Part shown: positions 1-64,000 of the stretch, in pieces
Layout: each line of letters starts with the position of its first letter
How positions within the stretch are numbered: the first letter of the stretch is position 1
Notes under the pieces: generated by a model
Seen by the model: the letters and a program-made list of their open reading frames with translations, nothing else
Databases searched by the model: none
Told to the model about the DNA's origin: nothing
Made by a program: the position numbers and the translations under genes
Assembly (NCBI GenBank): GCA_964016885.1
Contig: OZ024758.1
Location: forward strand, 29,140,001-29,204,000
Source: Eledone cirrhosa
Lineage: Eukaryota
Reading direction: 5' to 3'
Length of the DNA stretch: 64,000 nucleotides

Positions 1-93
1 TTATAAATATCAAAAAATGTTCAAAATATCCAATGAGAGAAATGAATATTTGATATACTATATACTAAATTATCTTTTTTTCTTTTTTTGTAG

Positions 94-229
94 GGACCCA
101 CTTACACAAATGCAAGAGGAAAAACATGAACATGATGCTAAAATGAAAAAGATGGAAGCTGAAATGGAACAAGTTTTCGAAATGAAGGTTAAAGAAAAGA
201 AGACCAAATTAAAGGACTCTGAAGCCGAT
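94..229 (+). CDS. SEPT7: Septin-7-like internal coding exon (start of C-terminal coiled coil); upstream exons lie outside the window
   Basis: Acceptor ttttttg tag at 91-93 and donor GAT|GTGAGT at 230. Translation [45 protein letters not shown] matches the recalled SEPT7 motif [44 protein letters not shown]. Ends in phase 0. Confidence 0.93.
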
Positions 230-1290
230 GTGAGTTAAATTAAGTTTCTCTATACACGTCTACAGTATATAGTTATAAAGGACTCTGAAGCCGATGTGAG
301 TTAAATTAAGTTTCTCTATACACATGTCTACAGTATATAGTTATAAAGGACTCTGAAGCCGATGTGAGTTAAATTAAGTTTCTCTATACACATGTCTACA
401 GTATATAGTTATAAAGGACTCTGAAGCCGATGTGAGTTAAATTAAGTTTCTCTATACACATGTCTACAGTATATAGTTATAAAGGACTCTGAAGCCGATG
501 TGAGTTAAATTAAGTTTCTCTATACACATGTCTACAGTATATAGTTATAAAGGACTCTGAAGCCGATGTGAGTTAAATTAAGTTTCTCTGTACACACGTC
601 TACAGTATATAGTTATAAAGGACTCTGAAGCCGATGTGAGTTAAATTAAGTTTCTCTATACACACGTCTACAGTATATAGTTATAAAGGACTCTGAAGCC
701 GATGTGAGTTAAATTAAGTTTCTCTATACACATGTCTACAGTATATAGTTATAAAGGACTCTGAAGCCGATGTGAGTTAAATTAAGTTTCTCTGTACACA
801 CGTCTACAGTATATAGTTATAAAGGACTCTGAAGCCGATGTGAGTTAAATTAAGTTTCTCTATACACATGTCTACAGTATATAGTTATAAAGGACTCTGA
901 AGCCGATGTGAGTTAAATTAAGTTTCTCTATACACATGTCTACAGTATATAGTTATAAAGGACTCTGAAGCCGATGTGAGTTAAATTAAGTTTCTCTGTA
1001 CACACGTCTACAGTATATAGTTATAAAGGACTCTGAAGCCGATGTGAGTTAAATTAAGTTTCTCTATACACATGTCTACAGTATATAGTTATAAAGGACT
1101 CTGAAGCCGATGTGAGTTAAATTAAGTTTCTCTATACACATGTCTACAGTATATAGTTATAAAGGACTCTGAAGCCGATGTGAGTTAAATTAAGTTTCTC
1201 TGTACACACGTCTACAGTATATAGTTATAAAGGACTCTGAAGCCGATGTGACTTAACTTTCTATACACATGACTACAATATATAGTTGTT
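211..1290 (+). repeat. 68-bp tandem repeat (16 units, last one degenerate) that starts inside the septin exon and spans its 5' splice site
   Basis: Unit aaaggactctgaagccgatgtgagttaaattaagtttctctatacacatgtctacagtatatagttat starts at 211, 277, 345 ... 1229. The first unit is 66 bp. The variant ctgtacacacg recurs every third unit (549, 753, 957, 1161). Confidence 0.97.
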
Positions 1291-1863
1291 TAAAAATATA
1301 CTATTTTACTTGTTTCAATCATTAGACTATGGCCATGTTGCAGCACTGCTTTAAAGGACTTTAGTCAATCATATCAACCCTAGTACTTTTTTTTTTCAAG
1401 TCTATTTATTTCATCAATCTCTTTTTGTTGAACTGTTAAGTTATGGGATATAAACACAGGTACACTCACATACATATATACAATAGGCTTTTGCACAGTT
1501 TCTGTCTTCCAAATTTCATTCACAAACATTGGTCAACTCAAGGTTATAGTAGAAGACCCTTGCTCATGGTGCACACAATAGGACTGAATCCCAAACCATT
1601 GATTGTGAAGTAAACTCTTTAACCTCTCAACTATGTGTGTGCCAATATTATATATTTTTATTTCATTCTGTTCTGAGCTGAGTGACTAATGAAACAATTT
1701 ATATAAAAGAATAGAAAGCGGCGAGCAGAGTTTGAAAATTGAAATAGAGGGCTTCGGCATATCTTTTGACTAAATAGAATAGTAAAATAATGGGGCATAT
1801 AAACCCACTCAATGGAAAAAGATAGCCACTTTTTCCATTGAGGAAAAAATAGCGCCTCAATAG

Positions 1864-2056
1864 AGTGGTGGATTGGCAATATTGGTAGAGCATTGGACAC
1901 CATGCTTTGCAGCATAAAGTTACGACCCTTTATGGTGTGAGTTCAAATCCCGCCGAAGTTAACTTTGCTTTTCATCCTTATGGGGTCGATAAAATAAAGT
2001 ACCAGTAATGCAGTGGGGTAATTGCTGGCCTTGTGCCAAAAGTAGAAACAATTATT
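1864..2056 (+). mobile_element. tRNA-derived SINE, family A (MetaSINE-like core)
   Basis: A-box-like tggcaatattgg, B-box gagttcaaatcc, core ttttcatccttatggggtcgataaaataaagtaccag and tail ttgctggccttgtgcc. Many copies in this window. Confidence 0.85.
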
Positions 2057-2503
2057 AAACTGTGTACTTAGTCAAAAGTTAAGGTGAAGCTTTCTATGTC
2101 AATTCATACAGTTTTAATCCTTTTACTAGCACCCAGCCAAAGCCAGCTCTGGTTCTATGAAACAAAATCCCACATTTTAAAGGGTTCTTGTTTAAATCAA
2201 AATCAGCCAACATAATTTTATTTAGTAAGCCTCTCAAAATTCTTCATTAATTGAAATAGAATGTATTTCATTAAAAATATCTTCTTGCAAGTATCAATTA
2301 CAATTCATTGTCTAGAATATGTTACATTTTTTTTTTTATTATTGACAGGATATAAGTCAAGGCTTTTGATGTTTAAATTTTACAAAGCAGAAAGAGTTGG
2401 ACATTTTTATCCAACATTTTACTAATATATTTATCAGGTGTATTGGCAATATTAGGATTTTGCTTTTAATTTACTCATAAATTTTCTTGAAATAAAATTT
2501 TAG

Positions 2504-2649
2504 TTGCAACGAAGAGCTGAACAAATGAAGAAGAGCTTAGATCAACAACAGAAAGATCTTGACGAAAAATGGCTTGCCCTTGAAAAAGAGAAATCCACTT
2601 GGGAAGAGCAGATGGGAGAAAGAAGACGCTCACTAGAGAATACGAAAGA
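2504..2649 (+). CDS. SEPT7: Septin-7-like coding exon (coiled coil), 146 nt, phase 0 to 2
   Basis: Acceptor ttttag at 2501-2503 and donor GA|GTAAGT at 2650. Translates LQRRAEQMKKSLDQQQKDLDEKWLALEKEKSTWEEQMGERRRSLENTK, continuing the previous exon in frame and matching SEPT7 LQRRHEQMKKNLE...W. Absent from the ORF track. Confidence 0.93.
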
Positions 2650-3145
2650 GTAAGTTATACCTTTTATTCTATATTTTGTTAACTGTCTTTTTTTTCTTTT
2701 TTTTTTCTTAATCCTCATCAAACTTTATTCTAATAAATTACTTGGTAAAAAAAAAATATATATATACATTTTTTCTAACTGTATATATTATATCTTTAAT
2801 ATCTGAAAACTTTGATGCCTGAAATGGAGCTGGCAACTCATCACAAAAAATCATGTCTTATTAGTAGTCAGGGATGTTATATGTGTGTGTGTCTGTGTGT
2901 ATACTCGATGTTGAAATGGCGTGAGTTCAGTCGTTGGACTATTTACAATATATATATATATTTGTTCTGTTTTGGCTTATCTGTACAAATATGGAAATAA
3001 GTAGTGTTCATTTTTTTTATTTTTTTTGCAATACAACAGTTATACTATCTAGGCTGTATAATAGTTTTTATGGCATGTTATTACACTATATACTCGAAAT
3101 ATGTTTTAAATATCAATGTCTTAGTTAGGTAACTAAATATATATA

Positions 3146-3505
3146 TCATCATCATCTTCATTTTACGTCTGCTTTTCCCTGCTTGCAAGGGTGGGACGGG
3201 AACTGATTCTGGCTTGATTTCTACAGCTGGATGCCCTTCCTAACACCAACCTCATTTACAGTGAGTGCTGGGTGCTTTTTTTTCTGTGGCGCCTACACGT
3301 CCTCTTTACAGTGTAGGCTGGGGGCTTTTTTGCCGTGGCACCTCCACAACCACTTTGCAGTGGAATGATAGGGACTGAGTAAACTGGAGCAATGTGAAAT
3401 AAAGTGTCTTGCTCAAGGAAACAACACATCACCCGGTCTAAGAATTGAACTCACAACCTTTCGATTGCAAGCCCAATGCTCTAACCACTAAGCCATGTGC
3501 CTCCA
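3146..3505 (-). mobile_element. tRNA-derived SINE, family B, with RTE-like 3' tail
   Basis: Reverse complement of the copy at 55708-56040. Has tggcttagtggttagagc, core tccttgagcaagacacttt, tail cttgcaagcagggaaaagc...(gat)n. Confidence 0.85.
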
Positions 3506-3845
3506 TATATATATATACAACAAAGGTAAAAATATATATAACTCAAATTTATGTTGAGAATTATTTATAATAGTATATAATTGCCAAACACCTTAGAAAT
3601 AGCTCAATGTGTTTATATATTAGTCTGAAGAAAAAGGAGATTTTATATATATTTATTCTACTCTCCATGAAAAACAGCACAGATTATCAAGGGGTTACTA
3701 AAAATGATGAACTGTCAAACTAGGAATGTATTGATTTTAACCTGATAAAAGTATAACACAAAGAAAATGTTAGACAATTCTTTACTTTTTCAATAAACAA
3801 TTCTGATTGTACATTCTTGGTTATATATATGATAATAGATATATA

Positions 3846-4037
3846 TAATTTTTTCTACATTTGGCACAAGGCCAGCAATTATCCCAGTGTATTACTGGTG
3901 CTTTATTTTGTCAACCTCGTAAGGATGAAAGGCAAAGTTAACCTCGGCGGGATTTGAACTCAGACCATAAAGGGCCATTACTCTTTGCTGCAAAGCATGG
4001 CGTCCGACCCTCTACCGATACTACCAATCCACCGCCC
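3846..4037 (-). mobile_element. SINE family A, inverted copy
   Basis: Reverse complement of the 1864-2056 and 10629-10820 copies (ggcacaaggccagcaatt...ggatgaaaggcaaagttaacctcggcgggatttgaactc...ccaatccaccgccc). Confidence 0.88.
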
Positions 4038-4049
4038 TTTATATATATA

Positions 4050-4360
4050 TAACATTAATAAAGATGCTGATGTTTATTCATTATAATTATTTCAACGGGT
4101 CTCCTATGCAATCAAGATGTAATTCATGCATTTGTTGTTATGAGAACGGTATCCTCAGACATATCTATGTCTGAGGATGCATGAGTAGAAGAACATATGT
4201 ATTTTCCTGCCGGTGGCATATCACAAAATCAAATTTCATCGAAGGATACCGTTCTCATAACAACAAATGCATGGATTACATCTTGATTGCATAGGAGAAC
4301 CGTTGAAATAATTATAAGGAATAAACGATTTATGTAACATCAGCATCTTTATTAATGTTG
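4050..4360. repeat. Foldback (long inverted repeat) element
   Basis: About 4050-4163 is the reverse complement of the right part (e.g. gcatttgttgttatgagaacggtatcc vs ggataccgttctcataacaacaaatgc). The central hairpin is atcctcagacata/tatgtctgaggat. Confidence 0.85.
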
Positions 4361-4491
4361 TTATACTGAATCTCCATCGTAACTACAAACTACGAATGTT
4401 GAGAGCTTTCTCCTGCTTGCTCCTGTTTTTACCAAAACAATCTCTTCAGAACACACACCACACACATATATATATACATATATATATATAT

Positions 4492-4668
4492 TGTCATCAT
4501 TTTACGTCAGCTTTTCCCTGCTTGCAAGGGTGAGACGGGTCCTCTTCAGCACATCATCTTTCCACTTGTTACAGTCCTTCGTCATCTCCTCTATAAGCTT
4601 CAGTGATCTAAGGTCAGCTCTCACCACCTCCGCCCATGTTTTCCATGGTCTTCCTCTACTCCGTCTTT
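4492..4668 (-). mobile_element. RTE-clade LINE 3' fragment
   Basis: The reverse strand encodes GRPWKTWAEVVRADLRSLKL-type C-terminal sequence and has the cttgcaagcagggaaaag...(gat)n tail. Homologous to 50655-50907 and 58635-58848. Confidence 0.75.
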
Positions 4669-7600
4669 CTGAAATTTTAACATATATATATATGTTAAAA
4701 TTTCATTGCAATTTCTTTAAGACTAAGGCTTCATCCATAGATTTATCTAACGGCCTATTTGAATCAAATATTTGTGGTAGAGGTACAATATTAGTGTGGT
4801 GCTTACACTGTAAATGTGGTTGGCATTAGGAAGGGCATCCAGCTGTAGAAACTAAGCAAAAATCAGTTCTATATGAGCAAGACAGTCACTTCATCTTAGC
4901 CATGCTAGCGTAGAAAAAATGGACGGTGATGATGATATGCATATTGGAAAGAAAACAGGGATTCCCTTTCTTTTGCTTCAGCTCCTTCCCCCTCTTGCCA
5001 CAAAAACAAAAAAAGGAATTAGTAAATATTGTACATTCCATTGAAGGCTGTAGTGTATTAGGTGCAGAAGACTGAATTAATAAGTACGAGAGCATATCTG
5101 AATAAAGAAAGTCTATATTTTTAAAGGAATTAGGAGTAAACATGCAATCTCACAATAAAAATTGAGAAGCTTTGCCTATTAAGCAGTTGCTTTCTCCTTT
5201 TAGAATGCTTTTGGCTGAAGGTGTGTGTGACACTTAGCTTATATTTTCCTCTTTTGTTACATGCAGTTAATACATTCTGTGCTTGACTGTTCTCAGCCAA
5301 CTCACTTGCTGTCGTATTGCAGTTTTCCATTCCTTTGCATGACTATATTCACTACTGGCCATATTGTCATTTTTTCTTGCACTAAAAAAAGTTCAGTTTA
5401 TAAAAAAAAAAAAAATCAATTTAAAATTTGTTTCTATTTGAATATTTTATTTTTCTCTATTAATGAAACTGCTTATTTAAATAACTCAATAAAAATGTAT
5501 AGTTATTATTAGTTGACTTTGTATATTTTCATCATCTGTTAATTTAATATTGTTTATATGCTTGATTTCATGAGATATATATCAACTCAAAAGATTTAAA
5601 ATAGTAATATCTTAAGGTAGATAAAATTAAATAAATTGATCAAATGAATTTCTAACATTTCTGATTCTTTATTAATTTTTTGGGGGGGTTTTATGGGGTG
5701 GGGTTTAGTGACAGTTACTCTCACTCCTGTTTCTCTTATATTAGTAGAACCACTTTGATAGAAATGGGTATTTCCCCCTGCTTCTTTTGTTCTTTTTACC
5801 TATCTAGCTGTCTATTTCTTACATTAGAGGTTGAAATGTTCTCAAATATTTGATTTAAGAAGGAAATGGTTTGAGCATTTAATTCTCATAGTAAATTTTC
5901 TCTAGCATCTACATAGTAATATATAGTATGACAGTCAGTTTTAAATGATTTAGTATAGAACATAACTGTATATAATGTAATGTGTGAAAAGTACTGATTA
6001 CACTATGGTAGTACTTATAACTGTTCTCTCATTGTATTATATTTGGTTTTATGTTGGTAATTTACTATTATGGAAGTATTAGGTTTATGATCAATGGCTC
6101 TCGCTACCGGTTACCTTATTTTCTACTTGTAAGGACTTAAATAGTTGTCTATATATTTTGTAATAGTAATCTACTGTGCCAATTTATTGATCTAACAGTT
6201 TTTCATATAATTTCAAAATAGTTTAATCCCAGTGAAAACAGTGATATGTTCTTTAAGATATGGTCTTATGAATTCCAGTTTAGGTTAACATATTATAATT
6301 GAGCAGCTATATCGTGTTTTGGCCAGTCTTAGGCTATAACTGCTTGGTATATCAATTCCACAACCCTCACTGATCTATCAGTTATTTTTCTACATGATAC
6401 CCACACTCTCTTGCATTATATTTTACCTCTTGTGATTACTATTTGTTTGAAAATATTTATTTAAAAATCAAATATACTCTGTCTTTTACAAGGCTAACTA
6501 TTTCTTCCACAATCCTTTTTTTCTAATGAAAAGCTTAACATGTTTTCAGTTTGTTGATTTTGGTAGAAACACATCTTACTTCTATTGTATAAACTACAGC
6601 AATCCAGTCTCAATAACAATCTGTTCAACCCATTCCAACATAGAAAGCAGGCATAAAGTGATGGTAAATTCTTTGTCAATCATTAGAGAAAGAGCTAGAC
6701 TCCTCCAAATTTATAAAATATATAGGAAAGTTAATGATGACGAGCTTGTTCTTTGCTACCTTCACCAGCTGAGAGAGGATATTTCTATTGTTAAAAGTCA
6801 AACGTTGAGAGGAACATCAACAAATGTTATATGCACTATGTATATTAATAATCTCACATCAGATACCCATGTGTCTACAATTGAATGTCTTCTGAACCCC
6901 ATAGAAGAAAGCTACAAACCTCATAAGACAATTATAATAGCAGATACTTTGAGGGCTGGATGGATAAATGAAAATATTTATGAATACATGCAATGTCTTA
7001 CATGGTTGGTGTTAGGAAGGGCATCCAGCTGTAAAAATCCCAGCCAAAATACAGTTCTGTTTGAGCAAGGTAGAGCACAGCCAACTGGCCAGAGTTGTAT
7101 CATAACATGGACAACCTGTCTAACTCATGCAAGCATGGAAAATGTGTTAACCGATGATGATTAAATAGAATTAAAACTTTCAAGAAAGGATTTCCTAATA
7201 TTACTTTACTTCTACCTATATTTTTTTCCTCTGTTATCTTTATGGTTACATTTTAAGTAAATATTTATTCTTCTTAAATCACTTCTAAGAAATTGCCTAA
7301 CTTTTATTGCACTGTCTTAGCTACAATATTACATTAGTGTAGTATGAAAGTCCCTTTAGTTGCTTCAAACCAACAAGGATACCAGCCCTGACAAGGTTTA
7401 TTTCCATCACCCTCAAACAATGCAAACCCAGAGCTCACCTCTATCTTTAAAGTGATTGTTGTTAGGGAGGGTATCTATCCATAGAAACCATGCCAACACT
7501 GAAACATAGGAGCAAGGTGTGGAGTTCTAGCCTTTCTTGTCTCAGAACAACTCATCCAACTTGAAGAAAAGTAATCCCTCCAATAACCTTGTTGAACAAT

Positions 7601-7807
7601 TTGAATGTCTCTCCCTCTTTAATAACTACCAGTACAGCTTTCATAATGTCAGATCTATTATAGCCCTAAGTTAGTTAAGAGTGAGTCTTCAAAAGATTTG
7701 GTGAATCAGCAAAGTTTTCCACCCTGTCTGGCACATAAATTCCCTTTGAAAACTACATGCCTACAGGTTCCATTCATCTCTTAGTGACTTAGCTTGCATT
7801 ATCTCAG

Positions 7808-8185
7808 TGTGGATTGGATGTAGCGGTAGAGCATCAGACACCATGCTTTGCAGCATAGTTATGGCCCTTTACGTTCTGAATTCCAATCGCAGCGTGGTTA
7901 GCTTTGCCTTTCATCCTTACAGGATCGATAAAAAAAAAAAGCACCAGTAATGCACTGGGGTAATTACTGGCCTTGTGCCAAAAGTAGAAACACTTTTCTC
8001 AGTGTGAATTGGCAGAGTTACGGCCCTTTAAGTTCTGAGTTCAAATCCCGCCAAAGTTAGCTTTGCCTTTCATCGTTATGGAGTCAATGAAATAAAGTAC
8101 CAGTAATGCACTGGGGCTAGGGCTGATTTATATCAACTTTCCCCTCTCCCCAAATTGCTGGCCTTGTGCCTATAGTAGAAATCAT
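7808..8185 (+). mobile_element. Two adjacent SINE family A copies (about 7808-7992 and 8000-8185)
   Basis: Both have tttgcctttcatc, accagtaatgcactgggg and ggccttgtgcc..agtagaaa. Confidence 0.82.
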
Positions 8186-8199
8186 TATCTCAGTGTGTT

Positions 8200-8455
8200 C
8201 TGATGACATGCTCTTTTACACACCTTCTCTCAACTCTGTTCTCTCCTGGATTTTATCCCCCGCATTCTTCTATTATACATCAACTTCTATACAGATAATA
8301 CCTTTCATCCCTTGTTGATCTCCCACACTGACTTGCCACCCTCATACAACCTAGATGCTGCAAAGCAAATCTGCATTAACTCCATTAACAAAGATCTCAC
8401 AAACATCCTCACATGTGGACCTTCCATTCTTGTTTCCTTTAACAGCCAAAAGGTA
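8200..8455 (+). mobile_element. Highly decayed CR1/L2-like LINE reverse-transcriptase fragment
   Basis: Broken-frame remnants resembling FLLYIN, YTDNT (YADDT-like), INKDLTNI and LVSFNSQK. Confidence 0.4.
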
Positions 8456-8945
8456 TAATCACTTACGTTCACCATCATTTTTTATGAATAGGTAATACTA
8501 TGTTTCTATAATATAACATACTAAACTGTTGACAATAAGAATTAGTACAATAAATGCATATTATCAAAGTAAAATTTCCATATATTAACATTGATTTAGA
8601 TATGTAACGAAAACTGTTGATTACATATAGTCTACAAAAGTGGTAGAATATCAACCTTCTTTGCTTTTTTTAATACTATCTTTATAAGGTATAGGCTTCT
8701 TTTCTATAGTATTTGACTACTGAAACTGGCTCTCAAGGATTTTTATTCAGAGCACACATTAATTTCATAGTTGACAGCATATTAAGAACATCACTTGATG
8801 TGTAAAAGCTTGCATTTTACTATTTACAAAATATAACTATCCTTTGCGATACTTAAATGTAATCATATGATATTTGAATAAATTTACATTTTAATATCTT
8901 TAAAGTGTATGTTATATATTGGAATATCTCCTACAACCCTCCCAG

Positions 8946-9048
8946 GAATAAGATGACGAAGAGAAAGAAATATTTGAATAGGAAATGCAAACTTCATAAT
9001 AAATCCTTTTATCATCTTGATTTACAAAAGCACACAGTAAAACACTAA
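8946..9048 (+). CDS. Candidate alternative terminal exon of the septin (basic tail)
   Basis: Acceptor ctcctacaaccctcccag. In phase 2 it reads (E)NKMTKRKKYLNRKCKLHNKSFYHLDLQKHTVKH*, with AATAAA at 9052-9057. Prediction only. Confidence 0.25.
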
Positions 9049-9623
9049 ATCAATAAATAAACATTTAATTATTGGTGAATTTATTTATTTTTAATAAATT
9101 TTAATACTTTTTTTTATTATATCACATTTTGTAAGAGATTTATTTTCTTGCTTGAATAGAATCAAATAAAATTACAAAATATGGAAATATTTTTCAATAT
9201 TAGTTTCAAATTCTAATAAATTAAGTGAAAATAAATATATTTGACCCTTTTCTAATCACTAAACATGATTACTTCATGTCATTAAATTAAATATATAATT
9301 ATATAATTCATTTTTAATGTACTAATATTTTTAACAAATTAACATTATTAATTATTTGAATTATTTGAAGTCTGAATTCCCTTGATACCTTACATAATCC
9401 CTTTCTAACAGTTAGGGAATTGTTTATCCTGCTTTCTAAAGAGAGTAAAAAAAAAAGTGGAAACAAAGAAGATTTTGAAATATTTATAACCTACTAAATG
9501 CCTTCAAAAAGGTTACAATAATGGGTCATTTCCAGTAGTATCTGCTGCATTAACATTCTTCATCCTGCATCTAAACTCTAAGGAAACATTATTCCATTCT
9601 GGTAAAGTTTCTTTCGCTTTCAG

Positions 9624-9688
9624 CGTGGCCTGGTCTACTTTTTTTCGGTTGAAACGCTAAATCGATCAAAATATCACAAGGAGAGCAG
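9624..9688 (+). CDS. Candidate 65-nt cassette exon of the septin
   Basis: Strong acceptor tttctttcgctttcag and donor CAG|GTATGT. Phase 2 reads (D)VAWSTFFRLKR*; phase 0 reads open throughout. TGCATG at 9786 and ACTAAC at 9928 lie downstream. Prediction only. Confidence 0.5.
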
Positions 9689-10282
9689 GTATGTCGTGAA
9701 ATGCTAGTGAAGTAGATAAGAAATTGTAATCATAATTAAAACCACTGAATACTAAAACAGCCATCATGCTTTGAAAGCAGTTAAGTGCATGTTATTAGCA
9801 TGAACCTTTTTATAACCCTTTCATCTCTCCTTTTCTAAAAATGACCTCAACCATGGCATCTGTCAGATGTGTCACACACTATTGTATAATTACACATACA
9901 GTGATATTAAGATCTGGATCAGCATGTACTAACTTTTTATTCATATTTATATGAAGCTGACATGTTGATGCTTCTCATTGTTTGATCATTAAATCTTCAC
10001 CAATTTGTTTCAAATCTAAACTGTTTATCATAGTTGTTAGATACTGACAGTTTCACCATGTCTTTAAAAATAAACATTAGTTATATTAACACATTTTAAT
10101 AATTAATTTTACTGATTAAAATTTCTGTATTAAATTTAAATAAGTTTAACCCTTTTAATACCAAACCACTCTTGATTCTATGATACAAAACTATTTGTTA
10201 TAAAGTGTTAATATTTATCTTAAAACCTCTCGTCAAGATATTATATAAGAACCTGTAAGTTATGCTCCAAACACCATCTTAA

Positions 10283-10502
10283 CCCTTTAATGTTCAAACC
10301 GGCCAAAACCAGCCAGAATTCTCTACCTTTTTCTGTTGAAACTGGCTGTAACTGGTCACTCAAACTGATGTTAAGGTATTGTTCTCAAAATAAATAATAT
10401 CAAAATCTCATAGATTCGATATTATGTGAGATAATTATGCGAGGTAAAGCCTTTACCATGAAAATATAATAGTATATATAGAGAAATGTAAATGCTAAAG
10501 GG
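10283..10502 (+). mobile_element. piggyBac-like non-autonomous element (MITE)
   Basis: TTAA|CCCTTTA...TAAAGGG|TTAA termini. Internal sequence is shared with the copies at 44630, 49825 and 57988. Confidence 0.75.
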
Positions 10503-10628
10503 TTAATAATGAGAAAGTTTATATTACAGAATCCCTCCAAATTCTTGATTATTTTCACAATTATTTTAAATCTTTCATTAGAAACATAGTAAGAGTAAGT
10601 AACACTCTAGCAACACATTTCATTTCAG

Positions 10629-10820
10629 GGCAGTGGATTGGCAGTATCGGTAGAGGGTCGGATGCCATGCTTTGCAGCAAAGAGTTACGGCCCTTTATGG
10701 TCTGAGTTCAAATCCCGCCAAGGTTATCTTTGCCTTTCATCCTTACGGGGTCGATAAAATAAAGTACCAGTAATGTACTGGGATAATTGCTGGCCTTGTG
10801 CCAGAAGTAGAAACAATTAT
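10629..10820 (+). mobile_element. SINE family A, well-preserved copy
   Basis: tggcagtatcggtagag A box, gagttcaaatccc B box, tttgcctttcatccttacggggtcgataaaataaagtaccag core. Confidence 0.88.
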
Positions 10821-11404
10821 TTATATAGTTCCATTGTAATTGTCAAGTAGGCATACTATATTTCATTCAAACAATTTTATCTTCACCATTGACAACTGAA
10901 TATTTACTAGGATGTATTTAAAGTACAATGATAGCTTGTAGATATTCTACTCTTTATCAAACTTAGATTGTATATGTAAACAGCTAAGGAGTTGGGTTCA
11001 GTTCTATTTCAAATGGCAATAGATACTTAAGGTGAAAGAAACTATTCTATTCAAATCTATATCTGACTAATGAGGTATATGAAGAAGCAATATTCAAATA
11101 ACAGCTGGAATAACAAACTATGAAACTATAAACCAAGGAAAAGTCTTTAGTTTTAGTAAAAAGAATGTTGTAAGTGGCTTTGATGTAAGTTTTTGCCAAG
11201 TTTCTATAGTATTAAAAAGGTAATATTGCAGACCTGAATAACATTCAACAAGAAATACAACTTAGTGGGTTTGAAAAAGGGATGTTGTGTGCTGATGTTT
11301 ATCATCTTCATATCTATAATCAAATCAATCAAGTTACCATAACTGGTACAACCAGTCATTGGGGTGCCAACTCTAGATGTTTGACTGTGTGTGAATCATG
11401 GCAT

Positions 11405-11800
11405 TTCAATGGGTCTTAGAACTGCTCATCCTCCTCTGGCCTCAGCTGAAACAGACTCAACAATTGATCTCCACATGGGTCTGTCATTCATTGCCGTTGC
11501 CAAGTCCTGGATATCAATACCAGAATTTCTGGAGATGACATTGAGATAGGAGAGCTTGTGTCCCCTGTTATTAGTGACTGCTTGTGGTTTCCAAAGCACT
11601 AATGGGGACACAGCTTCATAGGTGGCACGATGGCAGTGGCCAGCAAATCTTGCTCTCCTTTTACGTACAACTGATATGCTTGGGAGGCCAGCATTCTTTC
11701 AAAGTCAGATGTCGCTAGCTTATCTTCTGGATGCGTTGAAGTAAGCAAGTGTAGATGCCATCAAGGCGCTTTTGCTGTTTGGATGAAATACTCAGCAATG
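11405..11800 (-). mobile_element. RTE-clade LINE 3' fragment (second family)
   Basis: The minus-strand ORF ...LVLWKP...KLSYLNVISRNSGIDIQDLATAMNDRPMWRSIV has the RTE C-terminal DR..WR pattern. Upstream is RRARFAGHCHR-like sequence. Confidence 0.7.
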
Positions 11801-13020
11801 CTACTCTCTTCTCCAAGCATATATCGATAATAGTTTGGGTAAAATTACTGGAGACTTTAGATTTCACAAGTTTCTTTTTGCAAAATTGTATATGTGAAAA
11901 ATGACAATACTCTGAACAAGTTTTATAGTTTCGTTAATTGTAAACTAAAAAATAAAAATATAGTTGGAAAAAATTCTATAAAAATGTATTCAAATGTATT
12001 GAAAATATTTTAGCTGTGAGGGTGTATTGAATATGTCAGCCTATTTGAAAAAAGGTCTTGCTGCCATTTGGAGACTCATAGGACTTCTGATTGTAGACAT
12101 ATTTCTTTCAATATTTACTGTACAAATAAATCAATTTTCAGAACCGAACTATTCATACTGCCATGATAAAAATATCATTGTTTCTGACAAGCATATTTAA
12201 TCTCTTCAATGCCATAGATGAGATAACTTGTCCTAACATGTATACACTCCAGTATCACAGACGAAATAACTCGTCCTAACATGTTTGAATTCATTTCCAA
12301 CAATTCATAACTTCAAATTTATGATCTCGTTTCCAAAAGTTCATAACTTCAAAGTTATGAATTTGTTCATAACAGTTCATAACTTCAAAGCTAGATGGGG
12401 TTACTAGTTTATTGATGTGACATTTGTCAATCATTTAGATATGTGTTGTTAATAAATGTTTGTTTAAAAAATAGTCATTTTACTGGAAAAACTCAGCACA
12501 ACAACTGTAGTTGTGTAAATATATGCAGCAGTCAACAGGTTAATCAAATTAAGGATAAAATATATAACCCAGGTAATATATCTGTGTTAATAAAAGATAT
12601 ATTGTATTTACGTATCAAGGTATCTATAAAAAATTTACAATTTCAATTCCTTCTTTCATATATGGGATGTCCATTGAAAAGATGTTTTAACACTTTACTT
12701 TCAAGTTATTTCAACTAGTCGACAACCTTCCTTTGTATCATCCAATGTATATGCTCCATATTGTGTTTAAGTCAGAATTTTAAGTATTCATTATTCATTT
12801 TAAAGATATGTTTTTTTTGTTTTGTTTTTCTAAGCCTGATATGATGTTTGTGTGTTTCGTATTTTAAATGTCAACTGACTTGGTTATGCTTCATGTTATA
12901 TATGTCAGTATTCAGTTAATTTGTGTATCACAAGCCATGCATAGGGTTGTTGCTGCATCTTGTCTCTTGAGAGCTGGGTTCGTTTTTTAGTTTTAATTAT
13001 TTTCTTTTAATTCATGTTAG

Positions 13021-13069
13021 GAATTTTATAAAAAGATTTTTGTGTTGTTCTCTGAAGCTTATTTTGTAG
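13021..13069 (+). CDS. Candidate 49-nt cassette exon (alternative septin tail) or recursive splice site
   Basis: Acceptor tttcttttaattcatgttag. Phase 2 reads (E)NFIKRFLCCSLKLIL*, and its TAG stop (13067-13069) is directly followed by GTAAGA. Prediction only. Confidence 0.4.
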
Positions 13070-14845
13070 GTAAGATTATTATTATTTTCTATTAATGTGT
13101 ATGATGCACCACTTGTATGGTAAGCCTTTTTTGTTACCTCCCATACTTGTTTCAACAATCATCCTCTTCACACAGCCTAGCACACTCTACTTTTAAGTAA
13201 TACCTCTCTTGGTAGGTTTTCTAAATAATCAATTTTTGCAAAATATTTTGTGATTATTGATTTGTTTTCCTTCTTGATTTAATTTCCAATGAGTCTTCCT
13301 AATTCTAAGTGTATACTACATGGTTCTATAGTTTACTATGTAATTAGAGATAGCCCTTTTGGAATTGAGATTCTTTGGTGGCTTATATTGAAGTATTCAG
13401 TTCTCCCTTAGAAGAAAGTGTCTTTCTTGAGAAAAACGATGGCTAGGCATTGGGTTAGCAACCTATTCTTGTAAGACAATGTTGTAGTAACCTATGACAC
13501 AGCAATTTGTGTCTAATTCATTTAAAAAACCATGTAGAATGGTGTAATGTTTATATATCTTTATTCTAAGAAAGGGTTTAAGTTTTATTCAATAACTGAT
13601 GAGATGCTTTGTTTTGGCAATGATTAACTTGTTTAAATTTGTTTAATTTTATTTAAATATTCATGAGATACATGTCTGATAAGAGAATAATTAATTGGAT
13701 TAACTGTTAGGAATGTTATCAATAATTATTGGATTTGTTATTCGACTTCAAATGTTTTAAGTCTTATCCAAAAGTGTCTTGGTCTTCACACAAATACCGA
13801 TGCATATTAGAACTATTTTTATTGATATATTTTTCATATTTTCACCAGCTCCGTTTTGAAAAGTGTCTTAATCATCATCATTATCAACACTGTAGATTAT
13901 CATTAGGGTTATTCTATGTTGGACTGGGTCTGAAAAATAGTATCGTTTATCTACTAGCATCCTATTTGTCGGGCTCTAACATATTCAGGCATTTTTTCTC
14001 AAATATTTACTGGTCTTTGTAAGTAAATCATTGGTCACTTTGACAACCAACTCACAGCACATCCCTGCTTCCTCTGCATGCATTCAAATGATATCCCAAA
14101 GCAGTTGCCTATCCTGCATATATTGGCCAATGCCTTTGATACACCAGCTGCTTTTGCGACTATCTTGTGCTCAGCATTTCTTTCAGGTTAACACTGAACA
14201 TTCAACAGGCTACACCAAATTAATGTCTTCCTTATCATTGTATATTCTCTGCATTTTGTATCTATTATATTATATGACCATATATAAAGTGTATATCCTC
14301 ACACTTCATACATATGACTCCCACATTGCCCTTTCACAAAGATTATAGGAACATAAAGCCAGGTTATAGGAACTATTTATTCCTACCTGTTGTTCCTTGA
14401 TTACTATTTTGTTTCTTAAATATTTTGCTAAGCCCTGTATCTATATTTGCTAGTAACTTATTGATTATACTTGCTACAACTTTGTATTTTTTTCATGATA
14501 TATCAAATCATTTTGTTTGTTCATATAGTAATTTTTTTATCTAGATTTGTTTCTTACAAAATCAAGGCATTTGGCTTTTAAAAAGAAAACTATAATTGTT
14601 CATATTTGATATTTTTTATAATTAAATATGTATTGAAAAGATATTTAGTAGAATATATTATGCAAAAAAATTCTTTTAATTTTTTTAACATTTAAAATGG
14701 AAGAAAGTTTTAGATTTTAAATTATATTTTTTCTTCATTCAAAGTATCAGAATTTATAGAGAAAGTTATTATTCAATAGCTTTCACAATATTTTTTAATC
14801 TTAAAGAAAAAGAAAATAGCTGGCCTTGTGCCGAAATTAGAAGCC

Positions 14846-14882
<37 letters not shown>

Positions 14883-15088
14883 GCCAATTTACATTAAATA
14901 TAATCTAAAACTTATATGAATGTAATTACTACAAAAGTATTTATTCCAGTTACGAATCTGTATGTCTAATATTTAGAACAATATGCTTTTCAATTATGCA
15001 CAACCTCTATTCAAGGGGTTCCTCTCTTCTCTCAAACTGCTTGATACCATCTAGCTTGCATATAATCTCACCTATTCCTGTCATACAG

Positions 15089-15314
15089 TGAATATTTGTC
15101 TCAAATATTTTCAGTGGCTTTCGCAACTTGTGTGTCTTACCCTGCTAAGTGGAAACCAATGTGGTTTGTATTGTGTCCTTTGTACGTCTGTGTCATCCTG
15201 CTTAGCAGCTGCTATTCAGCTTCTTGTGTTGTCCTTATTGTGGCTAAGACTGTCAATATCCTTAAACAGTTTTATAATATTTACAAATTAGTTTATATTT
15301 GTATGTATCATTAG
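15089..15314 (+). CDS. Candidate alternative terminal exon encoding a hydrophobic, Cys-rich tail
   Basis: Acceptor ctcacctattcctgtcatacag (AG 15087-15088). Phase 2 enters ORF 15096..15314 exactly in frame: (D)EYLSQIFSVAFATCVSYPAKWKPMWFVLCPLYVCVILLSSCYSASCVVLIVAKTVNILKQ... Prediction only. Confidence 0.35.
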
Positions 15315-15645
15315 CTGGGGGGGGTTCAGAAAGTTGTCATCTTCACCTACACACATACCTTCATGTTACTGCTCAAACCCAACCCTGTGCATGATTTCAG
15401 AGCTTCAGTTGCCGCCTTGTTGTTATTATTTCAATCACAAGTTACAAGTAAAATAATGAAAGTTAGATTCTCCTATTTTGAGTGATATATTTATTTTTGT
15501 TTTTGCTAAAAAATAAAATCATTTAGGGCCAATTCTTAATGAACCTAATATATCATTTATTATTATTTTCATACAATGGCTATTTTATTGTTTATTGATC
15601 TAAGATATTTATTTTGTTTTATGGTAGGACAATATAATGTAGGGT

Positions 15646-15928
15646 GGAGGTGTGTGGCCTCGTGGTAAGGGTGTTGGACTTAGCGATCATAACATCATGG
15701 GTTTGACTCCTGGACTGGGTTGTGTGTTGTGTTCTTGAGCAAAACACTTCATTTCATGCTGCTCCAGAATATTCAGCTGAAAATGAGTGCCAGTATTAGC
15801 AGGGAGTTTCACCCTGCGATGGACTGGCGGCTTGTCCAGGGAAAAGTCTTGTACTCTCAGTTACTTCACACCATGGACACAGGTTAAGCCCCAGCCTGAT
15901 GAGTCTCTGGGCTCGAGACAGACTTTAC
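15646..15928 (+). mobile_element. tRNA-derived SINE, family C
   Basis: gtggcctcgtggtaaggg head, gtgttgtgttcttgagcaaaacactt core, accctgcgatggactggc segment. Homologous to 52429-52717. Confidence 0.82.
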
Positions 15929-17310
15929 ATATAAGGTAGTGGTAAAAAATATTTTCCCCAGTAACAGCTCAGGTGTTGACAGTTATTTTTTAAATGTTTG
16001 CCTTTTTTAGCTGGAGACTCTCTTTTGGATTGGCTAAGTGGATCAGTTTATGAATGTTAAATATTAACAAAAGACAATGTCATTATCTAGTCAATATTTC
16101 TTACTATTGAGGGCTGAAGCAGTGGTTACTTCCTTCCTCTCAGTTCAAACTCAACTTTTTCCTTTTATCCTTCTAAATCATCATCATCATCAAATAAGTA
16201 CCAGGATTGTGCTCAGATTGTTTGTATACATACATACCCCTACAAAAATTGACTTTGACTCTTGTCAAAATAACTATTCTTTATATTCAATGGTTTTTCT
16301 CAAGTCTTTTTTTATTTGGTTTGCTTCTCTATCACTGCTAGACCCTCTCAATGTCTTGGTTCCTTAACTTGATGTAACTTTTCCTCAGTTTCATTCTTTC
16401 CCATCCAAAGATTCACTTAGAGTAAAGCATCTCAACTCGTACTGCTTCAGTCTCTGTCCATTTCATGCTGTATTATGTGATACAATCAAGGACTCTAGTC
16501 GATACAGATGTTTCTTTGAGAAAAAGCATTCAAAGTTAATTGTCGAATAAACTGTCCTACGTAGGAATTAAGGAATTTTGTGGATGTAAAGTCTTTCTGT
16601 GGAACCATATCTTGGACTTATAGCCAAAAGATTTCATAGCAAGACAAAGTATATCTACACGAGTTCATCATCATTATCATCATCTTCGTTTAACATCTAT
16701 TTTTCCATACTAGCATGGGTTAGACAAGTTTCCCCGTTGTGAAACATGTCAGGCGCAGTGACCGTGTCTTGCTGATACAGAACTGGATTTGGCTTGATAT
16801 CAGCAAGATACTGTCACATGAGCTGGCTTGTCTCACAACAGGGCAACTCGTGTAACCCATGCTGGCGTGGAAAAATGGGCGTTATATGGAGATGATGATG
16901 ATGAACTCATAGAATTCACTTGGCATATGAACCATCCAGCAACACACAGCAACCAAACTACATGGTTGCTCTTTAAATTACAGCCTAATGTATTGAGGAA
17001 GGCCACATTGGATAATACAGTTTTAAGAATGGAATTGTTATGGATTTAATGTTTAGTCAGGGCTAATATGGGGCTAAACAGCAACAACTATAACCCTTTA
17101 TAACAACAAATGCAAGATAGTTGCTGGCTTTTAAAAGGTTATCTTGCAGTTATTTTATCAGAATGTAGTATTTGTTAATTCTTAAAGTATTATTGTAATT
17201 TTCCCTATCTTCATATTGTTAACCTTCCTGTAATAATTTAGTACAAAATATATTTATTAATTCAAATATTTTTAGTATCTTTACTAGTGGACAGATCATT
17301 GGGAACACTT

Positions 17311-20300
17311 GCAGTATTACAGTAAAGACTTTAGTGTGTGATACAATAGTCATAGTGTCGTATTTCAGTAAAGACTGGAGTATGTGATACAATACAGTCA
17401 TAGTGTAGTATTACAGTAAAGACTGGAGTATGTGATACAATACAGTCATAGTGTAGTATTACAGTAAAGACTGGAGTATGATACAATACAGTCATAGTGT
17501 AGTATTACAGTAAAGACTGGAGTATGATACAATACAGTCATAGTGTAGTATTACAGTAAAGACTGGAGTATGATACAATACAGTCATAGTGTAGTATTAC
17601 AGTAAAGACTGGAGTATGATACAATACAGTCATAGTGTAGTATTACAGTAAAGACTGGAGTATGATACAATACAATCACAGTGTAGTATTTACAGTAAAG
17701 ACTGGAGTATGTGATACAATACAGTCATAGTGTAGTATTACAGTAAAGACTGGAGTATGTGATACAATACAGTCATAGTGTAGTATTACAGTAAAGACTG
17801 GAGTATGTGATACAATACAGTCATAGTGTAGTATTACAGTAAAGACTGGAGTATGTGATACAATACAGGCATAGTGTAGTATTACAGTAAAGACTGGAGT
17901 ATGATACAATACTGTCATAGTGTATTATTACAGTAAAGACTGGAGTATGTGATACAATACAGTCATTGTGTAGTATTACAGTAAAGACTGGAGTATGATA
18001 CAATACTGTCATAGTGTATTATTACAGTAAAGACTGGAGTATGTGATACAATACAGTCATAGTGTAGTATTACAGTAAAGACTGGAGTATGTGATACAAT
18101 ACAGTCATAGTGTCTTATTACAGTAAAGACTGGAGTATGTGATACAATACAGTCATAGTGTAGTATTACAGTAAAGACTGGAGTATGTGATACAATACAG
18201 GCATAGTGTAGTATTACAGTAAAGACTGGAGTATGATACAATACTGTCATAGTGTATTATTACAGTAAAGACTGGAGTATGTGATACAATACAGTCATAG
18301 TGTCGTATTACAGTAAAGACTGGAGTATGTGATACAATACAGTCATAGTGTCTTATTACAGTAAAGACTGGAGTATGTGATACAATACAGTCATAGTGTA
18401 GTATTACAGTAAAGACTGGAGTATGTGATACAATACAGGCATAGTGTAGTATTACAGTAAAGACTGGAGTATGATACAATACTGTCATAGTGTATTATTA
18501 CAGTAAAGACTGGAGTATGTGATACAATACAGTCATAGTGTCGTATTACAGTAAAGACTGGAGTATGTGATACAATACAGTCATAGTGTAGTATTACAGT
18601 AAAGACTGGAGTATGTGATACAATACAGGCATAGTGTAGTATTACAGTAAAGACTGGTGTATGATACAATACAGTCATAGTGTAGTATTACATTAAAGAC
18701 TCGAGTATGTGATACAATACAGGCATAGTGTAGTATTACAGTAAAGACTGGAGTATGATACAATAGTCATAGTGTAGTATTACAGTAAAGACTGGAGTAT
18801 GTGATACAATACAGTCATAGTGTAGTATTACAGTAAAGACTGGAGTATGTGATACAATACAGTCATTGTGTAGTATTACAGTAAAGACTGGAGTATGTGA
18901 TACAATACAGTCATAGTGTAGTATTACAGTAAAGACTGGAGTATGTGATACAATACAGTCATTGTGTAGTATTACAGTAAAGACTGGAGTATGTGATACA
19001 ATAGTCAGTGTAGTATTACAGTAAAGACTGGAGTATGATACAATACAGGCATAGTGTAGTATTACAGTAAAGACTGGAGTATGTGATACAATACAGGCAT
19101 AGTGTAGTATTACAGTAAAGACTGGAGTATGATACAATACAGTCATAGTGTAGTATTACAGTAAAGACTGGAGTATGTGATACAATACAGTCATAGTGTC
19201 GTATTACAGTAAAGACTGGAGTATGTGATACAATACAGTCATAGTGTAGTATTACAGTAAAGACTGGAGTATGTGATACAATACAGGCATAGTGTAGTAT
19301 TACAGTAAAGACTGGACTATGATACAATACAGTCATAGTGTAGTATTACAGTAAAGACTGAAGTATTATACAATAGTCATAGTGTAGTATTACAGTAAAG
19401 ACTGGAGTATGTGATACAATAGTCATAGTGTAGTATTACAGTAAAGACTGGAGTGTGATACAATACAGTCATAGTGTAGTATTACAGTAAAGACTGGACT
19501 ATGATACAATAGTCATAGTGTAGTATTACAGTAAAGACTGGAGTATGTGATACAATACAGTCATAGTGTAGTATTACAGTAAAGACTGGAGTATGAGATA
19601 CAATAGTCATAGTGTAGTATTACAGTAAAGACTGGACTATGATACAATACAGTCATAGTGTAGTATTACAGTAAAGACTGGAGTATGTGATACAATAGTC
19701 ATAGTGTAGTATTACAGTAAAGACTGGACTATGATACAATACAGTCATAGTGTAGTATTACAGTAAAGACTGGAGTATGATACAATACAGTCATAGTGTA
19801 GTATTACAGTAAAGACTGGAGTATGTGATACAATAGTCATAGTGTAGTATTACAGTAAAGACTGGAGTATGTGATACAATACAGTCATAGTGTAGTATTA
19901 CAGTAAAGACTGGAGTATGAGATACAATTGTCTCATAGTGTAGTATTACAGTAAAGACTGGACTATGATACAATACAGTCATAGTGTAGTATTACAGTAA
20001 AGACTGGAGTATGTGATACAATAGTCATAGTGTAGTATTACAGTAAAGACTGGACTATGATACAATACAGTCATAGTGTAGTATTACAGTAAAGACTGGA
20101 GTATGATACAATACAGTCATAGTGTAGTATTACAGTAAAGACTGGAGTATGTGATACAATAGTCATAGTGTAGTATTACAGTAAAGACTGGAGTATGTGA
20201 TACAATACGGTCATAGTGTAGTATTACAGTAAAGACTGGAGTATGTGATACAATACGGTCATAGTGTAGTATTACAGTAAAGACTGGAGTATGTGATACA

Positions 20301-23300
20301 ATACAGTCATAGTGTAGTATTACAGTAAAGACTGGAGTATGTGATACAATACAGTCATAGTGTAGTATTACAGTAAAGACTGGAGTATGTGATACAATAC
20401 AGTCATAGTGTAGTATTACAGTAAAGACTGCAGTATGATACAATACAGGCATAGTGTAGTATTACAGTAAAGGCTGGACTATGATACAATACAGTCATAG
20501 TGTACTATTACAGTAAAGACTGGAGTATGATACAATACAGTCATAGTGTAGTATTACAGTAAAGGCTGGAGTATGATACAATACAGTCATAGTGTAGTAT
20601 TACAGTAAAGACTGGAGTATGATACAATACAGTCATGGTGTAGTATTACAGTAAAGACTGGAGTATGATACAATAGTCATAGTGTAGTATTACAGTAAAG
20701 ACTGGACTATGATACAATAGTCATAGTGTAGTATTACAGTAAAGACTGGAGTATGCTACAATACAGTCATAGTGTAGTATTACAGTAAAGACTGGAGTAT
20801 GATACAATAGTCATAGTGTAGTATTACAGTAAAGACTGGAGTATGTGATACAATACAGTCATAGTGTAGTATTACAGTAAAGACTGTAGTATGATACAAT
20901 ACAGTCATAGTGTAGTATTACAGTAAAGACTGGAGTATGATACAATAGTCATAGTGTAGTATTACAGTAAAGACTGGAGTATGTGATACAATACAGTCAT
21001 AGTGTAGTATTACAGTAAAGACTGTAGTATGATACAATAGTCATAGTGTAGCATTACAGTAAAGACTGGAGTATGTGATACAATACACTCATAGTGTAGT
21101 ATTACAGTAAAGACTGGAGTATGATACAATACAGTCATAGTGTAGTATTACAGTAAAGACTGGAGTATGATACAATACAGTCAGTGTAGTATTACAGTAA
21201 AGACTGGAGTATGTGATACAATACAGTCATAGTGTAGTATTACAGTAAAGACTGGAGTATGTGATACAATACAGTCATAGTGTAGTATTGCAGTAAAGAC
21301 TGGAGTGTGATACAATAGTCATAGTGTAGTATTACAGTAAAGACTGGAGTATGTGATACAATACAGTCATAGTGTAGTATTACAGTAAAGACTGGAGTAT
21401 GTGATACAATACAGTCATAGTGTAGTATTACAGTAAAGACTGGAGTATGTGATACAATACAGTCATAGTGTAGTATTACAGTAAAGACTGGAGTATGTGA
21501 TACAATACAGTCATAGTGTAGTATTACAGTAAAGACTGGAGTATATGATACAATACAGTCATAGTGTAGTATTACAGTAAAGACTGGAGTGTGATGCAAT
21601 ACAGTCATAGTGTAGTATTACATTAAAGACTCGAGTATGTGATACAATACAGGCATAGTGTAGTATTACAGTAAAGACTGGAGTATGTGATACAATACAG
21701 TCATAGTGTAGTATTACAGTAAAGACTGGAGTATGTGATACAATACAGTCATAGTGTAGTATTACAGTAAAGACTGGAGTATGTGATACAATACAGGCAT
21801 AGTGTAGTATTACAGTAAAGACTGGAGTATGTGATACAATACAGTCATAGTGTAGTATTACAGTAAAGACTGGAGTATGTGATACAATACAGTCATAGTG
21901 TAATATTACAGTAAAGACTGGAGTATGTGATACAATACAGGCATAGTGTAGTATTACAGTAAAGACTGGAGTATGTGATACAATACAGTCATAGTGTAGT
22001 ATTACAGTAAAGACTGGAGTATGTGATACAATACAGGCATAGTGTAGTATTACAGTAAAGACTGGAGTATGTGATACAATACAGGCATAGTGTAGTATTA
22101 CAGTAAAGACTGGAGTATGTGATACAATACAATCATAGTGTAGTATTACAGTAAAGACTGGAGTATCTGATACAATACAGGCATAGTGTAGTATTACAGT
22201 AAAGACTGGAGTATGTGATACAATACAGTCATAGTGTAGTATTACAGTAAAGACTGGACTATGATACAATACAGTCATAGTGTAGTATTACAGTAAAGAC
22301 TGGAGTATGTGATACAATACAGTCATAGTGTAGTATTACAGTAAAGACTGGAGTATGTGATACAATAGTCATAGTGTAGTATTACAGTAAAGACTGGAGT
22401 ATGATACAATAGTCATAGTGTAGTATTACAGTAAAGACTGGAGTATGATACAATAGTCATAGTGTAGTATTACAGTAAAGTCTGGAGTATGTGATACAAT
22501 ACAGTCATAGTGTAGTATTACAGTAAAGACTGGAGTATGATACAATAGTCATAGTGTAGTATTACAGTAAAGACTGGAGTATGATACAATACAGTCATAG
22601 TGTAGTATTACAGTAAAGACTGGAGTATGTGATACAATACAGTCATAGTGTAGTATTACAGTAAAGACTGGAGTATGTGATACAATACAGTCATAGTGTA
22701 GTATTACAGTAAAGACTGGAGTATGTGATACAATACAGTCATAGTGTAGTATTACAGTAAAGACTGGTGTATGATACAATACAGTCAGTGTAGTATTACA
22801 GTAAAGACTGGAGTATGATACAATACAGTCATAGTGTAGTATTACAGTAAAGACTGGTGTATGATACAATACAGTCATAGTGTAGTATTACAGTAAAGAC
22901 TGGAGTATGTGATACAATACAGTCATAGTGTAGTATTACAGTAAAGACTGGAGTATGTGATACAATACAGTCATAGTGTAGTATTACAGTAAAGACTGGA
23001 GTATGATACAATAGTCATAGTGTAGTATTACAGTGAAGACGACTATGATACAATACAGTCATAGTGTAGTATTACAGTAAAGACTGGAGTATGATACAAT
23101 AGTCATAGTGTAGTATTACAGGAAAGACTGGTGTATGATACAATACATAGTGTAGTATTACAGTAAAGACTGGAGTATGTGATACAATAGTCAGTGTAGT
23201 ATTACAGTAAAGACTGGAGTATGTGATACAATATAGTCATAGTGTAGTATTACATTAAAGACTCGAGTATGTGATACAATACAGTCATAGTGTAGTATTA

Positions 23301-26300
23301 CAGTAAAGACTGGAGTATGTGATACAATACAGTCATAGTGTAGTATTACAGTAAAGACTGGAGTATGTGATACAATACAGTCATAGTGTAGTATGACAGT
23401 AAAGACTGGAGTATGTGATACAATATAGTCATAGTGTAGTATTACATTAAAGACTCGAGTATGTGATACAATACAGGCATAGTGTAGTATTACAGTAAAG
23501 ACTGGACTGATACAATACAGTCATAGTGTAGTATTACAGTAAAGACTGGAGTATGTGATACAATACAGTCATAGTGTAGTATTACAGTAAAGACTGGAGT
23601 ATGTGATACGATAGTCATAGTGTAGTATTACAGTAAAGACTGGAGTATGTGATACAATACAGGCATAGTGTAGTATTACAGTAAAGACTGGAGTATGTGA
23701 TACAATACAGTCATAGTGTAGTATTACAGTAAAGACTGGAGTATGTGATACAATACAGGCATAGTGTAGTATTACAGTAAAGACTGGAGTATGTGATACA
23801 ATACAGGCATAGTGTAGTATTACAGTAAAGACTGGAGTATGTGATACAATACAGTCATAGTGTAGTATTACAGTAAGGACTGGAGTATGTGATACAATAC
23901 AGTCATAGTGTAGTATTACAGTAAAGACTGGAGTATGATACAATAGTCATAGTGTATTATTACAGTAAAGACTGGAGTATGTGATACAATACAGTCATAG
24001 TGTAGTATTACAGTAAGGACTGGAGTATGTGATACAATAGTCAGTGTAGTATTACAGTAAAGACTGGAGTATGATACAATAGTCATAGTGTAGTATTACA
24101 GTAAAGACTGGAGTATGATACAATAGTCATAGTGTAGTATTACAGTAAAGACTGGAGTATGTGATACAATACAGTCATAGTGTAGTATTACAGTAAGGAC
24201 TGGAGTATGTGATACAATACACTCGTAGTGTAGTATTACAGTAAAGACTGGAGTATGATACAATAGTCATAGTGTAGTATTACAGTAAAGACTGGAGTAT
24301 GTGATACAATACAGTCATAGTGTAGTATTACAGTAAAGACTGGAGTATGATAGAATAGTCATAGTGTAGTATTACAGTAAAGACTGGAGTATGTGATACA
24401 ATACAGTCATAGTGTAGTATTACAGTAAAGACTGGAGTATGATACAATAGTCATAGTGTAGTATTACAGTAAAGACTGGAGTATGTGATACAATACAGTC
24501 ATAGTGTAGTATTACAGTAAAGACTGGAGTATGATAGAATAGTCATAGTGTAGTATTACAGTAAAGACTGGAGTATGTGATACAATACAGTCATAGTGTA
24601 GTATTACAGTAAAGACTGGAGTATGATACAATAGTCATAGTGTAGTATTACAGTAAAGACTGGAGTATGTGATACAATACAGTCATAGTGTAGTATTACA
24701 GTAAAGACTGGAGTATGATAGAATAGTCATAGTGTAGTATTACAGTAAAGACTGGAGTATGTGATACAATACAGTCATAGTGTAGTATTACAGTAAAGAC
24801 TGGAGTATGATAGAATAGTCATAGTGTAGTATTACAGTAAAGACTGGAGTATGTGATACAATACAGTCATAGTGTAGTATTACAGTAAAGACTGGAGTGT
24901 GATACAATAGTCATAGTGTAGTATTACAGTAAAGACTGGAGTATGTGACACAATACAGTCATAGTGTAGTATTACAGTAAAGACTGGAGTATGTGATACA
25001 ATACAGTCATAGTGTAGTATTACAGTAAAGACTGGAGTATGTGATACAATACAGTCATAGTGTAGTATTACAGTAAAGACTGGAGTGTGATACAATACAG
25101 TCATAGTGTAGTATTACAGTAAAGACTGGAGTATGTGATACAATACAGTCATAGTGTAGTATTACAGTAAAGACTGGAGTATGTGATACAATACAGTCAT
25201 AGTGTAGTATTACAGTAAAGACTGGAGTATGTGATACAATACAGTCATAGTGTAGTATTACAGTAAAGACTGGAGTATGTGATACAATACAGTCATAGTG
25301 TAGTATTACAGTAAAGACTGGAGTATATGATACAATACAGTCATAGTGTAGTATTACAGTAAAGACTGGAGTGTGATGCAATACAGTCATAGTGTAGTAT
25401 TACAGTAAAGACTGGAGTATGTGATACAATACAGTCATAGTGTAGTATTACAGTAAAGACTGGAGTATGTGATACAATACAGTCATAGTGTAGTATTACA
25501 GTAAAGACTGGAGTATGTGATACAATACAGTCATAGTGTAGTATTACAGTAAAGACTGGAGTATGTGATACAATACAGTCATAGTGTAGTATTACAGTAA
25601 AGACTGGAGTATGTGATACAATACAGTCATAGTGTAGTATTACAGTAAAGACTGGAGTATGTGATACAATACAGTCATAGTGTAGTATTACAGTAAAGAC
25701 TGGAGTATGTGATACAATACAGTCATAGTGTAGTATTACAGTAAAGACTGGAGTATGTGATACAATACAGTCATAGTGTAGTATTACAGTAAAGACTGGA
25801 GTATGTGATACAATACAGTCATAGTGTAGTATTACAGTAAAGACTGGAGTATGTGATACAATACAGTCATAGTGTAGTATTACAGTAAAGACTGGAGTAT
25901 GTGATACAATACAGTCATAGTGTAGTATTACAGTAAAGACTGGAGTATGTGATACAATACAGTCATAGTGTAGTATTACAGTAAAGACTGGAGTATGTGA
26001 TACAATACAGTCATAGTGTAGTATTACAGTAAAGACTGGAGTATGTGATACAATACAGTCATAGTGTAGTATTACAGTAAAGACTGGAGTATATGATACA
26101 ATACAGTCATAGTGTAGTATTACAGTAAAGACTGGAGTGTGATGCAATACAGTCATAGTGTAGTATTACAGTAAAGACTGGAGTATGTGATGCAATACAG
26201 TCATAGTGTAGTATTACAGTAAAGACTGGAGTATGTGATAAAATACAGTCATAGTGTAGTATTACAGTAAAGACTGGAGTATGTGATACAATACAGTCAT

Positions 26301-29300
26301 AGTGTAGTATTACAGTAAAGACTGGAGTATGTGATACAATACAGTCATAGTGTAGTATTACAGTAAAGACTGGAGTATGTGATACAATACAGGCATAGTG
26401 TAGTATTACAGTAAAGACTGGAGTATGTGATACAATACAGTCATAGTGTAGTATTACAGTAAAGACTGGAGTATGTGATACAATACAGGCATAGTGTAGT
26501 ATTACAGTAAAGACTGGAGTATGTGATACAATACAGTCATAGTGTAGTATTACAGTAAAGACTGGAGTATGTGATACAATACAGGCATAGTGTAGTATTA
26601 CAGTAAAGACTGGAGTATGTGATACAATACAGTCATAGTGTAGTATTACAGTAAAGACTGGAGTATGTGATACAATACAGTCATAGTGTAGTATTACAGT
26701 AAAGACTGGAGTATGTGATACAATACAGGCATAGTGTAGTATTACAGTAAAGACTGGAGTATGTGATACAATACAGTCATAGTGTAGTATTACAGTAAAG
26801 ACTGGAGTATGTGATACAATACAGGCGTAGTGTAGTATTACAGTAAAGACTGGAGTATGTGATACAATACAGGCATAGTGTAGTATTACAGTAAAGACTG
26901 GAGTATGTGATACAATACAATCATAGTGTAGTATTACAGTAAAGACTGGAGTATGTGATACTATACAGGCATAGTGTAGTATTACAGTAAAGACTGGAGT
27001 ATGTGATACAATACAGGCATAGTGTAGTATTACAGTAAAGACTGGAGTATGTGATACAATACAGTCATAGTGTAGTATTACAGTAAAGACTGGAGTATGT
27101 GATACAATACAGGCGTAGTGTAGTATTACAGTAAAGACTGGAGTATGTGATACAATACAGGCATAGTGTAGTATTACAGTAAAGACTGGAGTATGTGATA
27201 CAATACAGTCATAGTGTAGTATTACAGTAAAGACTGGAGTATGTGATACAATACAGGCGTAGTGTAGTATTACAGTAAAGACTGGAGTATGTGATACAAT
27301 ACAGGCATAGTGTAGTATTACAGTAAAGACTGGAGTATGTGATACTATACAGGCATAGTGTAGTATTACAGTAAAGACTGGAGTATGTGATACAATACAG
27401 TCATAGTGTAGTATTACAGTAAAGACTGGAGTATGTGATACTATACAGGCATAGTGTAGTATTACAGTAAAGACTGGAGTATGTGATACAATACAGTCAT
27501 AGTGTAGTATTACAGTAAAGACTGGAGTATGTGATACAATACAGGCATAGTGTAGTATTACAGTAAAGACTGGAGTATGTGATACAATACAGTCATAGTG
27601 TAGTATTACAGTAAAGACTGGAGTATGTGATACAATAGTCATAGTGTAGTATTACAGTAAAGACTGGAGTATGATACAATAGTCATAGTGTAGTATTACA
27701 GTAAAGACTGGAGTATGATACAATAGTCATAGTGTAGTATTACAGTAAAGTCTGGAGTATGTGATACAATACAGTCATAGTGTAGTATTACAGTAAAGAC
27801 TGGAGTATGTGATACAATACAGTCATAGTGTAGTATTACAGTAAAGACTGGAGTATGTGATACAATAGTCATAGTGTAGTATTACAGTAAAGACTGGAGT
27901 ATGATACAATAGTCATAGTGTAGTATTACAGTAAAGTCTGGAGTATGTGATACAATACAGTCATAGTGTAGTATTACAGTAAAGACTGGAGTATGTGATA
28001 CAATAGTCATAGTGTAGTATTACAGTAAAGACTGGAGTATGATACAATAGTCATAGTGTAGTATTACAGTAAAGTCTGGAGTATGTGATACAATACAGTC
28101 ATAGTGTAGTATTACAGTAAAGACTGGAGTATGTGATACAATAGTCATAGTGTAGTATTACAGTAAAGACTGGACTATGATACAATACAGTCATAGTGTA
28201 GTATTACAGTAAAGACTGGAGTATGATACAATACAGTCATAGTGTAGTATTACAGTAAAGACTGGAGTATGATACAATAGTCATAGTGTAGTATTACAGT
28301 AAAGACTGGAGTATGATACAATAGTCATAGTGTAGTATTACAGTAAAGACTGGAGTATGTGATACAATACAGTCATAGTGTAGTATTACAGTAAAGACTG
28401 GAGTATGTGATACAATACAGTCATAGTGTAGTATTACAGTAAAGACTGGAGTATGTGATACAATACAGTCATAGTGTAGTATTACAGTAAAGACTGGAGT
28501 ATGTGATACAATACAGTCATAGTGTAGTATTACAGTAAAGACTGGAGTATGATACAATACAGTCATAGTGTAGTATTACAGTAAAGACTGGAGTATGATA
28601 CAATAGTCATAGTGTAGTATTACAGTAAAGACTGGTGTATGATACAATACAGTCATAGTGTAGTATTACAGTAAAGACTGGAGTATGTGATACAATACAG
28701 TCATAGTGTAGTATTACAGTAAAGACTGGAGTATGTGATACAATACAGTCAGTGTAGTATTACAGTAAAGACTGGAGTATGTGATACAATACAGTCATAG
28801 TGTAGTATTACAGTAAAGACTGGAGTATGATACAATAGTCATAGTGTAGTATTACAGGAAAGACTGGTGTATGATACAATACAGTCATAGTGTAGTATTA
28901 CAGTAAAGACTGGAGTATGATACAATACAGTCATAGTGTAGTATTACAGTAAAGACTGGAGTATGTGATACAATAGTCATAGTGTAGTATTACAGTAAAG
29001 ACGAGTATGTGATACAATACAGTCATAGTGTAGTATTACAGTAAAGACTGGAGTATGTGATACAATACAGTCATAGTGTAGTATTACAGTAAAGACTGGA
29101 GTATGATACAATACAGTCATAGTGTAGTATTACATTAAAGACTGGAGTATGATACAATACAGTCATAGTGTATTACAGTAAAGACTGGAGTATGATACAA
29201 TACAGTCATAGTGTAGTACTACAGTAAAGACTGGAGTATGTTACAATACAGTCATAGTGTAGTACTACAGTAAAGACTGGAGTATGATACAATACAGTCA

Positions 29301-32300
29301 TAGTGTAGTATTACAGTAAAGACTGGAGTATGTGATACAATACAGTCATAGTGTAGTATGACAGTAAAGACTGGAGTATGTGATACAATATAGTCATAGT
29401 GTAGTATTACATTAAAGACTCGAGTATGTGATACAATACAGTCATAGTGTAGTATTACAGTAAAGACTGGAGTATGTGATACAATACAGTCATAGTGTAG
29501 TATTACAGTAAAGACTGGAGTATGTGATACAATACAGTCATAGTGTAGTATTACAGTAAAGACTGGAGTATGATACAATACAGTCATAGTGTAGTATTAC
29601 ATTAAAGACTCGAGTATGTGATACAATACAGGCATAGTGTAGTATTACAGTAAAGACTGGACTGATACAATACAGTCATAGTGTAGTATTACAGTAAAGA
29701 CTGGAGTATGTGATACAATACAGTCATAGTGTAGTATTACAGTAAATACTGGAGTATGTGATACAATAGTCATAGTGTAGTATTACAGTAAAGACTAGAG
29801 TATGTGATACAATACAGGCATAGTGTAGTATTACAGTAAAGACTGGAGTATGTGATACAATACAGTCATAGTGTAGTATTACAGTAAAGACTGGAGTATG
29901 TGATACAATACAGGCATAGTGTAGTATTACAGTAAAGACTGGAGTATGTGATACAATACAGGCATAGTGTAGTATTACAGTAAAGACTGGAGTATGTGAT
30001 ACAATACAGGCATAGTGTAGTATTACAGTAAAGACTGGAGTATGTGATACAATACAATCATAGTGTAGTATTACAGTAAAGACTGGAGTATGTGATACAA
30101 TACAGGCATAGTGTAGTATTACAGTAAAGACTGGAGTATGTGATACAATAGCCATAGTGTAGTATTACAGTAAAGACTGGACTATGATACAATACAGTCA
30201 TAGTGTAGTATTACAGTAAAGACTGGAGTATGTGATACAATACAGTCATAGTGTAGTATTACAGTAAAGACTGGAGTATGTGATACAATACAGTCATAGT
30301 GTATTATTACAGTAAAGAATGGAGTATGTGATACAATAGTCATAGTGTAGTATTACAGTAAAGACTGGAGTATGTGATACAATAGTCATAGTGTAGTATT
30401 ACAGTAAAGACTGGAGTATGATACAATAGTCATAGTGTAGTATTATAGTAAAGTCTGGAGTATGTGATACAATACAGTCATAGTGTAGTATTACAGTAAA
30501 GACTGGAGTATGATACAATACAGTCATAGTGTAGTATTACAGTAAAGACTGGAGTATGTGATACAATACAGTCATAGTGTAGTATTACAGTAAAGACTGG
30601 AGTATGTAATACAATACAGTCATAGTGTAGTATTACAGTAAAGACTGGAGTATGTGATACAATACAGTCATAGTGTAGTATTACAGTAAAGACAGGTGTA
30701 TGATACAATACAGTCAGTGTAGTATTACAGTTAAGACTGGAGTATGATACAATAGTCATAGTGTAGTATTACAGTAAAGACTGGTGTATGATACAATACA
30801 GTCATAGTGTAGTATTACAGTAAAGACTGGAGTATGTGATACAATACAGTCATAGTGTAGTATTACAGTAAAGACTGGAGTTTGTGATACAATACAGTCA
30901 TAGTGTAGTATTACAGTAAAGACTGGAGTATGATACAATAGTCATAGTGTAGTATTACAGTGAAGACGACTATGATACAATACAGTCATAGTGTAGTATT
31001 ACAGTAAAGACTGGAGTATGTGATACAATACAGTCATAGTGTAGTATTACAGTAAAGACTGGAGTATGATACAATAGTCATAGTGTAGTATTACAGTAAA
31101 GACTGGTGTATGATACAATAGTCATAGTGTAGTATTACAGTAAAGACTGGAGTATGTGATACAATAGTCATAGTGTAGTATTACAGTAAAGACTGGAGTA
31201 TGTGATACAATACAGGCATAGTGTAGTATTACAGTAAAGACTGGAGTATGATACAATAGTCATAGTGTAGTATTACAGTAAAGACTGGAGTATGTGATAC
31301 AATAGTCATAGTGTAGTATTACAGTAAAGACTGGAGTATGTGATACAATACAGGCATAGTGTAGTATTATAGTAAAGACTGGAGTATGATACAATAGTCA
31401 TAGTGTAGTATTACAGTAAAGACTGGTGTATGATACAATACAGTCATAGTGTAGTATTACAGTAAAGACTGGAGTATGATACAATACAGTCATAGTGTAG
31501 TATTACAGTAAAGACTGGAGTATGTGATACAATAGTCATAGTGTAGTATTACAGTAAAGACTGGAGTATGTGATACAATACAGTCATAGTGTAGTATTAC
31601 AGTAAAGACTGGAGTATGTGATACAATACAGTCATAGTGTAGTATTACAGTAAAGAGAGGAGTGTGATACAATAGTCATAGTGTAGTATTACAGTAAAGA
31701 CTGGAGTATGTGATACAATACTGTCATAGTGTAGTATTACAGTAAAGACTGGAGTATGATACAATAGTCATAGTGTAGTATTACAGTAAAGACTGGTGTA
31801 TGATACAATAGTCATAGTGTAGTATTACAGTAAAGACTGGAGTATGTGATACAATACAGTCATAGTGTAGTATTACAGTAAAGACTGGAGTATGATACAA
31901 TACGGTCATAGTGTAGTATTACAGTAAAGACTGGAGTATGTGATACAATAGTCATAGTGTAGTATTACAGTAAAGACTGGAGTATGTGATACAATACAGT
32001 CATAGTGTAGTATTACAGTAAAGACTGGAGTATGATACAATAGTCAGTGTAGTATTACAGTAAAGACTGGAGTATGTTACAATACAGTCATAGTGTAGTA
32101 TTACAGTAAAGACTGGAGTATGTTACAATACAGTCATAGTGTAGTACTACAGTAAAGACTGGAGTATGTTACAATACAGTCATAGTGTAGTATTACAGTA
32201 AAGACTGGAGTATGTTACAATACAGTCATAGTGTAGTATTACAGTAAAGACTGGAGTATGTTACAATACAGTCATAGTGTAGTATTACAGTAAAGACTGG

Positions 32301-35300
32301 AGTATGTGATACAATACAGTCATAGTGTAGTATTACAGTAAAGACTGGACTATGATACAATACAGTCATAGTGTAGTATTACAGTAAAGACTGGAGTATG
32401 TGATACAATACAGTCATAGTGTAGTATTACAGTAAAGACTGGAGTATGTGATACAATACAGTCATAGTGTAGTATTACAGTAAAGACTGGAGTATGTGAT
32501 ACAATACAGTCATAGTGTAGTATTACAGTAAAGACTGGAGTATGTGATACAATACAGTCATAGTGTAGTATTACAGTAAAGACTGGAGTATGTGATACAA
32601 TACAGTCATAGTGTAGTATTACAGTAAAGACTGGAGTATGTGATACAATACAGTCTTAGTGTAGTATTACAGTAAAGACTGGAGTATGTGATACAATAGT
32701 CATAGTGTAGTATTACAGTAAAGACTGGAGTATGTGATACAATACAGTCATAGTGTAGTATTACAGTAAAGACTGGAGTATGATACAATACAGTCATAGT
32801 GTAGTATTACAGTAAAGACTGGAGTATGTGATACAATACAGTCACAGTGTAGTATTACAGTAAAGACTGGAGTATGTGATACAATACAGTCATAGTGTAG
32901 TATTACAGTAAAGACTGGAGTATGTGATACAATACAGTCATAGTGTAGTATTACAGTAAAGACTGGAGTATGTGATACAATACAGTCATAGTGTAGTATT
33001 ACAGTAAAGACTGGAGTATGATACAATACAGTCATAGTGTAGTATTACAGTAAAGACTGGAGTATGTGATACAATACAGTCATAGTGTAGTATTACAGTA
33101 AAGACTGGAGTATGTGATACAATACAGTCATAGTGTAGTATTACAGTAAAGACTGGAGTATGTGATACAATACAGTCATAGTGTAGTATTACAGTAAAGA
33201 CTGGAGTATATGATACAATACAGTCATAGTGTAGTATTACAGTAAAGACTGGAGTGTGATGCAATACTGTCATAGTGTATTATTACAGTAAAGACTGGAG
33301 TATGATACAATAGTCATAGTGTAGTATTACAGTGAAGACGACTATGATACAATACAGTCATAGTGTAGTATTACAGTAAAGACTGGAGTATGATACAATA
33401 GTCATAGTGTAGTATTACAGTAAAGACTGGACTATGATACAATACAGTCATAGTGTAGTATTACAGTAAAGACTGGAGTATGTGATACAATACAGTCATA
33501 GTGTAGTATTACAGTAAAGACTGGAGTATGTGATACAATACAGTCATAGTGTATTATTACAGTAAAGAATGGAGTATGTGATACAATAGTCATAGTGTAG
33601 TATTACAGTAAAGACTGGAGTATGTGATACAATAGTCATAGTGTAGTATTACAGTAAAGACTGGAGTATGATACAATAGTCATAGTGTAGTATTACAGTA
33701 AAGTCTGGAGTATGTGATACAATACAGTCATAGTGTAGTATTACAGTAAGGACTGGAGTATGTGATACAATACAGTCATAGTGTAGTATTACAGTAAAGA
33801 CTGGAGTATGTGATACAATACAGTCATAGTGTAGTATTACAGTAAAGACTGGAGTATGTGATACAATACAGTCATAGTGTAGTATTACAGTAAAGACTGG
33901 AGTATGTGATACAATACAGTCATAGTGTAGTATTACAGTAAAGACTGGAGTATGTGATACAATACAGTCATAGTGTAGTATTACAGTAAAGACTGGAGTA
34001 TGTGATACAATACAGTCATAGTGTAGTATTACAGTAAAGACTGGAGTATGTGATACAATACAGTCATAGTGTAGTATTACAGTAAAGACAGGTGTATGAT
34101 ACAATACAGTCAGTGTAGTATTACAGTAAAGACTGGAGTATGATACAATAGTCATAGTGTAGTATTACAGTAAAGACTGGTGTATGATACAATACAGTCA
34201 TAGTGTAGTATTACAGTAAAGACTGGAGTATGTGATACAATACAGTCATAGTGTAGTATTACAGTAAAGACTGGAGTTTGTGATACAATACAGTCATAGT
34301 GTAGTATTACAGTAAAGACTGGAGTATGATACAATAGTCATAGTGTAGTATTACAGTGAAGACGACTATGATACAATACAGTCATAGTGTAGTATTACAG
34401 TAAAGACTGGAGTATGATACAATAGTCATAGTGTAGTATTACAGTAAAGACTGGTGTATGATACAATACAGTCATAGTGTAGTATTACAGTAAAGACTGG
34501 AGTATGATACAATACAGTCATAGTGTAGTATTACAGTAAAGACTGGAGTATGTGATACAATAGTCATAGTGTAGTATTACAGTAAAGACTGGAGTATGTG
34601 ATACAATACAGTCATAGTGTAGTATTACAGTAAAGACTGGAGTATGTGATACAATACAGTCATAGTGTAGTATTACAGTAAAGAGAGGAGTGTGATACAA
34701 TAGTCATAGTGTAGTATTACAGTAAAGACTGGAGTATGTGATACAATACTGTCATAGTGTAGTATTACAGTAAAGACTGGAGTATGATACAATAGTCATA
34801 GTGTAGTATTACAGTAAAGACTGGTGTATGATACAATAGTCATAGTGTAGTATTACAGTAAAGACTGGAGTATGTGATACAATACAGTCATAGTGTAGTA
34901 TTACAGTAAAGACTGGAGTATGATACAATACGGTCATAGTGTAGTATTACAGTAAAGACTGGAGTATGTGATACAATAGTCATAGTGTAGTATTACAGTA
35001 AAGACTGGAGTATGTGATACAATACAGTCATAGTGTAGTATTACAGTAAAGACTGGAGTATGATACAATAGTCAGTGTAGTATTACAGTAAAGACTGGAG
35101 TATGTTACAATACAGTCATAGTGTAGTATTACAGTAAAGACTGGAGTATGTTACAATACAGTCATAGTGTAGTACTACAGTAAAGACTGGAGTATGTTAC
35201 AATACAGTCATAGTGTAGTATTACAGTAAAGACTGGAGTATGTTACAATACAGTCATAGTGTAGTATTACAGTAAAGACTGGAGTATGTTACAATACAGT

Positions 35301-38300
35301 CATAGTGTAGTATTACAGTAAAGACTGGAGTATGTGATACAATAGTCATAGTGTAGTATTACAGTAAAGACTGGACTATGATACAATACAGTCATAGTGT
35401 AGTATTACAGTAAAGACTGGAGTATGTGATACAATACAGTCATAGTGTAGTATTACAGTAAAGACTGGAGTATGTGATACAATACAGTCATAGTGTAGTA
35501 TTACAGTAAAGACTGGAGTATGTGATACAATACAGTCATAGTGTAGTATTACAGTAAAGACTGGAGTATGTGATACAATACAGTCATAGTGTAGTATTAC
35601 AGTAAAGACTGGACTATGATACAATACAGTCATAGTGTAGTATTACAGTAAAGACGAGTATGATACAATACAGTCATAGTGTAGTATTACAGTAAACACT
35701 GGAGTATGTGATACAATAGTCATAGTGTAGTATTACAGTAAAGACTGGTGTATGATACAATACAGTCATAGTGTGGTATTACAGTAAAGACTGGAGTATG
35801 ATACAATACAGTCATAGTGTAGTATTACAGTAAAAACTGGAGTATGTGATACAATACAGTCATAGTGTAGTATTACAGTAAAGACTGGACTATGATACAA
35901 TACAGTCATAGTGTAGTATTACAGTAAAGACTGGAGTATGTGATACAATACAGTCATAGTGTAGTATTACAGTAAAGACTGGAGTATGTGATACAATACA
36001 GTCATAGTGTAGTATTACAGTAAAGACTGGAGTATGATACAATAGTCATAGTGTATTATTACAGTAAAGACTGGAGTATGTGATACAATAGTCATAGTGT
36101 AGTATTACAGTAAAGACTGGAGTATGAGATACAATACAGTCATAGTGTAGTATTACAGTAAAGACTGGAGTATGTGATACAATACAGTCATAGTGTAGTA
36201 TTACAGTAAAGACTGGAGTATGTGATACAATACAGTCATAGTGTAGTATTACAGTAAAGACTGGACTATGATACAATACAGTCATAGTGTAGTATTACAG
36301 TAAAGACTGGAGTATGATACAATACAGTCATAGTGTAGTATTACAGTAAAGACTGGAGTATGTGATACAATAGTCAGTGTAGTATTACAGTAAAGACTGG
36401 AGTATGTGATACAATACAGTCATAGTGTAGTATTACAGTAAAGACTGGAGTATGTGATACAATACAGTCATAGTGTAGTATTACAGTAAAGACTGGAGTA
36501 TGTGATACAATACAGTCATAGTGTAGTATTACAGTAAAGACTGGAGTATGTGATACAATACAGTCTTAGTGTAGTATTACAGTAAAGACTGGAGTATGTG
36601 ATACAATAGTCATAGTGTAGTATTACAGTAAAGACTGGAGTATGTGATACAATACAGTCATAGTGTAGTATTACAGTAAAGACTGGAGTATGATACAATA
36701 CAGTCATAGTGTAGTATTACAGTAAAGACTGGAGTATGTGATACAATACAGTCACAGTGTAGTATTACAGTAAAGACTGGAGTATGTGATACAATACAGT
36801 CATAGTGTAGTATTACAGTAAAGACTGGAGTATGTGATACAATACAGTCATAGTGTAGTATTACAGTAAAGACTGGAGTATGATACAATACAGTCATAGT
36901 GTAGTATTACAGTAAAGACTGGAGTATGTGATACAATACAGTCATAGTGTAGTATTACAGTAAAGACTGGAGTATGTGATACAATACAGTCATAGTGTAG
37001 TATTACAGTAAAGACTGGAGTATGTGATACAATACAGTCATAGTGTAGTATTACAGTAAAGACTGGAGTATATGATACAATACAGTCATAGTGTAGTATT
37101 ACAGTAAAGACTGGAGTGTGATGCAATACTGTCATAGTGTATTATTACAGTAAAGACTGGAGTATGTGATACAATACAGTCATAGTGTAGTATTACAGTA
37201 AAGACTGGAGTATGATACAATACTGTCATAGTGTATTATTACAGTAAAGACTGGAGTATGTGATACAATACAGTCATAGTGTAGTATTACAGTAAAGACT
37301 GGAGTATGTGATACAATACAGTCATAGTGTCGTATTACAGTAAAGACTGGAGTATGTGATACAATACAGTCATAGTGTAGTATTACAGTAAAGACTGGAG
37401 TATGTGATACAATACAGTCATAGTGTAGTATTACAGTAAAGACTGGAGTATGTGATACAATACAGTCATAGTGTAGTATTACAGTAAAGACTGGAGTATG
37501 ATACAATACAGTCATAGTGTAGTATTACAGTAAAGACTGGAGTATGATACAATACTGTCATAGTGTATTATTACAGTAAAGACTGGAGTATGTGATACAA
37601 TACAGTCATAGTGTAGTATTACAGTAAAGACTGGAGTATGATACAATACTGTCATAGTGTATTATTACAGTAAAGACTGGAGTATGTGATACAATACAGT
37701 CATAGTGTAGTATTACAGTAAAGACTGGAGTATGTGATACAATACAGTCATAGTGTCGTATTACAGTAAAGACTGGAGTATGTGATACAATACAGTCATA
37801 GTGTAGTATTACAGTAAAGACTGGAGTATGTGATACAATACAGGCATAGTGTAGTATTACAGTAAAGACTGGAGTATGATACAATACTGTCATAGTGTAT
37901 TATTACAGTAAAGACTGGAGTATGTGATACAATACAGTCATAGTGTAGTATTACAGTAAAGACTGGAGTATGATACAATACTGTCATAGTGTATTATTAC
38001 AGTAAAGACTGGAGTATGTGATACAATACAGTCATAGTGTAGTATTACAGTAAAGACTGGAGTATGTGATACAATAGTCATATTGTCGTATTACAGTAAA
38101 GACTGGAGTATGTGATACAATACAGTCATAGTGTAGTATTACAGTAAAGACTGGAGTATGTGATACAATACAGGCATAGTGTAGTATTACAGTAAAGACT
38201 GGAGTATGATACAATACTGTCATAGTGTATTATTACAGTAAAGACTGGAGTATGTGATACAATACAGTCATAGTGTCGTATTACAGTAAAGACTGGAGTA

Positions 38301-41300
38301 TGTGATACAATACAGTCATAGTGTAGTATTACAGTAAAGACTGGAGTATGTGATACAATACAGGCATAGTGTAGTATTACAGTAAAGACTGGAGTATGAT
38401 ACAATAGTCATAGTGTAGTATTACATTAAAGACTCCAGTATATGATACAATACAGGCATAGTGTAGTATTACAGTAAAGACTGGTGTATGATACAATACA
38501 GTCATAGTGTAGTATTACATTAAAGACTCGAGTATGTGATACAATACAGGCATAGTGTAGTATTACAGTAAAGACTGGAGTATGATACAATAGTCATAGT
38601 GTAGTATTACAGTAAAGACTGGAGTATGTGATACAATACAGTCATAGTGTAGTATTACAGTAAAGACTGGAGTATGTGATACAATACAGTCATTGTGTAG
38701 TATTACAGTAAAGACTGGAGTATGTGATACAATACAGTCATAGTGTAGTATTACAGTAAAGACTGGAGTATGTGATACAATACAGTCATTGTGTAGTATT
38801 ACAGTAAAGACTGGAGTATGTGATACAATAGTCAGTGTAGTATTACAGTAAAGACTGGAGTATGATACAATACAGGCATAGTGTAGTATTACAGTAAAGA
38901 CTGGAGTATGTGATACAATACAGGCATAGTGTAGTATTACAGTAAAAACTGGAGTATGATACAATACAGTCATAGTGTAATATTATAGTAAAGACTGGAG
39001 TATGATACAATACAGTGATAGTGTAGTATTACAGTAAAGACTGGAGTATGTGATACAATACAGTCATAGTGTAGTATTACAGTAAAGACTGGAGTATGTG
39101 ATACAATACAGTCATAGTGTAGTATTACAGTAAAGACTGGACTATGATACAATACAGTCATAGTGTAGTATTACAGTAAAGACTGGAGTATGTGATACAA
39201 TAGTCATAGTGTAGTATTACAGTAAAGACTGGAGTATGTGATACAATACTGTCATAGTGTAGTATTACAGTAAAGACTGAAGTATGATACAATACAGTCA
39301 TAGTGTAGTATTACAGTAAAGACTGGAGTATGTGATACAATACAGTCATAGTGTAGTATTACAGTAAAGACTGGAGTATGTGATACAATACAGTCATAGT
39401 GTAGTATTACAGTAAAGAGAGGAGTATGATACAATAGTCATAGTGTAGTATTACAGTAAAGACTGGAGTATGTGATACAATACTGTCATAGTGTAGTATT
39501 ACAGTAAAGACTGAAGTATGATACAATACAGTCATAGTGTAGTATTACAGTAAAGACTGGAGTATGTGATACAATACAGTCATAGTGTAGTATTACAGTA
39601 AAGACTGGAGTATGTGATACAATAGTCATAGTGTAGTATTACAGTAAAGACTGGAGTATGATACAATACAGTCATAGTGTAGTATGACAGTAAAGACTGG
39701 AGTATGTGATACAATACAGTCATAGTGTAGTATTACAGTAAAGAGAGGAGTATGTGATACAATACAGTCATAGTGTAGTATTACAGTAAAGACTGGAGTA
39801 TGTGATACAATACAGTCATAGTGTAGTATTACAGTAAAGAGAGGAGTATGTGATACAATAGTCATAGTGTAGTATTACAGTAAAGACTGGAGTATGTGAT
39901 ACAATAGTCATAGTGTAGTATTACAGCAAAGACTGGAGTATGTGATACAATACTGTCATAGTGTAGTATTACAGTAAAGAGAGGAGTATGTGATACAATA
40001 CAGTCATAGTGTAGTATTACAGTAAAGACTGGAGTATGACACAATACAGTCATAGTGTAGTATTACAGTAAAGAGAGGAGTATGATACAATACTGTCATA
40101 GTGTAGTATTACAGTAAAGACTGGAGTATGTGATACAATACTGTCATAGTGTAGTATTACAGTAAAGACTGGAGTATGATACAATACAGTCATAGTGTAG
40201 TATTACAGTAAAGACTGGAGTATGTGATACAATACAGTCATAGTGCAGTATTACAGTAAAGACTGGAGTATGTGATACAATACAGTCATAGTGTAGTATT
40301 ACAGTAAAGACTGGAGTATGTGATACAATACAGTCATAGTGTAGTATTACAGTAAAGACTGGAGTATGTGATACAATACTGTCATAGTGTAGTATTACAG
40401 TAAAGACTGGAGTATGTGATACAATACTGTCATAGTGTAGTATTACAGTAAAGACTGGAGTATGACACAATACAGTCATAGTGTAGTATTACAGTAAAGA
40501 GAGGAGTATGATACAATACTGTCATAGTGTAGTATTACAGTAAAGACTGGAGTATGTGATACAATACTGTCATAGTGTAGTATTACAGTAAAGACTGGAG
40601 TATGTGATACAATACATAGTGTAGTATTACAGTAAAGACTGGACTATGATACAATACAGTCATAGTGTAGTATTACAGTAAAGACTGGAGTATGTGATAC
40701 AATACAGTCATAGTGTAGTATTACAGTAAAGACTGGAGTATGTGATACAATACAGTCATAGTGTAGTATTACAGTAAAGACTGGAGTATGTGATACAATA
40801 CAGTCATAGTGTAGTATTACAGTAAAGACTGGACTATGATACAATACAGTCATAGTGTAGTATTACAGTAAAGACTGGAGTATGTGATACAATACAGTCA
40901 TAATGTAGTATTACAGTAAAGACTGGAGTATGTGATACAATACAGTCACAGTGTAGTATTACAGTAAAGACTGGAGTATGTGATACAATACAGTCACAGT
41001 GTAGTATTACAGTAAAGACTGGAGTATGTGATACAATACAGTCACAGTGTAGTATTACAGTAAAGACTGGAGTATGTGATACAATACAGTCATAGTGTAG
41101 TATTACAGTAAAGACTGGAGTATGATACAATAGTCATAGTGTAGTATTACAGTAAAGACTGGAGTATGTGATACAATACAGTCATAGTGTAGTATTACAG
41201 TAAAGACTGGAGTATGTGATACAATACAGTCATAGTGTAGTATTACAGTAAAGACTGGAGTATGTGATACAATACAGTCATAGTGTAGTATTACAGTAAA

Positions 41301-42839
41301 GACTGGACTATGATACAATACAGTCATAGTGTAGTATTACAGTAAAGACTGGAGTATGTGATACAATACAGTCATAGTGTAGTATTACAGTAAAGACTTG
41401 AGTATGATACAATACAGTCATAGTGTAATATTATAGTAAAGACTGGAGTATGATACAATACAGTCATAGTGTAGTATTACAGTAAAGACTGGAGTATGTG
41501 ATACAATACAGTCATAGTGTAGTATTACAGTAAAGACTGGAGTATGTGATACAATACAGTCATAGTGTAGTATTACAGTAAAGACTGGACTATGATACAA
41601 TACAGTCATAGTGTAGTATTACAGTAAAGACTGGAGTATGTGATACAATACTGTCATAGTGTAGTATTACAGTAAAGACTGAAGTATGATACAATACAGT
41701 CATAGTGTAGTATTACAGTAAAGACTGGAGTATGTGATACAATACAGTCATAGTGTAGTATTACAGTAAAGACTGGAGTATGTGATACAATACAGTCATA
41801 GTGTAGTATTACAGTAAAGCCTGGAGTATGATACAATACAGTCATAGTGTAGTATGACAGTAAAGACTGGAGTATGTGATACAATACAGTCATAGTGTAG
41901 TATTACAGTAAAGAGAGGAGTATGTGATACAATACAGTCATAGTGTAGTATTACAGTAAAGACTGGAGTATGTGATACAATACAGTCATAGTGTAGTATT
42001 ACAGTAAAGAGAGGAGTATGTGATACAATAGTCATAGTGTAGTATTACAGTAAAGACTGGAGTATGACACAATACAGTCATAGTGTAGTATTACAGTAAA
42101 GAGAGGAGTATGATACAATACTGTCATAGTGTAGTATTACAGTAAAGACTGGAGTATGTGATACAATACTGTCATAGTGTAGTATTACAGTAAAGACTGG
42201 AGTATGATACAATACAGTCATAGTGTAGTATTACAGTAAAGACTGGAGTATGTGATACAATACAGTCATAGTGTAGTATTACAGTAAAGAGAGGAGTATG
42301 TGATACAATACAGTCATAGTGTAGTATTACAGTAAAGACTGGAGTATGTGATACAATACTGTCAGTGTAGTATTACAGTAAAGACTGGAGTATGTGATAC
42401 AATACAGTCATAGTGTAGTATTACAGTAAAGACTGGAGTATGTGATACAATACAGTCATAGTGTAGTATTACAGTAAAGACTGGAGTATGTGATACAATA
42501 CAGTCATAGTGTAGTATTACAGTAAAGACTGGAGTATGTGATACAATACAGTCATAGTGTAGTATTACAGTAAAGACTGGAGTATGTGATACAATACTGT
42601 CATAGTGTAGTATTACAGTAAAGACTGGAGTATGTGATACAATACTGTCATAGTGTAGTATTACAGTAAAGACTGGAGTATGACACAATACAGTCAGTGT
42701 AGTATTACAGTAAAGAGAGGAGTATGATACAATACTGTCATAGTGTAGTATTACAGTAAAGACTGGAGTATGTGATACAATACTGTCATAGTGTAGTATT
42801 ACAGTAAAGACTGGAGTATGATACAATACAGTCATAGTG
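17311..42839. repeat. Intronic satellite, 48-bp unit (46- and 44-bp variants), about 25.5 kb, roughly 540 copies
   Basis: Consensus CATAGTGTAGTATTACAGTAAAGACTGGAGTATGTGATACAATACAGT repeated head-to-tail without interruption. Copy number is estimated from length divided by unit size. Confidence 0.99.
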
Positions 42840-44629
42840 CTGTTTTATACTTTTCGAGAATGTCTTGATGATAATCTTAATTGATGTGGCACAGGAAGTT
42901 GATTGATTTACTTAAACTTCTGAAACTTTTATTTCCTCTACTGGGGATAGATTCTTCCAGTCTCATTTATACTTTATATCCAGAGACTGTATTACAGTGA
43001 TATTATGTTATTTTAGGTGCACCCAAAATATTTTGGACATTCTTCTCTCCCATGAAAATATTATTTGTCTTTACTGTTCAGTCCAGAACACTTCATACTT
43101 ACTGTCCTCATGACATTCATGGGCCACCTTTTTATTTCACATAAATTCTAGAACTCTGCTACAACTTTTTCCCTCTATTTTTAACTCCTTTCAATCCATT
43201 TACATACATAGTCTTACATATGGTAGAACACAGAACCGTATGTAAACCCTCAGCCTGTCTGGTAGGTCTGTCCACACACACTTCTGTACAGACTTGGTCT
43301 GTAAAGATCCGTCCAACTCTTGCTAGCAGGGAAAATGGACATTAAATAAATATGAATATGAAGCCGCATGGTCTATTGAACTTCACAGTATGTTGTGTAT
43401 TCCCTGGTACTGAGTAGACTTAGAATCAAGTATATCCAAACTATGATCATCTTTCCCTTCTTTTAGAGATTGTTTCTCTAAGACTACTTTCTCCATGGTG
43501 TCTCTCCAATTTCTAGGTAGTAAGGTGTAATTTGAAGTTGATTTGGCTACTGTTTCTGGCAGGTTGTAACTATGTAAAAAACCCTTTTGACTCTCTTCTA
43601 AGGCAAGACTTACTGGTAAGTTTTCTCTTAGTATGGAAGATAGGTATTCCTAAGTTATTGTCCTTATTTCACAGTCTATTCTAAAAATTAGTTCTTCTCT
43701 GTGAAAAGCAACTGCTACAAAGGTATCCTAGAAGTCCCAGATCTAGTAAAGGGGTTTCTCTCTATCTTAATCTTTTTAAAAATTACCAGTGACTAGTTTG
43801 TTTCAGTGGTTGTCCGGTACTTTAAGTTTGTGAATCTTTTTATCAGTAGAAAATTGATCTGGCTTTCAATTCCATTTTGTTGGTTAGCTCTTGAAATTTT
43901 AGTTAAATCTATTTGCATCAAAACTTCCTAGAGTTTCCTGCTTTCATCATTTCTATTTTCATTGCATGACAATAGCCTCTATTCATACCAGTGTATACAT
44001 ACTTTTTTTTTTAAATTAAAATCACCTTAGACAAGCAAGTTATCTTAGCCTACCTTTGAAGTAGTTCTCACTAGAACCTCAGTTTTTTTACATAGAATGT
44101 TAAAATAAAGCTGTAATGTTTATTTTCAATGTAACTTGAATTTTGATGATCAATATTTGTCAAGAAATAATTGCATTTGTACAAGAATTCTGTACGAAAT
44201 ATTGTTTTAGAATTGAAATCTTACTTAGCTTAACTTTCTTTCATAACTCAGCTGTTGATAACTATAATTCTTAATTAGATACACTGAGTTCGGTTCAATC
44301 AATTATATGCCCTAGTATTATAACAACATTACAGAAAGAACATCTATTTTTACTGTGATGCTACTGTTGGTTATTTTGGTATAAACGTTAGAGGGCACAA
44401 CATGGCGGCCAAGTGGGTAAGAAGTCCATTTTACAATCATGTTTCAAATCCAGTCCTACTATGTGGCATGTTGGGCAGGTGCCTTCTATCATAACCTCAG
44501 GTCAACTCAAACCTTGTGAATGAAATTGGGTATTTAGAAGCTGTTTGGAAGACTCTACCTGCAATTAATAGATTGTGTTATCATTGTTACAAATTGTACA
44601 ATGCTGAATATCTCTGTAAATTACATAAA

Positions 44630-44840
44630 CCCTTTAGCATTTAAACCAGCCATATCCGACCAGAATTCTCTCACCTCTTTCTGTTCAAACCTGCTGTAAC
44701 TGGCCACTCATACTGATGTTAAGGTATTGTTCTCAAAATAAATAATATCAAAGTCTCATAGATTCAACATGTGAGGTAAAGCCTTTACCATGAAAATACA
44801 ATGGTATATATAGAGTAAGAGTAATGTGAATGCTAAAGAG
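44630..44840 (+). mobile_element. piggyBac-like MITE copy, nested in an older SINE-like element (about 44390-44940)
   Basis: taaa|ccctttagcattt...aatgctaaagag|ttaa; body matches 10283-10502. Confidence 0.7.
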
Positions 44841-45712
44841 TTAAAGGCACCATGTGTCTGAAATACTCAGCCACTTACAGATTAATTAATCTTTTGACTG
44901 AACAACTCAAACACTCTTCATCAAAACAAATGGAAGTCCATTTACTTATCTTTTTAGTTACAGGATGTGAATAGATTCATAAAATTTCAAATTTTTAATA
45001 AACATTACCAAAAAGAAATTTAATTTTATTTAAGTATTTAAGTATTTACATTAAGTTAGTTTGTCATTTTATTTTTTATTTTATTGCACGTCTTTTTGCC
45101 TAATATTAATTTTAATTATTCAACTAGCTCTAAGGTCACAATTTTTTTATAAATGTTTTGTCTATGTTGTTTGCGATGTCTGATTTTTTTATTTCTTCTG
45201 ATTCTGTTCATATTATAGATATATCAATGGGATTGGTTGTCGGAATCAAAATAGTTCCAAATTAATGTTTTGGGTTTTTTTCTCTATTCATTGGGGGTTT
45301 TTTATTGGCAATTCTGTTATTTATGTTTTAACCCCAAAATATTAGTTATTATAGCTTTATCAACTTTGATCTTTGTTTAATATTAAGGTTTTGTCAATAT
45401 CATTTTAGTAGCATGAAAAATACAAATACAATATTTTGGGAAGTATAAATTTCTTTAAAAATGCTCTACAAACTTAGTTTGCAGCTCTTTATTTATTTGA
45501 TTCCATTGCTTCCTTCAATTAGTCTCTTAATTAGAGACTAACTACATTTTCATGAAATTCATTTAGCAAAACTTTTTTTTTTTTATTCAAATTATTTTTT
45601 CACTTTCTGGTGGAAATTATTTTATCTGTTTGTCCCTTTTTAACTGTTTATCTTTAATTACATTATTTTTTTTATTAAACTTTAATATTTTTTTTTGTTT
45701 TATTTTCCACAG

Positions 45713-45746
45713 TTCAAAGAAAGATAAGAAGAAGTCTATATTTTGA
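45713..45746 (+). CDS. SEPT7: Septin-7-like terminal coding exon (polybasic tail and stop)
   Basis: Long pyrimidine tract ...ttttccacag (AG 45711-45712). Phase 2 gives (D)SKKDKKKSIF*, matching the SEPT7 ending KKKGKIF*. TGA at 45744-45746. Confidence 0.88.
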
Positions 45747-46767
45747 AAAGGAAGTGAAGTTGCCAAAAGGAGGTTTATGGGTCCACAATTTTATTGGGAG
45801 GACTGCAACAGTAATAACTTTCTGACTAAACTGGGTCTGTCAGCAATGTGCAACAAACTGCAATCACTCACTGTCCAGTATTTTTCAACATGACTTCTCT
45901 TTTCAGTTATCATTTCAATTCTTTAGGGTGTCATCTTTTTTAGAATGTAATATTCTTTATCCAATCTACCACAATTTTTCATTGTCATCTTCCCAACTGG
46001 ATCCTAGTGCAAGACATTTGCCAAATAAGCACTACTTCTAATGTGAACATTGGAATCATTTTTGCTAATTACATATAACTTTCACCAACATAAAACAAGA
46101 TCATGTATTTCTATATTTACTGACTCTATCATATGCTTCATCTTCCCAATGTATTATTCATGTTTGACAGATTAAATTTTTGAACATGTTCAATTTAAAA
46201 GGTTTTGTATTTAAAGATTTTATGTGGTTTAGTTTAGATATTAACCATTTCTTGATAATGGACAAAGTACATGTTCTCTGATACCCAAAGAGAGGAGTGA
46301 TGTGGTTTACATTCAAATTATTTGTTTTAATGATTTTGAGAACTCAAAAAAATGTGCTATCTACACAGTTTCTGAATGCAGAATTGCATCTACTTTTTAG
46401 TCACTTGACATAATTCAATGGACAAATATTGAAAGTGACTTAGTAAATCAGAACTGTTGTTAGGAGCTCTTAGCCATTTTATTTTTATTCTTAATCTTTG
46501 TAAATATTTTTGATAGTAAAATGAATTCTATCAATAGAATGGTTTCTTCTTGATGAAGAGAGCTATACCAATAGATAGAAAATCTAAAACCTTCTATAAT
46601 TATGACTAATTACACTTAATATTCTATCCAATGATTATCCTTTATTATTTAAAATAATAAAACAAACAAAAAAACATGTTCACTCTGCAAATAGAAAGAT
46701 AAAGCACTGGTTGAATTACTTGGATATGTTTTCTCCTTACCATTATAAAGTATTTTAATTTCATAAG

Positions 46768-46968
46768 GGCAGGAGATTGGCAGAGCATTGGACACCATGC
46801 ATAGCTATGGCCCTTTACGTTCTGATTTCAAAACCCGTCGAGGTTAGCTCAGCCTTTCATCCTTACAGGGTTGATAAAATAAAGTACCAGTAATGCTCTG
46901 GGGTTGATTTCATCGACTTTCCCCTCTCCTCCAAATTGCTGGCCTTGTGTCTAAATCAGAAACCATTA
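46768..46968 (+). mobile_element. SINE family A copy
   Basis: gcctttcatccttacagggttgataaaataaagtaccag core and ttgctggccttgtg tail. Confidence 0.82.
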
Positions 46969-47473
46969 TAATTAGCACCATAGAATTGTTTCACTTTCTT
47001 TAAACTTAACACTGTTATATATTTTCTTCTTCTCTAAATTTTATTTTCATATGAGATTATTTCAATAATTACACATTAACTGTAATTTATCAAGAACTAG
47101 AATATAAAAATAAACAAATTAATAATTAATCTGAGTGTTATATTGTTACATAAATATGTTTATTATTGGTATCCACTGCCTTCTTAGTATCACTAAATTC
47201 AAATTTTGTTTCACATCACCATAAAATAAGTTTCTTTTCAAATGTCATTAATTTGACTTTCCCCCCATTTTTATATAACATTTCATATATTATTTTACTA
47301 TGCAAACATATTTATTTCAAGTATCATTTCCAAGTAACATTGAATGTTTAATTTTGGTTTTATTTTCAAAATTGTTTATTTTAATCATATTTATTAAGAG
47401 TAGAAACAAAAACATTGGGTGTAAAGATCTGCCTTAAATTTATCTTATTTTGTAAACATATTTGATAGTTAAT

Positions 47474-47518
<45 letters not shown>

Positions 47519-48084
47519 ATATTCTATAATCAAATGTGTGGTTCTCTTGAGAATGGCAATTTTCAAATATAAATTCACAGCCAAATTATTTTGTAATTTC
47601 CACCCCATTATCTAATTTATATCTTTGTGTATTAAATCATAAACAAACAGACTTGGTACTTAAGTAGTTATTTTGTTTTTTGTTTTTCATTCTTTTTTTT
47701 TTCATCTTATTTTTACCTTTTAAGTTTCCTTATCGTTTTAGATTCTTCCATCTATTGTAAAATTCTATTTGGAAGTTTTTGAATTTATTTTCGCTTATGT
47801 ACTTCTTTTGTATATACCATATATACTTATAGCTAAGTGGCAGTTTTGTTACTTAAACTGGGCATGAAAAGCTGTTTGTGACTTATCCTCTGAATCTCGG
47901 TTTAGGCTTGAAATATTAAATAATGAGACCAAAAAATAATAAACACAAACTGTGTGTGACTTATCTACCACTACAGTATATACATATATTATATACATGG
48001 TATATAATATAATAATAATAATGAAATTATTGTGTACAGTGCTCAGGTGCACTACAACTCATCAAAGGTGCATGTATAGTACAT

Positions 48085-48352
48085 AGAATAATGTACATAA
48101 TAATGTATATAATAAACACTGTGCCACTTTACTACTACTATAGTATATATGGTATATAATACAATAAACACTGTGTCACTTATCTACTACTACAGTAAAT
48201 ATACTAGTATATATGGTATATAATACAATAAACACTGTGACTTATCTATTACTACAGTATATATACTAGTATATATGGTATATAATACAATAAACACTGT
48301 GTGACTTATCTATTACTACTACAGTATATATACTAGTATATATGGTATATAA
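48085..48352. repeat. Degenerate ~60-bp minisatellite (about 4-5 copies)
   Basis: Recurring aataaacactgtg...acttatctactactacagtatatatactagtatatatggtatataat. Confidence 0.8.
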
Positions 48353-49121
48353 TCTCCTCAAATCAACACAAAGAAATATTAAAAGTAAAATTAAGTTAAT
48401 TTTATTATTAATTCAACTAGAGTGCCATCTTGCTCCCCATAATCATGCCACATATCACTATAATTAATATGAAGCCTGTGCCCCATAACATTTAATTTTA
48501 CCAAATGTACAACACTTTTTTTTTTTTTTTCACTTTTTTTTTTTCCTTTTTTTTTTTTTTTTTTTTTTTTTTTCCCTGAGACATTTTTCACCATACTTTG
48601 TCAAATTTTGCATGCAATTATTTTATATCTTAAATCTGTATAGAAGATTTCTTTTCAAATAACCAAATCAGTTATACACACATACCTTCTCATCATGTCT
48701 TGTCGTATGTGTTTATATAAATTCACCTTTTGGACTTTTGTAAATGATTGCTGTACCTGGGATCCAATGTGCAATTTTTTTTACTAAATAGTTAATGACA
48801 TGTGATATATGTTAAAAGGTACCTGTATATTTGCATGAATGAATGAAAGACTGTTCATTCACTAATGTATTCAATGAATTCATATTGCTTGTGTCTAAGT
48901 AAAAGAATCTGCTCTCAAAATTGAAATCAAAATGTTAATCTTTATATGCTTCCACAACTGCAAACCTTCACTGACAATTCTGATTATCTGCCAAAGGGGC
49001 AACAAACCACTGAATAACAACTCCAGTTCTATCAATAAGAAGAATTATCAACTATCAACTATCTTACTCTCTTTAAAGTTTAGTTTAGAAAAGGTAGCCA
49101 TTGTTTTATGTCTTTTAGGAG

Positions 49122-49123
<2 letters not shown>

Positions 49124-49154
<31 letters not shown>

Positions 49155-49159
49155 AAACT

Positions 49160-49207
<48 letters not shown>

Positions 49208-49288
49208 CCAAACTGGTTTATATATATATATATATATATACATACCAAACTGGTTTATATATATATATATATATATATATACCAAACT

Positions 49289-49336
<48 letters not shown>

Positions 49337-49346
49337 AAACTGGTTT
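49124..49346. repeat. Compound (TA)n microsatellite punctuated five times by ACCAAACTGGTT
   Basis: Seen directly; spacers near 49152, 49207, 49244, 49281 and 49334. Confidence 0.9.
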
Positions 49347-49824
49347 AATAATGAGGATCTAACTTCTTAGTTATTATATGTAGCCACATTATTGCATATA
49401 ATCTACTGAGGAGGTTGGTGCAGATGTTGTTCATTATGTGCTTTTAGTATGCAAGGGTTGTGCAGATACTATAATGAGCTTCTAGTATAATCAGAGAGCA
49501 TTTGAAACCATTTCATTTGTTTATTTTTTTATAATTTGCATATGTATTTAATTTGTAAGTTAATTTTTTTTTTAAATTGTATCATTTGTTTTAAATAAAG
49601 TACTCATTGTCATTGAATTCTATTTGGTCTAAATATTTGAATAAAAACAATATAATCATTGAAATAGTTAGAATATTCTTTTTTTTTTTTATTATTTAAA
49701 ATGTTTTGACTTAGAATTGATCATTCCCTTAACTTTTAGCACGGTGGATTTTTTATGAATTCCCTCCCTTGTCACTGCATTATGTATTAAAGGGAGATTA
49801 CTCTTTTGTCGTCAACTGCTTTAA

Positions 49825-50012
49825 CCCTTTACTCTCTCTATTTACTATTGTATTTTCTCAGTAAAGGCTTTACCTCACATAATATCGAATCTATGAGATT
49901 TTGATATTATTTATTTTGAGAACAATACCTTAACATCAGTATGAGTGGCTGGTTACAGTCGGTTTGAACAGAAAAAGGTGAGAGAATTCTTGCCGGTTTA
50001 AATGCTAAAGGG
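49825..50012 (-). mobile_element. piggyBac-like MITE copy
   Basis: ttaa|cccttta...taaaggg|ttaa; body is the reverse complement of 10283-10502. Confidence 0.72.
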
Positions 50013-50654
50013 TTAAACATTAAGCTTTGATTTTAAAAATAAAAGTCATATTTTGCTATTAAAAATAATTATAACTGGGAAATAAAAAAGATTTTTTTTT
50101 CTTCTATGAAATAAAAAAAATTAGACCTTTTCTTAATTTTGAATGTATGTTAGCTTGAAATAAGCTGCTTCAACACTTTTTTTTTTTTTTTTTTTTTTTT
50201 TATGAAAACTAAAACCTTTTCCACCCCTAGAGGTGGAAAAGATGGACAGTAATTACCTGTGACTCACACATGCTGTATGGCTGATGGCTGTTCTACCATT
50301 ACATTAAAGCAAGACTGGCCACTCACCTGTCATTTTTAAGTCTTATCTGTTGACCAGTAGATGTAAACATTGAATCAATCATATTCACAAAGTGTGGAGC
50401 AAATTTTGACTGTTAGCTTAAAATAAGCTGCTTTAATGCAGGATTTTTTACTATGAAAATAGTCAATTTGGGTATATACCATATATATACTGGAATATAA
50501 GCTGACCCCTCCCCTATTTTAAGTCTGAGAAATGGGCAAAAATCCAAACCCTATTTATAAATCGAGGCAACTAATCAACACATTGTTTAGATGATAGATA
50601 TAAACTGATTCTTCCTATTTTACCTTCAATTTTTGGTCACAAATTCCTTGGCTT

Positions 50655-50907
50655 ATATTCATGTGATGCGCATGGAAGATGAGCGATGGATGAATAAGTA
50701 CCAGGAAGTCCCAGTGGAGGGAAGACGCAGTAGAGGTAGACCACAAAAAAACATGGGCGGAGGTGGTGAGAGCAGACCTCAGATCGCTGAAGCTCACTGA
50801 GGAGATGACGAAGGACCGTGACTAGTGGAGAGATGCTGTACTGAATAGGATCCGTCCAACCCTTGCAAGCAGGGAAAAGCGGACGTCAAATGATGATGAT
50901 GATGATG
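50655..50907 (+). mobile_element. RTE-clade LINE 3' fragment
   Basis: RGRPQK-TWAEVVRADLRSLKLTEEMTKDRD*WRDAV remnant with a (gat)n tail. Confidence 0.78.
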
Positions 50908-51229
50908 CACAATAAAAACACCCAGTAAACACTGTACAGTGGTTGGTGTTATGAAGGGCATCCAGCCATAGAAAGCTTGATAAACAAGGGATTAGGAGGA
51001 CCCTTCAGTTTCCAAGGAGTGAGATGGAAGGAAGCCTCAGCCTGACTCCTCACAGTTAAACCTTAAATATAAGCTTTTCTCGGTAGGAAATGATAATGGA
51101 GTAGGTAAAGTAGCCATTCTACTAGCTTCGAAATGGATAAGGTGAGACAGAAAGTGACAAAATTATCAAGCTTAGAATAGTCATTAGCAATAGAATGGTA
51201 ACAATCTTCTCTACCAATGCACTACAATC

Positions 51230-52030
51230 AGGTCTACTTAAAGAGCAAAAGGATTGTTTGTATTAGTAACTCCTACAGACAATCTCTGTGACTGGTGCCT
51301 TCAATAGACACGTTGGGCAGCACCAGGAAGGCTACACTGGAGTTCATGGTGATTATAGTTATGGCTTGAGAAACAGAGGAACTGGATATATATGACAGAA
51401 GACAATTGGAAGTGTCTACAAGACAACCTACTACAGCGCCACCAACTTGTGGCTGGAGAAAAGCACCAGCCAAGCAGTGGAACAACACTGGATAGAGCTG
51501 TTAAAGCCAAGAGACAAATAGGGAAAGTCTGGAAGAATGAGGCAGTAAAGATCAGTAGCAGGTAGCTAAAAGAGAAGCTAGATGACAGGTGTATTTAGCA
51601 CACAAAGAAACTGAAAGCAGGCAGTTTGCCAATGTCCTACAACATGAGGATCAGAGGCTTGAGGTGTTCCACATTCCAAAGCTGTATGTCAGTGAAAATC
51701 AGGATTGAAAAAAAATGTATTTCAAAATAACACCAGTGGATCTAGCATCACTGACCTTCAAAAGAAAGGCCTGGAAATGTTATTACAAAAGGTTAATGAA
51801 TGAAAGAAAGACAGACTAACCCCAACAAAAGGACCAGCCATTGAAATTGACAGTTATAGGGTCAAAGAAACAAAGGGATTAAAAATGGTAAAACTGTCAG
51901 TCCATCAAAGATAGTTGTGAAGATGCTGAAAGCTTCTGGGGAAGTAGGAGTTAAACTAGTCACTCACCTAATCAATCAAGTAATACATGATGGGGTCTTA
52001 CTCTATAACTAGCAGAACAGTATACTCTTT
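51230..52030 (+). mobile_element. Decayed RTE-clade LINE internal ORF fragment
   Basis: Frameshifted remnants such as WNN..DRAVKAKRQ and SPSKIVVKMLKASGEVGVKLVTHLINQVIHDG, typical of the region just upstream of the RT core. Confidence 0.62.
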
Positions 52031-52428
52031 AATTCTGGATGTACAAGAATAACTTAAGAAAGAGCATCAGCAAAATAAATCTTTTCAAATTCCAGAAAGA
52101 TTTGATGAACTCTTTACAATTTCTTCAGGTATAAATGTCTGTAAATGAAGAAGCAATCCAAATACACAATTAACTTTTTGATAAACTTTCTGTTGTTTTA
52201 ACAAGACAAGAAGCAAGTTATCACCAATGACAAGAAATGTTCAGCTTCTGAGAAGATGATTAAGGTTCAACAAATGAATCAAAAGTACCAGAACCACTGA
52301 AACTACTTACAATTTTACTTGTGTTCACTAAATCCAAATATTAATTCTCATGTGGAAGTTTCCAAACTGATAAATGTTACAAGTCTATAAATTTTACAGT
52401 GTTTTGGGGGTACAACTAAAAAAAAACT

Positions 52429-52717
52429 GGAGGCATGTGGCCTAGTGGTAAGGATGTTGGATTTACAGTCATAATGTTGGAGGTTCAATTCCTGGGCTGG
52501 GTTCTGTGTTGTGTTCTTGAGCAAAACACTTCATTTCATGTTGCTCCAGTATACTCAGCTGAAAATGAGTACCAGTAATAGCTGGGGATTTAACCCTGCA
52601 ATGGACTAGTGTCCTGTCCATGAGGAAGTCTTGTACTCTCAGTCACTTCACACCACAAAACTGGGATAAACACCAACCTGACAAGCCTCCTAGTTTGAGA
52701 CAGATTTTTAGACTTTA
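52429..52717 (+). mobile_element. SINE family C copy
   Basis: Colinear with 15646-15928. Confidence 0.82.
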
Positions 52718-53392
52718 GATTAGACTAAAAAAAATGTCTAAACACATTTCACCTTTACTTGACCCAAAACATAGCTCTTTCGTGGAATAATGATTATTTC
52801 CATGGATCCAACAGCATATTTGATTATCTAATATATATAAATAAATTATCATGAGAAGGTTAATGAAATTAATATAGGGTTCCACTATATATTTTAGCTA
52901 AAGCTTCACATCTGATAGTCAACAGTCAACATGTTTGAGACATTTAGAATGTTAAACCCAGAAAACAAAAACTTAGATACAATAGATTATGTTAGGGTTC
53001 TGTTAGGAAGATTTACAGGTGAGAGTTGAAATCATGACCTTCAAATTATCAAGGAAGACCAAGTCATTGCTTTTCTACGAATGTAAAATAATCCACTTGG
53101 GGGGGAGATGTGTGAATATTTCGAATGCAAAGTGGATTGGTTGAAACTAGGACCACAAGTATCACTCATTGGAAGAATCTACTATTGTCCAATCAGAGTA
53201 TGACATGTTCCAGAACATTCTTAACTGTATATAAATCTAGAAGACATTTTGTAATTTTTGGTCGTTTGTACACCTTCAAAAGGTCAGTGTTTCAATATAT
53301 ATATATATATATATAGGTATTGAAATTTCCGTTGAAAACAGAAAAGGTCATAGAAGTGAAGAGTGCTCTATGTAAGTACCAGAGCAAAATTG

Positions 53393-53709
53393 AATGTATA
53401 AAAATCAATACAATATAATTACCTCATTACCAGAGGTTTCCCGAATGAGGTGAATACGAAAGAAACGTGAGCGTATATACATACATATACACACACCTAA
53501 CTATATTTCTTGAAAGATTTTTATATATTTCATATTGTAATTCATTTGTCTATATATTTTTTTTTTGCTTTTCTTGATGAGACTTTCCAAGTATTTACCC
53601 ATGTTTTATATTGCCTCGTCTGACAAACGAATGAAGACGTTTCTTTCGTATTCGCCTCATTCGGGAAACCTCTGGTAATGAGGTAATTATATTGTATTGA
53701 ATTTTATAC

Positions 53710-53712
<3 letters not shown>
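53393..53712. repeat. Inverted repeat, ~75-bp arms
   Basis: aatacaatataattacctcattaccagaggtttcccgaatgagg...gaaagaaacgt vs acgtttctttcg...cctcattcgggaaacctctggtaatgaggtaattatattgtatt. Confidence 0.88.
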
Positions 53713-53756
<44 letters not shown>

Positions 53757-54076
53757 TTCAAGAGTAACCAATCTTAAAGAGAGAGATAGGAGAGGAGATA
53801 TGTCTTATTTTCAACTGAACCAGATCAATTATGATATATAGTCATCTGATCCAGAAATATTATATGGAGTAGCGAAACAATTGTAAACAGACATTATTAT
53901 TATTATTATTCTCTACATTCCTTACATCAAACTAAAATATGTTGACAATATTTTAATAATGTCTTCCTTGTGAAATTTGTGGTCTTGTTTTTCTTAACTA
54001 ATGAATATATATATAAATGAAAGGTATAGAAAACATTGTAGCAAAAAGCCAACAGTATTCCATAATATATATATAA

Positions 54077-54380
54077 ATTTGAATATCCTTAATTTTCGAG
54101 ATAATATCTCTTCTTCAGAGGGAAGTAAAGGGGTTAATTAAATATATATCTATCTATCTAAGGCGGGTAAAATTCCCGAGATCCATGGACGAGTTCTCTC
54201 CAGCGGTCTCTGTCCCTCATTATCGCTGCCATATCCTGCATCTCCAACAGACCAGTGTCTGTCCTTAGGGCATCAACATATGTTAACCTTGGTCTTCCTC
54301 TTCTAATTAGAACACTGGATTAACCCCTTTACTTCCCTCTGAAGAAGAGATATTATCTCGAAAATTAAGGATATTCAAAT
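54077..54380. repeat. Perfect 62-bp inverted repeat enclosing an RTE 3' fragment (54160-54305, minus strand)
   Basis: 54077-54138 is the reverse complement of 54319-54380. The spacer encodes RGRPRLTYVDALRTDTGLLEMQDMAAIMRDRDRWRELV on the minus strand. Confidence 0.88.
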
Positions 54381-54499
54381 AAATTTAAGGTAAAAGACTA
54401 ATTGTCAGCGATACCTTTTGCATTTGTATTTATATTCTATATCCATAGCTGCATCGTTCTGGCATTCTAACTTTAAACGTTTATATATATATTTATATA

Positions 54500-54777
54500 T
54501 TTAAATAAATTTGAAAACCAAAACAATGCATTAGTAAGAATATCAAATTGCCAAGATAACAAAAGAATCTTAACTTAGCAAATTTTAACAATCCCAAATA
54601 TTTTTTTGTTTAAAAACCCATTATCAAGTCTTTCGTAGGGTCACTACCTTGATAATGGGTTTTTAAACCCGAAAATATTTGGGATTGTTAAAATTTGCTA
54701 AGTTAAGATTCTTTTGTTATCTTGGTGATTTAACATTCTTACTAACGCATTGTTTTGGTTTTCAAAATTATTTAAAT
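54500..54777. repeat. Foldback with ~130-bp arms and ~19-nt loop
   Basis: gataacaaaagaatcttaacttagcaaattttaacaatcccaaata...aaaaacccattatcaag vs cttgataatgggtttttaaa...tatttgggattgttaaaatttgctaagttaagattcttttgttatc. Confidence 0.9.
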
Positions 54778-55061
54778 TTGTGTTTCCTATTCAACAATGC
54801 TTCAAACAAGCTATAAAACTCTGTTATATTCACTTGCTCATCTTTGTGTTCTCATTTCAATTGTTGATAAATCTGCCCAAGTAAAGTTCCCAATCCTTAA
54901 ACATCTGGAAATGTATGATATTCTTAAACAGGCAATCCAAGATGACATGACCCCTATGATAGTATTCACTTATGTCTCCAATATACTAGAAACCTACAAT
55001 TCCTCCCTAGTAGCAATCTCTTAAGCCAAAAACTACCCTGTGGTGAATTTGAGTGTGTGAG

Positions 55062-55120
55062 CCCTATCCCTAACCCTAACCCTAACCCTAACCCTAACCC
55101 TATCCCTAACCCTATCCCTA
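55062..55120. repeat. Short interstitial telomere-like repeat (CCCTAA/CCCTAT)10
   Basis: ccctatccctaaccctaaccctaaccctaaccctaaccctatccctaaccctatcccta. Confidence 0.85.
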
Positions 55121-55707
55121 TGGCCTTTGGTTTTGTTTTAAACAAAACTAAAACCACAGATTAAATACTGCCTATTAATTTATAGTTTCAGTTATACTGC
55201 TGCAGAAAGTTGTTATAATGAGAGATTAATGCTGTTTATCATGTGGCTAAAGCTTTGGTAAATTTATTTCATATGCCACCACCATAAATAAAACTTAAGG
55301 GTCAGTTCACCTCGTGGTCCCAGTAGACAGTATGGAGAAGACATTGCCCTGGGGGATTGTGAGGGAGAACAGCCACTCTGCCTCGTAAAACTCACACTTG
55401 CAGGTTGCCAGTAAGTAAAGATGTGGTCCAGGGGCCAAGAAGACCAGAAGTCTTCATTGCCACAGACTACCACAAACCTATCAGAGAGTGGCCGGTATTT
55501 GGACAGTTTGCCCTCTTTGGCCTGTGTGAACATGACCCAATGGATCAAGGTGGTCTAGTTTATTATAAATTTCCAGTTGGCTGGTTGGTTCAGTAACTGG
55601 AAGGTTGTTTATATATTGTCAAAGCTCTTTCGTCACACATTCTGTGACCTCCTCAGTGACTAGGTTTTTATTTTGTGTGTCTTTCCTTTTTGTGTGTTGT
55701 GTGTTTA

Positions 55708-56040
55708 GGCACATGGCTTAGTGGTTAGAGCATTGGCCTTGCAATGGAAAGATTGTGAGTTCAATTCTCAGACCGGGTGATGTGTTGTTTCCTTGAGCAA
55801 GACACTTTATTTCACATTGCTCCAGTTTACTCAGCTGTAGAAATGAGATGATAGGGACTGGGGTCCCTATCATTCCACTGCAAAGTGGTCGTGGAGGTGC
55901 CACGGCAAAAAAGCACCCAGCACTCACTGTAAATGAGGTTGGTGTTAGGAAGGGCATCCAGCTGTAGAAATCAAGCCAGAATCAGTTCCCATCCCACCCT
56001 TGCAAGCAGGGAAAAGCGGACGTAAAATGATGATGATGAT
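55708..56040 (+). mobile_element. SINE family B copy
   Basis: tRNA-like head, ccttgagcaagacacttt core, ggttggtgttaggaagggcatccagctgtagaaa segment and RTE-like tail ending in (gat)n. Confidence 0.85.
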
Positions 56041-56519
56041 GTGTTACATCCAGGTGTGTGTGTTTTTTTATTTATTTATTTATGTGTTTATTTACTTGTC
56101 ACTAGTTGTTTGTTTGTTCTATCTGTGTGTGTCTGATTTGTTTTGTTAGTTTAGTTTTGTGTCTCTGCATATCTTCATTTTGTCCTTAAATACTAGTTGT
56201 GATGTTGCTATTCCACTCATGTTTTCTGTTTAATTTTGGTTGGAGTTCCTTTATATTTGTTGCCTCTGTGATTTGCCTGAGCATTGCATCTTTTCTGTGT
56301 GTGGATATAATTTTTATCTCTGTTCTCTAATGTGTCCCAATGTTCTATTTTGGCATTTTGGTGGAGTACTGATGAGTTTTTCCTATCCTGGAGTTCTCGC
56401 CAGTGTTCACTTATCCTTTCTCCCATGCTACGGGTTGTTTCACCTATGTATGTTATATTCTTATAACAGTCCCTCAGTACATCTTATGCTATATACTACG
56501 TCCCTAGTTTTGCAGTTAT

Positions 56520-56875
56520 CATTATGGCCCTTTACATTGAGTACTAATCCAATCATGGTTAGCTTTACTTTTCATCTCACAAGGTTGATAAAATAAAGTA
56601 CCAGTAATGCACTGGGTTCCAATTGATTGACTTTCCCCTCCCCCAAAATTGCTGGCCTTGTGCCTAAATCAGACATCATTATTATTATTATGTACAGGGC
56701 GGTGGATTGGCAGTATCGGTAGAGGCTTTGACGTATAGAGTTACGGCCCTTGCCATTCTGAGTTCAAATCCCGTCGAGGTTGACTTTGCCTTTCATCCTT
56801 ACGGGGTAGATAAAATAAAGTACCAGTAATGCACTGGGTAATTGCTGGCCTTGTGCCCAAAGTAGAAACAATTAT
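56520..56875 (+). mobile_element. Two tandem SINE family A copies (partial 56520-56680; 56698-56875)
   Basis: Both carry the gataaaataaagtaccagtaatgcactggg core and the ggccttgtgcc tail. Confidence 0.82.
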
Positions 56876-57110
56876 TTCTTTACATATAATTTTTTTCATA
56901 TTTTTCATAACTTTTCTCCTAAAGACATCTCATATTATCCTGTCACAAGCGGCACCTATATCCTTAATCTTTACCATATATATTATAACAAATAATTTGT
57001 TGCAACAAAAAATTCTTTATAACGAGATCGACCTAACACATCAAGTGTTTGTTAGCTCGGGATTGAAACACATTTATTACACTGAAAAATTTGTTATAAT
57101 GGTATTTTAC

Positions 57111-57778
57111 CTGTACTATACTATAGCTCACTACACTATACTATACTATACTATAGCTCACTATACTATACTATAGCTCACTACACTATACTATACTATA
57201 GCTCACTATACTATACTATACTATACTATAGCTCACTATACTATACTATACTATACCATACTATAGCTCACTATACTATACTATACTATAGCTCACTACA
57301 CTACGCTATACTATACTAGAGCTCACTACACTATACTATACTATAGCTCACTACACTATACTATAGCTCACTATACTATAGCTCACTACACTATACTATA
57401 GCTCACTATACTATACTATACTACACTACACTACACTACAGTAGACTATACTATACTACACTGTACTATACTATGCTATGCTATACTATACTGCAATGTA
57501 CTATACTATACTATACTATACTATACTATACTATACTATACTATACTACACTACACTACACTACACTACACTACACTACACTACACTACACTACACTATA
57601 CTATACTATACTATACTACACTATACTATACTACACTATACCATACCATACTATACTATACTATACTATACTATACTATACTACACTACACTACACTACA
57701 CTACACTACACTATACTATACTACACTATACCATACCATACCATACTATACTATACTATACTATACTATACTATACTA
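57111..57778. repeat. Pentanucleotide microsatellite (CTATA/CTACA/CCATA)n with GCTCA interruptions
   Basis: Seen directly; source of the YYTIL ORFs. Confidence 0.95.
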
Positions 57779-57987
57779 AATAAATATATATGTATAAATT
57801 TGCAGTTTTTAAGCATAGTGTATCAGATATCAAATGTACAGCTTCACTTATCTATCTGATGCTGAGAGCAGCAGACACTATGAGACTATAGACAGTGTAA
57901 CATAAACATAGTTTGTTATTTCTTATTGCAGCAAACTTATGTACAGCTTACACTTAGATATACAAAGAAATATGAATTTGAGTTTAA

Positions 57988-58170
57988 CCCTTTACCATTT
58001 ACATTACTCTATATTTACTATTGTATTTTCATGGTAAAGGCTTTTACCTCACATAATATCGAATTTATGAGATTTGGATATTATTTATGTTGAGAACAGT
58101 ACCTTAACATCAGTATGAGCGACCGATTAGAGAATTCTGGCCAGATACGGCCAGTTTAAATGCTGAAATG
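57988..58170 (-). mobile_element. piggyBac-like MITE copy
   Basis: ttaa|ccctttaccattt...aaatgctgaaatg|ttaa; body matches 49825-50012. Confidence 0.68.
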
Positions 58171-58634
58171 TTAAAATGAGATGTATTTCTTTGATTTATA
58201 TAACTGATATTAATACAGGTAAAATTCCATTATAACGAATTTTTCAGTATAACAAAATTTTTTTCAACCCCCGAAGTAATAACAAACAAACACTTAATTT
58301 GTTTCAGTCGATCTCGTTATAAAGAATTTTTCGTTACAACAAATTTTTTTTATACCCTGTGAATTTCACTGTATAAATTATTTGGTAGAATAGAATCCCT
58401 GAAAATAGTAGTAAGTCCTAATTAGGAACACAGGCAAAGATTTCCAGTGATTGATTGGTTAGAGAATTGAATTTAGAAAGGTGAGGTTGTGAGTTTGATT
58501 CTCAGACTGGGCAACATGTTGTCCTTGAGCAAGACATTTTATTTCACATTGCTTTTTCTGCCAGGATTTGTGACAGGTAGATCAGCAATGGAAAGACTAA
58601 TGGAAACATTTGACAAGTTCCACTCTACTCTTTA

Positions 58635-58848
58635 AGTGAATGAGGAAATCCCAGTGGAAAGAAGCCACAGTAGAGGACAACCAATTAAGACCTGGGCAGA
58701 GGTGGGGAGAGCTGACCTCAAATCACTGAGACTGGCAGAGGAGATGACGAAGGAACATGACACATGGAGAGATGCTGTGCTGAGAAGGAGCCATCCAACC
58801 CATGCAAGCAGGGAAAAGTGGGAGTAAAAATGATGGTGATGATAATGA
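58635..58848 (+). mobile_element. RTE-clade LINE 3' fragment
   Basis: ORF 58636..58827 RGQPIKTWAEVGRADLKSLRLAEEMTKEHDTWRDAV with a (gat)n-like tail. Confidence 0.78.
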
Positions 58849-58892
58849 CATATATATATATAGAAAGAGAAAGCTATATATATAGTTATATA

Positions 58893-60122
58893 CAGGGTGT
58901 AACAGGTAAATTGGGACAAGTTACAAATGGATATATTTCTAATTGTATAGATTTTGTTGGAGTCTAAATATTACCACCTTAAGTAATCACTTATTCATAA
59001 TTTGTTCAATCTGAAATACAAAATATGTTAATAAAGAAGTAAACCGTAGAAGTGTAATTGCTGAATTATTCCACACCAGCAAAAGTGCTGGGGAGATTGT
59101 TAGAGCCACAAAGTATGTTAAATCTACTGTTTTTTAGAGTTGTAACTAATTTGAAGAACAGTCAGGATGTTCATAGAAAGTCTCACAGTCCTCGCAGTGA
59201 CTGAAACTGCACACACCACTTCTTAGCAGGATTTACAAGATCAATTGAGTCAAACCCATCAAAATCGATGGCAAAGTTGGCTCAATATCAAAGAATCAGT
59301 AAAATGGCCATTTCTAGTACTGTGAGACAAGACTTCCATATGAAATCATAAGTGAGGGGACACCGTAACATCCTAACTACCCACTCCAAAGTCATTCAAA
59401 CTGAAAGAAGTCTCAAACTTCTTAGCCATCTGAAACATTGTGGCAGAGAGATCCGTATCTTTGTGAATGAAAAGGAAGTTTGTAGTAGACGAAGTTGCAA
59501 ACCATCAAAACTCACGACTAATAGCATATGACCCTTACCAAGTTCCTTCAGCTATGGATAGCAAGAATCCAGCTTCTGTTATGGTCTTTGGAGCTGTTGC
59601 AAGTGATGGGAAATTGATGTCTCCTCATATTATTGAAGCAGGTCTTAAAATCAACACAGCAGAATATCTCAAAATCTTAGAAGAAATTTTGTTGCCTTGG
59701 ATTAAGAAGCATTATGATGCAAGTCGAGTGATGTTTGTACAGGATTCCACATCCACCCATTCTTTGAAAAGAGTGCAAGAATTTTTTTGAAGAAGGAATT
59801 GCCCATGTTGGTCCCTAAAGATATCTGGCCCTCTAGTTCACCAGATTTGAATCTGTGATTTTCAGCTATGGGGCCCAGTTGAAGCAATATCCAACACAAC
59901 TTCTCACAACTTTGTGTCTTCACTGAAGGCTTCTATCAAGCGAGCATTCGGCAAAATGAAAAAGGAAGAAATAGTTAAGGCATGCTCATCATTTCGTAAA
60001 TGGATTGAACTGGTAAAGAAAGCAAATGGTGGTCACATAAAATTTGCAGTGTTTGATTTTTCTGAGTTATACCAATTATAATAAAGATATTTAAATGGTC
60101 CTACTTTTCCTGTTACACCCTG
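58893..60122 (+). mobile_element. Tc1/mariner DNA transposon, maT (DD37D)-like, full length but pseudogenised
   Basis: TIRs CAGGGTGTAACAGGtAAAtTgGGAC and GTCCtActTTTcCTGTTACACCCTG, with TA on the left. Transposase motifs N.QN.R, VMVFGAVASDGK, FVQDS..H and WPSSSPDLN; stops and frameshifts present. Repairing the frame gives 37 residues between the second and third D. Confidence 0.88.
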
Positions 60123-60834
60123 CTGGCTTTGGTTAAAGTGTTGTACATTTTGATTGGTGTGGGGGAAAAAATAATGAATTGATATAGATCAACAAAGAAA
60201 CTAAACTGCTAATTTGTATATTTTTATTTGTACTATGGAATGCAACAAAATCATGTAGCAAAATATAACACAACCAGAATACATAAAAAGAATTGATATA
60301 ACAGTGTTTGGTCAGTATGTTATTAAATGTGGTGTTCATAGATAAGAGTATTTTGTTGTGATGTGTTAGAATTTCTGAGATGCTGGTTGAGACAAGATAT
60401 CACCTTGATTCATAGTAAATTTACTAACTTCAGAACTCTGGCCCAGCTGTAGCTGTGCCTTAATGACCAGCAACTGCTACAACCAGGTGTTGGCTGTTAA
60501 CTGTGTCAAAGACCAGCAGAGTGAGAGAAAGGGTCTTGCTTATTATATCTCTAGGTTTCACAATAGCTATTTCTCGTGATATGTTATAGCTATTTTGGTT
60601 CACATTTTACACCCATAGATTTGCATATGATAATTTCCTTGCATGTATCCATGGTCCCATAACTCCCGAAGGAGTTGTAGGGACACCATATTGTCATACA
60701 GTGTTTCTAGGGTATTTTTAAACCTGGCAGAGCCCATCTCCTCTCCAGGTCTGAATACAGCAGATTTCTTCAAGAGAAGGATAGAGAGAGCGAAAGAAAG
60801 GAAGTGATAAGGAGATATAGAGGAAGAATCAACC

Positions 60835-60915
60835 CTAGTACTACACTGGTACTTTTTTTTATTGACCTTGAATGAATGAAAGGCAAAGTTGACTCAGTGG
60901 GATTTGAACTCAGAG
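60835..60915 (-). mobile_element. Partial SINE family A copy
   Basis: ctggtact...gaatgaaaggcaaagttgactcagtgggatttgaactcag. Confidence 0.7.
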
Positions 60916-61634
60916 GGTAGAGATCCAAAACGAATACCACAAACCATCTATCCAACGTATATATCCCTGCATAAATAAAAGAAATTCTTTGTTTCACAAC
61001 CATTCATTCCTGGGTTTGATACCACTGTGTAGCAACTGGGATTTTGTTGACCCATGCCTTGTGAGTGAAATTGGGTAGGCAGAGACTGGTTTGTAAGTTC
61101 ATCAGATGAACTTCCAAAACAGTCATACTGAATGTTCCAGTGAATTACATTAATACTACACATATGGAATGCTCAGCCACTTGCATATTAATTTCCTGAC
61201 ATTCATTGCCAAAAAATATGGAATTAATACAGTGCTCAAGTAAACATTGATTTTTTAAGAAATCAATGTACTTGGGATCAAATTTGGTAAAGGCTAAAAT
61301 GGTGGTGTGTCGGTAAAGGGAATTTATTAATTGAAATAACTACAACAAAGAATAGAAACTTGTTGCCCCATCAGTTTGTTAATGTCTTACCTCTACATAG
61401 AATTTGATTAGCTAAGATTTCTGAAATTTTTTTATAATTTAAAACAGATTTATAAATTTCCCTTCAATCAAGAAAACATCCATTAATGTTTTCGACACTA
61501 AAAAAAATTATTCACTTAAATTGTAAACAATTTAAAATCGGTAACTAAACAAAGACAATAAATATGGAGGTATTTTTATAGCAATTATTTCGAACATAAA
61601 GTCAAGTTTCAACTAAGAAGAATTGTTCCCACTT

Positions 61635-64000
61635 TCTACTGTACTGTACAAGCTCCCTATTTCCTCATTCTGTCTACTGTACTGTACATGCTCCCTATTT
61701 CCTCATTCTGTCTACTGTACTGTACAAGCTCCCTATTTCCTCATTCTGTCTACTGTACTGTACAAGCTCCCTATTTCCTCATTCTGTCTACTGTACTGTA
61801 CAAGCTCCCTATTTCCCCATTCTGTCTACTGTACTGTACAAGCTCCCTATTTCCTCATTCTGTTTACTGTACTGTACAAGCTCCCTATTTCCTCATTCTG
61901 TCTACTGTACTGTACAAGCTCCCTATTTCCTCATTCTGTCTACTGTACTGTACAAGCTCCCTATTTCCTCATTCTGTCTACTGTACTGTACAAGCTCCCT
62001 ATTTCCTCATTCTGTCTACTGTACTGTACATGCTCCCTATTTCCTCATTGTCTACTGTACTGTACAAGCTCCCTATTTCCTCATTCTGTCTACTGTACTG
62101 TACAAGCTCCCTATTTCCTCATTCTGTCTACTGTACTGTACAAGCTCCCTATTTCCCCATTCTGTCTACTGTACTGTACAAGCTCCCTATTTCCTCATTC
62201 TGTCTACTGTACTGTACAAGCTCCCTATTTCCTCATTCTGTCTACTGTACTGTACAAGCTCCCTATTTCCCCATTCTGTCTACTGTACTGTACAAGCTCC
62301 CTATTTCCTCATTCTGTCTACTGTACTGTACAAGCTCCCTATTTCCTCATTCTGTCTACTGTACTGTACAAGCTCCCTATTTCCTCATTCTGTCTACTGT
62401 ACTGTACAAGCTCCCTATTTCCCCATTCTGTCTACTGTACTGTACAAGCTCCCTATTTCCTCATTCTGTCTACTGTACTGTACAAGCTCCCTATTTCCTC
62501 ATTCTGTCTACTGTACTGTACAAGCTCCCTATTTCCCCATTCTGTCTACTGTACTGTACAAGCTCCCTATTTCCTCATTCTGTCTACTGTACTGTACAAG
62601 CTCCCTATTTCCTCATTCTGTCTACTGTACTGTACAAGCTCCCTATTTCCTCATTCTGTCTACTGTACTGTACAAGCTCCCTATTTCCTCATTCTGTCTA
62701 CTGTACTGTACAAGCTCCCTATTTCCCCATTCTGTCTACTGTACTGTACAAGCTCCCTATTTCCTCATTCTGTCTACTGTACTGTACAAGCTCCCTATTT
62801 CCTCATTCTGTCTACTGTACTGTACAAGCTCCCTATTTCCTCATTCTGTCTACTGTACTGTACATGCTCCCTATTTCCTCATTCTGTCTACTGTACTGTA
62901 CAAGCTCCCTATTTCCTCATTCTGTCTACTGTACTGTACAAGCTCCCTATTTCCTCATTCTGTCTACTGTACTGTACAAGCTCCCTATTTCCCCATTCTG
63001 TCTACTGTACTGTACAAGCTCCCTATTTCCTCATTCTGTTTACTGTACTGTACAAGCTCCCTATTTCCTCATTCTGTCTACTGTACTGTACAAGCTCCCT
63101 ATTTCCTCATTCTGTCTACTGTACTGTACAAGCTCCCTATTTCCTCATTCTGTCTACTGTACTGTACAAGCTCCCTATTTCCTCATTCTGTCTACTGTAC
63201 TGTACAAGCTCCCTATTTCCTCATTCTGTCTACTGTACTGTACAAGCTCCCTATTTCCCCATTCTGTCTACTGTACTGTACAAGCTCCCTATTTCCTCAT
63301 TCTGTCTACTGTACTGTACAAGCTCCCTATTTCCTCATTCTGTCTACTGTACTGTACAAGCTCCCTATTTCCCCATTCTGTCTACTGTACTGTACAAGCT
63401 CCCTATTTCCTCATTCTGTCTACTGTACTGTACAAGCTCCCTATTTCCTCATTCTGTCTACTGTACTGTACAAGCTCCCTATTTCCCCATTCTGTCTACT
63501 GTACTGTACAAGCTCCCTATTTCCTCATTCTGTCTACTGTACTGTACAAGCTCCCTATTTCCCCATTCTGTCTACTGTACTGTACAAGCTCCCTATTTCC
63601 TCATTCTGTCTACTGTACTGTACAAGCTCCCTATTTCCTCATTCTGTCTACTGTACTGTACAAGCTCCCTATTTCCTCATTCTGTCTACTGTACTGTACA
63701 AGCTCCCTATTTCCCCATTCTGTCTACTGTACTGTACAAGCTCCCTATTTCCTCATTCTGTCTACTGTACTGTACAAGCTCCCTATTTCCCCATTCTGTC
63801 TACTGTACTGTACAAGCTCCCTATTTCCTCATTCTGTCTACTGTACTGTACAAGCTCCCTATTTCCTCATTCTGTCTACTGTACTGTACAAGCTCCCTAT
63901 TTCCCCATTCTGTCTACTGTACTGTACAAGCTCCCTATTTCCTCATTCTGTCTACTGTACTGTACAAGCTCCCTATTTCCTCATTCTGTCTACTGTACTG
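61635..64000. repeat. 38-bp satellite/minisatellite, at least 62 copies, runs off the window end
   Basis: Unit TCTACTGTACTGTACAAGCTCCCTATTTCCTCATTCTG; main variant CCCCATT. Confidence 0.99.

What the first reader, a model, noticed from the sequence alone, without database searches (positions are those of the whole stretch)
211..1290. Tandem array amplifying a splice junction creates 15 identical in-frame 30-nt pseudo-microexons in a septin intron
Seen: the 68-bp unit contains the last 19 nt of the septin exon, its donor GTGAGT, a short pyrimidine stretch and ...tctaCAG. Between that CAG and the next GT lie exactly 30 nt (tatatagttataaaggactctgaagccgat; 266-295, 334-363 ... 1218-1247). They are phase 0-0, stop-free and encode YIVIKDSEAD. 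The few unit variants I saw fall in the 38-nt 'intron' part. Established: 36-38 nt is below the usual minimum spliceosomal intron size in most animals, so neighbouring units should exclude each other, while skipping one gives a 106-nt intron. Inference: splicing could insert a variable number of 10-aa blocks into the SEPT7 coiled coil, or the copies could act as decoy donors. Simple extension of the exon to a downstream donor hits GTG AGT TAA and truncates the protein. It may equally be a neutral VNTR that is always spliced out.
Basis: partly seen in the sequence, partly recalled or inferred. Interest (0 to 1): 0.75.

Follow-up and report, generated by a model that had tools for sequence, protein, structure and literature searches.

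The report
Splice-donor minisatellite in octopus septin-7
The end of one exon of an octopus septin gene, with its splice signal, is copied 15 more times into the next intron, but the one assembled transcript found runs from the first signal straight to the next exon, so the tiny exon-like copies are most likely inert, as in similar repeats known from human, lancelet and chicken genes.

Summary
Observation confirmed: a 68-bp minisatellite (210-1256) in an octopod SEPT7 gene repeats the last 20 exon bases, the donor and 48 intron bases, giving 15 identical in-frame 30-nt AG...GT segments. Short-read contigs carry the head-to-tail junction, so it is not an assembly error. The only spliced contig found (run X1, 2,822 nt) joins 229 directly to 2504; contigs can hide rare forms. 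No insertion occurs at this site in 39 of 39 mollusc SEPT7 sequences. An in-frame, stop-free segment arises in 9-18% of simulated donor duplications; the acceptor is weak (2.0-4.6 bits against 10.5 for the gene's real 30-nt microexon); variants lying in the 'intron' part is chance-level (p 0.17). Minisatellites fill 24% of the region, and 3 of 188 other exon hits carry exon-end copies. This is a known kind: human F7/CBS/LMNB2 junction-spanning VNTRs, lancelet 'mirages', chicken 'exon stuttering', where the first donor usually wins. This scan noted the same kind before on other DNA (ECM29 and WDR19 in this genome; abalone; a worm). Verdict: real, most likely neutral; a microexon ladder is unsupported but not excluded.

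The parts
94..229 (+). SEPT7 coding exon (136 nt, coiled-coil region); its last 20 nt (210-229) are the exon part of the repeat unit
   Evidence: tblastn with Octopus septin-7; covered by spliced contig in run X1
210..1256 (+). 68-bp minisatellite, 15.4 copies, 98% matches; unit = 20 nt exon end + donor + 48 nt intron
   Evidence: 98-nt (68+30) collapsed contig in runs X2-X4
230..235 (+). authentic 5' splice donor (GTGAGT), the one used in the assembled transcript
   Evidence: X1 contig leaves the genome sequence after 229 and continues with 2504-2533
266..295 (+). first of 15 identical 30-nt AG...GT pseudo-exons (then every 68 nt from 334-363 to 1218-1247)
   Evidence: inclusion in RNA not seen
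296..1185 (+). 14 pseudo-donors identical to the authentic donor over 20 exon bases and the intron start (296, 364 ... 1180)
1248..1295 (+). diverged terminal part-unit: donor +5 changed, 7-nt gap, no CAG; likely an old boundary copy left out of homogenisation
   Evidence: pairwise alignment to the major unit
2504..2649 (+). next SEPT7 exon (146 nt)
   Evidence: loose end of the X1 contig matches its first 30 nt
9624..9660 (+). alternative last exon 1 of SEPT7 (coding part)
   Evidence: matches C-terminus of Octopus isoforms
15115..15148 (+). alternative last exon 2 of SEPT7 (coding part)
   Evidence: matches O. sinensis isoform X3 C-terminus
45713..45746 (+). alternative last exon 3 of SEPT7 (coding part, followed by 3' UTR)
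   Evidence: X1 holds all sampled words of 45714-46700

Best explanation
A 68-bp tandem repeat copies the end of a septin-7 exon and its splice donor 15 more times into the intron; the assembled transcript uses the first donor and skips the whole array, so the copies are likely a neutral by-product of this genome's heavy minisatellite formation. Inferred origin: a local duplication of the exon end plus intron start, with a short TAAA match at the breakpoints, followed by amplification and homogenisation of the inner units while the last part-unit decayed. Inferred splicing: the 136-nt exon is defined with its nearest donor, as shown for human F7; downstream donors are passed over; any leak to them meets a stop after two codons and would likely be degraded. 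The 30-nt 'microexons' are a chance result of a CAG lying 30 nt before the next copied donor.
For: Shown: the X1 contig (2,822 nt, depth 48.5) covers 94-229 with no mismatch and continues into 2504-2533; the joint table is empty. 39 of 39 mollusc SEPT7 sequences that hold the region have no insertion there (25 Octopus, 14 other; 2 of 41 were fragments without it). Null models: an in-frame stop-free YAG...GT segment appears in 8.8% of 8,316 simulated duplications of 11 other SEPT7 donors and in 17.5% of 20,000 with random intron sequence. Pseudo-acceptor scores 2.0-4.6 bits; the 15 real acceptors of the gene score 3.2-14.8, its real 30-nt microexon 10.5; 7.9% of 2,443 intronic YAGs score as high as the major variant. 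No yTnAy branch-point match in the 38 nt. 29 minisatellites cover 63.6 of 264 kb around the locus; about 0.13 exon-edge captures are expected in this gene by chance. 3 of 188 myosin, kinase and septin exon hits carry a local copy of their exon end against 3 of 1,867 cross-locus pairs. The CAG sits in ACAGT, a word enriched in this genome's minisatellite units on either strand (13 of 43 arrays outside the window, shuffle mean 3.5). Literature: in F7, LMNB2 and PDGF only the first donor is used (PMC1557585); lancelet mirages do not disturb splicing (PMC3087553).
Against: The RNA evidence is one run, not on record as RNA (inferred from its spliced contig), and contigs drop rare variants. Only the first unit (to 297) was laid, not the whole array. 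The true downstream acceptor at 2504 scores 4.1 bits, no better than the pseudo-acceptor, so weakness alone does not exclude use. In 2 of the 5 human cases named in PMC1557585 (CBS, interferon-inducible 6-16) the nearest pseudo-donors are also used. All 15 copies keep the 20 exon bases exactly. The acceptor model rests on only 15 sites. The orthologue sequences come from other species, which may lack the array.
Confidence: 0.8

Rival explanations
1. Leaky decoy donors: a measurable share of transcripts is cut at one of the next donors, carries the stop two codons into the intron and is degraded, so repeat number would tune SEPT7 level.
For: 14 downstream donors are identical to the real one over 20 exon bases; every extension reads V-S-stop; the nearest pseudo-donors are used in human CBS and 6-16 (PMC1557585). 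Degraded products would be under-represented in contigs.
Against: No such form among X1 contigs laid on 94-297 (weak because contigs drop rare forms); in F7 minigenes pseudo-donors with consensus value up to 91 did not compete; no copy-number or expression data.
Confidence: 0.12
2. Microexon ladder: one or more 30-nt units are spliced in (across 104-106-nt or longer skips, or directly across the 36-38-nt gaps), adding 10-residue blocks to the SEPT7 coiled coil in some tissues.
For: 15 of 15 segments are phase 0-0, stop-free and identical; the same gene has a real alternatively spliced 30-nt microexon (in 19, absent in 6 of 25 Octopus sequences); the pseudo-acceptor scores like the real 2504 acceptor; 104-106 nt is above the 50-90 nt quoted as typical shortest animal introns (PMC13644364).
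Against: Direct 229-2504 join in the only spliced contig; 0 of 39 orthologues with an insertion; pattern expected in 9-18% of random donor duplications and variant placement at p 0.17; no yTnAy match and a second, out-of-frame TAG 7 nt downstream; 36-38 nt is below typical animal minimum and the 11 mapped introns of this gene are 1,962 nt or longer; a 10-residue insert would break the heptad register (my inference).
Confidence: 0.06
3. The array is an assembly artefact.
For: Copies are 98% alike; runs X2-X4 may be the sample the assembly came from.
Against: Four unit variants in a non-random order; runs X2-X4 each hold a 98-nt (68+30) contig that crosses the head-to-tail junction, at 9.1, 9.6 and 10.4 times the depth of the flanking contig, near the 11.75 expected from the assembly (contig depth is only a rough hint of copy number).
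Confidence: 0.02

Closest known systems
Human junction-spanning minisatellites: F7 IVS7 (37 bp x 5-9), LMNB2 (100 bp x 10-15), PDGF intron 4 (81 bp x 16-18), CBS IVS13 (15-20 units), interferon-inducible 6-16 (Borensztajn et al. 2006, PMC1557585; abstract and passages of introduction, results and discussion read)
   Same: First unit spans the exon-intron boundary; a row of donors identical to the real one follows; the most upstream donor is used in F7, LMNB2 and PDGF. Unit size and copy number are in the same range.
   Different: Here the unit holds 20 exon bases (F7: 4) and an internal CAG that frames an in-frame 30-nt segment; length polymorphism and minigene tests are lacking here; CBS and 6-16 also use the nearest pseudo-donors, which was not seen here.
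Lancelet 'mirages' in Adh3 and globins BflGb6/BflGb9 (PMC3087553, passages read; PMC3902484, one passage read)
   Same: Minisatellite-like duplications of intron-exon boundaries in an invertebrate, units 10-160 bp, many with AG/GT signals, normal splicing by RT-PCR, inner units homogenised and boundary units excluded.
   Different: Different phylum and gene; instability between haplotypes was shown there and is untested here.
'Exon stuttering' on chicken dot chromosomes (PMC12954441, passages read)
   Same: Local repeat expansion that copies the edge of a coding exon with its splice site through the intron, in chromosomes full of locally born repeats; 190 of 5,572 dot-chromosome introns (3.4%). 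Here 3 of 188 exon hits (1.6%) carry an exon-end copy.
   Different: Bird dot chromosomes; repeats there are often more degenerate; my screen used exact 16-mers in 0.8-1.5 kb flanks and is not the same test.
Real 30-nt SEPT7 microexon of the same gene (G000:C19:29121445-29121474)
   Same: 30 nt, phase 0-0, same transcript.
   Different: Single copy, conserved and alternatively included in Octopus species (19 with, 6 without), acceptor 10.5 bits with a yTnAy match, flanked by 4-kb and 11-kb introns.

Membership tests
Junction-spanning minisatellite (F7 IVS7 type / mirage / exon stuttering) | Head-to-tail array whose first unit spans an exon-intron boundary | tested here: met
   68 bp x 15.4 from 210, 20 nt inside the exon
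Junction-spanning minisatellite (F7 IVS7 type / mirage / exon stuttering) | Reiterated splice sites identical to the authentic one | tested here: met
   14 identical downstream donors plus one diverged
Junction-spanning minisatellite (F7 IVS7 type / mirage / exon stuttering) | Main mRNA uses the authentic, most upstream donor | tested here: met
   X1 contig joins 229 to 2504; one run, minor forms not excluded
Junction-spanning minisatellite (F7 IVS7 type / mirage / exon stuttering) | Inner units homogenised, boundary unit diverged | tested here: met
   four near-identical inner variants; last part-unit with substitutions and a 7-nt gap
Junction-spanning minisatellite (F7 IVS7 type / mirage / exon stuttering) | Copy number varies between individuals or haplotypes | not testable with these tools
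   the three DNA-type runs are one sample, held as contigs
Genuine microexon | Length up to about 30 nt and frame-preserving | tested here: met
   30 nt, phase 0-0, no stop
Genuine microexon | Inclusion seen in RNA | tested here: inconclusive
   not in contigs of the one spliced run; contigs drop rare forms
Genuine microexon | Conserved in orthologues | tested here: not met
   0 of 39 mollusc SEPT7 sequences have an insertion at this site
Genuine microexon | Strong acceptor with branch point and spliceable flanking introns | tested here: not met
   2.0-4.6 bits against 10.5 for the gene's real microexon; no yTnAy match; 36-38 nt between neighbours; model built on only 15 sites

The most novel reading that the evidence does not exclude
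In some tissue (nervous tissue first) the spliceosome includes one or several of the 15 identical 30-nt units, so that a minisatellite born from a splice junction acts as a copy-number-dependent microexon cassette that lengthens the SEPT7 coiled coil in 10-residue steps: a repeat array caught in the act of becoming new exons.
Probability: 0.06. Interest if true: 0.65.

Novelty: new member of a known kind. Interest (0 to 1): 0.17.

Why it matters
As it stands it is one more example that a spliceosome can pick the first of 15 identical donors, now in a mollusc, and a sign that exon-edge repeat capture is a recurring background process in this octopod genome (about 1-2% of sampled exons), which gene annotators should expect. 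It would matter more if reads showed inclusion: that would be a direct case of repeat-driven exon birth with copy-number control of a cytoskeletal protein.

Tried and rejected
No RNA holder was listed as such by the run search (4 runs, 1 study, kind unknown); X1 is taken as RNA only because its contig is spliced. X1 has no cover over 234-297; a hole in contigs proves nothing and is not used as evidence. 'Variants avoid the microexon' as a sign of selection: rejected (p 0.17 for three events). A genome search with two units found only this locus (7 of 7 matches), so the unit is not a dispersed repeat at that sensitivity. TRF screen of 188 exon hits: 42 had a minisatellite in their flanks, 3 within 60 nt of the hit, and none of these copied an exon end; the three exon-end copies came from the 16-mer screen, in which a fourth hit, a simple CA/TA run, was dropped. 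The 188 hits include 33 longer than 400 nt, some probably intronless kinase domains; 28 of the listed myosin and kinase hits were not fetched. Folding of two units gave no structure that I could interpret and no shuffle control was run. Intron gain by tandem duplication of an AGGT-containing segment (search listing only): does not fit, since the unit has no AGGT site and no new intron is formed. PMC10078293 (passages) gave no junction-spanning case. PMC9438311 (passages) covers vertebrates only. Searches for octopus or cephalopod minisatellites in introns and for repeat-derived microexons listed no paper on this locus or on junction-spanning arrays in cephalopods; these three searches of an open-access library are the only basis for 'not described in octopods'. 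No supplements were opened; the gene list in the supplement of PMC12954441 does not bear on the claims made.

Full report
Locus. The window is G000:C19:29140001-29204000 in a 3.0-Gb genome. Exon 2504-2647 is 90% identical to Octopus sinensis septin-7, and tblastn with Octopus isoforms maps the whole SEPT7 gene over about 148 kb, with 94-229 and 2504-2649 as the last two shared coding exons and three alternative last exons at 9624, 15115 and 45713. The animal is therefore an octopod.

Observation. Confirmed in detail. The unit is the last 20 exon bases, the donor GTGAGT and 48 intron bases. There are 16 donor positions, 15 CAG acceptors and 15 identical 30-nt phase 0-0 segments. The first gap is 36 nt, the rest 38. 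The last part-unit (from 1248) is diverged: donor +5 changed, a 7-nt gap, CAA in place of CAG. Inner units fall into four variants (9, 4, 1, 1 copies). A TAAA match sits at the unit's left edge in the exon and near the right edge in the tail, which fits a microhomology-aided duplication (inference).

Is it real? Runs X2-X4 (one sample) each hold a 98-nt contig, the length expected for a collapsed 68-bp cycle at word size 31, that crosses the head-to-tail junction and carries the major variant; its depth is 9.1-10.4 times that of the flanking contig, against 11.75 expected from the assembly. Contig depth is only a rough guide and the sample may be the assembled one, but an assembly error is unlikely.

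What the RNA shows. Run X1 holds one 2,822-nt contig (depth 48.5) that matches 94-229 without a difference and then continues with the first 30 nt of the exon at 2504; no joint to 266 is listed. X1 is not on record as RNA; I infer it from the splicing. So the main transcript uses the first donor and removes the whole array. Contigs drop rare variants, and only the first unit was laid, so low-level use of other sites remains open. Of 41 SEPT7 sequences fetched, 39 hold the region and none has an insertion at this junction; these are other species, so this shows constraint on the protein, not the behaviour of the array.

Is the microexon pattern more than chance? Simulated duplications across the 11 other mapped SEPT7 donors give an in-frame stop-free YAG...GT segment in 8.8% of 8,316 cases (0-29% by donor); with the same 20+48 geometry and random intron sequence, 17.5% of 20,000. 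Three variant events all in the 38-nt part: p 0.17. With a rough acceptor model built on the gene's 15 real acceptors, the pseudo-acceptor scores 2.0-4.6 bits; real sites score 3.2-14.8 and 7.9% of 2,443 intronic YAGs match the major variant. Against my reading, the real acceptor at 2504 scores only 4.1. The gene supplies its own positive control: a real 30-nt phase 0-0 microexon 18.6 kb upstream of the window, present in 19 and absent in 6 of 25 Octopus sequences, with a 10.5-bit acceptor, a yTnAy match and kilobase introns on both sides. The repeat unit has no yTnAy match and a second, out-of-frame TAG 7 nt after the CAG. Typical shortest animal introns are about 50-90 nt (PMC13644364, passages), so 36-38 nt is unlikely to be spliced, while 104-106 nt could be.

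Background rate. 29 minisatellites (period 20-150) cover 63.6 of the 264 kb around the locus. Ten lie in SEPT7; chance alone gives about 0.13 captures of one of its roughly 28 splice sites. Among 188 exon hits of myosin, kinase and septin families, 3 carry a local copy of their exon end: several degenerate copies with the donor in a kinase intron (L111), one 120-nt copy with the donor (L159), and one diverged 95-nt copy (L139); cross-locus control 3 of 1,867. The CAG lies in ACAGT, found on either strand in 13 of 43 distinct arrays outside the window against a shuffle mean of 3.5 (0 of 5,000 shuffles reached 13). The word was first noticed in the window's arrays, which were left out of that count; other alternating purine-pyrimidine words are enriched as well. 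This suggests the 'acceptor' comes with the sequence type that seeds these repeats, not from splicing.

Mechanism. Shown: the array, its anatomy, the direct 229-2504 join in the main contig, the stop after two codons on any extension. Inferred: origin by local duplication and unit turnover; choice of the first donor by exon definition or 5'-to-3' scanning as shown for F7; decay of any leaked product (the decay rule is recalled knowledge). Odds: neutral 0.80, leaky decoys 0.12, real microexon use 0.06, artefact 0.02.

Comparison. Borensztajn et al. 2006 (PMC1557585; abstract and passages) describe this very arrangement in F7 and list LMNB2 and PDGF (first donor only) and CBS and 6-16 (nearest pseudo-donors also used). 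Lancelet 'mirages' (PMC3087553, PMC3902484; passages) often carry AG/GT signals, do not disturb splicing and show the same inner homogenisation with diverged boundaries. Chicken 'exon stuttering' affects 3.4% of dot-chromosome introns (PMC12954441; passages). Four of five defining features were met here; length polymorphism could not be tested. As a microexon it fails on conservation and acceptor quality and is inconclusive on inclusion. Three searches listed no paper on such arrays in cephalopods. Earlier notes of this scan report the same kind in ECM29 and WDR19 of this genome and in an abalone and a worm; I checked the papers they named, not those loci.

Verdict. A real, young junction-spanning minisatellite; a new member of a known kind; most likely neutral. 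Interest 0.17.

Noticed in passing
window 17276-42839: A 25.5-kb satellite (48 bp x 545) lies in the last SEPT7 intron and begins 37 nt after a TAG acceptor scoring 8.3 bits; spliced to exon 2504-2649 the frame would stay open for 37 codons into the satellite. Possible fourth last exon, not among known Octopus isoforms; no RNA test.
   Followed up: partly
window 9624-9660, 15115-15148, 45713-45746: Three alternative last exons of SEPT7, all matching annotated Octopus isoform ends; gastropod sequences also show several C-termini.
   Followed up: partly
L009:1445-1474 (G000:C19:29121445-29121474): A real, lysine-rich 30-nt SEPT7 microexon in the GTPase domain, included in 19 and skipped in 6 of 25 Octopus sequences and absent from the gastropod sequence P0003.
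   Followed up: partly
46 distinct arrays in 732 kb of G000 (window, L008-L027 and other loci): Minisatellite units of this genome are enriched for ACAGT, TACAC, ACATG and ACGTC (either strand): 13, 13, 13 and 7 of 43 arrays outside the window against shuffle means of 3.5, 4.2, 3.0 and 2.3. The septin array's units carry all four. May point to a sequence preference of whatever seeds the repeats.
   Followed up: partly
L111 (G000:C1:322458184-322459990), L159 (C22:283916-286994), L139 (C18:36957015-36966568): Further exon-end copies in introns: several degenerate copies of a kinase exon end with donor (L111), a 120-nt copy starting just before a donor (L159), a diverged 95-nt copy of a myosin exon end (L139).
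   Followed up: partly
L116:83-796 (G000:C10:38598014-38599925): A 41-bp array ends a few bases before a kinase exon's acceptor and supplies its pyrimidine stretch.
   Followed up: no
window 55062-55120, 57114-57778, 48141-48353, 61635-64000: Other tandem arrays: telomere-like (CCCTAA)n, (TACTA)n, a 62-bp array in or near the SEPT7 3' end, and a 38-bp array of 70 copies that runs 291 nt past the window end.
   Followed up: no
window about 58900-60120: By eye a decayed Tc1/mariner-like transposase with similar inverted ends; label recalled, no call made to test it.
   Followed up: no

What the first reader, a model, noticed from the sequence alone, without database searches (positions are those of the whole stretch)
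2650..45746. Possible 'tail-switch' system: a series of phase-compatible alternative C-terminal exons in the 43-kb last intron of SEPT7
Seen: the phase-2 donor at 2649 can join several AG acceptors that give distinct tails. These are 8946 (basic, with its own AATAAA), 9624 (VAWSTFFRLKR*), 13021 (NFIKRFLCCSLKLIL*), 15089 (long hydrophobic), 45219 (hydrophobic) and the canonical 45713 (SKKDKKKSIF*). Established: septins bind membranes through polybasic regions and amphipathic helices, and a transmembrane isoform is reported for C. elegans UNC-61. Inference: alternative splicing may choose the membrane-attachment mode of this septin. Caveat: I picked these by eye from many AGs in an AT-rich intron, so some or all may be chance.
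Basis: partly seen in the sequence, partly recalled or inferred. Interest (0 to 1): 0.7.

Follow-up and report, generated by a model that had tools for sequence, protein, structure and literature searches.

The report
Octopus septin-7 swaps its tail
The last intron of this octopus septin-7 gene hides two small exons that match alternative protein tails annotated in related octopuses, so splicing likely swaps the usual basic tail for an aromatic or a cysteine-bearing one and would change how the septin grips membranes; three of the other proposed tails look like chance.

Summary
Partly real. The gene is an octopod SEPT7; all six acceptors and peptides are in the sequence, but 108 comparable acceptors lie in the intron, 59% of which is satellite. 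Orthologues sort the candidates. 9624 (DVAWSTFFRLKR) matches, 11 of 12 residues, a tail annotated in three Octopus species; it is a 65-nt stop-containing exon with its own strong donor, so probably a cassette. 15089 looks like the wrong acceptor: the one at 15115 gives DGFRNLCVLPC, 11 of 11 identical to O. sinensis isoform X3. 13021 (49 nt, strong donor, Cys-Cys between basic residues) is plausible but has no orthologue among 392 proteins. 8946, 15089 and 45219 have no support. The one spliced contig seen for this organism joins 2649 to 45713 directly. Snails, bivalves and hymenopteran insects also vary SEPT7 at this junction; the wasp and sawfly insert (FFR[LF]xKR) resembles the octopus tail. 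Most likely a tissue-regulated switch from a polybasic tail to aromatic-basic or palmitoylatable tails, working like mouse Sept8 exon 10b. No transmembrane isoform is supported; membrane function and tissue pattern are untested.

The parts
94..229 (+). SEPT7 coding exon (coiled coil); its 3' end and donor are copied by the 68-bp repeat
   Evidence: tblastn of O. sinensis septin-7; boundaries
2504..2649 (+). Last common coding exon (end of coiled coil, RRRSLENTK), phase-2 donor
   Evidence: 44 of 48 aa identical to O. sinensis; contig X1 record 1 lies on exactly 2504-2649
9624..9688 (+). 65-nt stop-containing alternative exon, tail DVAWSTFFRLKR*, stop ends 9660; donor CAG|GTATGT after 9688 (cassette use inferred)
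   Evidence: 11/12 aa to tails of O. sinensis, O. vulgaris, O. bimaculoides isoforms; donor 8/9 match to U1, one of 9 such sites in 17.5 kb
9786..9933 (+). Three GCATG motifs (Rbfox-type, name recalled) and one ACTAAC downstream of the 9624 exon; candidate splicing enhancer
   Evidence: 3 GCATG in 250 nt, reached by 0.6% of 680 overlapping windows; post hoc, one of 70 comparisons
13021..13069 (+). Candidate 49-nt exon, tail ENFIKRFLCCSLKLIL*, stop ends at a TAG|GTAAGA donor; unconfirmed (about 45%)
   Evidence: donor 7/9; Cys-Cys with basic neighbours; one match in the genome; no orthologue in 392 proteins
15115..15148 (+). Coding part of an alternative exon, tail DGFRNLCVLPC*; 3' end unknown (no donor of 6/9 or better before 15365; AATAAA at 15512)
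   Evidence: 11/11 aa identical to O. sinensis septin-7 isoform X3, P0019; one match in the genome
15089..15314 (+).
8946..9048 (+).
   Evidence: no orthologue; no strong donor; A/T-rich poly(A)-like hexamers are frequent here (12 in 1.2 kb)
17313..42839 (.). 48-bp tandem satellite, 545 copies, 59% of the intron
45219..45345 (+).
   Evidence: no orthologue; hydropathy 1.57, below 1.6; no donor
45713..46881 (+). Canonical last exon: tail DSKKDKKKSIF* (stop ends 45746) and at least 1.1 kb of 3' UTR
   Evidence: 10/11 aa to Octopus and Argonauta; direct 2649-45713 join inferred from contig X1 coordinates

Best explanation
This octopod SEPT7 gene has one phase-2 donor and, besides the canonical last exon, two small intronic exons that match annotated tails of other octopuses, so alternative splicing likely replaces the polybasic tail with an aromatic-basic or a cysteine-bearing one, which would change how the septin filament attaches to membranes. 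Shown: the exons, their peptides, the orthologous isoforms in three Octopus species (9624) or one (15115), and a spliced contig of this organism that fits the direct 2649-45713 join. Inferred: 9624 is a 65-nt cassette that splices on to 45713 and turns the canonical exon into 3' UTR; its stop lies 28 nt before that last junction, which would escape nonsense-mediated decay (50-nt rule, recalled); inclusion would be neural or muscular, driven by the GCATG cluster downstream. Inferred function: KKDKKK binds acidic lipids by charge; WSTFFRLKR would insert aromatic side chains; Cys tails (15115, and 13021 if real) would be palmitoylated like mouse SEPT8-X1. Odds per exon: 9624 0.93, 15115 0.8, 13021 0.45, each of 8946, 15089, 45219 0.1 or less.
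For: Tails of 25 named Octopus isoforms: 18, 6 and 1; only acceptors 9624, 45713 and 15115 of 4030 reproduce them. Conservation holds although this species differs from O. sinensis at 4 of 48 residues of the donor exon and 19 of 123 of the N-terminal extension. Strong donor at 9689. Other molluscs and insects vary SEPT7 at the same point: Pomacea (3 tails, one with Cys), Biomphalaria, Bradybaena, Gigantopelta (2 each), in-frame inserts in Mytilus, Mya, Dreissena, Babylonia, and D.FFR[LF].KR-type inserts in Cephus, Vespula, Vespa, Venturia. The SEPT7 end is a regulated site: C-terminal polybasic region EKNKKKGK in human SEPT7, whose acylation raises membrane affinity (PMC10924143, passages); T426 phosphorylation moves Sept7 into spines (PMC9114808, passages); Pnut T509/S517 phosphorylation alters membrane association (PMC5765355, passages). 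Precedent: mouse Sept8 has four alternative acceptors after exon 9, one encoding palmitoylated Cys-Cys with basic neighbours (PMC6092797, passages).
Against: No alternative junction was seen in this organism: the only spliced contig on the donor exon fits the canonical join. All 18 proteins of the two cuttlefish/unnamed coleoid clusters and the one Argonauta protein carry the canonical tail, as do all oyster and scallop RefSeq isoforms read. The Octopus isoforms are automated predictions, and 18 of 25 reflects combinatorial listing, not abundance. The 15115 tail is annotated in one species only; 10 informative identities would arise with probability 0.02-0.19 at the divergence of this gene's own N-terminal extension. 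The 9624 tail is a weak amphipathic helix (moment 0.34). Snail tails do not resemble the octopus ones, so the tail sequence turns over. YCAY (Nova) motifs are not enriched around any candidate. Nothing here tests membrane binding or palmitoylation.
Confidence: 0.6

Rival explanations
1. The alternative tails act by deletion: what matters is losing the KKDKKKSIF end (its lipid or protein partner, or a phospho/14-3-3 context next to RRRSLE), and the replacement sequence is of little importance.
For: Replacement tails differ between octopus, caenogastropods and pulmonates, some are in-frame inserts; the canonical K-rich tail ending in a hydrophobic-Phe is kept in all groups read.
Against: The 9624 tail is kept at 11 of 12 residues across four octopods, identical in three species; aromatic-plus-basic character recurs in pulmonate (RKWMSLK) and wasp (FFRLYKR) variants.
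Confidence: 0.2
2. The stop-containing exons are regulatory (poison or noise) exons that lower SEPT7 output or change the 3' UTR; their peptides are hardly made.
For: Both donor-flanked exons carry stops (9624, 13021); no alternative tail in 18 cuttlefish/unnamed coleoid proteins assembled mostly from sequencing runs.
Against: Stops lie 28 and 0 nt before the next junction, too close for classical junction-dependent decay if they splice to the last exon; peptide conservation across species.
Confidence: 0.12
3. One reading: five or six tails, including transmembrane ones at 15089 and 45219 and a basic one at 8946, all in use.
For: The peptides exist; 15089 has a better pyrimidine tract than 15115 (15 vs 13 of 20) and hydropathy 2.43, so it could be a minor upstream acceptor of the same exon.
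Against: No orthologue in 392 proteins, 301 of them comparable in register; 6 of 108 random acceptors give such hydrophobic stretches; no strong donors.
Confidence: 0.05
4. All candidates are chance; only 2649-45713 is used in this species and the matches are relics.
For: Only the canonical join was seen.
Against: Acceptor, frame, stop and peptide of two exons match annotated isoforms of other species; one contig from one sample shows presence only.
Confidence: 0.03

Closest known systems
Mouse Sept8 alternative last exons 10a/10b (SEPT8-X5 / SEPT8-X1), NOVA-regulated; PMC6092797 (passages)
   Same: Several mutually exclusive acceptors after one exon give a septin different C-termini; one tail has two Cys with basic neighbours and is palmitoylated, promoting dendrites and spines.
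   Different: SEPT6 group, vertebrate, true last exons controlled through polyadenylation by NOVA; here SEPT7 group, mollusc, at least one stop-containing cassette, no YCAY enrichment, palmitoylation untested.
Transmembrane septins: C. elegans UNC-61a, tarsier SEPT10; PMC10690161 (passages and section 6)
   Same: An isoform-specific terminal segment retargets a septin to membranes.
   Different: UNC-61a's segment is N-terminal from an alternative start; the supported octopus tails are 11-12 aa, too short to span a membrane; the paper has 0 occurrences of 'octopus' or 'SEPT7'.
RefSeq/GenBank predicted septin-7 isoforms of Octopus sinensis, O. bimaculoides, O. vulgaris
   Same: The same three tails are already on record as automated predictions.
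   Different: Not discussed as a system in the papers found; 13021 is not among them.
K-Ras4A/4B and Cdc42 alternative last exons (recalled, no call)
   Same: Splicing swaps a polybasic tail for a palmitoylated one.
   Different: Small GTPases with CaaX prenylation; none of these tails ends in a standard CaaX box.

Membership tests
SEPT7 group of septins | Septin GTPase domain, best match to Septin-7 over other groups | tested here: met
   Exons mapped upstream and in the window at 83-100% identity to O. sinensis septin-7; the orthologue P0002 matches human Septin-7 at E 3e-198 against 5e-117 for Septin-2; PF00735
SEPT7 group of septins | C-terminal coiled coil ending in a polybasic K-rich tail | tested here: met
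   45713 exon DSKKDKKKSIF; same type in all groups read
Alternative C-terminal exon (tail switch) | Two or more acceptors used from one donor, seen in transcripts of this species | tested here: inconclusive
Alternative C-terminal exon (tail switch) | Exon, frame and stop conserved in related species | tested here: met
   At protein level for 9624 (three species) and 15115 (one species); not met for 8946, 13021, 15089, 45219; intron DNA of relatives not available
Sept8-10b-type palmitoylated tail (filopodia-inducing motif) | Two adjacent Cys with nearby basic residues | tested here: inconclusive
   Met in sequence by 13021 only, which is unconfirmed; 4 of 108 comparable acceptors do the same; 15115 has two non-adjacent Cys; 9624 none
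Sept8-10b-type palmitoylated tail (filopodia-inducing motif) | Palmitoylation shown biochemically | not testable with these tools
   needs acyl-RAC
Sept8-10b-type palmitoylated tail (filopodia-inducing motif) | NOVA control through YCAY clusters | tested here: not met
   No candidate has YCAY density above the 7.8% tail of the intron background; motif counts only
Transmembrane septins | An expressed isoform with a segment long and hydrophobic enough to span a membrane | tested here: not met
   Supported tails are 11-12 aa; only the unsupported 15089 frame passes hydropathy 1.6

The most novel reading that the evidence does not exclude
The last junction of SEPT7 is an ancient protostome switch point: the octopus STFFRLKR tail and the wasp/sawfly FFR[LF]xKR microexon descend from one exon over 500 million years old, and octopods have added one or two cysteine tails (15115, 13021), giving the core, non-redundant septin subunit a neural, palmitoylation-based membrane anchor in parallel to vertebrate SEPT8. 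Only 1 of 866 non-satellite acceptors gives the FFR[LF].KR pattern (pattern chosen after seeing it), but no intermediate group read carries it.
Probability: 0.2. Interest if true: 0.72.

Novelty: new variant of a known kind. Interest (0 to 1): 0.5.

Why it matters
How septin filaments hold membranes is an open question, and SEPT7 is the one subunit in every animal hexamer. A splice switch on its tail would retune the whole filament in a tissue. The finding gives three short natural tails, a fourth candidate and a look-alike insect microexon that can be tested directly in cells and on liposomes, and it suggests octopus neurons reached the vertebrate SEPT8 solution on a different subunit. Tempering this: the isoforms are already in databases as predictions, and alternative septin tails are known in mammals.

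Tried and rejected
Sequencing runs: no RNA holder listed; four contig sets of one study, kind not on record. Laid on 2300-9050 only: X2-X4 run through the intron like DNA; X1 behaves as spliced. X1 has no cover in the bin holding 8946, which is no evidence of absence. Loose-end and joint tables were filled by repeats, so no list of junctions from the donor was obtained; exons 9624, 13021, 15115 and 45219 were never laid. Short-protein search (13 hits) and search of 50% representatives with the C-terminal 60 residues (37 hits; 7 read, all 29 new ones) gave mostly genomic read-through fragments and no new tail. Metagenome scans for cephalopod DNA: 0 matches to the 9624 pattern, 2 weak loci at 54% over 26 aa, not followed. 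Earlier findings: none by place, words or sequence. Octopus Iso-Seq annotation in the supplement of PMC9699675 could not be read (218 MB GTF); a search of what was held of files 1 and 3 found no septin, file 2 not searched; it may bear directly on exon use. Rejected: transposon origin of 13021 and 15115 (one match each in the genome; outside repeats seen locally); Nova control; classic amphipathic helix for 9624; transmembrane tails; the AATAAA after 8946 as evidence. No structure or complex was predicted: it would not test membrane binding of an 11-residue tail.
Full report
What the locus is. The window holds the 3' end of a septin-7 gene of an octopod (G000, 3.0 Gb). Exons of O. sinensis septin-7 map upstream in L002-L007 and at window 94-229 and 2504-2649; the O. 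bimaculoides orthologue matches human Septin-7 at E 3e-198 against 5e-117 for Septin-2. The species is none of the three annotated Octopus species by protein: 44 of 48 residues of the donor exon and 104 of 123 of the N-terminal extension match O. sinensis.

Check of the observation. The intron is 43,063 nt, but 25,527 nt are one 48-bp satellite. The peptide character alone therefore says nothing.

Orthologues sort the candidates. The two Octopus clusters hold 26 proteins, 25 full-length and named, 1 an N-terminal fragment. After RRSLENTK, 18 end DAAWSTFFRLKR (O. sinensis, O. vulgaris, O. bimaculoides), 6 end DTKKDKKKSIF (same three species) and 1 ends DGFRNLCVLPC (O. sinensis X3). Translating all 4030 acceptors, these tails are matched by 9624 (11 of 12, next best 5), 45713 (10 of 11, next best 5) and 15115 (11 of 11, next best 4). 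Against all 392 proteins held, 301 comparable in register, 8946, 13021, 15089 and 45219 reach at most 5 of 34, 4 of 16, 8 of 75 and 6 of 42 identities. Cautions: these isoforms are automated predictions; the counts are not abundances; 15115 rests on one species, and ten informative identities have probability 0.02 to 0.19 at the divergence of the gene's own N-terminal extension, lower if intron DNA diverges faster.

Exon anatomy. Nine donors with 7 or more of 9 matches to U1 (consensus recalled) lie in the 17.5 kb outside the satellite; nine upstream donors of the gene and the 2649 donor score 5 to 7. One strong donor (8 of 9) closes the 9624 exon at 9688, making a 65-nt exon whose stop is 28 nt before its end; another (7 of 9) follows the stop of 13021 immediately, making a 49-nt exon. 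So 9624 is probably a cassette that splices on to 45713 and turns the canonical exon into UTR, not a terminal exon; this join is inferred, not seen. Such stops would escape junction-dependent decay (50-nt rule, recalled). For 13021: 6 of 108 acceptors have a strong donor 20-100 nt downstream and 4 of 108 give Cys-Cys with basic neighbours; only 13021 has both (about 0.2 expected, post hoc). I put it at 45%. 15115 has no strong donor nearby and an AATAAA at 15512, so it may be terminal. 8946, 15089 and 45219 have no strong donor. Three GCATG motifs lie within 250 nt downstream of 9624, a density reached by 0.6% of 680 overlapping windows, in one of 70 comparisons; YCAY is not enriched anywhere. 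13021 and 15115 have one match each in the genome.

Transcript evidence in this organism. No run on record as RNA was listed. On 2300-9050, record 1 of run X1 (2822 nt) lies on exactly 2504-2649 with no difference and not on the flanking intron, and again on a dispersed repeat at 7853-7933 with 12 differences. The copy of that repeat in the 3' UTR at 46799-46879 differs from 7853-7933 at 12 places, 6 of which are listed with the same letters, and the distance from the donor in the record (1086 nt) equals the distance from 45713 (1086 nt). X1 is thus a spliced contig with the direct 2649-45713 join.

Beyond octopus. All 18 proteins of two further coleoid clusters (2 named Sepia pharaonis, 16 unnamed) and one Argonauta protein end in the canonical tail. 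Variation at the same point is common elsewhere: Pomacea has three ends (DGKKDKKRLF, EALPILLSCWYPK, EWRRSKERH), Biomphalaria, Bradybaena and Gigantopelta two each, Physella and Lymnaea a KW-containing end; Mytilus, Mya, Dreissena and Babylonia have in-frame inserts; the oyster and scallop RefSeq isoforms read show only the canonical end. Cephus, Vespula, Vespa and Venturia have an optional 7-8 residue insert there reading D.FFR[LF].KR, Neodiprion DYFWFLKR. Only 9624 among 866 acceptors gives that pattern, but I chose the pattern after seeing it and no snail or bivalve read carries it, so convergence is more likely than homology. I read clusters for 23 of the proteins found, at most 15 members each.

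How it most likely works. Default splicing gives the K-rich tail, the counterpart of the human SEPT7 C-terminal polybasic region (PMC10924143, passages). Inclusion of a small exon stops translation 11 to 16 residues after the coiled coil with a tail that is aromatic-basic (9624) or has cysteines (15115, perhaps 13021). The end of SEPT7 is known to be regulated: T426 phosphorylation and 14-3-3 binding in neurons (PMC9114808, passages), Pnut T509/S517 phosphorylation and membrane association (PMC5765355, abstract and passages). The closest precedent is mouse Sept8, where four acceptors follow exon 9 and the NOVA-promoted exon 10b encodes palmitoylated C469/C470 with basic neighbours that drive dendritic branching (PMC6092797, passages); a review lists Sept8-204 as a palmitoylation substrate (PMC12403631, passages; the primary paper seen as a title only). 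I infer a tissue-regulated change from charge-based to aromatic or lipid-based attachment; confidence 0.6 for the whole, about 0.9 that at least one alternative tail is real. The 9624 tail is not a strong amphipathic helix. The transmembrane reading is not supported; UNC-61a's segment is N-terminal (PMC10690161, passages and section 6).

Novelty. The three tails are on record as predicted isoforms. Nine literature searches (listings only, except the papers named) showed no paper on alternative C-terminal exons of SEPT7 in molluscs or insects; a review of neural septins had no 'splic' or 'palmitoyl' (PMC12512388, passages); the library lacks most subscription journals, and the octopus Iso-Seq annotation in PMC9699675 (passages and supplement list seen) could not be read. 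Verdict: a new variant of a known kind, real in part, smaller than proposed, function untested; interest 0.5.

Noticed in passing
window 210-1256: A 68-bp tandem repeat (15.4 copies, 98% alike) starts inside coding exon 94-229 and copies the exon's last 19-20 nt and its GTGAGT donor about 15 times; use of a later copy would run into a stop.
   Followed up: no
window 17313-42839: 25.5-kb array of a 48-bp unit (545 copies, strong G and A skew) inside the last intron of an essential gene.
   Followed up: no
L003:1445-1474 (about 18.5 kb upstream of the window): A 30-nt in-frame microexon in the GTPase domain (KDLKGGKFFK); Octopus and Sepia isoforms come in pairs 10 aa apart (593/603, 439/449, 440/450, 605/615), so it is likely alternative.
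   Followed up: partly
P0076-P0141, P0328-P0339 (hymenopteran septin-7/pnut): Optional 7-8 aa insert and two alternative last exons at the same junction, one with a long Gly/Ser-rich tail ending QHPEHP.
   Followed up: partly
window 59467-59790: 107-aa open frame that looks like a Tc1/mariner transposase fragment (label from recall; no Pfam match at E 0.01).
   Followed up: partly
window 46799-46879: A dispersed short repeat in the 3' UTR, with copies at 1914, 7853, 8012, 10679 and 56735; the X1 contig ends in it.
   Followed up: partly
window 61635-64000: 38-bp tandem repeat, 62 copies or more, running off the window.
   Followed up: no
   Followed up: no
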